64,000 nucleotides of DNA. Source: Bacillota bacterium. GTDB taxonomy: Bacteria > Bacillota > DTU025. Positions 1 to 64,000 of this stretch are shown here, piece by piece (within the stretch, counting starts at the first letter, position 1; the number at the start of each line of letters is the position of its first letter). The DNA is taken from the NCBI GenBank assembly GCA_050951805.1, contig JBMNJT010000001.1:1-64000 (forward strand). The letters are read 5' to 3'. Under the pieces are notes generated by a model that saw only the letters and a program-made list of their open reading frames with translations, was not told the origin of the DNA and ran no database searches. The translations under genes and the position numbers were made by a program.

Positions 1-789
1 AACCGAAAGACCGATGAAAACGTCCGCGCCCGCGATCACGTCTGCCAGCTTCCCTGACAACTTGCCAGGGTTGGTTACTGCAGCTATTTCTTCCTTATAA
101 GGGTTCATGCCATATGTCCTGCCTTCGAAGATGGCGCCCTTGGAGTCGCACAACACGACATCCCTCACGCCCAGCGCCATAAGGAGCTTCGTAACAGCAA
201 TTCCAGCCGCTCCAGCACCGTTCACTATGACTCGAACATCAGATGCGTTCTTCGACACAATCTTCAGCGCGTTGATCATGGCAGCACATGTTATTATAGC
301 CGTGCCATGCTGATCATCGTGGAAGACCGGGATGTCAAGTGCCGCTTTCAACTTGTCCTCAACCTCAAAGCACGTCGGGGCCGAGATATCCTCCAAGTTG
401 ATGCCTCCAAAGGTGGGCTCGAGGCATTTCACAACATTCACAATCTCGTCGGGGTCCTTTGTATCAAGACATATGGGGAATGCATCTACGCCTGCAAAAG
501 ACTTGAATAAAACTGCTTTGCCTTCCATGACGGGCATGCCGGCTGCCGGACCGATATCGCCCAATCCCAACACGGCTGTGCCGTTCGTGACTACTGCTAC
601 CATGTTGCCTTTGTTCGTGTAATCGTAGACCTTGTCGGGCTCGGCATGGATCTCCTTACACGGCTCCGCCACACCGGGAGTGTAGGCGAGACTGAGGTCC
701 TCTTTGGTGCGCAAAGGCGTCTTGCTGACTACCTCTATCTTTCCCCTGTTGGCTCTGTGAAGCTCCAGTGCTTGCTCTCTCAATGTCAA
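1..789 (-). CDS. NAD(P)-dependent malic enzyme (3' end runs off the window)
   Basis: Not in the ORF track; read manually. TTG start at 789 after an AAGGAGG RBS gives MTLREQALELHRANRGKIEV...DLSLAYTPGVAEPC...VVTNGTAVLGLGDIGPAAGMPVMEGKAVLFK, the hallmark malic enzyme motifs. Confidence 0.93.
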   Translation of the reverse strand, partial: MTLREQALELHRANRGKIEVVSKTPLRTKEDLSLAYTPGVAEPCKEIHAEPDKVYDYTNKGNMVAVVTNGTAVLGLGDIGPAAGMPVMEGKAVLFKSFAGVDAFPICLDTKDPDEIVNVVKCLEPTFGGINLEDISAPTCFEVEDKLKAALDIPVFHDDQHGTAIITCAAMINALKIVSKNASDVRVIVNGAGAAGIAVTKLLMALGVRDVVLCDSKGAIFEGRTYGMNPYKEEIAAVTNPGKLSGKLADVIAGADVFIGLSV

Positions 790-1012
790 GTGGGTAATCC
801 TCCTTTGCTGTGTCCTCGCTTCCAGTCTAGCATGTATACGACTGGTCGTCAGTACATCGCGCCTAACGTCTTTCTGCAACATCTGCTGCGAATCCTTCGT
901 AAGTGCACACAGCCCGGAAGAAGGAATCGCCTGGTGCCTCAAGCCGCATTACAGCGCTTGCCGCGTCCTGGCTCCCCACTTCCGGGCCGTAGTAGTTCTC
1001 AAGTTCGGCACA

Positions 1013-1657
1013 TTACTTAATGACTCTATCCCAGTCTTGCGCAAAACCTACTATGCTCTTGTCAGTAACAGGGTGCTGGATAAGCTTGGGCAAGACCTTG
1101 TAGGGGCAAGCAGCCCAATGCGCGCCGGCTTCTGTTGCTTCGATGTAGTGAGACACGCCCCTGATGCTTGCGGCGACGATTTCCGTCTTGTAACCGCCAT
1201 TTTTGGCCATGTTTGCAGCTGATCGCACAACGCCCACACCATCTCCGCCCACATCGTCCGCCCTTCCCATGTAGATGGAGATAAAGTCCGCTCCCGCTTG
1301 AATAGCAAAGAAGGATTGGGGAATCGACACTATCCCGGTCAGGTTGACCTTAAGTCCGCGGTCCTGCAGCACCTGCATCGCAGCCAATGACTCCTGGGAG
1401 ATGCACATCTTAACGATCAAACGATCACCCAAAACACTAGCAAACTCCTCAGCTTGCGCAATGATGCCGTCACGCTTGTCCTCGGTAATCTGCAAATGGA
1501 AGGGACCTTCAATGATCTTAGCAGCATCGCTCACCGCTTCTTTCCACGGTTTCCTCACTTCGGCCACTATGGTAGGGTTCGTGATTATGCCATGAACTCC
1601 GTAGTCCTTTGCTCCGATTAGGTCCTTCTCATCTATGCTAGCTATCAATATCTTCAA
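1013..1657 (-). CDS. Transaldolase / fructose-6-phosphate aldolase family protein
   Basis: 214 aa; GIITNPT, Schiff-base VK motif, VNLT, GADFISIYMGR, AASIR, HPVTDKSIVGFAQDW. Confidence 0.88.
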   Translation of the reverse strand: MKILIASIDEKDLIGAKDYGVHGIITNPTIVAEVRKPWKEAVSDAAKIIEGPFHLQITEDKRDGIIAQAEEFASVLGDRLIVKMCISQESLAAMQVLQDRGLKVNLTGIVSIPQSFFAIQAGADFISIYMGRADDVGGDGVGVVRSAANMAKNGGYKTEIVAASIRGVSHYIEATEAGAHWAACPYKVLPKLIQHPVTDKSIVGFAQDWDRVIK

Positions 1658-1761
1658 TGTAGTAGTCTCCCTTCAGCTGCCATGATACACTCACACTTCA
1701 CAATGCATTCCATCATTCTCTGGTTCTTGATGGACAGTGCTGCCTTGCGCCTACCAAAACC

Positions 1762-2754
1762 CTATAGTGCTCCATCTGCCGAGTCCACCAGCGTTCTGGC
1801 GGTTATCTCATCTGTTACAAGCATGTTAGCGAAGCCTCCACGGAGCGCCCCGGCAATCCCGGGAATCTTTTTCGGACCGCCCGCCACCAGTATGCAGCTC
1901 TCCTTTTGGGTCAACTCGTCAAGTTCAAGCCCAATAGTCCTGTCATTGAGGGACTCATCGCAAACGGATCCATCTGCAGTAAAGAACCTGGAGCAAATGT
2001 CTCCGACAGCGCCCTTGGATAACAGGACGTCGATATCTTCCGCGGAAAGATAGCCCGCCTGAGCCAAGATACAAGACTTGCTTGGCCTCCCTACAGAGAA
2101 GATAGCAACATTTGCTTGTCTACCCTTCTCAAGAATTCTTCTGAGATTAGGGTCGCGGGCTAGGGCGTCTCTGAGTTCCCTGCTTTCAACAATTGTTGGA
2201 GCAGATAAGAAGTACGGCGGCGCATCAAATGCAGCAGCAACTTTGGCCACTATCTCATTTCCGTGGATTAGTGCCTCGCCCTTCCCAGAAAGCGCACCCT
2301 CCAGCTGCACAATCTTGACGTTTTCGCGTTTTATGGGCAAAGGTTTGAGCGCTCTGGCCATCTCCAGCATGGTCGTGCCCCCGGTCACCCCGATCACGTC
2401 TCCATCTCGGATTATCTCCTTTAGGAGACGTGCAGCAGCCTGCCCGAGGTGCCATCTAAGAGGCTTGGGGCTTGATTCAGAGATTGGGCATACCACTACT
2501 CTCTTCAGACCGTACATGGATTCCAATTCCCTACTGAGCCCATGTTCCTCCTGGAATTCATCGACGATAGTCACCTGAACAATGCCGACTTCCCGGGCCC
2601 GAGTCAGCAGCCTTGAGATGCGGCTCCGGGACAGGCCAACTCGTTCCGCGATCTCCTGCTGGTTAAGGTCATGTTCATAGTACATCCTCGCTACCCGAAC
2701 CAAAAGTTCGTGCTCACTGCTGGGATTCTGTTCAATTTCCACGACGTTTCTCAC
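1762..2754 (-). CDS. SorC/DeoR(Bacillus)/LsrR-type sugar-binding transcriptional regulator
   Basis: VARMYYEHDLNQQEIAERVGLSRSRISRLL helix-turn-helix; GVTGGTT, GAVGDIC and ALRGGFANMLVTDE sugar-binding motifs. Confidence 0.92.
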   Translation of the reverse strand: MRNVVEIEQNPSSEHELLVRVARMYYEHDLNQQEIAERVGLSRSRISRLLTRAREVGIVQVTIVDEFQEEHGLSRELESMYGLKRVVVCPISESSPKPLRWHLGQAAARLLKEIIRDGDVIGVTGGTTMLEMARALKPLPIKRENVKIVQLEGALSGKGEALIHGNEIVAKVAAAFDAPPYFLSAPTIVESRELRDALARDPNLRRILEKGRQANVAIFSVGRPSKSCILAQAGYLSAEDIDVLLSKGAVGDICSRFFTADGSVCDESLNDRTIGLELDELTQKESCILVAGGPKKIPGIAGALRGGFANMLVTDEITARTLVDSADGAL

Positions 2755-3004
2755 TTCCCAATGGCATAACCAATTCTAACAAGTTATCTGTCAACCGAGA
2801 CAGACACGCGCATGCTGGCACATCTATGATCGCCTATGCACATTCTTGCACTCCAGAGGCCTTTTCTCCATTGCACAAGAAACTCCTTCAGCCGCAAGGT
2901 GTTAACCTTGGGAAGCAATGCAGACCCGTTGACAGTGCTCACATCCTCCTTCGGAAGCACGCAAACAACCCGGTACGCGACTGATTCTGTCACTACAGCC
3001 AGGA

Positions 3005-3316
3005 CTAATCCCGGACCTTGCGACCGACAAAATGTCTTTGAGCGTTGTACATGTTTATGTCGCCGATTTCAGAGAGTTCTTCCATTACTTCCTCCAAAAG
3101 CTCCAGGTTGGGAACCTCCCAGAAGGTGAAATACTTCCACTCTGTGGACCAACAACAGTCATACACCCCGTGCATCTTGACGCCCTTTTCCCGTGCACGG
3201 CTGAAGATGTCCTCTACTTTTCTGTCGAATTCTCGCTTTTCATCCTCCGATGCACTGTACCACGTGTCGGTCGCTTTCCATGCCGCAAAAAATCCCAATG
3301 GTTTCTCTTCTGCCAT
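3005..3316 (-). CDS. Small dimeric alpha/beta-barrel-like protein (chlorite dismutase / darcynin-like), function unknown
   Basis: ATG at 3316 with a GGAG RBS (the ORF track starts at 3352). WKATDTWYSASEDEKREF...FWEVPNLE resembles the 'W.L..EER' ferredoxin-like barrel families. Lies inside the operon. Confidence 0.6.
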   Translation of the reverse strand: MAEEKPLGFFAAWKATDTWYSASEDEKREFDRKVEDIFSRAREKGVKMHGVYDCCWSTEWKYFTFWEVPNLELLEEVMEELSEIGDINMYNAQRHFVGRKVRD

Positions 3317-3357
3317 TACGGTCAACTCCAGTTCAAACGGGCTAAGCCACACCCAGT

Positions 3358-3855
3358 TTAATTTTCATATTCGAGCTCGACCTTTTCGTCCAGTTCCTTC
3401 ATGATAATATTGTCAGGCGCGGTTTTGTGTTTGAACACAACGAAGAACGGGCCTTCATCCTCAACCGGATAGGGCGACAGATGCCACACACCCTTATCGT
3501 AAAACACCGCCTGCCCTACTTTGACCAAGAAGCCTCTTACATTGCGCGCCAAGGGCTGAGCATCCTTGTTTGCCCTGTCGTCTTCTGACGCTACAGGAAT
3601 TATTAGGTCGCTCTTGATCGGAACGAGCAACTCATAGGTTGTGTTGTGCCGTTCCAAGCCTTCCACAATGAGTGGACGCTTCTTGCATACTCCATGCGCT
3701 ATTTCGAGGGTTTCGTGATCAAGCTCCCATTTGACCAAACCGGGCCAGAGGTCCTCGACGGCCGACACTTTTTTTGCGCCTTCAGGCATTTCCACGACTT
3801 GTCCGTAGGGAGCAAAAGCTTCCTTCGTTAGTTCCTCGACTTTGACTTTATGCAT
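3358..3855 (-). CDS. Ureidoglycolate lyase (AllA-like) cupin
   Basis: LTKEAFAPYGQV, LERH, GQAVFYDKGVWHLSP motifs. Confidence 0.8.
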   Translation of the reverse strand: MHKVKVEELTKEAFAPYGQVVEMPEGAKKVSAVEDLWPGLVKWELDHETLEIAHGVCKKRPLIVEGLERHNTTYELLVPIKSDLIIPVASEDDRANKDAQPLARNVRGFLVKVGQAVFYDKGVWHLSPYPVEDEGPFFVVFKHKTAPDNIIMKELDEKVELEYEN

Positions 3856-3899
3856 GACTTCTTCAACTCCAATACCGTCAGTTGCAGCCTCTTTTGCGG

Positions 3900-3938
3900 G
3901 GTTGCATGGCGGAACTGAACCTGTTCCGCCATGCGACC
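3900..3938 (-). terminator. Stem-loop downstream of the solute-binding protein gene
   Basis: GGTTGCATGGCGGAAC-N7-GTTCCGCCATGCGACC; 16 bp arms with one non-matching pair; no U-tract. Confidence 0.6.
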
Positions 3939-3959
3939 TTCACTCGTGTCGGAACGCTC

Positions 3960-4916
3960 TTATTTCGCTGGGTACAACACCTTCTGAATCTCAGGCCTAT
4001 TCATGTTTTCCTTGGTAACTACGGTAATCGGAACATAAACATCCTTGGGCACCTTCTTGCCCTGCTTCGCTGCGATAATATATTCAACACCCTTGTAGCC
4101 CATTTCAAACGGCTGCTGCACTACGAGTCCGGCTATCTCGCCCTTCTTCAGAGCTTCGATCTCCTCCGGGCTTGCATCGTATGCAACAACCTTTACCTTG
4201 CCAGCAAGTCCCCTATTCCTCAGCGCCTGAATACAGCCGATTGCGGCGCGGTCAAATGCTGCAAATACGCCCTTAATGTCGGGGTTGGCGTTGAGTATCC
4301 TCTCCATGTTTGCCATTGCCACTGCCTGGTCTTCTCCACGCTGGATCTCAAGAAGTTGGACCTTGGGATACTTCTTTGCCACTTCTACCGCTGCTTCACC
4401 GCGTATGTCGTTGCTAGGGACGCCTGCAGGGCAGTTGAGTATCACTACCTTGCCTTCGCCGCCTATCTCCTTCATTAGCAATTCCATTGCGATGCGGCCG
4501 CCTTCTCTGTTGTCTGTTCCGACGTAGCTCGTTTTTCCGTCCCAGTTGAGATTGGCGTCAATGCTGACCAGAGGAATTCCAGCCTTCATCGCCTGCTTTG
4601 CCGGTGCAACCAGAGCATCTGAATCGAGGGGCGTCAACAGGATGCCATCCACTCTTCTGATTATCAGGTTTTCTACGGCAGAAATCTGCTCTGCAACGTC
4701 GTTAGTGCTTTTCGGGCCCGTGTAAATGAGTTTGCCCCCAACTTTGGCAAGAGCAGCCTCTGCGCCCGCCTTAACGCCAAGCCAGTACTCGCTCGACGTA
4801 GACATGACGACCAGCCCAATTACTAACTCCTTTTCCTTGGCGGCACAAATCCCAATAGGACAAGTTATCGCGAATACTAGAACCAGTGCTAATGCCGACA
4901 ACAGTGTTCGTTTCAT
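3960..4916 (-). CDS. Monosaccharide ABC transporter solute-binding protein (RbsB-like)
   Basis: Signal peptide; VGTDNREGGR, VKVVAYDAS, QQPFEMGY. Confidence 0.92.
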   Translation of the reverse strand: MKRTLLSALALVLVFAITCPIGICAAKEKELVIGLVVMSTSSEYWLGVKAGAEAALAKVGGKLIYTGPKSTNDVAEQISAVENLIIRRVDGILLTPLDSDALVAPAKQAMKAGIPLVSIDANLNWDGKTSYVGTDNREGGRIAMELLMKEIGGEGKVVILNCPAGVPSNDIRGEAAVEVAKKYPKVQLLEIQRGEDQAVAMANMERILNANPDIKGVFAAFDRAAIGCIQALRNRGLAGKVKVVAYDASPEEIEALKKGEIAGLVVQQPFEMGYKGVEYIIAAKQGKKVPKDVYVPITVVTKENMNRPEIQKVLYPAK

Positions 4917-5012
4917 CGTTTCCTCTCCTATCGTTTGATGTTGGCGAATTCGAGCTCGTCGTTGCCTGTAGATGTCATCATTTTGGGGAGCAATACCGGT
5001 CGCCCGGTCCCA

Positions 5013-5975
5013 TCACCTCCGCTCTCTCAGCTTCGTCTGCTGCAATAGATCGAGATACACCGCCATGATCACAACAAACCCAATGGCTATCTCCTGATAG
5101 AATGAACTCAACCCTAGCAGCACAAATCCGTTGTCCAGCACACCCATGATGAGCGCCCCTATCATGGTGCCGAATATGTTGCCGACGCCTCCGGTAAGGC
5201 TCGTGCCCCCAATAACAGCGGCTGCCACCGAGTTCATGTTGTAATCCGCACCGGCCGTGGGGTGCGCAAGTCCAAGTCTGCCCATGAGTACGATGCCCGC
5301 CAGTCCGGCCAAAAGCCCAGACACGAGGTATACCATCCTCACAGTCCGTCCCGTATCTATTCCCGATAGCCTCGTGGCCTCCATATTGCTTCCAACCGCA
5401 TAGGTATACCTTCCAAAAAGCGTATGATTGAGAACCCAGTTGAAGATTATCGCCGCGACAATGAATATCAGAACCGGAACAGGAAGACCGACGATCTCTC
5501 CCCGTCCAAACCAGGAGAGCGCTTCCGGCAGCCTCGAAATCGGCGTTCCGTTAGTCATGACTAGCGCGATTCCCCTGGCAATCGACATAGTTCCCAACGT
5601 CACGATGAACGGAGGCACCCTCATTTTCGTTATGGCCAGACCATTAACATATCCAAAAGCAGCGCTAAACGCCAATGCTGTAACAAGACAGATCCAAAGC
5701 GGAACGCCGGAAGTCATCATGGACGCCGTCAGGATATTTGACAAGGCCAAGTTAGCGCCGACTGATAGGTCTATCCCTCCGGTAATGATGACAAAAGTCT
5801 GCCCTATCGCAATAATGGCAATAACTGCGGTCTGTATAGCGATTGTCTTCAAGTTCAATGCCGTCAGGAAATAAGGACTGATTATAGTCAGGACGATCAT
5901 GCATAGCGCAAGGATTGCCAGAGCTCCATATTTTTCTATGAATGTTTTGTAGTCGAAACCCTGTGTCTTCTCCAT
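5013..5975 (-). CDS. Monosaccharide ABC transporter permease (RbsC-like)
   Basis: GGIDLSVG, PPFIVTLG, AAAVIGGTSLTGG. ATG at 5975 has a GGAGG RBS (alternative start 6005). Confidence 0.93.
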   Translation of the reverse strand: MEKTQGFDYKTFIEKYGALAILALCMIVLTIISPYFLTALNLKTIAIQTAVIAIIAIGQTFVIITGGIDLSVGANLALSNILTASMMTSGVPLWICLVTALAFSAAFGYVNGLAITKMRVPPFIVTLGTMSIARGIALVMTNGTPISRLPEALSWFGRGEIVGLPVPVLIFIVAAIIFNWVLNHTLFGRYTYAVGSNMEATRLSGIDTGRTVRMVYLVSGLLAGLAGIVLMGRLGLAHPTAGADYNMNSVAAAVIGGTSLTGGVGNIFGTMIGALIMGVLDNGFVLLGLSSFYQEIAIGFVVIMAVYLDLLQQTKLRERR

Positions 5976-6047
5976 TCTCTCATCAGCCTCCAAAGGACTA
6001 TTCAACGAGCATTCTCACAGCTAATGCCGAAGTCAGTTTCTTCATCG

Positions 6048-7535
6048 CTATCCTAAAGTCGCCAGTTTCATGATCTTCTCCTGAGTCGCCTCTTCGCGGT
6101 CGAGTATTCCCGTCAATCTGCCCTCGCGCATCACAGCAATCCTATCGCTCATTGCCAACACTTCCGGCAGATCCGACGAGACCATGATGATCGCCTTCCC
6201 CTGCCCCGCCAGTTCATTGATGAACTCATATATCTCCACCTTGGATCCAACATCAATGCCACGGGTGGGCTCGTCCAAGATGATTATCTTGGCATCACGA
6301 CAAAACCACCTGGCCAAAAGGACCTTTTGCTGGTTTCCGCCACTCAGTGATCGAGTGACAGTATCTATTGAAGGCGCTTTGATGTTGAACATGGAGAAAA
6401 GCTCTTCGGATCTACTTCTTTCTGCCTGATGGTCAATGACTGAATTTCTGGAGAACTGATCCATAGATGCGAGGGTGATGTTCTGATAGATGGGAAAACT
6501 GAGGATTGCGCCCAGGTTCTTTCGGTCTTCAGTGAGAAAGGCTATTCCATTCTGAACAGCCAGTTTCGGCGAACTGACCTTTGCTTCCTTGCCATCGACA
6601 TACACACGTCCCGAAACATCTCCGTCAGCCCCATAAATCGCCCGCATGAGCTCGGTCCTTCCTGAGCCGATCAATCCGGAGAAGCCCAAGACTTCTCCCT
6701 CATGAACTGAGAATGATATGTCATGCAGCACGTTCTTCCTGCTCAAGTTCTCTACCCTAAGGGCCTCCTTGCCCTTCTTTGCAACGCATTTCGGGAAGAA
6801 CTGTGTGATCTCTCTCCCAACCATCATCTGTATGAGATCATCTGTATCAGCTTCTTTGATGTCCCGAGTTCCTATATATTGCCCATCCCTGAGAACGGTG
6901 ACTCTATCGCCGATCTCCTTCACTTCATTAAGCCTGTGAGAGATGTATATTATCGAAACATTTTCCTCGCTGAGAAGCCGTATCTGCCTGAACAGCTCAC
7001 CAATTTCCTTTTCGGTCAGCGACGCTGTCGGCTCATCCATGATAATGATCCTCGAATCCGCCGATATCGCGCGAGCAATCTCCACCATCTGCTTTTGCGC
7101 TGTAGTAAGTCTCCGCGCCTTTTGCGTGGGTGATATGTTCGCATTCAGCTTTTTCAATGCCTTGGCGGCTTCAGAGTTCATCTTCTCCCAGTCGATATGT
7201 TTAGGCCAGCCCTTGAGGTGTTCCCGGTTTATGAAGATATTCTCGGCCACCGTAAGATCTGGGATCATGTTGAGCTCCTGGTATATCATGCTTATTCCCA
7301 GTTTGGAAGCATCGTTAGTGGATGAGTAATCCACCTTTTGTCCACCCAATATTATCTCGCCCGCATCCTTCCGATAGACTCCCGCGAGGATCTTGACAAG
7401 AGTGGACTTTCCAGCTCCGTTTTCGCCCAAAAGCACGTGCACCTCTCCTGGTTTCACCTTTAAGGTCACATCTGATAGGGCTTGGACACCAGGGAATCTC
7501 TTGTCTATGTGGTTCATCTCTAACATGTATTCCAT
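6048..7535 (-). CDS. Monosaccharide ABC transporter ATPase (RbsA/MglA-like, tandem NBD)
   Basis: [33 protein letters not shown]. Confidence 0.95.
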
Positions 7536-7636
7536 TTACTTTCCCTCGTTTTTCGGTTTGGTGACAAGACATTTGCTGAATATGGAGATCTTCATCTCGT
7601 GCACCCATCCCTCAAAATGATCGTGGCCCATATTGA

Positions 7637-8479
7637 TCAACGAAACTTGCTTACTTTATCGACCAATTCCTTGACGCGATCCACCTGAACACGGCCCCAC
7701 CAAACACCGTTCTCCTTCAGGCTAGTACCGACGATAGCACCGTCTACGAGCGGCATAATGTCCTCGGCATTCTCCACACAAAGACCGCTTCCTGTTATCA
7801 CAGGAAGGCTGGTTCCCGCCCGAACCGCTTCGATCTTCTCGAGAGGCGCAGCCGATCCAGTTTTGGTACCTGTAACGATGATCACGTCAGCGTCGTAGTA
7901 TTCCGCGTCCCAGGCCTGGTCCGAAATGGAGCGATCTGCAACCAACGCATGCGCGCCATGCTTCACATTCACATCTGCAAGTATCTTGACGTTCTCTGCG
8001 CCGATATTCTTTCTATAGCGGAGGATGTTCCCACTGTCCCCTTCGATTATCCCAGAGTTGGACACATAAGCATTTACCCACTCATTGACGCGGATGAACG
8101 CCGCTCCGGAAGCTTTTGCTACGGCCATAGCCGGTATGGCAGCGTTCCAATTGAGAATGACCCCGAAAGGTATCTCTATTGCATCACGCACAGCACAAGC
8201 TACTGCAGTCATCGTTGCTACGGTCTCAAACCCAACATCTCCGGGAGCCAAGAAAGGGTAATCTCCCGAATTCTCAAGGATTATCCCGTCGATCCCTCCT
8301 TCTTCGTATGCTAGCGCTTCCTCTACAGCATGGTTGATTGCAACCGCGAGATCTTCACCTTTGTATCTAGGAGAACCGGGAAAAGGTAAACAATGAATAG
8401 TGCCTATCAATGGTTTGGGACGCTCAAATATCTCTGATAGTGCATTAGCCTTTGGCGGCACAGCGCTCATGCGGACCAC
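7637..8479 (-). CDS. BtpA/SgcQ family TIM-barrel protein
   Basis: LIGTIHCLPFPGSP, ENSGDYPF, ADVNVKH, VTGTKTG, DGAIVGTSLK. Confidence 0.9.
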   Translation of the reverse strand: MVRMSAVPPKANALSEIFERPKPLIGTIHCLPFPGSPRYKGEDLAVAINHAVEEALAYEEGGIDGIILENSGDYPFLAPGDVGFETVATMTAVACAVRDAIEIPFGVILNWNAAIPAMAVAKASGAAFIRVNEWVNAYVSNSGIIEGDSGNILRYRKNIGAENVKILADVNVKHGAHALVADRSISDQAWDAEYYDADVIIVTGTKTGSAAPLEKIEAVRAGTSLPVITGSGLCVENAEDIMPLVDGAIVGTSLKENGVWWGRVQVDRVKELVDKVSKFR

Positions 8480-8499
8480 ATACCTTTCATCGATCAGTG

Positions 8500-9417
8500 T
8501 TATCTGTTACATGTTTTGCTATCAAAAAAGGACCTTGTGACGGCCTCTGTCGGCAATCCTGTTCTCGCCCCTACATGTTGAATCGACAGTGCTGCTGCGG
8601 CATTTGCATAATTGACAGCCTTCACAAGGTCCCAACCTTTAACTAAACCCGACAAAAATACTGCATTGAAGCAATCCCCGGCACCTGTGGTGTCAACTAC
8701 CGGTACCTTGAAGGCAGGGACATGAAGATGGTCATCCCCTGAAAAAACATCTACCCCGTCTGCGCCACTTGTTATGACCACAATTTGAGGGCCATAGTCC
8801 AGCAAGGTCTTAGCGCCCTTACAGATGTCCTCGCATCTGACTAAAGCCTTCAACCCTGCTTCGTTCAGAGAAACGATATGCAGTTTCCTCAGGACATCTT
8901 CCCAAAAATCCAACCCACCACTATCGGCAGTAGGTTCAATATCGATGGATACTCTCACGTCATTGTTTACGCTTGATGCGACGAATTTGGCAAGCTCAAG
9001 ATCGAGGGAAGTCAAGTGCACATAGCGTGCATTGTTGAGGTAGTCCACATCGACATCCTCAATAGAGGGGACAAGCAGTGGGGTTTCAACAACAACCAAC
9101 GCTTTCTCCCCTGTTGAGTCCAACTGGATAACGCCGAAATATGTAGGCTCACCTTCCTTGACTACTAGTCCGCCCTGATCCACACCAAATTCCGCCAGAC
9201 CGCGGATGGCAATACGGCCAAAGTCGTCGTCACCAACTGTTGTGACTATCCCGGTCTTGGCTCCAAACCTAGAAGCCGCACAGCAGAAATTGGCGATTAT
9301 GCCGCCGGGATATTTGCCCAGCAATTCGCCCCTTACCTTTTCATCATGCCCAGGCAAGTGGTCTACCTTGATAATCAAATCGACACTTGCATCGCCGACA
9401 CCAATGATATCCAACAT
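8500..9417 (-). CDS. PfkB-family carbohydrate kinase
   Basis: GGIIANF, VGDDDFG, DTTGAGDCF. Confidence 0.92.
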   Translation of the reverse strand: MLDIIGVGDASVDLIIKVDHLPGHDEKVRGELLGKYPGGIIANFCCAASRFGAKTGIVTTVGDDDFGRIAIRGLAEFGVDQGGLVVKEGEPTYFGVIQLDSTGEKALVVVETPLLVPSIEDVDVDYLNNARYVHLTSLDLELAKFVASSVNNDVRVSIDIEPTADSGGLDFWEDVLRKLHIVSLNEAGLKALVRCEDICKGAKTLLDYGPQIVVITSGADGVDVFSGDDHLHVPAFKVPVVDTTGAGDCFNAVFLSGLVKGWDLVKAVNYANAAAALSIQHVGARTGLPTEAVTRSFFDSKTCNR

Positions 9418-9484
9418 TTTGTGCCCCTCTTGATAAGTATTTGTAGTTGCGCTTCATTTGCACCTTCGTGCGGTTCTAGTTCTT

Positions 9485-9516
9485 GGCGCACATTTGTGCC
9501 CATAGGCGCACATTTG
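9485..9516. promoter_or_regulatory. Candidate SorC-family operator: two direct repeats GGCGCACATTTG
   Basis: Exact 12-mer at 9485 and 9505 (20 bp period), 68-99 bp upstream of the first gene of the operon that ends in the SorC regulator. The first copy overlaps the near-palindrome GCACATTTGTGC. Confidence 0.6.
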
Positions 9517-10389
9517 ATTCTTGCTAGATTGTTTCGCCACGAACCGCAATACTCCTTCTCCGTTTCAAAAAGATTCTTTGTTTGTTGTACAAGAAAGCGG
9601 AGCTTTTTGTGGCGAAAATCCTTGGGCAACGTTGAATTTAGGACCATGCCCGGGGCTTACGGACAGTTTTGGAAGAGGTTGAATATGATTTGCGGGGGGT
9701 ATCGAGGTGGCTGACTGAGCAAGCAAAGTGAGTGTTGACAAGCGTGCGTTATGTAAAACGTGCTTCTGCGCTATTCAAGAATCGTAGTCTTTTACCCATG
9801 CAATTATGTTTATATTATATGCCTCTAGCTTCGAAAAGTATCTGAGCATTCTTAAGCGGCCAAAGTCTTAATCTCAGACAAAAGCACTCATCAGCGCATC
9901 TATCAAACCATAGAGCCTGTTAGCTGTGGCTGCAGCCTTCAAAAGCCGCCATCGCGACACTGATACCACGTGCTTCGTATCTCGCAATCTACTGCCGAAC
10001 AATGTTCTCATAGGATGAACATTCGGGCTGTCTTGGCGATACAGTAGCCTTGGCTCGAAAGCAGAACCTCCGGAGTGGTCGGCGGTGAGCAGCTCCCATC
10101 ATTGGCTTGTGGCGATTTCAAGGCCAGGAGGCTATAGGCCTTTCTCGCCGGTTACAGATCGGGTTGTCTTCAATGTATATTACCTGCTCAAGGCGACCTA
10201 GATCCGTGATCCCGGGATCGATCAGCTCTGCGCCGAGCCTCTGCTCGGTCGAGGCACGGCGTACGCTGTGGCGCCTGCAGCTGCTTGAGCATTCATGGCA
10301 GCTAGGAACTGAAATGCCAATCCTCATCCACAGCATGAGTGTAATCTCATAACACCGTTGTCAGGCTATGTGCGCAAGTTCATCGCCCC

Positions 10390-11790
10390 TCACGCTTGTA
10401 GCTTGCGGTAGATCTCATATGTCCACCTAGCCAGTGCGGTGATCTCCATCGACTCAAATCCCGGCAAGTAAGTCTCGAGCTGGTTGTTGAAGGGTTCCGT
10501 CCATCGCGGATCTATGCAATCGGGATTCATTGCCCCCATGGCGCAGCATACCTCACCCGCATTGCAGTCAACGTCTGCCCCGCAGTCCGCCAAGATACGA
10601 AGGGCCTTATCGAAGTCATTGCGACAGTACCAAAGCGAATGCACGACTGCGACCATGTTGGGATAGGCATGGATCCAATTATAAGTCTTGAGCTTCTCTT
10701 CAAACCTCTTGTACGATTCGATATGGTCTTTATTCGCCTGAACAGACTCCATGGCGTCATCTAGCACCGAAGCAAACTCTGTCCCATCAGGCACGTAATC
10801 TCGGGCGTGCTTGAGAAGCACTCTTGTGTCATCCACAACAAAGGCCAATGACGTCAATACTGCGCTGTGAATCCCTGCATATACCCCATTCTTCTCATGC
10901 GACACAACACTGTCGAGGTATGCATACCGGGCAGCGCGCAACGGATCCCCCGGCGCCACGAGACCGCATACCATCGTGCGCATCTGAGCGCCTATCCACT
11001 CGGAGTAGTAATTCCGAAACCTACCCGATTCCGGGGGGTATATTCCTCTCCTCAAGTTCTCCAACGCAAAGTACTCCGCCGACCATCCGGACGGGATAAG
11101 CTCGAGCCACTTGTTTGCTATGTCGCGGGACGAGAGGCCTGGCCCTGCCTCATCCGCTGCGGCGAGGAATGCAAGCTCATAAGTGATGTCGTCATTGTAG
11201 GTTTCAGGTTCTGCAACGTAATAGTTCAGCCTGTCGCCATAGGCTTCTCTGATCGCATCGCCAGTGTAGCCTTCCATGGCCGTTCCGTAGCTTCCGCCGA
11301 CTATCTGCCCCGTCCAGCCGCCCAGGATCCGCCTCTCAACGTCCGAATCATCCACATCTTCCGCATGGTCTTCGAGACTTTCCTTCATCGCAGGCATGCA
11401 CGCCATTATTTCCTCCCAGGTTTCGGGCTGATTGTAGCTCCAGCAAGGATGGGTAGGATCCTTGGGTGCATTTTCAAGAGCGTGCATGAGCTCTGCCGTG
11501 ATTCGCTCGAGTTTTCCGTGGTCGCCCCCGGCGCATACTTTCAAACCGCGTTCGGCAATTCTTTCAGCTTCTGATACATCGTAGCCCCTGTTATGCCACG
11601 CTTGAACCGCCGCATGCAACAGCGCTTCAGGGGCTCTCGAGCCGGGTACTTCCGATTTCCACAATAACGCAAGCATGCCTTTTCTGTATTCGAAAGCCTC
11701 GAAGCTAGCAGACCAGTCCCTTGGGTTCTCCGTGAAATCTACTGGCTTCGCTCTCCTCCTCATTTCGAGCTGATACTCCCATGCCTTCAT
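10390..11790 (-). CDS. ADP-ribosylglycohydrolase family protein with N-terminal extension
   Basis: GGWTGQIVGGSYGTAMEG, NDDITYE, WIGAQMR, GADVDCNAG; AAGGAGG RBS. Confidence 0.88.
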   Translation of the reverse strand: MKAWEYQLEMRRRAKPVDFTENPRDWSASFEAFEYRKGMLALLWKSEVPGSRAPEALLHAAVQAWHNRGYDVSEAERIAERGLKVCAGGDHGKLERITAELMHALENAPKDPTHPCWSYNQPETWEEIMACMPAMKESLEDHAEDVDDSDVERRILGGWTGQIVGGSYGTAMEGYTGDAIREAYGDRLNYYVAEPETYNDDITYELAFLAAADEAGPGLSSRDIANKWLELIPSGWSAEYFALENLRRGIYPPESGRFRNYYSEWIGAQMRTMVCGLVAPGDPLRAARYAYLDSVVSHEKNGVYAGIHSAVLTSLAFVVDDTRVLLKHARDYVPDGTEFASVLDDAMESVQANKDHIESYKRFEEKLKTYNWIHAYPNMVAVVHSLWYCRNDFDKALRILADCGADVDCNAGEVCCAMGAMNPDCIDPRWTEPFNNQLETYLPGFESMEITALARWTYEIYRKLQA

Positions 11791-12084
11791 AGCAAGCCCT
11801 CCTTATCGGACTACTCGTAGCCCAGTCCCTGCAAGGCCCAAACCTCATTTTGGGCCCCGCATCTGTATTCCTCAAATTCATCTTATACTCCTCTGCCCAC
11901 GTCGGCGCACTCGGAATATTCACAGAACTTTCACAATACCAGAAAAGGCCCCGGCTTGATGCTCCGCTCCTTATTGCATATGCCCTATGTTTGCAGTACA
12001 CCATAGCCATGGACCAAGCATGGATCCACCTGTCCTCAGGATGAATTCGCGGCCCTGCTCGAAAGCTCGTGCCGTTGGTATCAC

Positions 12085-13407
12085 TTGTCATATGGATACT
12101 GCCTTGTTGAGTATCTGCTTTTTTGGGGGAAGAATAGCTCGTGGCAAAGAAAGATAGCATCGATGGTCCAAACAAGCTCAAACGAAATCGAATTGCTTAC
12201 AACCGGAGTCCTATACGCTGCCGAAGGCGATGACGAAACAGCCTCCCTTGCGCTGACTCGCGCCCACTTCATGGTCCCCGATGAGCCTGAACTTCTCGCC
12301 CAGATACGCATCGGGTTCGCAATCCTCGACAGGTTGGACAAGGCCCTCAAAACTGCAAAGATGGCAGTGGCGGCAGACGATGAGAATGCAGCCGCCCACT
12401 ACGCACTGGGCATGAGCCTCTTCGGCATGGAAGATTATCCGGACGCTCTGAGCAACTTCGAAAGAGCTGTCAGTCTTCGACCAGACTACTACCTTGCACA
12501 TGCTTATAATGGGAAATTCCTCGCCAGGATGGAAAAGTGGCCTGAGAGCAGGCCCATTCCATTCGTAAAGACCTCCCTACAGCAAATGTGGGCCGCGCAA
12601 TCGCTCTGTTCCGACTCGGGGCCACAGACCTCGCCGCTACCAGTATAGATATGAGCCTGGATGATGCCTACGATATCGGCTGTTCGCATGTTGACCCTTG
12701 CCTTGATTAATGATCCAGAGAACCACGACTGCGCAAATGACCTTATCACAGTCACAGGCAGAAGCGATGACTTCGACGTCAACATGCAGGCAATGAACAT
12801 GCTGCACGAGGCCTTCCCGGAGCTATTGCCCCACCTGTTGCAGACATTGTGTGACACGGGTCCCGAGGCCTCGCGCAAGAGATCACTCGTCGGGATCGCG
12901 AAGGACACACCCGATGACCCCGTGTATCAGCTGAAGATCGCCCTTGAACGCACCAGTCCGCCCATATGGCGCAGGGTAATGGTACCCGGCCACTTCGTCT
13001 TCACCTAATAATCCAGGCGGTAATGGGTTGCGACGACTATCATCTGCACGCGCTCAATGTCGGTGGAGTCCAATTGGCTCCAAGCGAATACGCAGACGAC
13101 ATGTGGGATCCTTCGATCGAGAAGTTTGACGTGACAATAGCCGATGCCGCCATGGCCTCTGGAGGCAAGTCCCGGTATACTTACGATTTTGGAGACGACT
13201 GGATTCACAGAATTACTGTTGAGAAAAACGCTTCCCCGCGAAGAGGACGTTCGATACCCGATATGTACAGGCGGCAGACGCGCCTGTCCGCCCGAAGACA
13301 TCGGCGGTATCTACGGCCATTATTCCTATCTTGAAGCCTTGGCCGACCCCAACTCGGAGATGCATGGGGACGCCGTCGAGTTGTCAATAGCAGTCTTGAG
13401 TTTATGA
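12085..13407 (+). pseudogene. Fragmented TPR + pRiA4b ORF-3-like fusion gene
   Basis: TPR helices (AAAHYALGMSLF...DALSNFERAVSLRPDYYLAH) are followed by pRiA4b ORF-3 motifs (YQLKIAL..TSPPIWRR; LHLIIQAVMG.DDYHLH; YTYDFGDDWIHRITVEK; GGRRACPPEDIGG) split over three reading frames. Confidence 0.8.
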
Positions 13408-13599
13408 GAAAACAGATGAAGTGAGACTAATCGGGCCTGAATGATCCTATTCAGCGCTGCCACGGTCGCTGCACTTTACCGGATAGGCCGAGGAGCAGAG
13501 CTTTTTCCTTATTCCCATGATGCTCATGTCCTCCTCTATCTTTCCTGTATTGTCCATTATCGCCATGACTCCAACTCAATTCTCAAATCACTGTCGAGA

Positions 13600-13993
13600 G
13601 ATGCTTACGGTGTTGGCAAAACCCTGTTCGCGGATGAGCTGGGCTTCTGTTCCAATCAATCGCCAGCTGCTATGAGCGCCAAGGCGTGGCCATCACCACG
13701 AACCTTGAGTTCGGACAATGGAACACGGTGATTAACGACAATCGGCTTACCGGCGTGCTCATCGATGGGTTTGTTCATCATAGACATGTGCTTGCATTCA
13801 CAGGCGAGAGCTACCATCCACGGCATGCCCTCTCCCAATTGCATGCCGCAGATGACGTCGGGGGCGCCCACCTCCAACAAGGCACTACTTGCCAAAACGG
13901 ACCAACCCCGTAGGGCCTCGAATTTCGACCCCGGGCGTAGTGGTTAACCTATGCACTTTTGACTGCCGAACTATGAACTTTTGGATTGCCAAA
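13600..13993 (+). mobile_element. istB: IS21-family remnant: degraded istB plus terminal repeat array
   Basis: GVGKT (Walker A) is joined directly to LFADELGF (Walker B), then in another frame ITTNLEFGQWNTVINDNRLTGVLIDGFVHHRHVLAFTGESY (IstB C-terminus). Two tandem imperfect repeats at 13949-13970 and 13971-13993 resemble an IS21 end. Confidence 0.8.
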
Positions 13994-14055
13994 TTGATTT
14001 TACTCCCGGAGCACACCAGACGATGAGAAAACCTTATGCCAATGACATCCGGAGG

Positions 14056-14904
14056 CTAAGGCCTCCCAAGTCCCCCCAAACGTATCTTGCTTTCAGCCAT
14101 GGCACATACGGCATCGATGACGCGTGAATGAACCTTTCGCATATCCGGAAGGCCGGATGTCTCAGCCAAGGCTTCTCTCAGGGCTTGAACGTGAGCTACC
14201 TGAAGATCAGTTCCCACGTTCACTTTTCTCATTCCGAGCCTAATGGCTTTCTGCAAGACTGCGTCCGGGATATCCGACCCTCCATGCAACACCAGTGGAA
14301 CATCAATGAGCTCAACAAGTGAGGATATCAGATCAAACCTGATGTCTGGCGTACCTTTGTAAAGCCCGTGAGCAGTGCCAACCGACGGCGCTAGGGCATC
14401 TATGCCTGTAGCTGCCACGAACTCGCAAGCCTGGGATGGCTCGACAAGAACTTGACCATCTCCATTTCCTTGCGGGTCGTCTTCTTTGCCGCCTATGTTT
14501 CCCAGCTCCGCCTCGACAGAAACTCCCACGTCATGTGCCATCTCAACCACTCGCGCAGTCATCTCGAGGTTCTGCTCAAAGGGCAGCCTGGATCCGTCGA
14601 ACATCACTGAGGTAAACCCGCTCGATATGGCCTTTAGGATCAGTTCTATGCTTGTCGCATGGTCAAGATGGAGGCAGACCGGCACTGCGGAAGCATTGGC
14701 TGCAACCCGGGCAAGAGCAGCAGCATAATCCAGGCCGAGATGGGCCGCAGTCCCTTGGCTTACTTGAAGAATGACTGGCGTCTGATTCCTCTCTACGGCT
14801 TTCATCACGCCCTTCAAATCATCCAGACCTATAAAGTTGAAAGCAATTACCGCATACCCAACCTCTACAGTATCAAGCAACTCCGTCATGCTTCTGAGAC
14901 TCAT
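14056..14904 (-). CDS. Class II fructose/tagatose-1,6-bisphosphate aldolase
   Basis: LHLDH, SVMFDGS, VEAELG, GTAHGLY, LVLHGGS, KVNVGT. Confidence 0.93.
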   Translation of the reverse strand: MSLRSMTELLDTVEVGYAVIAFNFIGLDDLKGVMKAVERNQTPVILQVSQGTAAHLGLDYAAALARVAANASAVPVCLHLDHATSIELILKAISSGFTSVMFDGSRLPFEQNLEMTARVVEMAHDVGVSVEAELGNIGGKEDDPQGNGDGQVLVEPSQACEFVAATGIDALAPSVGTAHGLYKGTPDIRFDLISSLVELIDVPLVLHGGSDIPDAVLQKAIRLGMRKVNVGTDLQVAHVQALREALAETSGLPDMRKVHSRVIDAVCAMAESKIRLGGLGRP

Positions 14905-14996
14905 ATCGCCACCCCCTATTGTTCAGCCACCGGTAGCAAATAGACAGAATGATTGGCGCCAACGTCACGAGGTGCCCCTTGAGCTTCGCAGTCTCC

Positions 14997-15941
14997 TCAC
15001 CCCATCTGACCAATGTCTTCCACTTGCACCTCGCCGACCAACCGTCGGACTTCCTCTAGATCGCATGTGCCTGCATCCTTCGCTCCGAGCTTGGCTGATG
15101 CAGCCGCGGCTCCCAATCGTATGAACTCTTTCGCAGGCAGATTGCGTTCATGCCCAACACATATTCCGGCAACGAATGCATCGCCACAGCCAACAGTATT
15201 GACCACGGGTAGCTTCGGCACTAGCACTCTCAGAAATCCGGTAGGAATGGAGCAAATGGCGCCATGTGGCCCCAATGTGATAATTACATGATCAATCGAC
15301 CATCTGCTTCTGATCTCATCTAACGCCTCAATCAACTGGGGCTCTGAGCTCACCTCAACCCCCAAAAGGTCTTCGATTTCGTATTCATTGGGCTTGATCA
15401 GATCGGGTTTGGCCTCGATTGCGGCACAAAGAGCCGACCCACTAGTATCGAGCACTACAAACGCCCCTTGTTTCTTGGCTATCTTGATCAATCGGGCATA
15501 ATAATCTTGAGGACAGCCCCGCGGAAGGCTCCCGGAAAAGACACACACTCCGCACCTTTCAGCCAAATACTCAACCTTCTTTTCCATGGCGCAGAGGGCA
15601 CCATATTCCACCTCCGGACCAGCCTCGTTCACCTCTGTAATCGTCCCTGTGCTCGACTCGAGTATGGCTACGCAATTCCTGGATTCGGCCTCGATCTGCA
15701 CGAAATCATGGACCATTCCAACCGAAGTAATGTAATCTTCTATGAATTGTCCTGCATGCCCGCCCACAAAGCCCGAGACTATCACTTTTTGGCCCATTGA
15801 ATGAGCGACACTGGCTACATTTATCCCCTTGCCTCCTGCCCTGGCCGCTGTGAGGGTTGCCCTGTTCACAATGCCTTTTTCAAGGGATTCCACCCTCAAG
15901 GTTCTGTCGATAGCCGCGTTCAAGGTGAAAGTCGCAATCAC
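14997..15941 (-). CDS. 1-phosphofructokinase / tagatose-6-phosphate kinase (PfkB/LacC family)
   Basis: TLNAAIDRT, GGKGINVA, SGSLP, IKPNEYE, NTVGCGDAF. Confidence 0.92.
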   Translation of the reverse strand: MIATFTLNAAIDRTLRVESLEKGIVNRATLTAARAGGKGINVASVAHSMGQKVIVSGFVGGHAGQFIEDYITSVGMVHDFVQIEAESRNCVAILESSTGTITEVNEAGPEVEYGALCAMEKKVEYLAERCGVCVFSGSLPRGCPQDYYARLIKIAKKQGAFVVLDTSGSALCAAIEAKPDLIKPNEYEIEDLLGVEVSSEPQLIEALDEIRSRWSIDHVIITLGPHGAICSIPTGFLRVLVPKLPVVNTVGCGDAFVAGICVGHERNLPAKEFIRLGAAAASAKLGAKDAGTCDLEEVRRLVGEVQVEDIGQMG

Positions 15942-16097
15942 TCATACAATCCTCCTTCAAAGCGAACTCGCATGGCGATCGAGCAGTCAGACGCTCAACT
16001 AGACGGCTGCGAAAGACACATGCTCCACAGGACATCGCATAGTTCGCAGTAGCATATACTCACACAGCATTCCCATAGCGTCAGAGCTGAAGCTCCA

Positions 16098-16826
16098 TCA
16101 CGGTCGTTCCAATTCCACTTGGTACCGACAGCGGTCGCCCCTCACAAGACCCTGACAGAATTCCACTGGGATCGTATCCGAATAAGCCGTTCTCTCCAGA
16201 AACAAGGCAGGTATCCCCGCAGGAACGCCCAAGATACGCGCTTCGTACGGTCCCAGATTCACAGGCTCAAAAGACTCAACTGCGCGAGATAGCCTCAGTC
16301 CATAGTCCTTTTCGATTATCTCGTACAATGGCATGTCGCTAACTCGTTCTCTCGTCAGACCCGGTACCAATGAAGCTGGCAAGTATGAGGTCTCGTATAT
16401 CAACGGCTCATCATCTGCCGAACGAACTCTGACAATGCGTATGACATAAGTTCCCTTCTGAAGCCCCAATGCTCTTGCCACGCTTGCAAGCGTAGTCATA
16501 TATTCAAATTCCAACACTTCGGTGCTTGGAGTGAATCCCTTGTCTATCATTTCATCCGTGAAGCTGTAGAATGACAATAGATGCTGTTCCATCTTGGGGG
16601 GAGCCAAAAAAACCCCTTTCCCATGGTGCTTCACCACCAGTCCCCTTTTAGCCAATTCGTCAATGGCCTTGCGAATAGTGGCTCTTCCTACATTAAACTC
16701 CGCCTGTAATTGGCTTTCAGAGGGCAGTTTCCCGCTATCACTGTAATCACCTCTGACTATTCTCTCAGTCAACTCCCGTTGTATCTGATAGTAAAGTGGC
16801 ATAGGGCTTTCTGTGTCTATAGACAC
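16098..16826 (-). CDS. GntR (HutC/UTRA) family regulator
   Basis: PLYYQI, LPSESQL, GRATIRKAI, HGKGVF, C-terminal UTRA domain ending RGDRCRY. GTG at 16826 has an AAGGGG RBS (the ORF track starts at 16895). Confidence 0.92.
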   Translation of the reverse strand: MSIDTESPMPLYYQIQRELTERIVRGDYSDSGKLPSESQLQAEFNVGRATIRKAIDELAKRGLVVKHHGKGVFLAPPKMEQHLLSFYSFTDEMIDKGFTPSTEVLEFEYMTTLASVARALGLQKGTYVIRIVRVRSADDEPLIYETSYLPASLVPGLTRERVSDMPLYEIIEKDYGLRLSRAVESFEPVNLGPYEARILGVPAGIPALFLERTAYSDTIPVEFCQGLVRGDRCRYQVELERP

Positions 16827-16906
16827 GGCTACATTCCCCCTTTGGTCGAGCGCATGCCCGTCAAAGTGGGCACAGCGCATGTCCGCATGCAACATGCCAT
16901 ATCTAT

Positions 16907-17992
16907 CTAGTGTTCTTGCTCACCGGGTTCCTGAGTCCAGGTCTTAACAATATTGCGAAATTCGTTCGGATTCAACCCTTTCTCAACCGCCAGGTTGTAT
17001 AAGAACATGTGGAAAAATGACAGATACGCAATTGCGCCAGCTATCTCACTCATGGAAGGCATGGTAACCTGAATATCCGCTGCACGGTTGAGTTCCACAT
17101 CAGATTCGTCAGTTGCAGCAATTACTCTACCACCAGCCCGCTTTACTAACGATGCCAATGTGGCTATATTATCACGCAACGGAGAATACGAGTTACTTAT
17201 GAATACGACAGGTGTGCCTGACTCCACGATCTCAAGCGGCCCATGTCTGAACTCTACAACATCAAAGGCGTTTACATGAACTCTGGCTATTTCTCTAGCA
17301 GTATTTGCGATCTGCAATCCCAGAGGATAGAATGGGCCAGCTCCTACCAGGTACAAGTTGGAGTCATCCTTCAGCTCTTTCGCAAGTCTGATAGCGTCAT
17401 CCCGTCTTTCCAGCAGTTTGCCTATTGTATCTGGCATTTTGTCCAACTCGTTGGCAAGTACGCGGTGGGCTTCTGAAAAAATATCACTCTTGAGCTCGGC
17501 CATAGCCAATGCAAACTGGTAGGCAGCCAACATCTGAGCAAGCACCGTTTTCGTGCCAGATGCCTTTTCCTCGCCTGCATATGTTAGTATCAGCTCATCA
17601 GCAATGTGACCAATTGAACTTGTAGGATTATTCGTAAGGCCAACAAGCAGAGCTCCCCTATCCTTCGCCTTTTCTATGGCCTCCACTGTCTCAAAACTCT
17701 CCCCTGACTGGGATATGCCTATCACAACCGACGCATCGGTAATGGTGTCCAATGAGTATGTGATGAAATCCGTAGCCGACAACGCAATAGTGGGAATGTG
17801 AACGAACCCTTCAATAGGGTATCTCGCCATCATCCCAGCAAAATAGGATGACCCACATCCAACCGCGTAGATCGCATCAGGATCTGCAGCCAGTACCGCG
17901 TGTGCCGCCTGCCTCTGACTGGCATCCCCCTTTTCGATAGTTGTGCGTGCAGCCTCTGACTCCTCAAGAATTTCCTTAAGTATGTAGTCCAT
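16907..17992 (-). CDS. Double SIS-domain protein (GlmS/FrlB-like deglycase, deaminase or isomerase)
   Basis: GCGSSY, ISQSGES, LTNNPTS, EFRHGP, KGLNPNEFRNIVK; no glutaminase domain. Confidence 0.85.
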   Translation of the reverse strand: MDYILKEILEESEAARTTIEKGDASQRQAAHAVLAADPDAIYAVGCGSSYFAGMMARYPIEGFVHIPTIALSATDFITYSLDTITDASVVIGISQSGESFETVEAIEKAKDRGALLVGLTNNPTSSIGHIADELILTYAGEEKASGTKTVLAQMLAAYQFALAMAELKSDIFSEAHRVLANELDKMPDTIGKLLERRDDAIRLAKELKDDSNLYLVGAGPFYPLGLQIANTAREIARVHVNAFDVVEFRHGPLEIVESGTPVVFISNSYSPLRDNIATLASLVKRAGGRVIAATDESDVELNRAADIQVTMPSMSEIAGAIAYLSFFHMFLYNLAVEKGLNPNEFRNIVKTWTQEPGEQEH

Positions 17993-18001
17993 GTAGAACG
18001 T

Positions 18002-18988
18002 TCACTCCTCTTGTGACTTCATCTTCTTATATACTTCATCTAGTGTAGGAAATCGGTTAGCCTTGCGACTCACAACTATCCCAGCCAGTGTATTGGCAAA
18101 TTTGAGTGTTCTGTTCCATGTCCATCTCTTGGTCAAACCTGTAAGCACACCAGCATTGAATGAGTCTCCTGCGCCAGTAGCGTCAAACGCTTCAGTCTTG
18201 ATTGCAGGCATGTGAATGCGCTCTTCTCCATCGAGCACATATGCGCCATCGGCGCCCAGTTTCACAGCCACAATTCCAGCACCAGCATCACGAAGAGTCG
18301 ACGCCATGCTGCACGGATTGGATCCCTGTGTAAGCGCTCGCGCCTCGTCCTCATTGGGCAGAAAGAGGTCCACAAACTGAAGAAGCTTAGTCACTTCGTC
18401 AACCGTATGCTGTGGCCATCCCTCAGTGTCCCAGCCCGGATCGAATGCCACTCTTTTGCCCATCGCCTTCCATCGTGTAAAAGCTCGTTTCGTCGCTTCA
18501 TATCCCAAACCAGGAAGGAGAAAATATCCTGATAGCAACACCCATTCTGTCTGCTCAAAACCGACCGCAGCCGTTTCGGCTTCCATTAGGCACTTTTCAT
18601 CAAACGCAGCAAGGTGGCCGTTGTAGCTAAGAAAAGCCCTCTCCGAGTCACGCCGGACTATCACAACGCTTTGGCCTGTGTCAGCCCCATCGGCCTCCAG
18701 CAGCCCACTCACGTCGGCTCCACGCGCTGCGAGCTCATCACGGATGAAAACACCATAGGAATCCTCTCCCACGTTCCCAATGCACGTTACGCCAACACCT
18801 ACAGTAGCTAGGGCAATCGCTGTATATCCCGCTGAACCTGCAGGCCTAACCTGCAAATATGGCACTGTGGCCTCAGTTCCCCACGTCGGAAGGTTTTCAA
18901 CACGTCCCACAACCATATCTATGTTATAGTTGCCAACTGCTGCAATCCGGCGGTCGTACTCTTTCACGCCACGACTTGGCAATATCAT
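18002..18988 (-). CDS. PfkB-family carbohydrate kinase
   Basis: GSAGYTA, VGEDSYG, LPNEDEA, DATGAGDSF. Confidence 0.9.
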   Translation of the reverse strand: MILPSRGVKEYDRRIAAVGNYNIDMVVGRVENLPTWGTEATVPYLQVRPAGSAGYTAIALATVGVGVTCIGNVGEDSYGVFIRDELAARGADVSGLLEADGADTGQSVVIVRRDSERAFLSYNGHLAAFDEKCLMEAETAAVGFEQTEWVLLSGYFLLPGLGYEATKRAFTRWKAMGKRVAFDPGWDTEGWPQHTVDEVTKLLQFVDLFLPNEDEARALTQGSNPCSMASTLRDAGAGIVAVKLGADGAYVLDGEERIHMPAIKTEAFDATGAGDSFNAGVLTGLTKRWTWNRTLKFANTLAGIVVSRKANRFPTLDEVYKKMKSQEE

Positions 18989-19855
18989 CTACCCCTTGAT
19001 TCCCCCAGCCGTAAGGCCAGAAATGATGTAACGCTGGAATATAAACGCTAATACAATGGGAGGAATACTTGCAAGCACGCCTCCTGCAGCCATGGCAGAA
19101 TAGTCGATGGCGTGCCTACCCGCAAATTCAGTGATCGCAACTGGTACAGTCTTCGCTGCGTACGTGCTGGTGAATATGAGCGGATAGAAGAACTCGTCCC
19201 ACGACATCATGAACACGAATATTGCCGTAGAAACCAAGCCTGGTGCTGAGAGCGGAAGGATAACGTGGAAAAGGGCACCCAAACGCGAGGTGCCGTCGAT
19301 ACGTGCCGCTTCCTCCAGTTCCTTGGGAATCGTCTGGAAAAAACCAGCCATGATCCATATGGCAAAAGGCAACGTGAAGCTCAGGTAGACCAGGACCAAA
19401 CCGGTTCTAGTGTCGAGCAGCTGCACCTTGCTGAGCAGCACATACAAGGCTACCATAGTAGAAATGGCAGGCAGCATCTTCACCGCCACTATTCCAAGGA
19501 GCATTTGCTCTCTTCCCCGAAATTCCAGCCGCGCAAAAGCATACGCCGCCAGCGATGCGACAATGAGCGTAACCACGGTCACGAAGAATGAGACCACGGC
19601 ACTATTGGCCATTGCATACTTGAACATTGCCGCCGTCTCAGAGACTCCCAACACGTCTGGCGTAAACATGTCTCTGTACTTCTGCAATGTGGGCCGCTTC
19701 GGAATCCAACAGGGCGGAACAGCTGTAAGCTCAGATGTCTCCGTAATGCTCGAAATCACAAGCCAAGCATACGGTAGCAGTATTACTGCCAGAAGGAGCA
19801 GGCCGGCAATGAAAATCAAGATCGACCTCAATATCGTTCTCCGTTTGTGCTTCAT
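18989..19855 (-). CDS. Carbohydrate ABC permease (CUT1, MalG-like)
   Basis: ELEEAARIDG EAA motif; ends GLTAGGIKG. Confidence 0.93.
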   Translation of the reverse strand: MKHKRRTILRSILIFIAGLLLLAVILLPYAWLVISSITETSELTAVPPCWIPKRPTLQKYRDMFTPDVLGVSETAAMFKYAMANSAVVSFFVTVVTLIVASLAAYAFARLEFRGREQMLLGIVAVKMLPAISTMVALYVLLSKVQLLDTRTGLVLVYLSFTLPFAIWIMAGFFQTIPKELEEAARIDGTSRLGALFHVILPLSAPGLVSTAIFVFMMSWDEFFYPLIFTSTYAAKTVPVAITEFAGRHAIDYSAMAAGGVLASIPPIVLAFIFQRYIISGLTAGGIKG

Positions 19856-19866
19856 CGGCTATCCTC

Positions 19867-20814
19867 CTAGTAAGCTGTGTCATCCTGTTTCAGAAGTCTG
19901 ATATATACAATCGACACAAGCATAATGAGTGCTGAGATAATAAACGATTGAGCAGCTCCCTTGCCCATGTTCAGATAACGGAATGTCTCTACATATGTGT
20001 AATACGTAGCAACCTGAGTACCGTTGGCTGGTCCCCCAGCTGTCATTACGTAAATTATGTCAAACACCCGAAATGCTTCCATAGTCCTGATCACAAGAAC
20101 AATGAGAAATGCTGGACGCAAGAATGGGAGCGTAATCTTTCGAAATGCTTGAAGGCTCCCGGCTCCATCGACTCTTGCCGCTTCATACAAAGACTCTGGA
20201 ATCGTCGATAACGTGGCGAGCAGTATGAATACCACAAATGGTGTCTGATGCCACACATCGGCCAAAATAACGAGGTTCATCGCGGTGAACGGCTTAGCCA
20301 GCCAGGCTTGGTATTGGTCTATCATCCCAAGCTGCATCAGTAGCCCATTGAGGGCCCCGTAATTCGCATCGTAGATCCATTTCCACATGATTGCATTGAC
20401 CACAGTGGGAACTGCCCACGGCAATATGATCATGGTCTTCAGAAATGCACGCCCTCGAAAGTCAACGTTCAGGAAAAGAGCTATTAGTAAGCCGAGCACT
20501 AGTTCAAGGCTAACAGATACTACTGTGAAATAAGCTGCTCGTCCTACTGATGCTAGGAATTCTCTATCGGTCAATACTTCGACATAGTTTCGCAGACCAA
20601 TGAAGGGACGCGCCCACGGTATAGTCAGATTGTAGTCAAAAAAGCTGATTACTAGGTTGTTAAGGATAGGATAAAGCACAATTCCGCCTATGAGCACCAG
20701 ACTGGGTAAGATCAGCAGCAAGGCAAGCCTGCTTTCAGACAGACCCCTCTTTGCGCCAAGCCCGATGCTCCCTAACGGCCCTGTATTAGGCAAGCCGGAA
20801 GGCCCCGACATCAT
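19867..20814 (-). CDS. Carbohydrate ABC permease (CUT1, MalF-like)
   Basis: FIGLRNY, LYEAARVDGA, FRVFDII, GGP. Confidence 0.93.
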   Translation of the reverse strand: MMSGPSGLPNTGPLGSIGLGAKRGLSESRLALLLILPSLVLIGGIVLYPILNNLVISFFDYNLTIPWARPFIGLRNYVEVLTDREFLASVGRAAYFTVVSVSLELVLGLLIALFLNVDFRGRAFLKTMIILPWAVPTVVNAIMWKWIYDANYGALNGLLMQLGMIDQYQAWLAKPFTAMNLVILADVWHQTPFVVFILLATLSTIPESLYEAARVDGAGSLQAFRKITLPFLRPAFLIVLVIRTMEAFRVFDIIYVMTAGGPANGTQVATYYTYVETFRYLNMGKGAAQSFIISALIMLVSIVYIRLLKQDDTAY

Positions 20815-20836
20815 TCCTGTTCTCCCCTTGTCGCTC

Positions 20837-20866
20837 CCGACCTGGGGAGAAGTATCCCCAGGTCGG
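20837..20866 (-). terminator. Stem-loop downstream of the solute-binding protein gene
   Basis: CCGACCTGGGGA-N6-TCCCCAGGTCGG, a perfect 12 bp stem with no U-tract. Confidence 0.6.
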
Positions 20867-20909
20867 ATAATTTCTCAATCATTATCCATACGGTCATACC
20901 ATGAGACTA

Positions 20910-22199
20910 CTACTTATACTTTTTCTGGATTATCTCTATGTTTCTTACTGCATCATCTAGAGCCTGCTGAGGATCCTTCTTGCCTGTGAGGGCTTCTTGT
21001 AACATCAACTGCATTATCTTGGAGTATTGCATGTAGTATGGTACGTGCACCTTGACATGACCGTATGGAAATTGCTTCTGAAACATTCTCATTGTGACGG
21101 GTTGCTCTTTCACGAGCGCTGGATCTGAAAACGAGTCTTTCCATATGGGCAGCTGGTGGGCCGCATACCTGTTCATAACCTCTGGGCTGGTGAAGTACTT
21201 AAGAAGCTCCCAGGCCGCATCCGGATTGCGTGAGCCCTTTGAGATTGCAAATCCCATAGAGTCGTTTGACGTGGCACTGACAATGCCCTTTTTGTAAACC
21301 TCTTCTGAGACCGGCACAAGACTCATCTTGATTTTTCCTGCAACCTGAGACTCGGCCGGATCATTGGCCAGGTCGTAGACGTAAAGCCAGTTGATGGCAA
21401 AGGCTGCCTTTCCAGACGATAGAGTATGTCGAACATCCTCTTCCACCGCAACTACAGAAGATGGGTTGCTTATACCCTCACGGATACTGTTCACCATGAA
21501 AGTTAGGGCCTTCAAGCCGCCTTTTTCATTGAACGCAGGTTGGCCCTTCTCATTCTCAAGCCTTCCGCCAAACCCGTAAAGGAGTGCCACAAAGTCGCAG
21601 TTCGCACACTCGCGCTGCGCCCAGCTCCAAATGATGGGATACTCAACAATACCCTTCTTCTTCATGACCCGAGACATCTCAACTAGTTCTTCCCACGTCT
21701 TCGGCGGCTGATTGTACCCTGCCCGTGCCAGCATCTCTTCGTTATAGAAAAAATACTTCTGGTCCATGAGCCATGGCATACCGTAAAGCCTGCCGTTATA
21801 TGTAACAATGCGCCATGTGACTTCCTGATCTACTGTAGCCCTCTTCATCTCGGGGGTAACTCTATCAGTAACATCCAATAACCAACCAGCAGATGCGAGT
21901 TCTGCAAGCCAGGTATTGTCAACAAGCATTACATCGAATGCACGTCCACCTCCGGCAAGCGCTGTGACGAGTTTGTCATGAAGAGCATCATACGATACAA
22001 AAGTAGCGTTCACCTTGATGTTTGGGTGCAACTTTTCGAACTCGCGAATAACGGTTTTTTGCTCATCCACGGTCATTCCAGCTTGATCCATACCAATGAA
22101 GTTGAGTGTGATCTTCGATGCAGCAGCATTTACATATGTTGACAAACCAATAAGAAAAATGACAGCTAGACAAATTGACCATCTACAGCTCTTGCTCAT
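20910..22199 (-). CDS. Carbohydrate ABC solute-binding protein (family 1)
   Basis: Signal peptide ending VNA-A; YNGRLYGMPW, PPKTWEEL. ATG at 22199 has a GAGGAGG RBS. Confidence 0.92.
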   Translation of the reverse strand: MSKSCRWSICLAVIFLIGLSTYVNAAASKITLNFIGMDQAGMTVDEQKTVIREFEKLHPNIKVNATFVSYDALHDKLVTALAGGGRAFDVMLVDNTWLAELASAGWLLDVTDRVTPEMKRATVDQEVTWRIVTYNGRLYGMPWLMDQKYFFYNEEMLARAGYNQPPKTWEELVEMSRVMKKKGIVEYPIIWSWAQRECANCDFVALLYGFGGRLENEKGQPAFNEKGGLKALTFMVNSIREGISNPSSVVAVEEDVRHTLSSGKAAFAINWLYVYDLANDPAESQVAGKIKMSLVPVSEEVYKKGIVSATSNDSMGFAISKGSRNPDAAWELLKYFTSPEVMNRYAAHQLPIWKDSFSDPALVKEQPVTMRMFQKQFPYGHVKVHVPYYMQYSKIMQLMLQEALTGKKDPQQALDDAVRNIEIIQKKYK

Positions 22200-22306
22200 A
22201 GAGTGGACCCTCCTCACGGAAATTAGTGATACCGTCTGCTATGACCTGCTTGTCCTGTCAAACTCCACTGCCTTAACACACGGATTGCCTATCGCGTCCC
22301 CCCTCA

Positions 22307-22330
22307 ACTTGTACGCATATGCGTATATGT
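22307..22330. promoter_or_regulatory. Candidate GntR/HutC operator palindrome
   Basis: Perfect 14 bp palindrome TACGCATATGCGTA (22312-22325) inside the imperfect 24-mer ACTTGTACGCATATGCGTATATGT, upstream of the operon that contains the GntR gene. Confidence 0.6.
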
Positions 22331-22493
22331 TAGAAACATTTCTACGCGCTGCCACGAATTCCTGCTTCAAAAACAAAAGGGAATATCAGCGATGCCCTGC
22401 AGTCAGTGTCTGCAGGGCATCGCAGCATCGCTTTGCTGGACTAATAGCCGACGAGTGTTGGGGCGCGAAAGGCGCCTTTACGGGTCTAGCCCC

Positions 22494-23552
22494 TTAGTAT
22501 TCTTTCACAGCATCCACAAAGGCCATGATATTCTCCCATGGGACGTCCGGTTCGATTACGTGAGTCGGAGAGATGAGAAGTCCTCCGCCATCGCCGACGG
22601 TTTCTATCATCCTCTTCACTTCCTGCCTCACTTCGTCGGGAGTCCCAAACGGCAGGGTGGTCTGGGTTCCGATAGTGCCCCAAAAAGCTAACTCGTTGCC
22701 GTAAAGCTTCTTGATTCTTTCCGGGTCCATGCTCTCCGGTTGAACGGGATTGAGAATGTCTACTCCGATCTCTATGAGATCAGGTATTATCGGTTCTATG
22801 TAGCCGCAACTGTGGTAGAAGATAAGTACCTCCGGATTTGCCTCCTTCGCCGCCTCTATAACCGACGCCAAGCGTGGCTTCAGCCACTCGCGCCACATCG
22901 ATGGGCTCATCATCATCGTCCTCTGCATTCCAACATCATCACCAGTCACGAGCACATCGACGCCGGCTGCTGCAAGAATGGTGGCAGTGCCTTTTGATAT
23001 GTCCGTAACTCTATCCAACAGTGCGCCTGCCATCGCCCGGTTCTGAACAAAGTCGACCAAGAGGTTCTCTAGCCCTCGAAGTGCCCATGCGGTTTCAAAG
23101 ACAGTTCCCCCATAAAACGGAGGCAGTCCGCGTACAGCGTATCCTAGCTCGTGCCAACGCTTCACTGCCTTAGGAATGTGCTGCCACCTGTACTCTTGAG
23201 TCATGTCGGGGAATGGGTAGTCCTCGATCTCCTTTGCCGTTGCCGCTTTCTGAAGCGGATGGACAAAATCTACGAAGTGAGACCATCCAGACCCCTTGAC
23301 TTCACCAACACCCCACTCGTTAACGTTGCTGCCAGGCGGAAGCTCCCCCAAATACATAGAAAAGTCCGCAACTTTCTTGCAGGGCTCGAAGCTCACTTCT
23401 CGTATGTCTAAATCAAAGTAGTCTGCAGGGTCCGAAGATCCGGTAATACTATGAAACTTGTCCACCACCGGAGGCGTAAACTCCATATACATTGGCACTC
23501 TGTCCGGCACTTGTCTTCTGAGTGCAGCGAGAACTCTTTCCCTCGGAACCAT
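22494..23552 (-). CDS. Uroporphyrinogen decarboxylase / MtaA-CmuA superfamily protein
   Basis: PRERVLAAL..QVPDRVP, WALRGLENLL, GDDVGMQ, FYHSCG, LNPVQP, GTPDEVR, VPWENI. Confidence 0.9.
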   Translation of the reverse strand: MVPRERVLAALRRQVPDRVPMYMEFTPPVVDKFHSITGSSDPADYFDLDIREVSFEPCKKVADFSMYLGELPPGSNVNEWGVGEVKGSGWSHFVDFVHPLQKAATAKEIEDYPFPDMTQEYRWQHIPKAVKRWHELGYAVRGLPPFYGGTVFETAWALRGLENLLVDFVQNRAMAGALLDRVTDISKGTATILAAAGVDVLVTGDDVGMQRTMMMSPSMWREWLKPRLASVIEAAKEANPEVLIFYHSCGYIEPIIPDLIEIGVDILNPVQPESMDPERIKKLYGNELAFWGTIGTQTTLPFGTPDEVRQEVKRMIETVGDGGGLLISPTHVIEPDVPWENIMAFVDAVKEY

Positions 23553-23609
23553 GCTGTGTGATCCCCCCAGAAATCTTGGACAAAGGCAACGTGGCGCATG
23601 TCTTGGTCA

Positions 23610-24524
23610 TCAACCCTTTGTGGCGCCAGCAGTCAAGCCTTCAACCATTTGGTTAGAAAGAAACAGATAGACAATCAATATTGGAAGCATTATCAGAGTG
23701 AATCCTGCAAAAAGCCCCACCCAATCTCCTGTATACTGCATCGTCCCCTTCAGCCCGAATAGCCCGAGCGACAGTGTAAACTTGTCATTCGAACTCAAGA
23801 AAGTCAACGCCAACAGGAAGTCATTCCACAGGAACAAGAAGTTGAATATCGATACAGTCAAAACCCCTGGTGATGCAAGTGGAAGCATTATCCTGCTAAA
23901 AGCCTGAAAGGAGGTACAGCCATCTATCATTGCAGCTTCCTCAAGCTCCCCGGGAAGCGTCCTGAAGAAGCCCACTAGGTAGAATATTGTGAACGGAAGA
24001 GAAAGAGCGACATAGACGATTGCCAACCCGAATAGGGAATCAACGAGCTTCATCTTGAACATCAGGAAGAACAGGGGAACCAAGAGAAGTTGACTGGGTA
24101 TACCCATGCCAAATGTGAAGAAATTGGTCAATGCATCGCTCCCCTTAAACGGCTTCCTGGCTAACACGTAGGCTGCCGGCGAGGCCACTACCACCAGAAC
24201 TGCAACGGATGATAGAACCAGCAGCATGCTGTTGGCAAACCCCGTTCCCAATTGGCTGAGCGTCCACACCTTTACATAATTTGACCATTGTGGCTCTTTT
24301 GGCAGACTCCACACATTGGTAAATAGCTCATGATTGGACTTAAGCGAGGTCATGACCACCCATGCAAACGCGAATATAGAAAAGATCGACCATCCAACAA
24401 TCAGTATCCATCCTATAATCCTAACAATCCGGGCTCCTACATCTCCAGCCGCGACTCTTCCCGTTTCCGGCGTGACACCCAGACCGCCCCTACTCATCCG
24501 ACTCGGCTGCTCTTTACGGTACAT
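23610..24524 (-). CDS. Carbohydrate ABC permease (MalG-like)
   Basis: ELEEAAMIDG; ends GLTAGATKG. ATG at 24524 has a GAGGAGG RBS (the ORF track starts at 24572). Confidence 0.92.
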   Translation of the reverse strand: MYRKEQPSRMSRGGLGVTPETGRVAAGDVGARIVRIIGWILIVGWSIFSIFAFAWVVMTSLKSNHELFTNVWSLPKEPQWSNYVKVWTLSQLGTGFANSMLLVLSSVAVLVVVASPAAYVLARKPFKGSDALTNFFTFGMGIPSQLLLVPLFFLMFKMKLVDSLFGLAIVYVALSLPFTIFYLVGFFRTLPGELEEAAMIDGCTSFQAFSRIMLPLASPGVLTVSIFNFLFLWNDFLLALTFLSSNDKFTLSLGLFGLKGTMQYTGDWVGLFAGFTLIMLPILIVYLFLSNQMVEGLTAGATKG

Positions 24525-24590
24525 GTCAATCCTCCTCGGGACAATGTCAACCCAAGCGCCATGTTTGAACACGCACGACCTTCCACATTC

Positions 24591-25490
24591 TCAGTATTCC
24601 ACGCTCTCGCGCCTCATGAGACTTCTCACAATGAGCACCATGAGGATGACCATAATCAGCATCACCACACCCATGGCGGTACTGTACCCCATGCGGTACA
24701 CAGGCTCTCGGGTTCCAAATGCCATCACATACATGTAAACGGCCAGGTTTTGTGCGCCCTCTGGCGGCATTGCCTGCCCCCCTCCCCATGAATACAGGAA
24801 GGCGAATTCCTTAAGGGCCATGATGCCCCACAACACGATAGCCATGGTGAGCACATCCCATATCATAGGGACTTTAATGGAAAAGAATATCCGCACATCA
24901 TTAGCTCCTTCTATCTTGGCGGACTCAATAACATCGTTAGGAATTCGGTCGAAACCTGCCATCAGAATGACCACAAAGAATCCTACGTATATCCATACCA
25001 GGGCCACCAGCAAAGACCAGAACAACCGATCTGGAGCAGCCCATGTTCTGGCAAGCCCTCCTAAGCCTATAGCTCTGAGAAAGTTGTTAAGTAGGCCCGA
25101 GTCGTGCTCGTAGATGAACGACCACATGACCGCAAGACCAATGGGGTTAATGATGTTCGGGAAAAATACTATACTTCTGAGCAGCCGTTTAGATTTGATT
25201 CCGCTGCTCAGTATGGCGCTAAACAGGAACGCCAGCGCGAAGATAATGGCTCCGCCTATGAAGATTATGCCTAGAGTGTTTCTCATAACGACTTTCCAGA
25301 AATGCTCATCTGCAAAGAGCTCGCGAAAATTCCTGAGCCCGATAAACTCGAGATTGGGAGTAAAACCACTCCAGTCTGTCAAACTCACATATAGCGCGGC
25401 CAATGCGGGAAATACGAAGAATACAACATACACAACTAACGCCGGCACCAGACAAGCGATTACAAAGGTCTTGTCGTTTCGTTTCAACAT
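24591..25490 (-). CDS. Carbohydrate ABC permease (MalF-like)
   Basis: SLTDWSG, FIGLRNF, ESAKIEGA; ATG at 25490 has a GAGGGG RBS. Confidence 0.92.
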   Translation of the reverse strand: MLKRNDKTFVIACLVPALVVYVVFFVFPALAALYVSLTDWSGFTPNLEFIGLRNFRELFADEHFWKVVMRNTLGIIFIGGAIIFALAFLFSAILSSGIKSKRLLRSIVFFPNIINPIGLAVMWSFIYEHDSGLLNNFLRAIGLGGLARTWAAPDRLFWSLLVALVWIYVGFFVVILMAGFDRIPNDVIESAKIEGANDVRIFFSIKVPMIWDVLTMAIVLWGIMALKEFAFLYSWGGGQAMPPEGAQNLAVYMYVMAFGTREPVYRMGYSTAMGVVMLIMVILMVLIVRSLMRRESVEY

Positions 25491-25624
25491 GCACCCCTCG
25501 CTTAGATAAGCCCCCATAATCAGACCTCAACCCAACTCGATCGCAAAGGCGACTTTCGAGTCTATTGGCCTAAAACCAGGTTGGGGCTGGATTATCGCGC
25601 ATCCTTTCAGCGGCGTGGAGGACA

Positions 25625-25667
25625 GGGGCAAACCATCTCCGCACTGATCGCGCCCATGGTCTGCCCC
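25625..25667 (-). terminator. Stem-loop downstream of the solute-binding protein gene
   Basis: Minus strand GGGGCAGACCAT...ATGGTTTGCCCC, a 12 bp stem with one G-U pair. Confidence 0.5.
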
Positions 25668-25704
25668 GGTTCTCATGCACACAAAATATCAACTGACTTA
25701 ACCA

Positions 25705-27003
25705 CTACTTCTTCTTCTGCCAATAATTGATAGTTTGCTGCTTGATTTGTCGTATGAATTCATTCGGCGTGATAGTTCCGAACAAGAGCTTGTCATCTAA
25801 CCCATAGAACACGCTTGTGAACCACTCCGGAAGCTTAGCCTGTACGCCGTCATACTCCATGTGGAACTCTGTAGCATTTCTAAGATACGGTTCCACATCC
25901 GCCAGCACCGCAGGCAGCTTCACGTCCTTGCGAGCTGCAATATTCTGGGCCTTGTCCGCTATCATCTCCTGGTATTCCTTCTTGAGCGTGAACTTGATGA
26001 ACTCCTTGGCCAATTCCTCGTTCTTGGCGCCCTTGGGGATCGCAAAGCCTATCATGTACGCCTCGAAGTTTTGGAGTGTTCCCTTGCCGCCCTTGACTTC
26101 GGGGAATCCGAAATATCCAGTGTCAAAGTCGGCCGCTCGTCCTTCGGCAGTCTCGTTAGGAATCCATGTGCCACAAACGATCATCGCCGACTCTCGACGA
26201 GCCCAGCCCATCTGTGCAGCAGGGTAGTTGCTTCCATCATAGCCTTTCTGGAAATACCCGTTTCGGGCTTTGCTTATGTCGTAGATCATCTCCGCTGCCT
26301 TCAAATACCCCGGATGATCCCATGTTTTCCCGGTCCGATCAGCTGCGGCAGCATAAAAGGACCCGGGACCAAGTATCCTGTTGGTCAACCAATAGAACCA
26401 GTAGGCGTTGTAGAACGATATGTTCCCATCTTGCGCAAATGGAGCAATGCCTTTCGATTTCAGCTTTCCAGCCACATCCATGAGATCGTCCCATGTCTTC
26501 GGTTCCTGCAACCCATATTTCTTGAAGGTCGTCTTGTCATAAAAGAAACCTGATGTAATGAACTCATAGGGGACGAAATATGACTTGCCCGACACCTGGT
26601 ACAAGTCGAACGTGGGAGCATAGAAGATGTCCCTGAACTTCTTCTGCCCTTCAGGTCCCCGCGAATCAAGTAGATCGTTGACTGGAACAGCTACTTCTTT
26701 GTCTGCCAAAAGCGCGCCCCACAGTTCACAAAAGGACTGGTCAATGAGATCTGGGGGGGTTCCCATTATAACCCTGCTTCTGGCTTTGGCCACTACCTGT
26801 CTGCCTGCCCATGTCACCTTTACGCTCACACCTGGATTTGCCTTCTCAAAGTCGGCTATCACCTTTGCCAAGACCTGCTGTTGGTCCTCGCCAGGATTCC
26901 ACATGGAGTAATACTCGAGTTGCTGTTTCGCCGCGTTGACTCCCATGCAAGTAGCCAGCAGTAGGACTACAGCGGATATCACTGCAAATAGCCGTGACCG
27001 CAT
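25705..27003 (-). CDS. Carbohydrate ABC solute-binding protein (family 1)
   Basis: Signal peptide ending VNA-A; FEKANPGVSV, FFYDK, PKTWDDL, CGTWIPNE. Confidence 0.92.
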   Translation of the reverse strand: MRSRLFAVISAVVLLLATCMGVNAAKQQLEYYSMWNPGEDQQQVLAKVIADFEKANPGVSVKVTWAGRQVVAKARSRVIMGTPPDLIDQSFCELWGALLADKEVAVPVNDLLDSRGPEGQKKFRDIFYAPTFDLYQVSGKSYFVPYEFITSGFFYDKTTFKKYGLQEPKTWDDLMDVAGKLKSKGIAPFAQDGNISFYNAYWFYWLTNRILGPGSFYAAAADRTGKTWDHPGYLKAAEMIYDISKARNGYFQKGYDGSNYPAAQMGWARRESAMIVCGTWIPNETAEGRAADFDTGYFGFPEVKGGKGTLQNFEAYMIGFAIPKGAKNEELAKEFIKFTLKKEYQEMIADKAQNIAARKDVKLPAVLADVEPYLRNATEFHMEYDGVQAKLPEWFTSVFYGLDDKLLFGTITPNEFIRQIKQQTINYWQKKK

Positions 27004-27182
27004 TGATGTCACTCCTCTCGCTTGCTAAGTCGCTCCTATGACGGCGTTCTCGCTTCCCTTAGGGACATGAAATTGTTAACTTCAGGTGCGAATTCGAGTA
27101 AGAGCGCCACCCCCCGTATTTCTTATTTGCCTGTAGTTCGAATCGACGACTCTCACGCGCCTCACTGCCGAACATGTAGCAC

Positions 27183-28409
27183 CTACCCCCCAAATGGGTA
27201 AATGGTGACCCCTTTCACTACACGGCTGATAACCCCGCGCGCCGATGGAGCATCGGGCTTGAATCCTAGGTCCAAAGCTTTGTATACTCCCAATAGCTGA
27301 CCCGCGATCACATCGATCGGCGGCCGAAGATCCTCATCGATCTCCCCTTGCGCTTTCTGACCGTAACTTACCGAACAATTCACCAAATCGGATATGCGCT
27401 TTGGAAGGTTAGGAGCAACGGCCATCGTTTTCATGGCCACATTCTCTCGACAGAATTGCTCTATGAGGTCGGCTTCGTATTCAAGCTTGTAGGAATCAGT
27501 CGAAACATAGAAGACAACCAGAGTCTTGTTGTTGACTACAGCCTTAGGTCCATGCCTGACACCGAGGAATGTCTGACTCATTGTCATGACAGTCCCATCT
27601 GTAAGCTCTTGCACTTTGAGAGCGCTTTCCGCCGCTGCTCCATATAATGCCCCGTCTCCTAGGAACACGGCACGTTCAAACGGTGTCTCCGCGAGTTCAC
27701 GAAATACACTATCTTCTTGAATCAGATCCTCGGCCGCAGTATGCATCAGCTCTGCCTGCTTTCGATATTCAGCAGGCGCATCCAGGAAAGACAGTGCCTG
27801 ACCTGCTACAACCATGTTGGTAAAGGACGACGTCATTGCAAGGCTCTTATCGTTGCAACTAGGGTCGAGCAGAATGAGGGAAACTTCCGACGGGCGTTCC
27901 GCAGCAAGCCGCGCCAGGCCTCCTTCGGGGTTGCACGTCACGGCAAGAAATCGGACGTCCTTGCAATAGGATCGGGCAATCTCATACGTCGCCAAGCTTT
28001 CAGGACTATCTCCTGACCTTGCAAAGAGCACGACAAGACAAGGCTCGTCTTTGATGAGATGCCCTTCAGGATCAATCACAATATCGGTGGTGTCGAACAC
28101 GCTTGCGTGCACGTTCAACCTTCTCCTGAAAAGCGGCGCAAGGCACCTCCCCACATGCCCCGAACTCCCAGCGCCTGAGAGAATCAAAGTCCGCCGATGG
28201 CATGGATCGAACGGATCATGTAGCCCCGGCCTCCCAGGCCGAGCCGGCACAAACAGGCCACTAAGCTCAGTCTGCTTGTTGAAGACCGTTTCCCCGCTCT
28301 CTCGCCACAAACTCGCTTGGCTCCTTATCTCAGAAGGAGTAAATATGATGCCCAAGCGCTCCTTTTCGGCGCCATCGAGACCGATCAATCTGTCAAGTTC
28401 GCACGTCAT
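27183..28409 (-). CDS. agaS: AgaS-like SIS protein (galactosamine-6-phosphate deaminase/isomerase)
   Basis: TPSEI.SQ..LW, GAGSSG, FARSGDSPES, TCNPEG, AMTSSFT, RHGPK, PDAPS..GVISRVVKGVTIY. Confidence 0.85.
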   Translation of the reverse strand: MTCELDRLIGLDGAEKERLGIIFTPSEIRSQASLWRESGETVFNKQTELSGLFVPARPGRPGLHDPFDPCHRRTLILSGAGSSGHVGRCLAPLFRRRLNVHASVFDTTDIVIDPEGHLIKDEPCLVVLFARSGDSPESLATYEIARSYCKDVRFLAVTCNPEGGLARLAAERPSEVSLILLDPSCNDKSLAMTSSFTNMVVAGQALSFLDAPAEYRKQAELMHTAAEDLIQEDSVFRELAETPFERAVFLGDGALYGAAAESALKVQELTDGTVMTMSQTFLGVRHGPKAVVNNKTLVVFYVSTDSYKLEYEADLIEQFCRENVAMKTMAVAPNLPKRISDLVNCSVSYGQKAQGEIDEDLRPPIDVIAGQLLGVYKALDLGFKPDAPSARGVISRVVKGVTIYPFGG

Positions 28410-28528
28410 GGATGCATCCTCTCCCCCAAACTGATCTAGCCGTCAGTTCGGCTACGCCGTACAGGGTGGGCGCGCTCAGCAAACCGCTCCACACGCTGCG
28501 ATCCGAAGCTTGGAAGCACATGAAGACC

Positions 28529-29452
28529 CTAGCTAAGGTCTGCGTATTCCTGTCCAAACTGAGCGGCAGCTCCAATAATGCCTGCGTCGTCGCCAAACGT
28601 TGCCCTCTTGATCTCCAATTCTTCCGCAAATGGTGACCTGTAGATCTTTCTGATGCGCATTCTCAAAGGATCGACTATCACATCTTCCACCTGAGAAAGC
28701 CCTCCCCCGATCACCACTACATCCGGATCCAGCACATTTATGACATTCACGAAACCCAAAGCAAGATAGTTCACGACCCTGTCCATTACATCCACTGCCC
28801 GGGGCTCTCCATTCCGGGCGGCCTCAACAACCTCCTCAGACCGCATCCCCGCCGCTCGCGCTATGGCAGGACCGGCAGCAAGACGTTCGAGGCATCCCGC
28901 CATGCCGCAGACGCATCTAGGGCCATCAGGATCTATACATGTATGCCCCATCTCAGAGGCGCTGTTGTGCGCGCCGCGCAGAAGCTTGCCGTTGGCTATA
29001 TAGCAGGAAGCTATGCCGGTTCCAAGGGTGACATAAAGAAAGTAGTCGCTCTTGCCATGACCTCCGTATATGTACTCTCCCGCAGCGGCCACCGCAACAT
29101 CATGATCCACCATCACCGGCAGACCCAGGCGAAGCTCCAACATTCTCTTCACGTTGACTGTTTCCCTAGCCCAGCTTGCATTTACTGCCTGAATAACCTC
29201 GCCGGACTCATGGTCCACACGACCGGGAATCCCTACGCCAACACCCTCCACCTCATTCATATCGAGCCCTGCGGCGTCGACCACGGTTCTCACATACTCG
29301 GCAACGATGTCCATGACCTCATCGGGACCCATATCGCTGCTCCATGCACGCTCTTTCTCGTATGCCAACACCTCGTACCCACGCACCGCTCCCACGCGGA
29401 GATGAGTGCCCCCAATGTCTACCCCCACCGCCATCCGTCCGCTATCCGCCAA
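28529..29452 (-). CDS. ROK-family sugar kinase
   Basis: VDIGGT, TLGTGI, EMGH, CVCG..GCLE; no helix-turn-helix. Confidence 0.92.
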   Translation of the reverse strand: MADSGRMAVGVDIGGTHLRVGAVRGYEVLAYEKERAWSSDMGPDEVMDIVAEYVRTVVDAAGLDMNEVEGVGVGIPGRVDHESGEVIQAVNASWARETVNVKRMLELRLGLPVMVDHDVAVAAAGEYIYGGHGKSDYFLYVTLGTGIASCYIANGKLLRGAHNSASEMGHTCIDPDGPRCVCGMAGCLERLAAGPAIARAAGMRSEEVVEAARNGEPRAVDVMDRVVNYLALGFVNVINVLDPDVVVIGGGLSQVEDVIVDPLRMRIRKIYRSPFAEELEIKRATFGDDAGIIGAAAQFGQEYADLS

Positions 29453-29513
29453 CTCAAATCACTCCCACACCTGAGCTGTAACCAGTGGGACCAATTCAGA
29501 ACATGTCCCAGAA

Positions 29514-30722
29514 CTACTCTGACTCGGCAAGGTCCCTTAATATCTCCTTCCATAGCAGGGCGCTTGCTCCAACTAGGCCCGCGTCACGTCCGAATTTGGA
29601 AGCTGTAATAGTCACCGCGCTCCCCACCTCAATCAAGACCCGACTCATCGCGGAGCTCCTTGCCGCTTCTATGAACTCGGTGTCCGAGGGACGAATTTGC
29701 CCTCCCAAGATTATGAGTTCAGGGTTGAAGACGTTTATCAGGTTAGCAATCCCAACACCCAAATACTCGCCAGCGCGATGCACTATCCTCCGGGCATTGG
29801 CATCGCCAGCTTCAGCAGCATCCAACACGTTGAATGGATCGACGTACCGCTCTTCAGGGTCGCCGCTGTGCCCCTCCGCGTCTCTGTCGGATTTTGCAGC
29901 CATAGAAGATATCGCCCTTAGGCTGGCCATCTGTTCCATACAACCCCAGCTTCCACACTTGCACGCTGGCCCGTCATAGTCAATGCTTACATGCCCAAAC
30001 TCGCCAGCCATTCCAGTCGAACCTGTGTAAACCCGTCCATCCAGCAGCATGCCGATGGCAATCCCCGGCCCCACCCAAAGATAAATTGCGTTCTGCATGT
30101 TTTTGGCCGCGCCGTACCATTCCTCGGCAAGGAGGGCAACATGGGTGTCTTTACCGATGAACACCGGATATTCGAAATGCTTCTGAATGGCTGCCTTGAT
30201 AGGCACATTGAACCAGTTCAAAGCGACTGATTTGAGCACCGTGCCAGTGGCAGCATCAACCAGACCAGGAGTGGTAACGCCGATTCCAACCACCTGGCCT
30301 GAGCGCGCTTCCGGGGTATCCAGTATCTCATTTATGGCGTCAACTATGTCGGCAACAGTGACTCCTTTCGCAGACCCGATGCGCCGCTCTCCACGGCAAA
30401 GCACGTTGCCGTCCATGTCCAAGAGCGCCGCGATCTGATCTGCCCCGGCGAGGTCCACTGCGACCATGATTCTTGATCCCTTATCAAGCTCCACCAGCTT
30501 TGGTTTGCGTCCTCCCCCGGATCTCCCATAACCAACCTCACGCACGAAACCCTGCTCGATAAAGTTGCTGACGATGTTGGTGACCGCGGCAGAAGTAAGC
30601 CCTGTGAGTCTTGCTATCTCTCGCCTCGTGATGGGCTGGTTCGTCCGTATGACGTCCAGCACAAGCTGTCTGTTGTGGATACCCACCTGAACCGAGTTTC
30701 TGCCCGACTGTTCTTGCCTCAC
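29514..30722 (-). CDS. ROK-family transcriptional regulator (NagC/XylR-like)
   Basis: N-terminal HTH (ITRREIARLTGLTSAAVT), GGRKP, GEFGH, CKCGSWGCME. Confidence 0.93.
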   Translation of the reverse strand: MRQEQSGRNSVQVGIHNRQLVLDVIRTNQPITRREIARLTGLTSAAVTNIVSNFIEQGFVREVGYGRSGGGRKPKLVELDKGSRIMVAVDLAGADQIAALLDMDGNVLCRGERRIGSAKGVTVADIVDAINEILDTPEARSGQVVGIGVTTPGLVDAATGTVLKSVALNWFNVPIKAAIQKHFEYPVFIGKDTHVALLAEEWYGAAKNMQNAIYLWVGPGIAIGMLLDGRVYTGSTGMAGEFGHVSIDYDGPACKCGSWGCMEQMASLRAISSMAAKSDRDAEGHSGDPEERYVDPFNVLDAAEAGDANARRIVHRAGEYLGVGIANLINVFNPELIILGGQIRPSDTEFIEAARSSAMSRVLIEVGSAVTITASKFGRDAGLVGASALLWKEILRDLAESE

Positions 30723-31113
30723 ATTCCCACAATCCTTTTACTAAGACTTTGGCTTTCAGTTTGATAAAGTAGTTCTTCATCTGCTTGGAAACTCCTCCTC
30801 CTTTCTCCAGAAAGTTTTGTGCCGCGCCCATTTGTGTGTTTGGCTCGAGGTAAACAGATGCAATTCACTCGGCAGCCTTGTATGTCGGGGCAGACATACC
30901 CATGATGACGAGAACATTTCGCAGGAGCGTACCCGCGTATGAGTCCAGTTGGATACTTAGTAAGCCATCTAAAAGGCTTCCACAGCCAGCCGAGCCTCGG
31001 ACCACAGACGTCGTACATCAACCTTTAAGTGTTATCTAAGGATTGTCATATGTGCTATGCCCAAAATCAGTAGTGACAATATCACAGACGCGTAACAACG
31101 TCCGAAATTGGCA

Positions 31114-31141
31114 TTGCACTTTTGCAGGAATCGTATATAAT
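31114..31141 (+). promoter_or_regulatory. Sigma70/SigA promoter of the pot operon
   Basis: TTGCAC-N16-TATAAT about 100 bp upstream of the ATG at 31240. Confidence 0.65.
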
Positions 31142-31156
31142 ATCTTAGCGTCGGCA

Positions 31157-31214
31157 GTAAACTTGGAGTTTACCTGTGTTGAACTTTTCAACTTGAAGTT
31201 TACCCGGCCTAAAC
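31157..31214. promoter_or_regulatory. Candidate operator array for the XRE/cupin (PuuR-type) regulator
   Basis: Direct repeat AACTTG(G/A)AGTTTACC at 31160 and 31190; palindromes GTAAACT-N3-AGTTTAC (31157-31173) and GTTTA-N7-TAAAC (31198-31214), all just downstream of the -10 box. Confidence 0.65.
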
Positions 31215-31239
31215 CCAACAGATAAGCGAGGAGCGACGG

Positions 31240-31782
31240 ATGAAGATAGGGCCAAGAATCAAAAACCTTCGGCTGAAAAAAGGGCTAACCCAGGAAGAGC
31301 TGGGCGAACGCACTGATTTAACCAAAGGCTACATATCCCAAATCGAACGCGACCTGAGCTCGCCGTCGCTAGAAACCTTCTTCGACATTCTTGAAGTGCT
31401 CGGCTGCACGCCCAAGGAATTCTTCAGCGACGAAGAACGTGAGCAAAAAGTCGTGTACACAGATGAGGACCTGACCGAATTCGTCGACGATGAACGGGGT
31501 TACCGCATCCAGTGGCTCGTCCCTGAATCAAATGAAAACGAGATGGAGCCGATTATGCTCACCCTCGAAAAAGGCGGAAGCTTCAAACAGTTCGAGCCTT
31601 CCCTTGCCGACACTTTTGCCTACGTGCTGAGCGGAAGGATCAAAGTTTCGCTCGGAAAACGAACTTACTATGCTAAGGCAGGCCAAACCGTCTACTACCA
31701 AGCATCTGAAGAGCACCAGATTTCCAACGACAATGACGGACCATCAGAATTGCTTCTGGTGGCAACTGATTCCTATTTATGA
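31240..31782 (+). CDS. XRE-family HTH + cupin regulator (PuuR-type)
   Basis: IGPRIKNLR..KGLTQEELGERTDLTKGYISQIER plus a C-terminal cupin; first gene of the pot operon. Confidence 0.9.
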   Translation: MKIGPRIKNLRLKKGLTQEELGERTDLTKGYISQIERDLSSPSLETFFDILEVLGCTPKEFFSDEEREQKVVYTDEDLTEFVDDERGYRIQWLVPESNENEMEPIMLTLEKGGSFKQFEPSLADTFAYVLSGRIKVSLGKRTYYAKAGQTVYYQASEEHQISNDNDGPSELLLVATDSYL

Positions 31783-31832
31783 TGTAAAGTCGTGCATGAT
31801 ATCCTACTTCCATCCGCGGGGAGGGGACAAGA

Positions 31833-32939
31833 ATGGCCAAAAACACAATCATCCGTTTCAAGAACGTCACCAAACAATACGACGATGACCCCCCGGTGTT
31901 GACAGATGTCAGCTTTGAACTGGAGCGGGGCAAATTCTACACATTGCTCGGCCCTTCCGGCTGCGGAAAAACGACGATCATCCGCTTAATCGCAGGCTTC
32001 GTTGAGCCCACAGTCGGCGAGATCTACTTTGACGGCCAGGAGATAAGCAAGATTCCGCCTGACAAGCGCCGGGTAAACACCATATTCCAGGACTATGCAT
32101 TGTTTCCTCATTTGAACGTGTTCGAGAACGTCGCCTTCGGACTGCGCGTCAAGAGGATGAAAGAAGACGTGATTAGGGAGAAGGTCCGGGAAGCGCTACG
32201 TTTCGTCAATCTGGAAGGCTTGGAGAACCGGGACATTGCGGGTATGTCCGGCGGCCAGCAGCAACGCGTGGCCATCGCGCGAGCCATAGTCAACGAACCG
32301 GAAGTGCTGCTTCTGGACGAACCGCTTTCAGCCCTTGATCTGAAGCTCCGCACGGAAATGCAGTACGAGCTGAGAGAGCTTCAGCGCAGTCTGGGCATTA
32401 CATTCGTCTTTGTCACACATGACCAGGAAGAAGCCCTTGCACTTTCCGATGAGGTTTTTGTCTTGAACAACGGTCGGATTGAGCAGCGCGGAACGCCCAT
32501 GGACATCTATGATGAGCCGGTCAACAGGTTTGTGGCTGATTTCATAGGCGAATCCAACATTATTTCAGCCACGATGATCAAAGACTACCTTGTCGAATTT
32601 GTCGGCAATCAGTTCGAATGCGTGGACAAGGGATTTCATCCTAACGAACCGGCCGAAGTCGTGATTCGTCCCGAGGACCTGGAGATCACGCCGAAGGATC
32701 AAGGGAAGCTTCAGGTTTACGTGGATTCCCAGCTCTTCCGCGGCGTGCACTACGAGATTTGCTGCTACGACAAGGAAGGCAATGAATGGCTTGTCCATTC
32801 CACCAAAAAAGTAGCGGTAGGCGATGAGATCGGACTCAATTTCGGCCCCGAAGACATACACGTGATGAGGTTGGGCGAGACGGAAGACGAATTCGACAGA
32901 CGTTTGGAGTCGTATGAAGAGGTGCGCCATGCAGGCTAA
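31833..32939 (+). CDS. potA: Spermidine/putrescine ABC transporter ATPase
   Basis: [38 protein letters not shown]. Confidence 0.95.
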
Positions 32940-33729
32940 AACGCGCAACATCTACCTTATCCCCTATATGCTATGGATCATCATGTTCGTCATTGCGCCG
33001 ATCGTGCTAATTGTCTACTACTCCATGTACGACATTGACGGAGTATGGACTCTCGCAAACTACAAGAGATTCTTTACCCCGGTGTACTTGCGAATGACGC
33101 TGAGGTCGTTTTGGTACGCGATCTTGATCACGGGAGTCTCGCTGATTGTTGCATATCCGACGGCATACTTGCTGACCAAGACAGCACACAAGGAATTGTG
33201 GCTTCTTCTCATCATATTACCGTCATGGATAAACTTGCTTCTCAAGGTGTATGCCTTCATAGGCATCTTGGGGCTCTACGGTCCCATCAACTCCTTTCTC
33301 GAGCTTGTGGGCATTGGGGCAAAACAGATTCTATTCACAGATTTCAGCTTCATCTTTGTAGCTGTTTACATCTTCATCCCATACATGATACTGCCCATAT
33401 TCAACGCCCTTGAGGAACTCAACCCGTCCTTGGTTGCAGCAGCCCGCGACCTCGGAGCATCTCCTTGGGCAACATTCCGTCGGGTAGTATTCCCCTTGAC
33501 GATGGGCGGGGTGAAGTCGGGCTGTCGAGCGGTTTTCATCCCGGCCTTGTCGTTGTTCATGATAACGCGCCTGATTGCCGGAAACAGGGTAATCACTCTG
33601 GGGACCGCCATTGAACAACATTTCCTTGTTACGCAGGACTGGGGCATGGGTTCGACCCTTGCCGTCTTTCTGATCATTGTGATGGGACTAACGATGCTTG
33701 TTACAGAAAGTGGAAATCGGGTGAAGTAG
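32929..33729 (+). CDS. potB: Spermidine/putrescine ABC permease
   Basis: [30 protein letters not shown]; start overlaps the potA end. Confidence 0.93.
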
Positions 33730-33730
33730 C

Positions 33731-34534
33731 ATGAAGAAAACAGGAAAGCTGTCCGTCATCTATCTGGTTTTGGTATTCATCATATTGTACACCCCTATCT
33801 TCTACCTGATTTACTACTCATTTAACAGTGGAGGTTCCATGCACCATTTTCAGGAGTTCACGCTTGACTGGTATGAAGAGGTGTTCCACGATACACGCCT
33901 CTTCATCATCCTTCTGAATACACTGGTAGTCGCGCTTCTCTCTTCAGCGATATCGACGATTATAGGGGTAGCGGGGGCACTTGCCATCACGCGGGTGAGG
34001 AGTAAACGGACCCGCAATGCGCTGCTCACTTTGAACAATGTGATGATAGTCAGCCCGGATGTGATCATCGGAGCGTCTTTCCTGATTCTCCTGACAGCGA
34101 TCGGTGTCAATCTAGGATTCTTCTCCGTTTTGATCTCTCATATTGCCTTCAGCGTGCCCATCGTCGTCCTGATGGTGCTGCCAAAGCTAGAGGAGATGAG
34201 TCCGACATTGGTGGACGCCGCCCGGGATCTAGGAGCGAGCAGCCGGGATGTGCTAACGAAAGTGGTGATCCCCTATATTTCGCCTGGCATATTCGCAGGT
34301 TTTTTCATGGCCTTAACGTACTCCCTCGACGATTTCGCGGTCACCTTTTTCGTGACGGGAGGCGGCTTTTCAACGCTGTCGGTGGAGATATACTCGCTGG
34401 CAAGGCGGGGAATCTCGTTGACCATTAATGCGCTCTCTACGCTGATTTTCCTGGCTACCTTAGCATTGGTCATCGGTTACTACATCATAACCAAGCGGGG
34501 ATCCAAGCCCAGCGGAGCGGAGGCACGGGAATGA
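33731..34534 (+). CDS. potC: Spermidine/putrescine ABC permease
   Basis: [26 protein letters not shown]. Confidence 0.93.
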   Translation: MKKTGKLSVIYLVLVFIILYTPIFYLIYYSFNSGGSMHHFQEFTLDWYEEVFHDTRLFIILLNTLVVALLSSAISTIIGVAGALAITRVRSKRTRNALLTLNNVMIVSPDVIIGASFLILLTAIGVNLGFFSVLISHIAFSVPIVVLMVLPKLEEMSPTLVDAARDLGASSRDVLTKVVIPYISPGIFAGFFMALTYSLDDFAVTFFVTGGGFSTLSVEIYSLARRGISLTINALSTLIFLATLALVIGYYIITKRGSKPSGAEARE

Positions 34535-35604
34535 AAAAGGTTACTCAGATGTTCACCATAGTCTTTGCCGCAGCATTCGCGCTGATGTACCTAACTTCAT
34601 ACCTTAATGCCTTGCACGGCTATTCGGGCCCAGATACGCTCACCATCTATAATTGGGGAGATTATATTGACCCTTATTTGATCAAGGAATTTGAACGTGA
34701 GACAGGCCTCAAGGTCATCTATCAGACCTTCGATTCCAATGAGGCGATGTTGACAAAGATTGCCCACGGCGGTGTCACGTTCGATGTAGTGATTCCGTCT
34801 GACTATGCCATAAGCAAGATGAAGGAACAGGGATTGCTCATTCCCCTGGATCATTCTAAGCTTCCAAACTTAAAGCACATCGATGCTCGTTTCCTGGATT
34901 TGCCCTTCGACGAGAAGAACGTGTATTCCATCCCCTATTTCTGGGGAACGTACGGGATCATCTATAACCCCGAGATAATCACGGACATAGACTTTGACAG
35001 CTGGGATGATCTGTGGGATCCACGCCTCCAGAATCAGATCTTGCTTGTAGACAGTGCCCGCGAAGTGATCGGGATGGGCCTGAACAGTCTCTGCTATTCA
35101 TTGAACGATACTGATATGGACCATCTGCAGCAGGCGAAGGAAAAACTTGACATGCTCATACCCAATATTCGAGCAATTGTTGGGGATGAGATTAAGATGC
35201 TTCTCGAAACTGAAGAGGCCGCAGTTGCTGTTGTCTGGTCGGGAGACGCCTCGGAGATCATCGGCGAGAACGACAAGTTCGACTACGTCATCCCAAAGGA
35301 AGGGTCAAACGTATGGTTTGACAACATGGTGATTCCGACCACGGCGAAGAACGTCGAGGGGGCGCACCAATTCATCAACTTCATGCTAGATCCTGAAAAT
35401 GCTGCCCAGAACGCGGAATACGTCGGCTACTCGACACCAAACGCCGAAGCCTTGAGGTATCTCCCAGAAGAGATCACCTCCGATGAGCGTTTCTACCCGG
35501 GCTCTGAAATAACGGATAAGCTTGAGGTGTACGAGAATCTCAGTAAGAGGATGACTGCCTACTATAACGAGCTCTTCCTTGAGTTCAAGATGCATCGGAA
35601 GTAG
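34531..35604 (+). CDS. potD: Spermidine/putrescine-binding protein
   Basis: YNWGDYID, FDSNEAM, PSDY, PYFWGT, WSGDA, WFDNMVIP. Confidence 0.95.
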   Translation: MKKVTQMFTIVFAAAFALMYLTSYLNALHGYSGPDTLTIYNWGDYIDPYLIKEFERETGLKVIYQTFDSNEAMLTKIAHGGVTFDVVIPSDYAISKMKEQGLLIPLDHSKLPNLKHIDARFLDLPFDEKNVYSIPYFWGTYGIIYNPEIITDIDFDSWDDLWDPRLQNQILLVDSAREVIGMGLNSLCYSLNDTDMDHLQQAKEKLDMLIPNIRAIVGDEIKMLLETEEAAVAVVWSGDASEIIGENDKFDYVIPKEGSNVWFDNMVIPTTAKNVEGAHQFINFMLDPENAAQNAEYVGYSTPNAEALRYLPEEITSDERFYPGSEITDKLEVYENLSKRMTAYYNELFLEFKMHRK

Positions 35605-35623
35605 CAAATCACGTCTCGTATCG

Positions 35624-35647
35624 GGCCCGCAACGCGCGTTGCGGGCC
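35624..35647. terminator. Palindrome between the convergent potD and barrel genes (likely bidirectional terminator)
   Basis: Perfect 24 bp palindrome GGCCCGCAACGCGCGTTGCGGGCC. Confidence 0.7.
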
Positions 35648-35667
35648 GATGTAATGCTTCTTTCTGC

Positions 35668-36546
35668 CTAAAACTCCATCCCCAGCGACAGCCTGTGGCT
35701 GTCAGGTAGGGTATTGTGGTGCTGGTAGGCGTAATCGATGTTGAAGGTCGCTGCTTCAAAGCCTGCCCCTGCAGTGAGGCATGTTCCATTCCCACCAAAA
35801 GAGCCGCCTGCGCGGAGCGCCATCTGGCGGAATCTGTACTCTGCCCCCACCTTTCCAGAAAAGCCGTTGTCCATCACGGCATCCGCCGCAACGAGCAAGT
35901 TCTCCATGGGCTCGAAGGCAACTCCAAGTCCGAATGCGCGGTCAAACGCATCCTCCGCACCACTGGAGTAGGCCACCTTGCCAAAGAGGTTCCTTCCGAC
36001 CGCGCCCACGCGGACCTTGTCATCCGCCATGGAATACAAAACTCCCATGTCAGCTGTGAAGCCTTTCCCCGAGTTTTCGGGCAGTGTCTCTTGGTAATAC
36101 TTGACCGCCGCTCCAATGCTCAGGTTCGGCATTACCGCCATACCGTAGCCTGCCATCACAGCGGTACTAGCCACACCAAATGTGCCAATCTCGTTTGCGA
36201 ATTCATCTGTTTCTTCTATCCCGGAAGCGTCGAGCCTCAGGATTCCCGCGCCAATGTGTCGTGCCACGCCTCCTAACGCGAGGTACCCTGCTGCTCCATA
36301 TTGGTTTGTATACAGCGATGTGATATCTATTCCATCAATTACGCCCAGGCCTGCCGGGTTGTAGTATATGACGGAGGCGTCATCTGCCACCGCAATATGG
36401 GCGCCGCCCATTCCAAGCGCCCGCGCCCCCATTCCAAGTCCCATCATCGCCGCCGTTCCCACCGGATCGTCCTCGGCGAATGCAGCTGCTGCGGGAATCA
36501 GGGCAATTACGAGCACGAGCGCAAGCACTGTTTTCTTGATTCGCAT
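35668..36546 (-). CDS. PorV/PorQ (FadL/UPF0164-like) outer-membrane beta-barrel, copy 1
   Basis: Signal peptide ending AFA; GMGARALGMGGA.IAVADDAS.IYYNPAGL signature; alternating beta-strand pattern; C-terminal IDYAY...HRLSLGMEF ending in Phe. Confidence 0.85.
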   Translation of the reverse strand: MRIKKTVLALVLVIALIPAAAAFAEDDPVGTAAMMGLGMGARALGMGGAHIAVADDASVIYYNPAGLGVIDGIDITSLYTNQYGAAGYLALGGVARHIGAGILRLDASGIEETDEFANEIGTFGVASTAVMAGYGMAVMPNLSIGAAVKYYQETLPENSGKGFTADMGVLYSMADDKVRVGAVGRNLFGKVAYSSGAEDAFDRAFGLGVAFEPMENLLVAADAVMDNGFSGKVGAEYRFRQMALRAGGSFGGNGTCLTAGAGFEAATFNIDYAYQHHNTLPDSHRLSLGMEF

Positions 36547-36617
36547 TTTCCGCCCTCCTTAAGGTCAAGCTAAGGAAGTCCGGGCAGTCGCTTGTGCGAC
36601 CGCCCAGACCCATGCAT

Positions 36618-39600
36618 CTATCTGCTCACAACAAGACGCCCGACCTCAGATCTCTCCTCACCGGCTATCACGACGTAGAGGTATACGCCGTTTGCCACCG
36701 GCTTGCCTGATGAATGGAGGTTCCATTCATGGGCATTCGCCGTGGCTGAAAGCTCTGCAGAGTGCACGAGGCGTCCTGCGATGTCGTAGACATATAGCGT
36801 TCCGTTAGATGCGATGTCGTAGTAGAACGTTACCAGATCAGAAGTGGGGTTCGGAGCCGCCACTACAGCGCGAGTGAGCGCGATCACCGTGAACTCCTCG
36901 CTCGTGGCATCTCCGGACGCACCTTCTGGGTCAACTGCTGTGATTCGGATTCTGTAATTGCCTCGGCGCTCAAGCTTTGAGGTATCCCAGATGTATTTAC
37001 CGGTGTTGGGCACCTCAGATGCTATGGCCTGCCAATCCCCGCCTGATGCAGGCTTGTACTCAAGGGTAATCTTGAGCGTATCTGCATCGTCATCGGGATC
37101 GAAGGCCTCCCACTCGATCATCGCCTCGCCCGTTAGGACCTGGCCTGCCGTAGGCCTTACGATCTCGACTTCCGGCGGAAGGTTGATGATCTCTATCTCG
37201 TGTTCTATCGAATCAAGCGCCTTATCGTCGTCTATGACTGTTAGTTTGACTACGAACGTGCCTGTAGAGCCGTACTTGTGCTTTGCATTAAGGCCAGCGC
37301 TGGCAGTGCCATCTCCAAACTCCCAGAAAGCCGCGACTATCTCGCCATCATCAGTAGACTCGTTGATGAATCTGACCTCCTCGCCAACACTCGCCGACGA
37401 TGGACTGAAGCTGAACGCCGCGATCGGAGCCGCGTTCCCCACCTGAATGGTCTTTGTTGTGGTTCCCGTCAGCCCGCCGTTGTCAGTAACAGTGAGCTCG
37501 ACCGTGAACTCGCCCTTATCAGCATACTGATGCTCCGGGCTCTCCTGGTCGCTTTCCGCACCGTCTCCGAACTCCCAATGCCAAGCCACGATCTCGCCGT
37601 CATCTGTCGACTCGTCGACGAACTTCACCTTGTCGCGCCGTGTGGCGGGGGACGGGGTGAAGCTGAAGTCGGCGTTCGGGGCGAGGTTTACGATGGTGAA
37701 CTCGTCCGTCACGAACTCGTGGGATGCTCCAGAAGGATCGATGGCCACAATGCGTATCTGGAAGTCATCGCCGCCGGCACCCACTTCTGGGCTGTCCCAC
37801 AGGTAACTGCCGGTATTCGGCAACTCCCGGGCAATCTCATTCCACTTCCCGCCACTACGCCTCCAATACAGGTCGATGGCGAGTGTGTCGGGATCGTCAT
37901 CTTCATCCGTGACCGTCCAGCATATCTCGTATGCCCCGTTGATCTCCTCACCAGCTTCAGGATGAGTGATTTGCGCCTCAGGTGCCATATTCACCTTTAT
38001 CTGAACTGGAACCATGACCGAAGGACAGAACGGATCGTCAGCTGATACTGTCATCTCCAGTGCATAGGTTCCCGCTGCAGCACCTGGCGAGCCGAATGTG
38101 AGCATCACTTCCTGGGTTTCACCTGACAGCAGATATCCAGTCGTTGGGTTCGGCCGCAAGACAGGACTGGATGGAACGACCTTGATGGCGAAGTTCATTG
38201 GCCCATCGCCATTGTTCCTCACTTTCATGATGCCCTGATCTTCAGTGCCGTGGAGAACGACCACGTCTATCTCCTCAGGTTCAACTTGAAGTTTAGGCAA
38301 CCACTTGACTGTGATCTTCGATTCAGCTGTCGCCTCCGAGCCGTTCTCATCCACGGCATGGAACCGAGCTGTGTAAGTCCCGACTTCTGCATACACGTGT
38401 TCAGCGTGGGTTTCATGAACCGCGTCGCTGCCGTCTCCGAAGTCCCACCAAACATCGACCACAGGAGTAGCCCCGGGAACTACGGTTGCATCGAACGCCA
38501 CCGAAAGCGGCGGCTGGCCTATTGTCGGGTCTACGCTTATCTCAGTTATGGTCGGCCCTGCTTCCAGGTGTACGGTTATGTCTACGTAGAGTGCCGAATT
38601 GAACGGATCATTTGTCGCCACTACGACGTGCTGCCTCACATCATCGCCGGGTTTGCCCAGCTCGGCAGCTTTCATCGTAATGGTTATCTCTTGAGTCTCC
38701 CCTTCGGGCACTACACCCCTTACCGGATCGACAGCTATTCCGTAACCTATTGGCATCCCCGTCTCCACTAGGTACATGGTATTGTTCTTCTGCGACATCA
38801 CCCAGAGGTTCCCGTCGGGGTTGAGCGCCAGCCCTGCGCTGGAGTACTCGTCATTGGCCGGGTGCGGAAATTGCGCTATCACTGCGCGGGATTCCACATC
38901 GATGCCATAGATCATGTCTGGTTCGGAATTGCCAGCCACCCATAGCACACCATCGGGGTGCCATGCAAGACCCGCAATGCCTACAGGGAAAGGCCAGGAT
39001 TCGATTATCTCTCCGGGGTTGTCCCAGTCAAGCCCCTTGATGTGGTAGATGATGTCCTGATTCCAACCGCCGATATAGAAGGTATCGGTGTCAGGATCGT
39101 AAGCCAGGCCTCTCTGCGACACAGCGGCCCAGGATGCATCCCTAATCCTCACTTCTGATACCCCTGTCGCAGGATTGAGCCCGTGAATGCCATTGCTCCA
39201 TCCCACGTCCACCTGCCACATGAGGCCATGATTGGAATCGTACGCCATGTCAGCCGGCCATTCACTGGTCCAGTATGTGTTTAACATGGCGCCAGTGTGG
39301 GTTCCGGACGTGGTCACTATGTGGTCATAGTTCTCGCGAGAGTCCGAAATCCACAGAGTCGACCTAACCTCTTCGTAGCCGAGGCCCCACGGGTTCTCTA
39401 TTTGAGACGGGACTCTCCACGACAGGATGACGTTGCCCGCGGCCCCTGGTTCAATAGCAGTCTCGATCTTCGCAGGATCCATCGGCAGATAGAGTCCTTC
39501 AGCATCCAGAGCATTCGGATCGGATACGCTGCCAACCCTTTGAGGCATGGCCACAACGGGCGCACTGCCTTCTCTCGCTCTTACGGTGAACTTGAGCGGT

Positions 39601-42600
39601 GCGTTCCCGCCTGCGTTACTAATGGTCACAGTCTCCGTTGCAACACCCGTCGGCACCATCGTCTTTTCTATCTCTGACGGTTCTATGCTTGCATTAGGCA
39701 GCATCTTCACTTCAACGATGAACTTTGCTTCAGCACGCCCTCCTAGCTGATCGATGACTGTGAAAACCGCTGTATAGTCACCCTCAACTTCGTAGGTGTG
39801 CACTCCATCGCGCACTGCTGCCGATTCCCCATCGCCAAAATCCCATCCATAGCTCACTATGGGGGTATCGGGCGCGGAAAATGCCGCATGGAATGCTACT
39901 TCAAGGGGCGGCTCGCCAATGAGCGGAGTTGCGCTCGCCTCAGTGATTCTTGGCGATGCAGCTACGTCAGCAGTGACTGGAACGATGATCATGGGATACT
40001 CCACGTCGTTCGTGAAGAGAACCATGTTGCTGGTGTGCGTGCCCAGCTTCAGTCTGCTGGCATCCACTGTTGCCTTGATATCGATTGAGCCTCCAGCAGG
40101 CACCTTGCCCCTTGCCGGCTCCCATGTGAACCATTGGCCATCGATCGGGCCAAGCCCCGTTTCCACCAGGTACATGGTGACATCGTCTTGCGACGCAACC
40201 CACAGGTTTCCGTTCTTGTCGAACTCACACCCAGCAGCAGAGTAGTAGCCACCCATGGGATGCGGGAACTGTGCAACTATTGAATGGCTCACAGGGTTCA
40301 CGAAGTAGATCATGTCAGGTTCGCCATTAGCGGTCACTGCCAAAATGCCGGCGACCGGATGATAGGCGAGTCCTGCAATGCCTACAGGAAGGGACCATCC
40401 ATCTATGACCTCACCAGGATTGTCCCAGCTTTCTCCCTTGATGTTGTAGATTATATCTTTGTTCCAGCCACCTATGTAGAATGTGTCGTTGTCGGGATTG
40501 TAAGCTAGTCCTCGCTGCGACTCCCATGTCCATTCGCCCTCGGCAATCGATCCGGCAACCTCGCCTGTCTGCGGGTTCAGCTTGTAGATGCCGTTATCCC
40601 CGCCGACACTCACTTGCCAAATATGCCTGCCGTCGAAGGCCATATCAGCTCCCCAGCCCGGTGTCCACGTAGTGGTCCAGCTGATGCCAGTAAACACGCC
40701 ATCCGACGTAAGCACGTAGTCTACACTCGGTTCGACTTCGATATCGCCAACAACGAGGGAGCCCGAGTTGTGATCGACTCCCACACCCCATACTCCAACC
40801 ATGGGCGCAGGGGCCCTCCAGCTCTTCAGCACTGAGCCGGCCGCTTCAGGCAGCCACGACGAACGCTCAGGGTTGGGGTGCGATGCGAAGATTCCCTTGG
40901 CGTTAAGTGCGTCTGGATCATGTATGCTCTCTTTCGACATTAGCCTTTGCGGAGTCGGCACCCTGTTCGGCAATTCCTCGCAACCGAACTCCAGCGTACC
41001 CGGACCGGCATTGCTCAGGATCAATGTCTTCGTCGTCTTCTGCCCCGAAGCTACGTTGAAATCGAGCTGAGTCGGATGCCAGCTGGCAGACGGAGGATCT
41101 TGCACATTTACTTTGACGGATTCTGTCGTCTCATAGCCGTCATTATCCACTGCTGTAAATGTGGCAGTGTAGACTCCATCTCGGGTGTAGGCATGTTCTG
41201 CGAACACATCGTGCACAGGTTCACTGCCGTCGCCAAAGGTCCAGTATTTGTCGACGATAGTGCCGTCAGGGTCGTGTGCCGCCCCCAAGAACCGGAAGAC
41301 TGTCCCCGCAGGTCCCTGTTTCGGATCAACGCTGCACGCAGTTATCACCGGAGCACTGTTTGGTATGACATCAACCCTTACCGGAACCACAATCTCCGGA
41401 CGGCGTATGTCGTTTGTTTCAAGGATTATCGATCCTCTGAGAACTCCGCCATCAGTCGGCTTGAGATCAAAGAAGACATCCAGGTCGATGCTATCTCCTG
41501 GCTCAAGCTCTGCTTGGAGCGGGCTGACAGAGAGCCACGAATACGGCCAGATCCTGATAGCAAGTTCGTTTTTCACATAACCGGCCGTGTCGTACAGAAT
41601 GGCGATCCCATCAGAACCGTCAGCATTCTCAATGCCGATGGTGCCTCTATCCAACGCCAACGATCCCATATCCATATCGAGATACTGGTAGAGCACGGAG
41701 CCATCGGGATACAGAATTGCTTGGAAGGTCAAGGACCCCATCCTCATGAAACGAGGCAATCCCTTCCACTCGATGATGAATCTGTCATTGGCTTCATCGT
41801 AGTACTGGAATACGCCCCCATCTGCTGGAACCATCGTCGGCCGGAGGTAATCCCAATACACAGCCAACAATGCATTGGGCAGCTCCGGAGATGGGATTGG
41901 ACCGTTAGACACCGATGTAGACATCGGCTCAAAGGTGAGGAACCCATCGGAGGTTACCGTGACCTTGTCATGAGCCTCTCCGTAGAATGGGAAAGACCAT
42001 GGCAGGTCAACTTCGACGCAGTGGTGGTTCTTTGTCATCGGAAGCTTGTCACCGACGTCACTGATTTCCACCCAATCGAACTCCGGGCCATCAGCGTCGT
42101 CGGAATCTATCCACATGTAGCCGAACTTGTCGGGGCCACCGGCGCCCTCAGGCGCAATCTCTAGTCCTGCCCCGTCGGCCTTCTCTTCTACGACGACTTT
42201 CACGTCGAGAATCAGGGTGTCATCGCCGACGTTCGTCACAGTCAGTTTCTCTTCGCGATTGCGATGAGCCCTTATCGTCTGCGCAAACCGCGGCGGATTT
42301 ACATCTGCGGCAGGCAGATTAGCCACCACTATGTCAACAGTGGCGCTATCTGCAAGGCCGTCGTCGTCCGTAACGGTCAGACTGGCCGTCCATTCGCCAT
42401 CCACGACATACGTGTGCACCGGGGTCAACGTGCCCGTCACAGGCTCGCTGCCGTCGCCGAAGTCCCACACTATATCGACGATCTGGCCGTCGCGATCCTT
42501 TGCCGTTGCCACAAACTCCACCGTTAGCGGCGCCTTGCCGGCCCAGGGTTTCGCGGACACAGACTGAATCACAGGCGGAATAATGGACTTGACGGACATG

Positions 42601-45260
42601 AGCGTCCCTACATCCACTCGCGTGTTCACAGGGTCATTACTGTCTATCTCCAAACCTGCAGCCCAAAGCCCTTGAGGCAGGTTTCCAGCTGCAAAGTGGA
42701 CGGAGATACTCTCCGATTCCCCCGGCTCAATATGGCCCTCTGTAACGCTAGTGGAGATCCATGTCGGCACGAAAACGACGGACAGATCATCGTGGACATA
42801 CGCCTTGTTGTATGCCACTTCGAGACCGCAAGTGCCGTCCGCATTCTCTATTCCGATAGTGCCCTCGTTAAGCCGCGTTCCCTGCATCTTCTTGTAATTG
42901 TAGTAGATGACTCCCTCGGGCAGGAGAACGGCCTGGAATGTGTAAGTGCCATTGCCGCCTACCCGCGGCACATCCTCCCACTGGATTATGAACGCGCCAT
43001 CATCCCCATGCCAGAAGACCTTGGCGCCATCGCGACCAGGATTGAGGTCAGCCCAGAAGACCGCCAGCAGATCGTTGGGGTCGCTGGTATTGGGTATTGA
43101 TGCGTTTCGATGCTGACTCCGGGATGCTCCAAATGTGGCGTACCCATTTGAACATATGCGGATGGAAGTCTTGTTCTCCCCGTAGAAAGGAAACTCCCAC
43201 GGCAAGTCCACTTCTACGATGGACTCATCTGACATAGAAACTTCTGTCCCTATTTCAGATATATCGATCCATCTGTGGCTTACGCCAGCATTGTCGGAAT
43301 CTGCCCAAACGTAGCCAAAGCTATCAGGCCCGCCTGAGGCAAGTCTCTGCAATTTCCCATCTGCGGAAGACGCGTCCACCATTCCGATGGGCACGACGGA
43401 GATCACGTAATCGAGCGCTCCATCGCCTGAGTTAGTAATGGTAACCGACTGCTCGTCAGTCTCCCCCCACTCGAGGCGTGTTTCGAGCTCCTTCGGTTCC
43501 ACTCCTATCACAGGAGGATAGAATACGCTTATTCGAACCGAGGCACTGTTTGCGACTCCGTTGCTGTCAAACACGTAAAACTCGGCTTGATATGTGCCCT
43601 CAGTCTCGTATATATGGACCGTATCCCATTCATGTACCGGATCGCTGCCGTCGCCGAAGTCCCACCATCTGTCGGCGATCTCGCCATTGGGCGAAACAGC
43701 GGTTGCGCTGAACGTCACCGCAAGCGGCGGGGGTCCGAACGTCGGAGCGACTTCGAAAGAGGTTATTACCGGCGCTCCGCCAGCGCGAAGTGCTGCGGCT
43801 GCATTGAGCCTTCCTCCAGTTTTAACCTTCCCTTCGAACTGCGGCTTTACCTCTACGGTATCGATGATCGCGTCCCGCACGGTAGTGTCAGACCCTGCTG
43901 AACCTGCAGCGTTTGGATACAAAGGCATGTCAGGATAGAGGGAATGCACAAGAGCCGCAACTCCTGTCACATGCGGAGTGGCCATTGATGTGCCGTAGAA
44001 ATAGGCATAAGCCTCTGTCGGTTCAGATTTTGGAGGATCCGGCGGCACGGTTGACAGTATGTAGCCTCCGGGAGCGAAAATGTCAACTGAATTGGCGCCG
44101 TAGTTAGTGCCCCACCAACCCGGATAATAGCAGGGCTGGTCATTTTGCATGCTTGCAGCTACTGCAATTATATTGGGCAGATCGTAGTTGGAAGGATAGT
44201 GCGGCGTCTTGTCATTATCATTGCCCTCGTTGCCCGCAGCACACAGCAGAAGCATGTTTGAGGCAACAATAGCCTCCTCCAACGCCTTATTGTAGCCTCC
44301 TCCTCCCCAACTGCAGTTGGCAACGGAAGCACCATTATTGGAAGCATAGTTAATCGCAAGGATAGCATCGGAGGTGTAGCCCCCCTCAGGGCCGATGAAC
44401 TTCAACGGCATTATCCTTACATTCCAGTTGATGCCTGCAACTCCCATGAAGTTGTCGGTGAGTGCGCCTATGGTTCCGGCACAGTGGGTGCCGTGTTCAT
44501 CGTTGAGATAACCATAGTCGTCGCGATCATCCGGATCCCACACGGTGTTGTCTTTGTTAACGAAGTCCCAGCCATGGACATCATCGATGTATCCGTTGCC
44601 ATCGTCATCGATACCATTGCCAGGGATTTCGCCAGGGTTAACCCAGATGTTGTCATAAAGATCCGGATGGTAGATGTAGCAGCCAGTGTCGATGACAGCT
44701 ACAATGACCTCGCGCGAGCCCTTGGATATTGCCCAAGCTTCCGGCATGTCAATGTCGGCATCATCGACGGGCGTTCCCTGCATCTTCGGGTCTTTGAACT
44801 GGCAGCCCTCATTGTGCAACGCCCACATCTTCTCAAAATGAGTGTCATTGGGGATGACTGGGGAGCTGTCACAGTAGCGTATATAGTCCCTCTCTGCGTA
44901 CATTATGCCTGGAACAGCGCTCAATCTGCAGATCGCGTCGTCAGGCGCATGCCCCTCCGCAAGCTCCACTATTCCAAACCTCACGCCGTTTGGAAATCCC
45001 GCGGTGGGCTTGAAGTCGGCGACACGATAGACTGAATATCCCAGTCTCTGTATTGAATCTGTGGCAGCATTGACAGTCACAGAATCTGAAAAGCGAACTA
45101 TGACTCTGCTAGGATGATAGGTATCAGGACCAGGCTGCCATCCGCCACGAAACTCTTCCTGCAGCCCAGCGGCCCAGACACCTCCGGCAATGCAGACCAT
45201 TGCCAAAGATAGAACAAGTGCAGTAATGAGTATGAACTTGTTTCGTCGGCTATAAGCCAT
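36618..45260 (-). CDS. Giant secreted S8 subtilase with PKD/Ig, NIDO-like and propeller-like modules and a T9SS/FlgD-Ig-like C-terminal domain, copy 1 (~2880 aa)
   Basis: ATG at 45260 with an AAGGAG RBS; signal peptide; catalytic VAVIDTG, HGTHCAG and GTSMATPHV; many W(D/E)FGDG PKD motifs; C-terminal PNP..YDIAGRLV..W...G..VANGVYLY. Confidence 0.9.
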   Translation of the reverse strand: MAYSRRNKFILITALVLSLAMVCIAGGVWAAGLQEEFRGGWQPGPDTYHPSRVIVRFSDSVTVNAATDSIQRLGYSVYRVADFKPTAGFPNGVRFGIVELAEGHAPDDAICRLSAVPGIMYAERDYIRYCDSSPVIPNDTHFEKMWALHNEGCQFKDPKMQGTPVDDADIDMPEAWAISKGSREVIVAVIDTGCYIYHPDLYDNIWVNPGEIPGNGIDDDGNGYIDDVHGWDFVNKDNTVWDPDDRDDYGYLNDEHGTHCAGTIGALTDNFMGVAGINWNVRIMPLKFIGPEGGYTSDAILAINYASNNGASVANCSWGGGGYNKALEEAIVASNMLLLCAAGNEGNDNDKTPHYPSNYDLPNIIAVAASMQNDQPCYYPGWWGTNYGANSVDIFAPGGYILSTVPPDPPKSEPTEAYAYFYGTSMATPHVTGVAALVHSLYPDMPLYPNAAGSAGSDTTVRDAIIDTVEVKPQFEGKVKTGGRLNAAAALRAGGAPVITSFEVAPTFGPPPLAVTFSATAVSPNGEIADRWWDFGDGSDPVHEWDTVHIYETEGTYQAEFYVFDSNGVANSASVRISVFYPPVIGVEPKELETRLEWGETDEQSVTITNSGDGALDYVISVVPIGMVDASSADGKLQRLASGGPDSFGYVWADSDNAGVSHRWIDISEIGTEVSMSDESIVEVDLPWEFPFYGENKTSIRICSNGYATFGASRSQHRNASIPNTSDPNDLLAVFWADLNPGRDGAKVFWHGDDGAFIIQWEDVPRVGGNGTYTFQAVLLPEGVIYYNYKKMQGTRLNEGTIGIENADGTCGLEVAYNKAYVHDDLSVVFVPTWISTSVTEGHIEPGESESISVHFAAGNLPQGLWAAGLEIDSNDPVNTRVDVGTLMSVKSIIPPVIQSVSAKPWAGKAPLTVEFVATAKDRDGQIVDIVWDFGDGSEPVTGTLTPVHTYVVDGEWTASLTVTDDDGLADSATVDIVVANLPAADVNPPRFAQTIRAHRNREEKLTVTNVGDDTLILDVKVVVEEKADGAGLEIAPEGAGGPDKFGYMWIDSDDADGPEFDWVEISDVGDKLPMTKNHHCVEVDLPWSFPFYGEAHDKVTVTSDGFLTFEPMSTSVSNGPIPSPELPNALLAVYWDYLRPTMVPADGGVFQYYDEANDRFIIEWKGLPRFMRMGSLTFQAILYPDGSVLYQYLDMDMGSLALDRGTIGIENADGSDGIAILYDTAGYVKNELAIRIWPYSWLSVSPLQAELEPGDSIDLDVFFDLKPTDGGVLRGSIILETNDIRRPEIVVPVRVDVIPNSAPVITACSVDPKQGPAGTVFRFLGAAHDPDGTIVDKYWTFGDGSEPVHDVFAEHAYTRDGVYTATFTAVDNDGYETTESVKVNVQDPPSASWHPTQLDFNVASGQKTTKTLILSNAGPGTLEFGCEELPNRVPTPQRLMSKESIHDPDALNAKGIFASHPNPERSSWLPEAAGSVLKSWRAPAPMVGVWGVGVDHNSGSLVVGDIEVEPSVDYVLTSDGVFTGISWTTTWTPGWGADMAFDGRHIWQVSVGGDNGIYKLNPQTGEVAGSIAEGEWTWESQRGLAYNPDNDTFYIGGWNKDIIYNIKGESWDNPGEVIDGWSLPVGIAGLAYHPVAGILAVTANGEPDMIYFVNPVSHSIVAQFPHPMGGYYSAAGCEFDKNGNLWVASQDDVTMYLVETGLGPIDGQWFTWEPARGKVPAGGSIDIKATVDASRLKLGTHTSNMVLFTNDVEYPMIIVPVTADVAASPRITEASATPLIGEPPLEVAFHAAFSAPDTPIVSYGWDFGDGESAAVRDGVHTYEVEGDYTAVFTVIDQLGGRAEAKFIVEVKMLPNASIEPSEIEKTMVPTGVATETVTISNAGGNAPLKFTVRAREGSAPVVAMPQRVGSVSDPNALDAEGLYLPMDPAKIETAIEPGAAGNVILSWRVPSQIENPWGLGYEEVRSTLWISDSRENYDHIVTTSGTHTGAMLNTYWTSEWPADMAYDSNHGLMWQVDVGWSNGIHGLNPATGVSEVRIRDASWAAVSQRGLAYDPDTDTFYIGGWNQDIIYHIKGLDWDNPGEIIESWPFPVGIAGLAWHPDGVLWVAGNSEPDMIYGIDVESRAVIAQFPHPANDEYSSAGLALNPDGNLWVMSQKNNTMYLVETGMPIGYGIAVDPVRGVVPEGETQEITITMKAAELGKPGDDVRQHVVVATNDPFNSALYVDITVHLEAGPTITEISVDPTIGQPPLSVAFDATVVPGATPVVDVWWDFGDGSDAVHETHAEHVYAEVGTYTARFHAVDENGSEATAESKITVKWLPKLQVEPEEIDVVVLHGTEDQGIMKVRNNGDGPMNFAIKVVPSSPVLRPNPTTGYLLSGETQEVMLTFGSPGAAAGTYALEMTVSADDPFCPSVMVPVQIKVNMAPEAQITHPEAGEEINGAYEICWTVTDEDDDPDTLAIDLYWRRSGGKWNEIARELPNTGSYLWDSPEVGAGGDDFQIRIVAIDPSGASHEFVTDEFTIVNLAPNADFSFTPSPATRRDKVKFVDESTDDGEIVAWHWEFGDGAESDQESPEHQYADKGEFTVELTVTDNGGLTGTTTKTIQVGNAAPIAAFSFSPSSASVGEEVRFINESTDDGEIVAAFWEFGDGTASAGLNAKHKYGSTGTFVVKLTVIDDDKALDSIEHEIEIINLPPEVEIVRPTAGQVLTGEAMIEWEAFDPDDDADTLKITLEYKPASGGDWQAIASEVPNTGKYIWDTSKLERRGNYRIRITAVDPEGASGDATSEEFTVIALTRAVVAAPNPTSDLVTFYYDIASNGTLYVYDIAGRLVHSAELSATANAHEWNLHSSGKPVANGVYLYVVIAGEERSEVGRLVVSR

Positions 45261-45743
45261 GTACTGTTTCGTCTCCTTCCAATTGTCTCTTAAGCGATGC
45301 GTAAAGATACAGCGAACTTGTGCAATGAACAACTGAGCGGACACTGGATAATATCGTCCCGTCCGCCGGCATCACCTCCAGCTTTTTTGAGCCTGAGCAC
45401 AAAGGGTGCAAAAACCAAGATTTTCGCATCCAAGGAATTCGTCAAAGAGTAGGCCTTCCATCCTTTCGCCATGAATCTGTGCATCGTTAACAAACCAAGA
45501 TGTGATATAGATGTTCAACAGTGAATGGGAGATGTGTACTGCAGTGTTATGGCAATTAAAGGGTTCCAACCTAGATTACGTCATTTGTGCCCATGGATGT
45601 TAATGAACATTACGACAGATATTCCAATATACCTCCTTGGCGAGCATCTATTACACATAAAACCGCAATGTTCCATATAAAATTACATTTGTGTCTATCA
45701 AATTTCGGATGGAAACAATACGCAAATACTTTCTTAGAAAGAG

Positions 45744-45779
45744 AAAAGCGAAGCCTATGCAATTGCGATAGAGCCTCGC
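45744..45779 (-). terminator. Rho-independent terminator after barrel copy 2
   Basis: Minus strand GCGAGGC...GCTTCGC followed by TTTTCTCTTT; homologous to the terminator at 56422-56461. Confidence 0.65.
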
Positions 45780-45806
45780 ATATCTCTCTATGTGCGTCGC
45801 GTTTGG

Positions 45807-46685
45807 CTAGAACTTCATCCCCAGCGACAGCCTGTGGCTGTCAGGTAGGGTATTGTGGTGCTGGTAGGCGTAATCGATGTTGAAGGTCGCTGCTTCAAAG
45901 CCTGCCCCTGCAGTGAGGCATGTTCCATTCCCGCCAAAAGAGCCACCTGCGCGGAGCGCCATCTGGCGGAATCTGTACTCTGCCCCCACCTTCCCGGAAA
46001 AACCGTTGTCCATCACGGCATCCGCCGCAACGAGCAAGTTCTCCATGGGCTCGAAGGCAACTCCAAGTCCAAACGCCGGGTCAAACGCATCCTCCGCACC
46101 ACTGGAGTAGGTCACCTTGCCAAAGAGGTTCCTGCCGACTGCCCCCACGCGAATCTTGTCATCCGCCATGGAATACAAAACTCCCATGTCAGCCGTGAAG
46201 CCTTTCCCCGAGTTTTCGGGCAGCGTCTCTTGGTAGTACTTGACCGCCGCGCCGACACTCAGGTTCGGCATTACCGTCATGCCATAGCCTGCCATCACAG
46301 CAGTACTAGCCACACCAAATGTGCCAATCTCGTTTGCGAATTCATCTGTTTCTTCTATCCCGGAAGCGTCGAGCCTCAGGATTCCCGCGCCGATGTGTCG
46401 TGCCACGCCTCCTAACGCGAGGTACCCTGCTGCTCCATATTGGTTTGTATACAGCGATGTGATATCTATTCCATCAATTACGCCCAGGCCTGCCGGGTTG
46501 TAATATATGACGGAGGCGTCATCTGCCACCGCAATATGGGCGCCGCCCATTCCAAGCGCCCGCGCCCCCATGCCAAGTCCCATCATCGCCGCCGTTCCCA
46601 CCGGATCGTCCTCGGCGAATGCAGCTGATGCGGGAATCAAGGCAATTACGAGCACGAGCGCAAGCACTGTTTTCTTGATTCGCAT
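45807..46685 (-). CDS. PorV/PorQ-like outer-membrane beta-barrel, copy 2
   Basis: 7 of 292 residues differ from copy 1 by my count; ends LSLGMKF. Confidence 0.85.
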   Translation of the reverse strand: MRIKKTVLALVLVIALIPASAAFAEDDPVGTAAMMGLGMGARALGMGGAHIAVADDASVIYYNPAGLGVIDGIDITSLYTNQYGAAGYLALGGVARHIGAGILRLDASGIEETDEFANEIGTFGVASTAVMAGYGMTVMPNLSVGAAVKYYQETLPENSGKGFTADMGVLYSMADDKIRVGAVGRNLFGKVTYSSGAEDAFDPAFGLGVAFEPMENLLVAADAVMDNGFSGKVGAEYRFRQMALRAGGSFGGNGTCLTAGAGFEAATFNIDYAYQHHNTLPDSHRLSLGMKF

Positions 46686-46756
46686 TTTCCGCCCTCCTTA
46701 AGGTCAAGCTAAGGAAGTCTGGGCAGTCGCACGCGCGACCACCCAGACCCATGCAT

Positions 46757-49700
46757 CTATCTGCTCACAACAAGACGCCCGACCTCAGATCTCTCCTCAC
46801 CGGCTATCACGACGTAGAGGTATACGCCGTTTGCCACCGGCTTGCCTGATGAATGGAGGTTCCATTCATGGGCATTCGCCGTGGCTGAAAGCTCTGCAGA
46901 GTGCACGAGGCGTCCTGCGATGTCGTATACGTAGAGCGTTCCGTCAGATGCGATGTCGTAGTAGAACGTTACCAGATCAGAAGTGGGGTTCGGAGCCGCC
47001 ACTACAGCGCGAGTGAGCGCGATCACCGTGAACTCCTCGCTCGTGGCATCTCCGGACGCGCCTTCTGGGTCAACTGCTGTGATTCGGATTCTGTACTTCC
47101 CTCCACGCTCCAGTTTTGAGGTATCCCAGATGTATTTACCGGTGTTGGGCATCTCAGATGCTATGGCCTGCCAATCCCCGCCTGATGCAGGCTTGTACTC
47201 AAGGGTTATCTTGAGCGTATCTGCATCATCATCGGGATCGAAGGCCTCCCACTCGATCATCGCCTCGCCCGTTAGGACCTGGCCTGCCGTAGGCCTTACG
47301 ATCTCGACTTCCGGCGGAAGGTTGATGATCTCTATCTCGCGCGTTATCGAGCTAGCTACATTGTCGTCATCTATCACTGTCAGCTTAACCGCGAACGTGC
47401 CTGTAGAGCTGTATACGTGCTCAGGGCTCCACTGGGCACTCGTGCCCCCATCTCCGAACTCCCAGAACCATGCGACTATATCGCCATCATCGGAGGACTC
47501 GTTGGTGAACTTCACGGCTTCGCCAACCTTCGCTGGCGACGGCCTGAAGTTGAACGCCGCGATCGGCGTCGCATTCCCCACCTGAATAGTCTTTATCGCG
47601 GTTCCTGTCAGCCCGCCGTTGTCGGTGACAGTGAGCGTTATCTCGAACTCGCCCTTCTGGGTGTATTGGTGCTCTGGGCTCTCCTGGTCGCTTTCCGCAC
47701 CATCCCCGAACTCCCAATGCCACGCCACGATCTCACCGTCATCAGTCGACTCGTCGACGAACTTCACCTTGTCGCGCCGTGTGGCGGGGGACGGGGTGAA
47801 GCTGAAGTCGGCGTTCGGGGCGAGGTTTACGATGGTAAACTCGTCCGTCACGAACTCGTGGAACGCGCCTTCCGGGTCGGTGACTCTTGCCCTCAACCGG
47901 AAGGCATCGCCGGCTTCGCCCACTAGGGTGGTGTTCCATTCGAAGGAGCCGGTGTTGGCAAGCCCTGTCCCGAGCTCATGCCATGTCTCGCCATCGCGAG
48001 TCCATGCCAGATCGATCAGGAGCTCGTCTTCGTCATCATCGTGGTCCGTCGCTACCCATGTGATCTCGTATTCCCCGTGCAGCTCATCTCCGCCCACAGG
48101 CGCCGTAATCGCGACGCTAGGTGCGGCGTTAACCTTGATCGTCACCGGGACGGTAGCAAACGGATAAAGCGGGTTATCGGCCGCTACACATAAGCGAAGC
48201 GAGTATGTGCCGTACGCTGCGTCAGGGGATCCGAGCGTCAGCTGGACCTCCTGGCTTCCGCCGGGCACAATGTACCCCGACGACGGGTTGACCCTGAGGA
48301 TCGACTCGATCGGCGCGAAGATTATCGCTAAGCCATCCTCGATGTAGGGGGCGTTGTAGACCACCTGCAGGCCATCTGTGCCCGTGGCGTTCTCAATACC
48401 CACCGTGGCGCCTGTCACGTCAGCGGTCATCTCGAGGTATTGGAATATGATCGTGCCGTCAGGATACAGTATCGCCTGGAATGTATAGTCCCCAGAGTCA
48501 GTCCGCCCCGGCACCGCCTGGTATTCCACGATGAAGCTGCCTGCTTCCTGGTCGTGATAGTAATAGACGTTGCCGCCACTACCCGGATTGAGGTCATCCC
48601 AGAAGATCGCAATCAGGTCGTTGGGGTCGGATGAATCAGGTATGGGAGTATTCGTCCATTCGCTCCTCGTCATCCCGAACGTCAGGTATCCGTTGGAGCA
48701 GATGCGAACCTCAGTCTTCATCTCCCCGTAGAACGGGAAGGGGAACGGAAGATCCACATCGACAAAGGACTCGTCGTACAGTTTCACCCCGGTTCCGACG
48801 TCGCTGATTTCGAACCAATCGAACGCGGGACCACCGTCATGGTTGCTGTCCATCCAGATGTACCCACATCCGGCAGGTTCGCCATCGGGATTTTTGGGAA
48901 GGTCCGGCACAATCGATATTTCGAAATTCATCGGCGCCACGCCTGTGTTGCTCACTGTCAAGACAGCCTGCTCTTCTTCACCGGCTTGAATGATCGCATT
49001 GATCTCGCCTGGTTCAACCCCAAGCACAGGCAGCCATTTGACTGTAACTGCAAGCTCGGCAATCGCCTCGACTTCGTTTTCATCTATTGCGTGGAAGGTC
49101 GCTTTGTATACTCCGACGTCAGTGTATACATGCTCTGTTGCGGCTTTATGCACCAGGTCGCTGCCATCGCCGAAATCCCACCAGATATCAATTATGTCGG
49201 TAGCACCCGGTTCGGTCACTGCATTGAATGCCACCTTAAGCGGCGGCTCGCCTATGGTCGGCGTCGCAGTGGCTTCGGCAATGGTAGGCCCTGCCTCGAT
49301 GTGGACGATCAAGTCCACGTTGAGTATGGCGTTTTCGGGGTCGTTAGTCCTTATTCTCAAGTAACGCCTCACATCATCGCCCGGCTTGCCCAGCGCTTCA
49401 GCGTTGATCGTGACATCCAGTTCTTCGGTTTCGCCCATGGCAACTGTGCCGTCTATTGAAGACATGGCAATTCCCGGCGCCCATGGCATGTCGGTGCTCA
49501 CGAGGTACACGCGGCTATTATCTATCGATACAACCCACAGGTTGCCATCGCTGTTGAGCGCAAGTCCACCTCCATGGTACTCTCCGCCGAATGGATGCGG
49601 GAACTGGTGCACGACTTCGAGCGCGTCGAGATCGAGCCCGAATATCATGTCGGGAGAGCCGTTGTTCGATACCCACAGGATTCCGTCTGGGTGCCATGCA

Positions 49701-52700
49701 AGTCCAGCTATGCCTACTGGGAACTTATAGGCGCTGATCACCGAGCCGGGGCTCTCGTGGCTTGGCCCATTGATATGGTAGATGATGTCCTCGTCCCATC
49801 CGCCGATGAAGAAGGTATCATCTTCCGCCCTGTAAGCAAGGCCCCGTTGCGATGAGTATGTCCAAGGCCCATCCGTGATCTTCATGACCACTGCGCCTGT
49901 TTCAGGGTCAAGTCCGTATATGCCGTTGTCTCCGCCCACGTTGACCTGCCACATCAGGTCTCGGTTGGCGTCATAGGCCATGTCGGCCACCCACGATCCT
50001 GCCCACGGCGTACGGAATATCAGCCCGGTGTGGGCGCCTTCCGGCGTCACAACATGATCCTTCTTGGCCTGCGCATCGGAGATCCAGAGGTTGCCATCGA
50101 AGCCAACGCCCCATGGCATATCGATCTGGGAAGGCACAGGCCACGACGTGATTACGTCTCCAACTGCGCCCGGCTCGATGGAGGCTGCGATTTTCTCGAC
50201 CAACTCAGGCGCGATCGAGGCATAGAGTCCTTCAGCTGTTCTCGCGTTTTCATCCATTACAACGCCCACACGCTCGGGCATTGCAATCGTCGGAGCGCCT
50301 CCGCTCTTTACCCTCACCTTGAACTCGAGGTCGGCATTGCCCTCAACGTTGCCCAAGGCGACAGTCTTCGTGACGCTGCCGCGAGGTGACAGGGTGACTT
50401 CGATCGTTTCAGGCTCGCAAGTCGCACGAGGCAGCCACTTCGCTTCCACCTCGAAGCTGGCCTTATCCTCCACGCCCAGCTGGTCAAGTACTGAGAAAGT
50501 TGCAATGTATTTTCCCGGTTGAGTATAGCTGTGCGTCACATCAAGCTCGCTTGAGGATGTTCCATCCCCGAAATCCCAGCCATAGCTTGCGATCGGGACT
50601 TCAGGCGCGTCAAACTCCGCGTTAAATGCGACTTCAAGCGGGGGTTCGCCAAACGTGGGCTCCGCAGTTGCCCGCGTGATAACGGGAGGCGCCGCCACCT
50701 CCAAAGCCACCGGCACGATGATCAGCGGGTTTTCTATATCGTTCGTCCCGAGCACTACATTGGCTTCGTGCCTGCCGGGACCGAGCCGCTCGCTGTTGAC
50801 TGTGATAGTAATCGGCGCTGTGCCGCCCACCGGCACGCTGCCTTCCATCGGGCTGCCAAGTCAGCCAATCGCCGGCGCCGATCGGCCCAAGGCCGGTCTC
50901 CACCAGGTACATGGTGTTATTGGCCTGAGATGCAACCCAAAGGTTGCCATCAGGACCGAACTCGCATCCCGCGCCTGAGTAATCGCCGTTGTAGGGATGC
51001 GTGAACTGTGCGATAACGGCATGGCTTCCCGGATGGATCAAATAGATCATGTCAGGCGATGAGTTTGCGGTCGCCACGAGTATGTCGGCCACGGGGTGGT
51101 ATGCAAGGCCTGCGATGCCCACCGGCAGTGACCACTGCTCCACTATCTGACCGGGCGTGTTCCACGATTCGCCTTTGATCTTGTAGATGATGTCCTCGTC
51201 CCAACCGCCGATGTAGAAAGGTATCATCGTTGCGATTGTAGGCCAGACCGCGCTGGGAAATCCTTGTCCAACCGGGTCCAGATATTGATCCCACGACTGC
51301 GCCATTAGCGGGGTCAAGCTTGTAGATAGCGTTGTCGCCGCCTACATTGACCTGCCAGATATACTCGCCGTCGAATGCCAAGTCGCCGGCCCAGGATCCG
51401 CCGAAATTGGCGGCCCAGCTCGTTCCCGTGTATGCCCCTTCGGGTGTCACGATGTAGTCGGCTGTGGGTGTGGAATCGGGGTCGGATATTACCAGGTTCT
51501 GTGTGTCAAACAAGACCCCCACACCCCAACCTGAGGAGATAGGGCTAGGACACCGCCATCTCGTTATCACTGAGCCCACGGTGTCGGGAAGCCACTCTGA
51601 TCTTTCAGGATTTGGATGTGCTCCGTACACTCCCATGGCTGTCCGAGCCTGAGCGTCTTTGATATCTTCCGGAAGCACCAGTCTCTCCGGCATCTGCGCT
51701 AGGTTCGGGAACTCGCCGTTTCCGAAATGGAGAGCACCGGGCCCCGCATTGGAGAGAGTGACTGTTCCTGTCGCCGTCTGTCCGACGCCGATTGTGAAAT
51801 TCAACTGCCCCGGATGCCAGCTAGCAGAGGCGGCCTCCGCAACAGTCACCTTCATCGTGGCAGTAGTGATGTATCCGTCGTTGTCCACAGCTGTGAACGT
51901 AGCCGTGTATACTCCCGCAGCTGTGTAGACGTGGCTGGCAACGAATTCGTGGACGACCGGGGAGCCATCCCCGAACGACCAGTGTTTATCGACTATCGAA
52001 CCGTCGGGATCATGTGCCGCTCCAACGAACTGGAACGATGTTCCCGGAGGTCCCTGCTGAGGATTGACAGCGCATGCCCTGATCTCCGGCGGACTGTTCG
52101 GGATTATCTGGATGTTGACGGGCACTATTGTCCTCGGTTTTCGGACATCGTTGGTATGGAGCACGACCGCGCCATCCCGCGTACCCGATCTGACCATCCC
52201 GAGGTCAAATGTGACATCGAGGTCGATGCTCTCTCCGGGCGCTACCTCACCCTGGGCGGGCGCTATCGACATCCAGCTGACAGGTTTGATCTCGATTGCC
52301 AGGCCGTTGCGCATGTAGCCTTCTCTATTATTGAGCACCTCGAGGCCATCTGTGCCAGTGGCATTCTCGATGCCGATGGTGCCTTTCCCCTTATATGAAC
52401 TGATAAACCGCATATCGAGGTATTGGTACACAATCTTGCCATCGGGATAAAGGATGGCCTGGAACGTGTATTCGCCGCTCTCAGGATAACGCGGCACTTT
52501 ATTCCACTCGACTATGAAGCAGTTGTTGACTGTATCGTGATAGTAGAAGACGCCGCCATCGGTCGGAGCCTGGGGCGGATTGAGGTCGTCCCAGTAAACG
52601 GCCATCATGTCGTTTGGTTCATCCGAGGTAGGGATGGGTTTGTTTGCCCATGCATTTCCCTTCGTGCCAAACGTGAGATAACCGTCTGAACAGATCCTGA

Positions 52701-55700
52701 TGGAGGTCTTCGTGTCTCCGTAGAACGGGAAGTCGAACGGAAGATCGACAACCCTGGAATCGTCGCCTGTCAGGGGAAGTTTCGTGCCGATTTCGCCGAT
52801 TTCAACCCAATCGAAAACGGGTCCGCCCGATTCGTCTGAATCGCGCCATATGTATCCGAACCCATCCGGTCCGCCAACGCCGAGCGTACTAAGCGCCCCG
52901 TCCTCTGTCGGGACTCCGCCCGTAAACGCCTCTGCGCTGAAAATCAACGCGGCCTCCCCCATATTCGTCACGGTAAGGGTCTCGGTCTTCTGCCGATGGG
53001 CCCGCACAGCCTGATGGAATGTCTGCGGGTCCACGCTCGCCTCCGGCAGATCTGCCACAACAATAGTGACGCTTTCTTCGGCGATGAGGCCATCATCATC
53101 GGTCACGGTGAACGTGGCCGTATACTCCCCGTCCGCCTCGTAGGTATGAACTGGCGCGAAAACGCCCGTTACGGGGTGACTGCCATCGCCAAAATCCCAT
53201 TCGATAGCGGCTATTTCTCCATCGGCATCTTCCGCAACCGCGGAAAACTCGACCGCAAGCGGCGCACTGCCTATCCGCGGATCAGCCGAAATCGATCTTA
53301 TCACAGGCGGGATGATGGATTTGGCAAACATGAATGTATCGACATCGACCTGCGGGTTCACAGGATCGTTGCTGAGGATTTTGATCGTTGCCTTCCAAGT
53401 CCCCTGTGGCAAGTTGTGGGCTGCAAAGGCTGCTGTGAGCGTGTCGGATTCGCCTGGCGCGACTGTTCCCGCAGTCTTGTCCAACACGACCCATCCCGGC
53501 ACGAATAGCACGCCGAGATTGTCATGGACATAATTCTCGTCGTAAGCCACCTGAAGCCCTATAGTGCCAGTTGCGTTCTCGATTCCGATTGTAGCCTCGT
53601 CGAGACGCGTCCCCATCATCTTGTAGAGGTATGTGATGTTTCCCCCCGGAGTCAGCGTGGCCTGGAACGTGTAAGGTCCCCCTCTGCCATAGCGCTGAAC
53701 GTCCTGATACTGCACGACGAATTTCTGGTCGTCGCCGTAATAGAAGACCTTGCCATCGCCTTTCTGCGGTTCAAGGTCATCCCAGAAGATTGCGATCAGG
53801 TCATTTGGCTCTCTGGTATCCGGTACGGAATGATTGTTGTACGCGGTGCCATTGTCGCCAAATGTCAAGTATCCGTTGGAGGAAATCCGTATCGAATCCT
53901 TGATATCCCCGTAGAAGGGGAACTCGAACGGGAGGTTGACTACGACGCTGTCCTCTCCCTCGAGGGTTACCCCGGTTCCAACCTCGGAAATCTCGAACCA
54001 CTCGGGCATGACGACCCCTGCCTCATCGCTGTCTGTCCAGAAGTAGCCATGCTCATCAGGGCCTCCGGATCCCAGCTTTCCTATGGGAATGGCTGTTCCG
54101 GACGTGTCTACCATGCCTATAAGCTGGAGTTCGGCCGTATAATCGAGGCTCCCCAGCCCATCATTACTGATGGTGATCGCCTTTTCACAGGTCTCTCCCC
54201 ATTCGAGCCTGGTATGGATCTCAGTGGGCTCCACTCCGATCACAGACGCAAAGAAGACGTGAATCTGCACGGCAGCGCTGGCGTCTATGCCAGCGGTATT
54301 CACTACGTGGAATGAGGCGTCATAAAACCCCTCTTCCTCGTAAGTATGTACTGCATCCCATTCGTGCACGGTCTCGCTGCCATCACCGAAATCCCACCAC
54401 ATATCGAGGATTTCGCCTTCGGGCGTCTCGGCCATCGCGCTGAAACTGACCTCAAGAGGCGGCGGACCCCACGTGGGAGTTGCCTCTATCGAAGTTATTA
54501 TCGGCGCTCTCTGGCCCGCGATGGCATTTGCCAAGTTGAGCCGACCCCCTGTGAGCACCTTCCCCTCATACTGCGGGAAGACGTCGACACTACCTAAGAT
54601 CATATCCTTGATAGTGACCGTATCATCCCCCATGCCAGCGGTTCTATAGAGGGGCACATGCGGGTACATGCTCCGCAAGAGCGCAGCGGCGCCAGATACG
54701 TGCGGCGTGGCCATCGAAGTGCCGTAGAAGAAGGCGTAAGCCTCGCTGGGCTCTGCCTCGGGTGGATCAGGCGGAACGGTGGACAAAATGTATCCGCCGG
54801 GAGCGAAGAGGTCGACAGTCCTCTCGCCATAGCACGTGCTCCACCAGCCGGCGTAATTGCATGGCATCTCATTTTGCATCATGGCGGCTACTGAAATGAT
54901 GTTCGCCGAATCATAGCTCGATGGATAGTGCGGATGGATATCCGTGTTGTCACCGGAGTTGCCCGCCGCGCATACAACGAGCATGCCCGATGCTTCTATG
55001 GCGTCCTTGAGCACCTGTTGGTATGGTCCCCCGCCCCAACTGCAGCTCGCTATCTGCGCGCCCTTGTCTGCAGCATACTGCAGGGCGAGGATGGCGTCGG
55101 ATGTATAGCCGCCCCCGGGGCCAATGAACTTTAGGGGCATAATCCTGACGTTCCAGTTGATCCCAGTCACACCCATACTATTGTCTGACTGGGCACCAAT
55201 CGTTCCGGCGCAGTGAGTTCCGTGGTTGTCGTTGAGATATCCATATTCGTCACGTTCATCGGGGTCAAACACACTGTTGTCATTATTGGCAAAATCCCAA
55301 CCCCAGAAATCGTCAACATAGCCGTTGCCATCATCGTCCACTCCGGGTTCCCCGTTCATTTCCGACTCGTTGACCCAAATGTTGGCGATAAGGTCGGGGT
55401 GTTGGATGTAGCAGCCGCTGTCAATGACGGCCACAATGATCTCATCTGTGCCTGTATGGACGGCCCAAGCTTCGGGGGCATCGATGTCCGCATTATTGAC
55501 GGGATCGCCCGACATCTCGGGGTCCTTGTACTGGCAGTCCTCATTATGGAGGCCCCACATCCTCTCGAAATAGGTATCGTTTGGGACAATAGGGGCACCT
55601 GTGTGAGCTTGGTCTTTGTAGCAAATGTAGTCTCGTTCGGCATAAAGAATCCCCGGAGCATTGCTCAGCCTTGATATTGCCGATTCAGGGCTGACCCTCT

Positions 55701-56007
55701 CGGGAAGTTCCACGATTCCGAATTTTGCACCGCTTGGAAATGTCGCGGTAGCTTTGAAGTCAGCAACTCGATACATTGAGTATCCTAGCCGCTCTATCGA
55801 ATTGGTAGCAGCATTTGTAGTAATCGTATCTGAAAAACGCACTATTACCTTGTTGGGATGATAGGTATCAGGACCGGGCTGCCATCCACCACAAAGCCCT
55901 GCCTGAGACCATACATCCGAGGCGCCTTCAACAGCAGCGCAAGGTATGACCAATAACAGGATCAGTGCAGCAATAAACATCGACCTGTTTCTCCGACTAT
56001 CAGCCAT
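46757..56007 (-). pseudogene. Giant S8 subtilase/PKD/CTD protein, copy 2, split by two +1 frameshifts (~3082 aa if repaired; may be sequencing error)
   Basis: ORFs 51052-56007, 50634-51317 and 46757-50848 are collinear with the paralogs. One extra base at about 51217-51219 (GAAAGG vs GAAGG in paralogs) and one at about 50850-50852 (GGG run). Catalytic VIDSG, HGTHCAG and GTSMATPHV are intact. Confidence 0.85.
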
Positions 56008-56299
56008 ATACTGCTTCGTCTCCTTTCCACTCAGGTTTCTTCCTAGATGTTTTGGAACATTTACATCAATGCAACAACTACTGAATAATCATGAACAACA
56101 CCGTTTGGTCGACTTGCGCCTGCTTCGGACATCACCTCCAGTCTCGTTAAACCTGGGCGCAAAAGCTGTATGAGGAGTAGAACTGGCATTCGAGCAGTTG
56201 TATAAGAACATTTATGCGGCGAGTGGTGGGATGGGAGTTACCGTCATTCCTCCCATATTACAGGATATGCGCCCATAGATGTCACTGAACAATACGACC

Positions 56300-56329
56300 A
56301 CTATACCACAATCACTTCTAAAATTACAA
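56300..56329 (-). promoter_or_regulatory. Candidate extended -10 promoter for cassette copy 2
   Basis: Minus strand TTGTAA-N18-TATAGT with TG immediately upstream of the -10 (TGgTATAGT). The adjacent downstream block is conserved upstream of copy 1 (about 45589-45616). Confidence 0.45.
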
Positions 56330-56421
56330 AGATTCGATGAAGAATGACAATATAGCGCAAACACAGCATGACGTAGCTGTCAGTGTTTGTCACTGCCGTT
56401 TTATTCACCCATCTGCTTGAG

Positions 56422-56461
56422 AAAAAAAGGCGAGGCTCATGCTATTGCAACAGAGCCTCGC
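56422..56461 (-). terminator. Rho-independent terminator after barrel copy 3
   Basis: Minus strand GCGAGGCTC-N14-GAGCCTCGC, then C and TTTTTTT. Confidence 0.8.
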
Positions 56462-56488
56462 ATATCTCTCTATGTACGTCGCGTTTGG

Positions 56489-57367
56489 CTAGAACTTCAT
56501 TCCCAGCGACAGCCTGTGGCTGTCTGGCAAGGTACTATGGTGCTGGTATGCATAATCGATGTTGAAAGTAGCTACCCCAAACCCTGCTCCTGCAGTGAGG
56601 CATGTTCCATTCCCGCCAAAAGAGCCACCTGCGCGGAGCGCCATCTGGCGGAATCTGTACTCTGCCCCCACCTTCCCGGAAAAACCGTTGTCCATCACGG
56701 CATCCGCCGCAACGAGCAAGTTCTCCATGGGCTCGAAGGCAACTCCAAGTCCGAATGCGCGGTCGAAGGCATCCTCCGCACCACTGGAGTAGGCCACCTT
56801 GCCGAAGAGGTTCCTTCCGACCGCGCCCACGCGGATCTTGTCATCCGCCATGGAATACAAAACTCCCATGTCAGCCGTGAAGCCTTTCCCCGAGTTTTCG
56901 GGCAGTGTCTCTTGGTAGTACTTGACCGCCGCACCGACGCTCAGGTTCGGCATTACCGTCATGCCGTAGCCTGCCATCACAGCGGTACTAGCCACACCAA
57001 ATGTACCAATCTCGTTTGCGAATTCATCTGTTTCTTCTATCCCGGAAGCGTCGAGCCTCAGGATTCCCGCGCCGATGTGTCGTGCCACGCCTCCTAACGC
57101 GAGGTACCCTGCTGCTCCATATTGGTTTGTATACAGCGATGTGATATCTATTCCATCAATTACGCCCAGGCCTGCCGGGTTGTAGTATATGACGGAGGCG
57201 TCATCTGCCACCGCAATATGGGCTCCGCCCATTCCAAGCGCCCGCGCCCCCATGCCAAGTCCCATCATCGCCGCCGTTCCCACCGGATCGTCCTCGGCGA
57301 ATGCAGCTGCTGCGGGAATCAGGGCAATTACGAGCACGAGCGCAAGCACTGTTTTCTTGATTCGCAT
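56489..57367 (-). CDS. PorV/PorQ-like outer-membrane beta-barrel, copy 3
   Basis: 6-7 residues differ from copies 1 and 2; same signature and terminal Phe. Confidence 0.85.
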   Translation of the reverse strand: MRIKKTVLALVLVIALIPAAAAFAEDDPVGTAAMMGLGMGARALGMGGAHIAVADDASVIYYNPAGLGVIDGIDITSLYTNQYGAAGYLALGGVARHIGAGILRLDASGIEETDEFANEIGTFGVASTAVMAGYGMTVMPNLSVGAAVKYYQETLPENSGKGFTADMGVLYSMADDKIRVGAVGRNLFGKVAYSSGAEDAFDRAFGLGVAFEPMENLLVAADAVMDNGFSGKVGAEYRFRQMALRAGGSFGGNGTCLTAGAGFGVATFNIDYAYQHHSTLPDSHRLSLGMKF

Positions 57368-57442
57368 TTTCCGCCCTCCTTAAGGTCGTGCAAATCTGTG
57401 AAGTCCGGGCAGTCGCTTGTGCGACCGCCCAGACCTATGCAT

Positions 57443-60400
57443 CTATCTGCTCACAACAAGACGCCCGACCTCAGATCTCTCTTCACCGGCTATCACGACG
57501 TAGAGGTATACGCCGTTTGCCACCGGCTTGCCTGATGAATGGAGGTTCCATTCATGGGCATGCGCCGTGGCTGAAAGCTCTGCAGAGTGCACGAGGCGTC
57601 CTGCGATGTCGTATACGTAGAGCGTTCCGTTTGCTGCGATGTCGTAGTAGAACGTTACTACATCAGAAGTCGGGTTCGGAGCAGCCACTACAGTGCGAGT
57701 GAGTGCAATTACCGTGAACTCCTCGCTTATGGCCTCTCCGGATGCGCCTTCTGGGTCGACTGCTGTGATTCGGATCTCATACTTGCCTCCGCGCTCCAGC
57801 TTGGAGGTATCCCAGACGTATTTACCGGTGTTGGGCACCTCAGATGCTATGGCCTGCCAATCCCCGCCTGATGCAGGCTTGTATTCAAGAGTGATCTTGA
57901 GTTTGTCCGCATCATCGTCTGGATCAACAGCCTCCCACTCGATCATCGCCTCGCCCGTTAAGACCTGGCCTGCTGTGGGCGTTATGATCTCAACTTCCGG
58001 CGGGAGGTTGATGATCTCTATGGTCTCTTCAGCTGTGCCCGCAAGGTCACCGTCGTCAGTAACGGTGAGCTTCACCGTGAATACGCCCTTCTCGGCGTAC
58101 TTGTGCTCTGGGCTCTGCTCCGAGCTTTCAGCTCCATCGCCGAACTCCCAATGCCAGGCCACGATCTCGCCGTCATCGATGGACTCGTCGGTGAACTTGA
58201 CGATTGTCTCAACCGTGGGTGAGGCTGGAGTGAAGCTGAACGCCGCCTGCGGCGGAGCATTGACTATCTCTATCTCGTGCGTTATCGAGCTAGCTACATT
58301 GTCGTCATCTATCACTGTCAGCTTAACCGCGAACGTGCCTGTAGAGCTGTATACGTGCTCAGGGCTCCACTGGTCGCTTGTTGACCCATCACCAAACTGC
58401 CATAGGCAGGTGACGATCTCGCCGTCATCAGTGGACTCATTGGTGAACTTCACGGCTTCGCCGGTTCTAGCAGGCGAAGTGAAGCTGAACGCTGCAATCG
58501 GCGCCGCGTTCCTCACCTCGATGGTCTTTGTTGCAGTTCCCGTGAGCCCGCCGTTGTCGGTGACGGTTAGCGTGATCTCGAACTCGCCCTTCTGGGCATA
58601 CTGGTGCTCTGGGTCCTGTGCATCGCTCGTAGTCTCGTCTCCGAACTCCCAGTGCCACGCCACGATCCGGCCGTCATCAGTCGACTTGTCGACGAACTTC
58701 ACCTTGTCGCGCCGTGTGGCAGGGGATGGAGTGAAGTCAAAGTCGGCGGTTGGAGCGTTATTGATGATAGTGAACTCTTCCGTCACGAACTCATGGAACG
58801 CACCTGCGGGGTCGGTGGCCCTTGCTCTTACGCGGAAAGTGTTGCCTGCCTCGCCTACTTCGATGGTGTTCCACTCGAAGGAGCCGGTGTTGGCAAGCCC
58901 TCTCCCGAGCTCATGCCACGTCTCGCCGTCGCGAGTCCAGGCAAGGTCGATCAGGAGGTCATCTGCATCATCATCAGGATCCGTGGCCGTCCATTCGATC
59001 TCGGTCACGCCGTGCAGCTCATCTTCGCCCTCAGGCGTCGTGATTGCAACTGCTGGAGGAGCGTTGAGCTTGAGCGTCACTGGAATGGCCGCAAACGGAC
59101 GGTATGGGTCATTCGCCGACACGTACAGGTAGAGCGAGTATGTGCCGTATGCGGCGTCGGGAGATCCAAGCGTCAGAATAACATCCTGGCTTCCCCCGGG
59201 CACAAGGTATCCCGATGTCGGATTGACCTTGATAATCGATCCGACTGGCGCGAAACCTATTGCTAAGCCATCCTCGATGTACGGGGCGTTGTAGACTACC
59301 TGCAGGCCGTCTGTGCCTGTGGCGTTTTCAATGCCCACTGTGGCGCTGGTAAGCTCGCCGACCATATCGAGGTACTGGAATACGATCGTGCCGTTAGGAT
59401 ACAAGATCGCCTGGAACGTATAGGATACCGATTCTTGCAACCACTTAGCCACTCCCTGATACTCCACGATGAAGCGGCCCGCTTCCTGGTCGTGGTAGTA
59501 GTAGACATCGCCCGCCGTCCCTGGATCGAGGTCATCCCAGAAGACCGCAATCAGGTCGTTGGGGTCGGATGGATCAGGTATGGGAGTGTTCGTCCACTTG
59601 CTGCTTGCCGTTCCGAACGTCAGGTATCCGTTGGAGCAGATGCGAACCTTCGTCTTCACATCTCCGTAGAACGGGAACGCGAACGGCAGATTCACATCTA
59701 CGATCGACTCGTCAGTCAACGTCAGCCTGGTTCCGACATCACTGATCTCGAACCAGTCGAACTCGGGACCGCCCGCATTGTTGCTGTCGATCCAGATGTA
59801 TCCGAACTGGTCGGGTCCGCCGGCGCCTGCACCCGCATACCCCTTGGGCTCGGAAGCATAGTCGCCCTTTACAGGCCCAGAAGCAACGTATTCCTTCCAC
59901 TCGGGGCTTCCGGCGAAGCTCGGCGCAACCGCTATCTCGAAGTTCATCGGTGCAACGCCGGTGTTGCTGACTGTCAAGACGGTCTGCTCTTCTTCTCCTA
60001 CTGGGACGATCTCATCGAACTCCTCAGGTTCAACCCCTAGCACAGGTAGCCACTTGACTGTCACTGTCAGCTCAGCAGTTGCCTCGACCTCATTCTCGTC
60101 AATTACGTGGAAGACTGCTTCGTATACTCCGAGGTCAGTGTAGATATGCTCGGCTCTAGCTTCGTGGACTGGGTCGCTGCCATCGCCGAAGTCCCACCAC
60201 ATGTCGACTATGTCGGTCGCGCCAGCCTCAACTGTAGCATCGAATGCCACGCGAAGCGGCGGCTCGCCGATAGTCGGGGTCGCGGTCGCCTCGACAATGG
60301 TCGGGCCAGCCTCGATGTGGACGATCAGATCCACATAGAGGAAGGTATTCTCAGGATCGTTAGTTGCTATCTCAAGGTACTTCCTTATCTCATCCCCTGG

Positions 60401-63400
60401 CTTGCCGAGATGCTCGGCATCAATCGTAACCTCAAGTTCCGCGGTTTCGCCTAGTGCGACTGTGCCGCGCTCGGGGTCTACACTTATTCCTACTGCCAGA
60501 GGCATTTCCGTGTTGATCAGGTACATGTAGCGGTTGTCCTGAGATGACGCCCACAGGTTGCCGTTGCTATCGAGTGCAAGCCCAGCTCCGGCGTAATCTC
60601 CGCCATACGGATGCAGGAACTGGTACACGACTTCGAGAGCATCCAGGTCAAGCCCGAAGACCATGTCAGGAGCACCATTATTCGTCACCCACAGGATCCC
60701 GTCTGGGTGCCACGCGAGTCCCGAGATGCCTACTGGGAACGAGTAGGCGGCAATTACTGAGCCGGGGCTGCCATGGCTAGGCCCGTAGATGTGGTAGATG
60801 ATATCCTCGTTCCATCCGCCGATGTAGAAGGTGTCAGTATCGGCATCATAGGCAAGGCCTCGCTGAGATGTGTCTGTCCAAGGCCCGCTGGTGATCTTCA
60901 TGACCACTGCGCCTGTTTCAGGGTCAAGTCCGTATATGCCGTTGTCGCCACCGACATTGACCTGCCACATCAGATTTCGGTTGCTATCGTACGCCATGTC
61001 GCCGGGCCATGACCCTGCCCACGGCGTGCTGAAGACCGTTCCGGTGTGGACGCCTTCCGGCGTGACGAGGTGATCCTTCTTCACCAATGGATCTGTGATC
61101 CATACGTTGCCGTCGAAGCCAACACCCCAAGGCAGATCTATCTGCGAGGGCACTTGCCACGAAGTGATCACATCGCCCACTGCGCCCGGCTCGATGGAGG
61201 CTGCAATTCTTTCGACGAGCTCGGGAGCGATCGAAGCATATAGGCCTTCAGCTGTTCTCGCGTTCTCATCTAGCACAATGCCTATGCGCTCAGGCATTGC
61301 AACCACTGGAGCACTTCCGCCCTTTACCTTCACTTCGAACTCGAGCTCGGCGTTGCCCTCCACGTTGCCCAAAGTTACGGTCTCCGTGGCACTGCCACGA
61401 GGAGGCAAGGTCACTTCGATCGTCTCAGGCTCGCAGGTTGCGCGAGGCAGCCACTTTACTTCGATCTCGAAGCTAGCCTCGTCGCTTGCGCCCATCTGAT
61501 CCGTCACTGAGAACGTGGCAGTGTACAAGCCCGCTGCGGTGTAGACATGCGTCACGTCGAGCTCGCTTGAGGTTGTTCCATCTCCGAAGTCCCAGCCGTA
61601 GCTTACAACTGGAATCTCAGGTGCCGTGAATGCGGCGTGGAACGCCACTTCAAGTGGAGGCTCGCCGAACACAGGCTCTGCGCTTGCCTCGGTTATCACA
61701 GGCGGCGCAGCCACTGTGGCCGTGACCGGAACTATGATCATCGGGTTTTCGATGTCATTGGTAAAGAGGGTCACATACTCTTCGTAGCTGCCGGGCTTGA
61801 GCTCTGAAGCATCCACCTTGACCGTGATGTTGACTAACCCTCCCGCCAGAACGGATCCAGCGTCAGGTTCCCAACTGAGCCAGCCGGAGCTTATTGGTCC
61901 AAAGCCGGTCTCGATCAGGTACATCTGCTCATCGTTCATCGACGCGGCCCACAGGTTTCCGCATGGCGCGAATTCACATCCAGCGCCTGTGTAATCGCCG
62001 CCGCTTCCGGGATGAGCAAACTCCAAGAGCACAGCATGGCTATCAGGATCAACGAAGTATATCTTGTCCGGCGATCCATTGTTCGTCACTGCCAGCACGT
62101 TGGCTCCTGGATGATAGGCGAGTCCTGCAATCCCTACGCCAAATGTCCACTGCTCGATTACTGCGCCGGGATTATCCCAACTCTCGCCCTTGATCTTGTA
62201 TATGATGTCTTCGTTCCATCCGCCGATGTAGAAGGTGTCATCGTTGGCATTGTAGGCCAGGCCTCGTTGAGAAATGCCGGCCCACGGCAAACTGCTGATG
62301 GATCCGAGGACCTGTCCTGTTTCAGGATCCAGCTTGTAGATCCCATTGTCCCCGCCGACGTTGACTTGCCAGATGTACTCGCCATCGAATGCCATGTCGC
62401 CGGCCCATGAGCCGCCGAAGTTGGCCGTCCAGCTTGTGCCAGTATGCTGGCCTTCTGCTGTGACCACATGGTCGACGGTTGGGGTAACATCGGGATCGGA
62501 TATCACTAGATTGCCGGTGTCGAGAATCACTCCAACACCCCAAGGAAGACTGATCTGTGAAGGCGCTGGCCAGCTTGTAATAACAGAACCGACGCCCTCG
62601 GGCTTCCAAGGATAGCTTTCCACTGCAGCAGTGGGCTCGTAGATGCCCTCTGCTGTCATAGCATTAAGATCCTTGATGCCATCAGGAGTGACCAGCCTCT
62701 TCGGGAACTGGACCCTATTGGGAAGCTCCTCCGCACCGAAGATCAGCGTCCCTGTGCCTATGTTGCTCAGGGTCATGATGCCTTCGGCTGTCTGTCCGCC
62801 TCCCAAGGTGAAGCTGAACTGCTTAGGATTCCAGCTAGCAGATGCCGGTTCGCGAACGGTCACGGTTACCGATTGAGTAGCCGGGTAACCATCATTGTCG
62901 ACTGCGGTGAATGTCGCGACAAACTTGCCTTCACGCGAGTACTTGTGTGTTGCCACGAACTCGTGAACAGGCACGCTGCCGTCGCCGAAATCCCACCACT
63001 TGTCGGCTATGTGGCCGTCTGCGTCACGTGCGGCCGCAACGAACTGGAACTGGGTGGTGATCGGGCCGATATCGGGGTTGACAGAGCAAGCGGTTATGCT
63101 CGGAGGATTGTTCGGGATCACTTCGATGTGAACCGGAACGATCGTCCGCGGCTTGCGGATATCATTAGTGTCGAGCACAACTGCGCCGTCCAACATGCCT
63201 GATCCGACCATGCCCAAGTCGAACGTCACGTCCAGATCGATGCTCTCGCCGGGTTCAAGCGTTGCCTGCTCAGGCGCAACTTCGAGCCATTGGTAAGGCT
63301 TGAACCTGATAGCAAGTTCATCATGCATATAGCCCATCGTATTGTGGAGCACCCCAAGGCCATCTGTGCCGTCGGAGTTTTCGATGCCGATGGTGCCCTT

Positions 63401-64000
63401 GTCCACATTGGCAGGAGCATACTGCATCTCGAGGTACTGATAGACTATCGTGCCATCGGGATAGAGTATGGCCTCGAAGGTGTATTCGCCTCCGTCGCCG
63501 GACCAAGAATAACGAGGCGCCTTGTTGAACTGCACGATAAATCGGTCGTTTGCTTCATCGTGGTAGTAGTAGGCGCCGGCTCCGGCTGGCCCCTTACTAA
63601 TCTGCAGGTCATCCCAGAAGACTGCCAGCAGATCGTTGGGCAGACCCGTATTGGGTATCGCCTTGTTCGAATAGGTTCCGTACGAGGGGAACGCTCCGAA
63701 GTTGAGCCAGCCATTGGCGTTTACGTTTATCTCGCCCCATGTCTGTCCATAGAACGGGAACTCCCATGGTAGGTCGATAGTCGTCGTCTCATCATCCTTC
63801 AGCGTTGCCAGCTTCGTGCCTATTACGCTGATCTCCACCCAGTCGAACACAGGGCCTCCGGGTTCATCTGAGTCTCGCCACAGATAACCGAATTCGTCAG
63901 GACCACCCGCGCCGAGCGGATCCAACGCCTCATCTACTGTAGGAACTCCGGATGTGTAGGCCTCTGCTGTAAACGTCAGCGCAGCCTCTCCGGTATTCGT
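57443..64000 (-). CDS. Giant PKD/NIDO-like/propeller/CTD protein, copy 3 (5' part, presumably including the S8 domain, lies beyond the window)
   Basis: The frame stays open to the window edge and is collinear with copies 1 and 2 from the second GGPD.FGY.W module to the same C-terminal domain. Confidence 0.88.
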   Translation of the reverse strand, partial: TNTGEAALTFTAEAYTSGVPTVDEALDPLGAGGPDEFGYLWRDSDEPGGPVFDWVEISVIGTKLATLKDDETTTIDLPWEFPFYGQTWGEINVNANGWLNFGAFPSYGTYSNKAIPNTGLPNDLLAVFWDDLQISKGPAGAGAYYYHDEANDRFIVQFNKAPRYSWSGDGGEYTFEAILYPDGTIVYQYLEMQYAPANVDKGTIGIENSDGTDGLGVLHNTMGYMHDELAIRFKPYQWLEVAPEQATLEPGESIDLDVTFDLGMVGSGMLDGAVVLDTNDIRKPRTIVPVHIEVIPNNPPSITACSVNPDIGPITTQFQFVAAARDADGHIADKWWDFGDGSVPVHEFVATHKYSREGKFVATFTAVDNDGYPATQSVTVTVREPASASWNPKQFSFTLGGGQTAEGIMTLSNIGTGTLIFGAEELPNRVQFPKRLVTPDGIKDLNAMTAEGIYEPTAAVESYPWKPEGVGSVITSWPAPSQISLPWGVGVILDTGNLVISDPDVTPTVDHVVTAEGQHTGTSWTANFGGSWAGDMAFDGEYIWQVNVGGDNGIYKLDPETGQVLGSISSLPWAGISQRGLAYNANDDTFYIGGWNEDIIYKIKGESWDNPGAVIEQWTFGVGIAGLAYHPGANVLAVTNNGSPDKIYFVDPDSHAVLLEFAHPGSGGDYTGAGCEFAPCGNLWAASMNDEQMYLIETGFGPISSGWLSWEPDAGSVLAGGLVNITVKVDASELKPGSYEEYVTLFTNDIENPMIIVPVTATVAAPPVITEASAEPVFGEPPLEVAFHAAFTAPEIPVVSYGWDFGDGTTSSELDVTHVYTAAGLYTATFSVTDQMGASDEASFEIEVKWLPRATCEPETIEVTLPPRGSATETVTLGNVEGNAELEFEVKVKGGSAPVVAMPERIGIVLDENARTAEGLYASIAPELVERIAASIEPGAVGDVITSWQVPSQIDLPWGVGFDGNVWITDPLVKKDHLVTPEGVHTGTVFSTPWAGSWPGDMAYDSNRNLMWQVNVGGDNGIYGLDPETGAVVMKITSGPWTDTSQRGLAYDADTDTFYIGGWNEDIIYHIYGPSHGSPGSVIAAYSFPVGISGLAWHPDGILWVTNNGAPDMVFGLDLDALEVVYQFLHPYGGDYAGAGLALDSNGNLWASSQDNRYMYLINTEMPLAVGISVDPERGTVALGETAELEVTIDAEHLGKPGDEIRKYLEIATNDPENTFLYVDLIVHIEAGPTIVEATATPTIGEPPLRVAFDATVEAGATDIVDMWWDFGDGSDPVHEARAEHIYTDLGVYEAVFHVIDENEVEATAELTVTVKWLPVLGVEPEEFDEIVPVGEEEQTVLTVSNTGVAPMNFEIAVAPSFAGSPEWKEYVASGPVKGDYASEPKGYAGAGAGGPDQFGYIWIDSNNAGGPEFDWFEISDVGTRLTLTDESIVDVNLPFAFPFYGDVKTKVRICSNGYLTFGTASSKWTNTPIPDPSDPNDLIAVFWDDLDPGTAGDVYYYHDQEAGRFIVEYQGVAKWLQESVSYTFQAILYPNGTIVFQYLDMVGELTSATVGIENATGTDGLQVVYNAPYIEDGLAIGFAPVGSIIKVNPTSGYLVPGGSQDVILTLGSPDAAYGTYSLYLYVSANDPYRPFAAIPVTLKLNAPPAVAITTPEGEDELHGVTEIEWTATDPDDDADDLLIDLAWTRDGETWHELGRGLANTGSFEWNTIEVGEAGNTFRVRARATDPAGAFHEFVTEEFTIINNAPTADFDFTPSPATRRDKVKFVDKSTDDGRIVAWHWEFGDETTSDAQDPEHQYAQKGEFEITLTVTDNGGLTGTATKTIEVRNAAPIAAFSFTSPARTGEAVKFTNESTDDGEIVTCLWQFGDGSTSDQWSPEHVYSSTGTFAVKLTVIDDDNVASSITHEIEIVNAPPQAAFSFTPASPTVETIVKFTDESIDDGEIVAWHWEFGDGAESSEQSPEHKYAEKGVFTVKLTVTDDGDLAGTAEETIEIINLPPEVEIITPTAGQVLTGEAMIEWEAVDPDDDADKLKITLEYKPASGGDWQAIASEVPNTGKYVWDTSKLERGGKYEIRITAVDPEGASGEAISEEFTVIALTRTVVAAPNPTSDVVTFYYDIAANGTLYVYDIAGRLVHSAELSATAHAHEWNLHSSGKPVANGVYLYVVIAGEERSEVGRLVVSR

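Follow-up and report, generated by a model that had tools for sequence, protein, structure and literature searches.

Tailed giant proteases and PorV-like barrels as putative cargo-plus-carrier units of a reduced type 9-like export system in a diderm member of the Bacillota

[quoted passage not shown] The question is raised by the first 64,000 nucleotides of contig JBMNJT010000001.1 of an uncultured Bacillota bacterium (assembly GCA_050951805.1; GTDB lineage DTU025), which we call the window below and in which an earlier note had described three such cassettes. The passages that we cite from previous work place type 9 secretion only in the Bacteroidota or the FCB superphylum (PMC11205867, PMC10994853, PMC12618676), and we found no paper describing such a reduced T9SS-like system with per-cargo barrels. 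A stripped-down type 9-like system nevertheless seems to exist in this diderm member of the Bacillota, and we consider it probable, with some reservation, that the cassettes are cargo-plus-carrier units of a reduced T9SS-like system for outer-membrane export and display.

Three tandem protease-barrel cassettes and their host

Marker profiles identify the host as a diderm member of the Bacillota and not of the FCB group, as its gene content had already suggested to the earlier reader. It encodes two Spo0A proteins (TIGR02875; 296 and 288 bits, cut-off 200), a profile passed only by B. subtilis among 14 controls, and a BamA homolog on contig 2 that stays below its cut-off (TIGR03303; 184.5 bits, cut-off 297). 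All three genes share a contig of 1.56 Mb with three cassettes, and the closest public loci carry the labels Bacillota, Firmicutes or Clostridia.

The cassettes of the window lie in tandem on the minus strand and share one order, i.e., a giant subtilase with a type-A-like tail, a 292-aa barrel and a hairpin. Giant 1 (36618-45344; 2908 aa as an open reading frame, with the ATG at 45260 as the likely start) combines a signal peptide, a Peptidase_S8 domain with D/H/S motifs, 7 PKD domains along with other Ig-like ones, and a C-terminal sorting-type domain formed by its last 95 aa (36621-36905), which is supported by TIGR04183, the alignment and the predicted barrel interface. Giant 2 (46757-56007, tail at 46760-47044) is a single gene, homologous to giant 3 end to end, that is spread over three frames (open reading frames 46757-50848 and 51052-56007), with the reading frame shifting near 51217 and again near 50850; it may be a pseudogene or an assembly error. 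Giant 3 (57443-64000 within the window, tail at 57446-57730) continues to C1:67096 beyond the window and totals 3217 aa. The barrel genes (35668-36546, 45807-46685 and 56489-57367; 292 aa each) start 71, 71 and 75 bp after the giant's stop codon in cassettes 1, 2 and 3, in agreement with the spacing of around 70 bp and the shared tail noticed before. All three barrels begin with a signal peptide (MRIKK...AAFA, followed by EDD), contain the N-terminal plug motif GMGARALGMGGA...YYNPAGL, end in Phe, as had likewise been described, and are mutually 98% identical.

The claim that a hairpin or terminator ends each cassette stands for the hairpin in all three cases (z of -2.5 to -3.2 by folding) and for the U run in two of them. 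GC-rich, terminator-like stems with a U run follow barrel 2 (45738-45789, minus strand) and barrel 3 (56420-56471, minus strand), but the GC-rich hairpin between convergent genes behind barrel 1 (35621-35657; -30.6 kcal/mol, z -3.2) has no minus-strand U run. A simple terminator scan listed a plus-strand terminator-like site at 35636-35657, 3' of barrel 1, and missed the minus-strand cassette terminators that folding recovered. The neighbourhood comprises an ABC transporter set as well as ROK and HTH regulators.

Profile and model evidence points to the 292-aa protein being a FadL-like outer-membrane barrel of the PorV/PorQ family with PorV as its nearest solved structure, much as the earlier note had proposed. 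All eight barrels of the genome exceed the cut-off of 90 bits for this family (NF033709; 100.1-117.8 bits, with barrel 1 at 109.7). Barrel 1 misses both equivalog cut-offs and scores between the models for the two barrels known from P. gingivalis, PorV (NF033710; 36.3 bits, cut-off 250) and PorQ (NF033711; 71.3 bits, cut-off 220). Its AF2 model (pLDDT 89.6, pTM 0.84) has PorV as the best Foldseek match among 350,542 PDB chains (8gl6_F, TMq 0.74), followed by 6h3i_F (TMq 0.73) and then by FadL/TodX. The PorP/SprF profile TIGR03519 has no match in this genome and is equally silent in every control genome.

The tails look like T9SS type-A-like sorting domains at the extreme C-terminus of predicted Sec-exported proteins, which fits the assignment to T9SS type A or FlgD-Ig domains that had been made by eye. 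The tail of giant 1 exceeds the TIGR04183 cut-off (33.0 bits, cut-off 23; residues 2830-2906 of 2908) and stays below those of the Pfam families Por_Secre_tail (21.1 bits, cut-off 27) and FlgD_ig (18.9 bits, cut-off 27), while the cargo tail on contig 7 passes Por_Secre_tail at 29.1 bits. Genome-wide, TIGR04183 has eight matches, seven of them over the cut-off; the eighth tail reaches 22.3 bits in the genome search and 26.0 bits (cut-off 23) in a scan of the complete protein. Giant 1 has no match to the type B tail profile TIGR04131 at an E-value of 0.01 or better.

Pairing and shared history of tail and barrel

With HMMs derived from this lineage, a search of 20,365 open reading frames yields exactly eight tails, eight barrels and one big outer-membrane protein. 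Since all eight barrels and all eight tails of the genome are adjacent on the same strand (8/8, with no solitary barrel), their pairing is not due to chance, and the one-to-one relation of cargo and barrel proposed from the window extends to cassettes spread over three contigs. It is largely kept in relatives: across 11 genomes of the family, 23/29 tails are paired with a barrel and 4/29 have no adjacent barrel, three of the latter belonging to an orphan protein of ca. 980 aa.

An interface between the two partners, which the earlier note had suggested to look for by co-folding, is indeed predicted. Co-folding of barrel residues 26-292 with the 95-aa tail gave an ipSAE of 0.92 in 3/3 runs as opposed to 0.05 for the best of three controls, with a contact agreement of at least 96% and a partner pLDDT of at least 85, though the predictor may already know the solved complex of PorV with a CTD (8GL6). 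The mark applied to these co-folds is reached by 58/80 solved complexes and by 2/110 mismatched pairs. Alignment and co-fold further agree in that the conserved motifs of the tail are those located at the predicted barrel interface.

Tail and barrel have also been homogenised jointly in the three cassettes of the window. A block at 35665-37722 (minus strand), composed of the barrel, the spacer and the last ca. 190-370 codons of the giant, shares 93% DNA identity with 45804-47861 and 56486-58021. Identity at silent sites is high among the barrels (0.88-0.91) and over the terminal 190 codons of the giants (0.81-0.94) as compared to 0.37-0.56 over the remaining giant sequence, where silent sites outside the homogenised block are saturated. 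Over 20 pairs, the identity matrices of tails and barrels correlate with r 0.87, a value reached in 0/5000 permutations, although simple linkage would also be expected to produce such co-variation as well as joint gene conversion.

A SprA-like protein and the search for other type 9 components

The big outer-membrane protein is a single copy of 1418 aa encoded outside the window at C2:620842-625098, directly after cassette 6 (an eighth-type cassette). It scores only 36.8-37.3 bits against the SprA profile TIGR04189 (cut-off 200) in a local match of 63 residues (E 4.9e-10), a profile that detects full SprA in 7/7 FCB genomes. A profile of its own family reaches the SprA chain 6h3i_A in the PDB with an E-value of 1.7e-4, and an hhalign comparison of 14 family members with six full-length SprA proteins gave a probability of 97.2% (E 3.7e-11, 481 columns) for residues 42-560 against SprA residues 172-760, i.e., for the N-terminal third only. 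By profile alignment, the first ca. 520 residues of this protein are thus homologous to SprA. An AF2 model confined to residues 219-1418 (pTM 0.46) has at least 25 long C-terminal strands, and SprA chains take the first three places among its Foldseek matches, with a TMq of only 0.28. The protein also contains a 7-bladed propeller insert. Other searches were less telling: phmmer with the 1418-aa protein found nothing useful in the PDB, where SprA was reached by the family profile alone, the ESM Atlas returned unnamed clusters only, and the VIA-align matches of the 1200-residue model were filled by the propeller domain (Z of ca. 27), with none informative on the barrel.

The earlier statement that the window holds no sprA is correct, and the relative lies elsewhere in the genome. 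The idea of a minimal two-gene export system therefore fits less well than the alternative raised alongside it, a divergent relative of the T9SS. The SprA-like gene is flanked by MatE, phosphomannomutase and unnamed open reading frames, and a family scan found no T9SS families among its neighbours or those of the window cassettes.

Whether this protein belongs to the same system is the point on which the strongest rival turns, namely that the barrels are anchors only, that another route takes the cargo across the outer membrane and that the SprA-like protein serves an unrelated function. Barrels of the PorV and PorP families that hold tailed proteins are described in the cited passages of previous work (PMC12365241, PMC11205867), and such a reading would also accommodate a SprA score below the cut-off and the fact that 7/8 cassettes are far from the SprA-like gene. 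It is countered by gene order in other genomes: the SprA-like gene is single-copy and directly 3' of a protease-barrel pair in eight relatives, and two Bipolaricaulota genomes have the same order of protease, barrel and SprA-like gene, with full-length HMM E-values of 3.5e-191 and 3.4e-173. The gene moreover co-occurs with barrels in 17/19 of the relatives that have it, kin that do not count as independent, and our searches, as far as secretion is concerned directed at T9SS families, identified no alternative outer-membrane route for 300-kDa proteins. The association is looser in the f4 relatives, where barrel and SprA-like gene are ca. 41 kb apart, and in the related genome G005, where no barrel adjoins either gene. 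In 73 loci of non-Bacillota type, the SprA-like HMM found no homolog up to 6 kb away from the barrels and only propeller matches in two Poribacteria loci. On this evidence we consider barrels serving purely as anchors to be unlikely, and cargo-plus-carrier units that share one pore to be the most likely reading of the two-gene cassettes.

PorU, for which a genome-wide search had been proposed, is absent from the profile matches of this genome, G001 and G003, while all 7/7 FCB controls have it over the cut-off; in the two Bipolaricaulota genomes, no PorU exceeds the cut-off either. The profile for LpxC has no match in this genome, and none of 12/12 genomes of the family has LpxA over the cut-off. 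The searches for PorK/L/M/N are of a different kind: TIGR03513, TIGR03517, PF12081 and TIGR03525 have no match here, but none exceeds its cut-off in seven FCB genomes with SprA and PorU, and TIGR03523 is silent in this genome as well as in its 14 standard controls. The earlier statement that porKLMN are missing hence holds for the window, whereas the genome-wide nulls are uninformative and "motor-less" is unproven because FCB genomes with SprA and PorU come out equally empty or below cut-off. In FCB loci, genes for proteins of 1018-1256 aa upstream of barrels had been candidates for porU but were rejected as such; Peptidase_C25 was found in 1/34 of the upstream open reading frames scanned for it (L028, 1443 aa), and 0/23 of those scanned for PorU reach that profile.

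A proposed mechanism and its relation to known systems

We propose that the giant subtilase would be exported by Sec via its signal peptide and that its C-terminal beta-sandwich tail would be bound by the extracellular loops and the N-terminal segment of the barrel encoded just downstream. The cargo would then cross the outer membrane via the single half-size SprA homolog (1418 aa, contig 2). Since neither a PorU sortase nor a lipid A pathway was found, the barrel would probably keep the tail as a permanent anchor, one per cargo, and not be recycled like the PorV shuttle of Bacteroidota. That the cargo passes through the 1418-aa protein and that the tail is left uncleaved are steps that we infer.

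The T9SS translocon core of F. johnsoniae is described as SprA together with PorV and a substrate bearing a type A CTD in the cited passages (PDB 6H3I, 8GL6; PMC10994853). Its counterparts here would be Sec cargo with a TIGR04183-type beta-sandwich tail, a PorV-family barrel of the 14-strand type predicted to bind the tail via its loops, and a giant outer-membrane protein that resembles SprA in its N-terminal ca. 520 residues. Unlike SprA, this pore relative has ca. 60% of the length (about 2300-2450 aa for the SprA/Sov reference of TIGR04189), contains the propeller insert and falls below the family cut-off. Further differences are one barrel per cargo instead of a single shared PorV, the PorU and lipid A pathway that were not found, and a Spo0A-bearing member of the Bacillota instead of an FCB host.

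A lasting hold of a PorV/PorQ-family barrel on a tailed protein at the cell surface, as proposed here, has a parallel in P. gingivalis, though the partners in our cassettes are cargo proteases and not processing or LPS-delivery factors. In the PorU-PorV and PorZ-PorQ attachment pairs, tails are stably retained. The Attachment Complexes of this organism are described as comprising PorQ, PorU, PorV and PorZ (PMC12365241).

In linking every cargo gene to a barrel gene, the cassettes instead recall type B CTD cargo, whose tails are bound to PorP/SprF (PMC11205867) and which, according to the cited passages, uses cognate, adjacently encoded PorP/SprF shuttles (PMC12618676, PMC11205867), whereas a single PorV serves every type A tail (PMC12618676). 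There the barrel sets both secretion and final location; here, the tail is type A-like and the barrel is of the PorV and apparently not of the PorP family. The Bipolaricaulota cassette shares the order of protease, barrel and half-size SprA as well as a big protein whose family membership extends over the full length, but the Bacillota host carries sporulation regulator genes and its cargo-barrel pair is present eight times, with the largest cargo measuring 3217 aa and only one unit beside the pore gene.

Strict 1:1 pairing, a terminator for each cassette and dispersal over three contigs would also suit autonomous two-gene export, in which each barrel would pass or insert its own partner in a two-partner- or autotransporter-like manner without any shared pore. 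Yet a SprA homolog is present and conserved, and passage of a 300-kDa multidomain protein through the modelled barrel is improbable, as this is small, of FadL/PorV type, plugged at its N-terminus and devoid of POTRA or Omp85 features; we rate this reading as quite improbable. The least plausible reading makes the barrels FadL-like channels that would take up hydrophobic peptides or further products of the protease, with a generic Ig-like domain as tail. The shared barrel fold with N-terminal plug, the structural closeness of FadL, TodX and TbuX (TMq 0.59-0.66) and weak Pfam matches below cut-off (Toluene_X, 17.1 bits, cut-off 29.7; UPF0164) would suggest this reading, but it is at odds with PorV/PorQ as family and PorV as top structural match, tail-barrel co-variation, a homogenised block that ends well inside the giant, conserved motifs at the predicted interface and the coupling of every barrel copy to a tailed protein.

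Building on cargo-plus-carrier units that share one pore, we tentatively entertain a broader possibility, namely that the T9SS core of SprA-type pore, PorV-type carrier and tailed cargo might be older and more widespread than the Bacteroidota/FCB machine and work in lineages on the Terrabacteria side (Bacillota, Bipolaricaulota) with neither sortase nor LPS nor a PorLMKN rotary apparatus. Each barrel could then be a carrier for one cargo that is used only once, departing from the pore together with that cargo and remaining as its anchor, and for this reason one barrel per cargo would be kept and tail and barrel be homogenised together.

If true, such a system would be a natural minimal version that could tell which parts of a 20-component machine are needed for passage and which for anchoring, and it would test the need of a motor for the release of carrier and cargo. 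It would also add a new character to the debate on outer membranes and their machines across Firmicutes and other Terrabacteria. The organism is recurrent in metagenomes of anaerobic digesters and sludge; on the practical side, the cassettes encode large predicted surface proteases of a digester and sludge organism, where protein hydrolysis matters.

A GAF-PAS sigma-54 activator is encoded upstream of cassette 4. Sigma-54 promoters were also considered for the giants and rejected: the -24/-12 consensus matched 40 times where 35 matches were expected, and no convincing match precedes a giant. Contigs from RNA libraries (four runs from four studies) cover barrel and tail, and two of them span the junction between the stop codon of the giant and the start of the barrel, which we take as a hint that the cassettes are expressed; such contigs cover 12, 6 and 8 of the 30 bins of the stretch in X16, X17 and X20, respectively.

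Giant proteases and their barrel partners in the window

From position 35668 to the end of the window, the minus strand carries three cassettes arranged head-to-tail, each with a giant subtilase gene followed by a gene for a 292-aa protein after a gap of 71, 71, or 75 bp. The open reading frames bear out the triplication that the earlier note had described and add detail on the individual copies. Giant 1 (2908 aa) comprises a signal peptide, a Peptidase_S8 domain (170 bits) in which the Asp/His/Ser motifs are recognisable, seven copies of the PKD domain, more Ig-like domains, and a C-terminal tail, and giant 3 (3217 aa) extends past the window to position 67096 of contig 1. Giant 2 shows homology to giant 3 over its entire length and is split across three consecutive frames (shifts near 51217 and 50850), reflecting either decay or an assembly error. 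All three 292-aa proteins (98% mutual identity) carry a signal peptide with the end AFA|EDD, a segment GMGARALGMGGA...YYNPAGL, and a terminal Phe. A GC-rich stem and then a U run lie 3' of barrels 2 and 3, and barrel 1 is followed by a strong hairpin common to the convergent ABC-transporter gene, in line with the hairpin or terminator earlier noted at each cassette end.

The surroundings of cassette 1 are ordinary, with an HTH-cupin regulator and an ABC importer of four genes (TOBE-domain ATPase, two permeases, and solute-binding protein) both converging on it at 31240-35604. Between 36001 and 64000, G+C content is 0.54-0.59 over most of the giants compared to ca. 0.50-0.52 in flanking genes and likewise in the 44001-46000 bin at the junction of cassettes 1 and 2. 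Beyond the window, a DegT/DnrJ-type sugar aminotransferase is encoded between cassettes 3 and 4 (C1:67625-68863; L102:10625-11863) and a GAF-PAS sigma-54 activator upstream of cassette 4 (C1:76021-77838; L002:12021-13838); the regions upstream of the window's giants yielded no convincing -24/-12 sites.

The earlier assignment of the tail to a type A-like sorting domain and of the 292-aa protein to PorV-like barrels was confirmed at the level of families. The tail of giant 1 scores 33.0 bits against NCBIfam TIGR04183 (type A sorting domain; cut-off 23) and stays below the Pfam cut-offs for Por_Secre_tail and FlgD_ig. Similarly, the 292-aa protein passes the PorV/PorQ family model NF033709 (109.7 bits; cut-off 90) and remains far under the equivalog cut-offs for PorV (36 versus 250 bits) and PorQ (71 versus 220 bits). 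Its structural model, built on an 80-row alignment (pLDDT 89.6, pTM 0.84), folds into a barrel that has a short plug segment at its N-terminus, and its best solved match is PorV of the substrate-bound translocon (8gl6_F, TMq 0.74; 6h3i_F, 0.73).

Pairing of tail and barrel

The one-to-one pairing of cargo and barrel that the earlier note had suggested holds across the whole genome, of which the assembly (2.75 Mb in 8 contigs, 97% complete) has the window as the start of contig 1. It contains eight PorV-family matches, all over cut-off, and eight tail matches, and every tail (8/8) is encoded just upstream of a same-strand barrel, the pairs being spread over contig 1 (four), contig 2 (three), and contig 7 (one). 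HMMs built from the lineage's own sequences (E <= 1; 20,365 ORFs) likewise recovered exactly eight tails, eight barrels, and a single copy of a large SprA-like protein. A Peptidase_S8 domain is present in seven of the eight cargoes, the eighth being located at a contig end.

Tails and barrels split into two matching types, type II being the pair beside the SprA-like protein, and their identity matrices are correlated over 20 pairs (r 0.87, reached by none of 5000 permutations), though such co-variation could arise from linkage alone. The window's cassettes share a 1.5-2 kb block (93% DNA identity) made up of the giant's final 190-370 codons, the spacer, and the barrel. Silent-site identity is 0.81-0.94 within it versus 0.37-0.56 over the rest of these genes, which indicates homogenisation of the whole block as a unit.

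Co-folding of barrel and tail predicted an interface, with a score of 0.92 in three of three runs versus 0.05 for the best of three controls, contact agreement of at least 96%, and partner pLDDT of at least 85; 58/80 solved complexes and 2/110 mismatched pairs attain that mark. The contacts involve the conserved motifs APNP, YVYDIAGRLV, KPVANGVY, and RLVVSR of the tail and the mature N-terminus and loops of the barrel. Because PorV with a tail is already a solved complex (8GL6), the predicted interface speaks for likeness to that complex and is not proof of binding.

A SprA-like protein and its host

The earlier note had seen no sprA in the window. In the window's own genome, the SprA model gave only one local match, of 63 residues (36.8 bits; cut-off 200), in a 1423-aa open frame directly after cassette 6 (C2:620842-625098; L001:8843-13099). 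It recovered full-length SprA in 7/7 FCB genomes and, in two Bipolaricaulota genomes, a local match of this kind within open frames of 1464 aa and 1328 aa. The encoded single-copy protein (1418 aa) has a signal peptide, a C-terminal Phe, and no Pfam family; its named homologues are all "hypothetical protein", and the majority of the 24 are unnamed. Among PDB sequences, a 14-member family profile matched sensor-kinase beta-propellers (4a2l, E 2.5e-10) and SprA (6h3i_A, E 1.7e-4). Against a profile of six complete SprA sequences from control genomes, profile-profile comparison gave a probability of 97.2% (E 3.7e-11, 481 columns) and a colinear alignment of residues 42-560 with SprA 172-760, by which the N-terminal third is homologous to SprA. 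A model covering only residues 219-1418 (pLDDT 79.2, pTM 0.46) has a 7-bladed propeller (3va6_B match, Z 26.9) and then at least 25 long strands, and its top three Foldseek matches are SprA chains (E about 1e-12, TMq just 0.28). We read the protein as a half-size SprA homologue with a putative closed pore. Its propeller is inserted ahead of the C-terminal strands, and this key component lies beyond the window. Second frames of 1158-1241 aa in FCB genomes with full SprA (G041:C2:153241, G043:C23:206644, G044:C1:489311, G045:C61:12785) match the SprA model only at positions ca. 601-690, the segment that marks the half-size proteins.

PorU had no match in the genome and only weak tail-like matches in genomes G001 and G003, and the same kind of search scored over cut-off in 7/7 FCB genomes. 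The PorK/L/M models gave no match, with nothing over cut-off in seven FCB genomes carrying SprA and PorU either, and the GldN (PorN) model gave none, with empty standard controls as well; these negatives are therefore weightless, and we do not claim a motor-less system as a finding. PorP matched neither this genome nor any control.

The organism is a diderm Firmicute-type bacterium without a detected lipid A pathway and not a member of the FCB group, as judged from Spo0A, BamA, the LpxC and LpxA searches, and its nearest loci. Two full Spo0A genes (TIGR02875; C2:1378780-1379550 and C8:237826-238629) pass the equivalog cut-off in 2.75 Mb, as does B. subtilis alone of 14 control genomes, and the closest public loci belong to MAGs labelled Bacillota, Firmicutes, or Clostridia, as expected from the non-Bacteroidota appearance first noted. 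BamA matched at 184.5 bits, under its equivalog cut-off; LpxC had no match in this genome (controls positive), and LpxA exceeded its cut-off in 0/12 family genomes. A single contig of 1.56 Mb carries BamA, one of the Spo0A copies, three cassettes, and the SprA-like protein, so that their combination is no binning artefact. These Lpx negatives, in a genome with BamA and eight outer-membrane barrels, suggest an outer membrane without lipid A.

The window's stretch occurs in metagenomes (digesters, bioreactors, and sludge; 14 studies) and in six RNA libraries. RNA-library contigs from four runs cover barrel and tail, two of them bridging the spacer, though such contigs give no strand or single-transcript information and DNA carry-over is possible. 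One 1155-nt contig (run X17) joins window position 46705 to 36575 with 12 other letters between, so that a copy resembling barrel 2 is linked to a tail resembling that of giant 1, and probably reflects another strain's cassette arrangement or repeat recombination.

Putative export route and distribution

In the proposed route, the protease is first exported by Sec. By homology with the F. johnsoniae translocon and precedents from P. gingivalis and type B cargo, the cognate barrel would then capture its tail, and the genome's one SprA-like protein would let the cargo pass; the protease may afterwards stay anchored non-covalently on its barrel, since neither sortase nor lipid A synthesis was found. 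Substrates of the F. johnsoniae translocon bind carrier loops inside the pore, and it is the release of carrier and substrate together that needs energy (PMC10994853); P. gingivalis has barrel-held tailed proteins, in what PMC12365241 names Attachment Complexes, and type B cargo is bound to PorP/SprF (PMC11205867; PMC12618676). Less likely is an anchor-only role of the barrel, for which P. gingivalis offers a precedent. The cassette is also less likely an autonomous two-gene exporter, as its strict pairing would allow, given the SprA-like protein in the same genome. A FadL-like uptake channel fits poorly with FadL, TodX, and TbuX ranking behind PorV among the barrel's solved-chain matches.

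Capture by a cognate barrel would set this system apart from Bacteroidota, where, in the account of PMC12618676, a single PorV recognises all type A tails and linked dedicated shuttles serve type B cargo only; here, type-A-like tails have dedicated PorV-family partners. In the literature searched, we found no T9SS-like genes described in Bacillota or Limnochordia, and the reviews and abstracts consulted place T9SS in Bacteroidota or the FCB group.

PorV-family barrels occur in all 11 further genomes of the family to which the window belongs (f1) and, with the window's own genome counted, in 23/41 relatives. The SprA-like protein is present as a single copy in 19 of these 41; it occurs in 9/11 of the other f1 genomes, in 1/1 of f2 and 7/7 of f4 (two families of the same order as f1), and in one more distant genome. 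It directly follows a tailed S8 protease of ca. 1290-1384 aa and a ca. 297-aa barrel in eight relatives, and ca. 41 kb separates it from the protease-barrel pair in f4 genomes. Tail and barrel genes are also adjacent in other genomes: among 29 tails in the 11 other family genomes, 23 have a barrel just downstream, two lie at a contig end, and four have none, and 56 of 77 genes directly upstream of PorV-family barrels (80 public loci, many phyla) end in a T9SS-tail-like domain, with TIGR04183 over cut-off in 21. Two Bipolaricaulota genomes show the same order of tailed protein, barrel, and SprA-like protein, the latter with full-length HMM matches.

An orphan tailed protein of ca. 980 aa, with no adjacent barrel and no counterpart in the window's genome, is encoded in relatives G001 (C146; L103:657-3632), G011 (C1; L104:3454-6387), and G004 (C19; L105:693-3620). 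Locus L006 is labelled Pseudomonadota and probably comes from a mis-binned or mislabelled MAG; its products include a giant cargo with PKD domains, a type I barrel sharing 62% identity with barrel 1, and a homologue (1371 aa) of the SprA-like protein. Its pore gene is adjoined by this type I and not a type II barrel. Many FCB-group loci (L026, L038, L043, L045, L049, L050, L055, L056, L067, L081, and others, at ca. 2300-6000) carry a 1018-1256-aa gene before the PorV-family barrel whose product has a PorZ/PorU-like tail; its identity as PorU was ruled out (no Pfam match at E 1e-9, no NCBIfam match at E 1e-12), and the gene 3' of the barrel often encodes a KKMxLxK-type tail too. Poribacteria loci L021, L025, L030, L032, L033, L041, L059, and L073 instead have a gene of ca. 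655 aa without a T9SS-like tail before the barrel, and the one scanned, from L021, combines DUF6785 and DUF6784.
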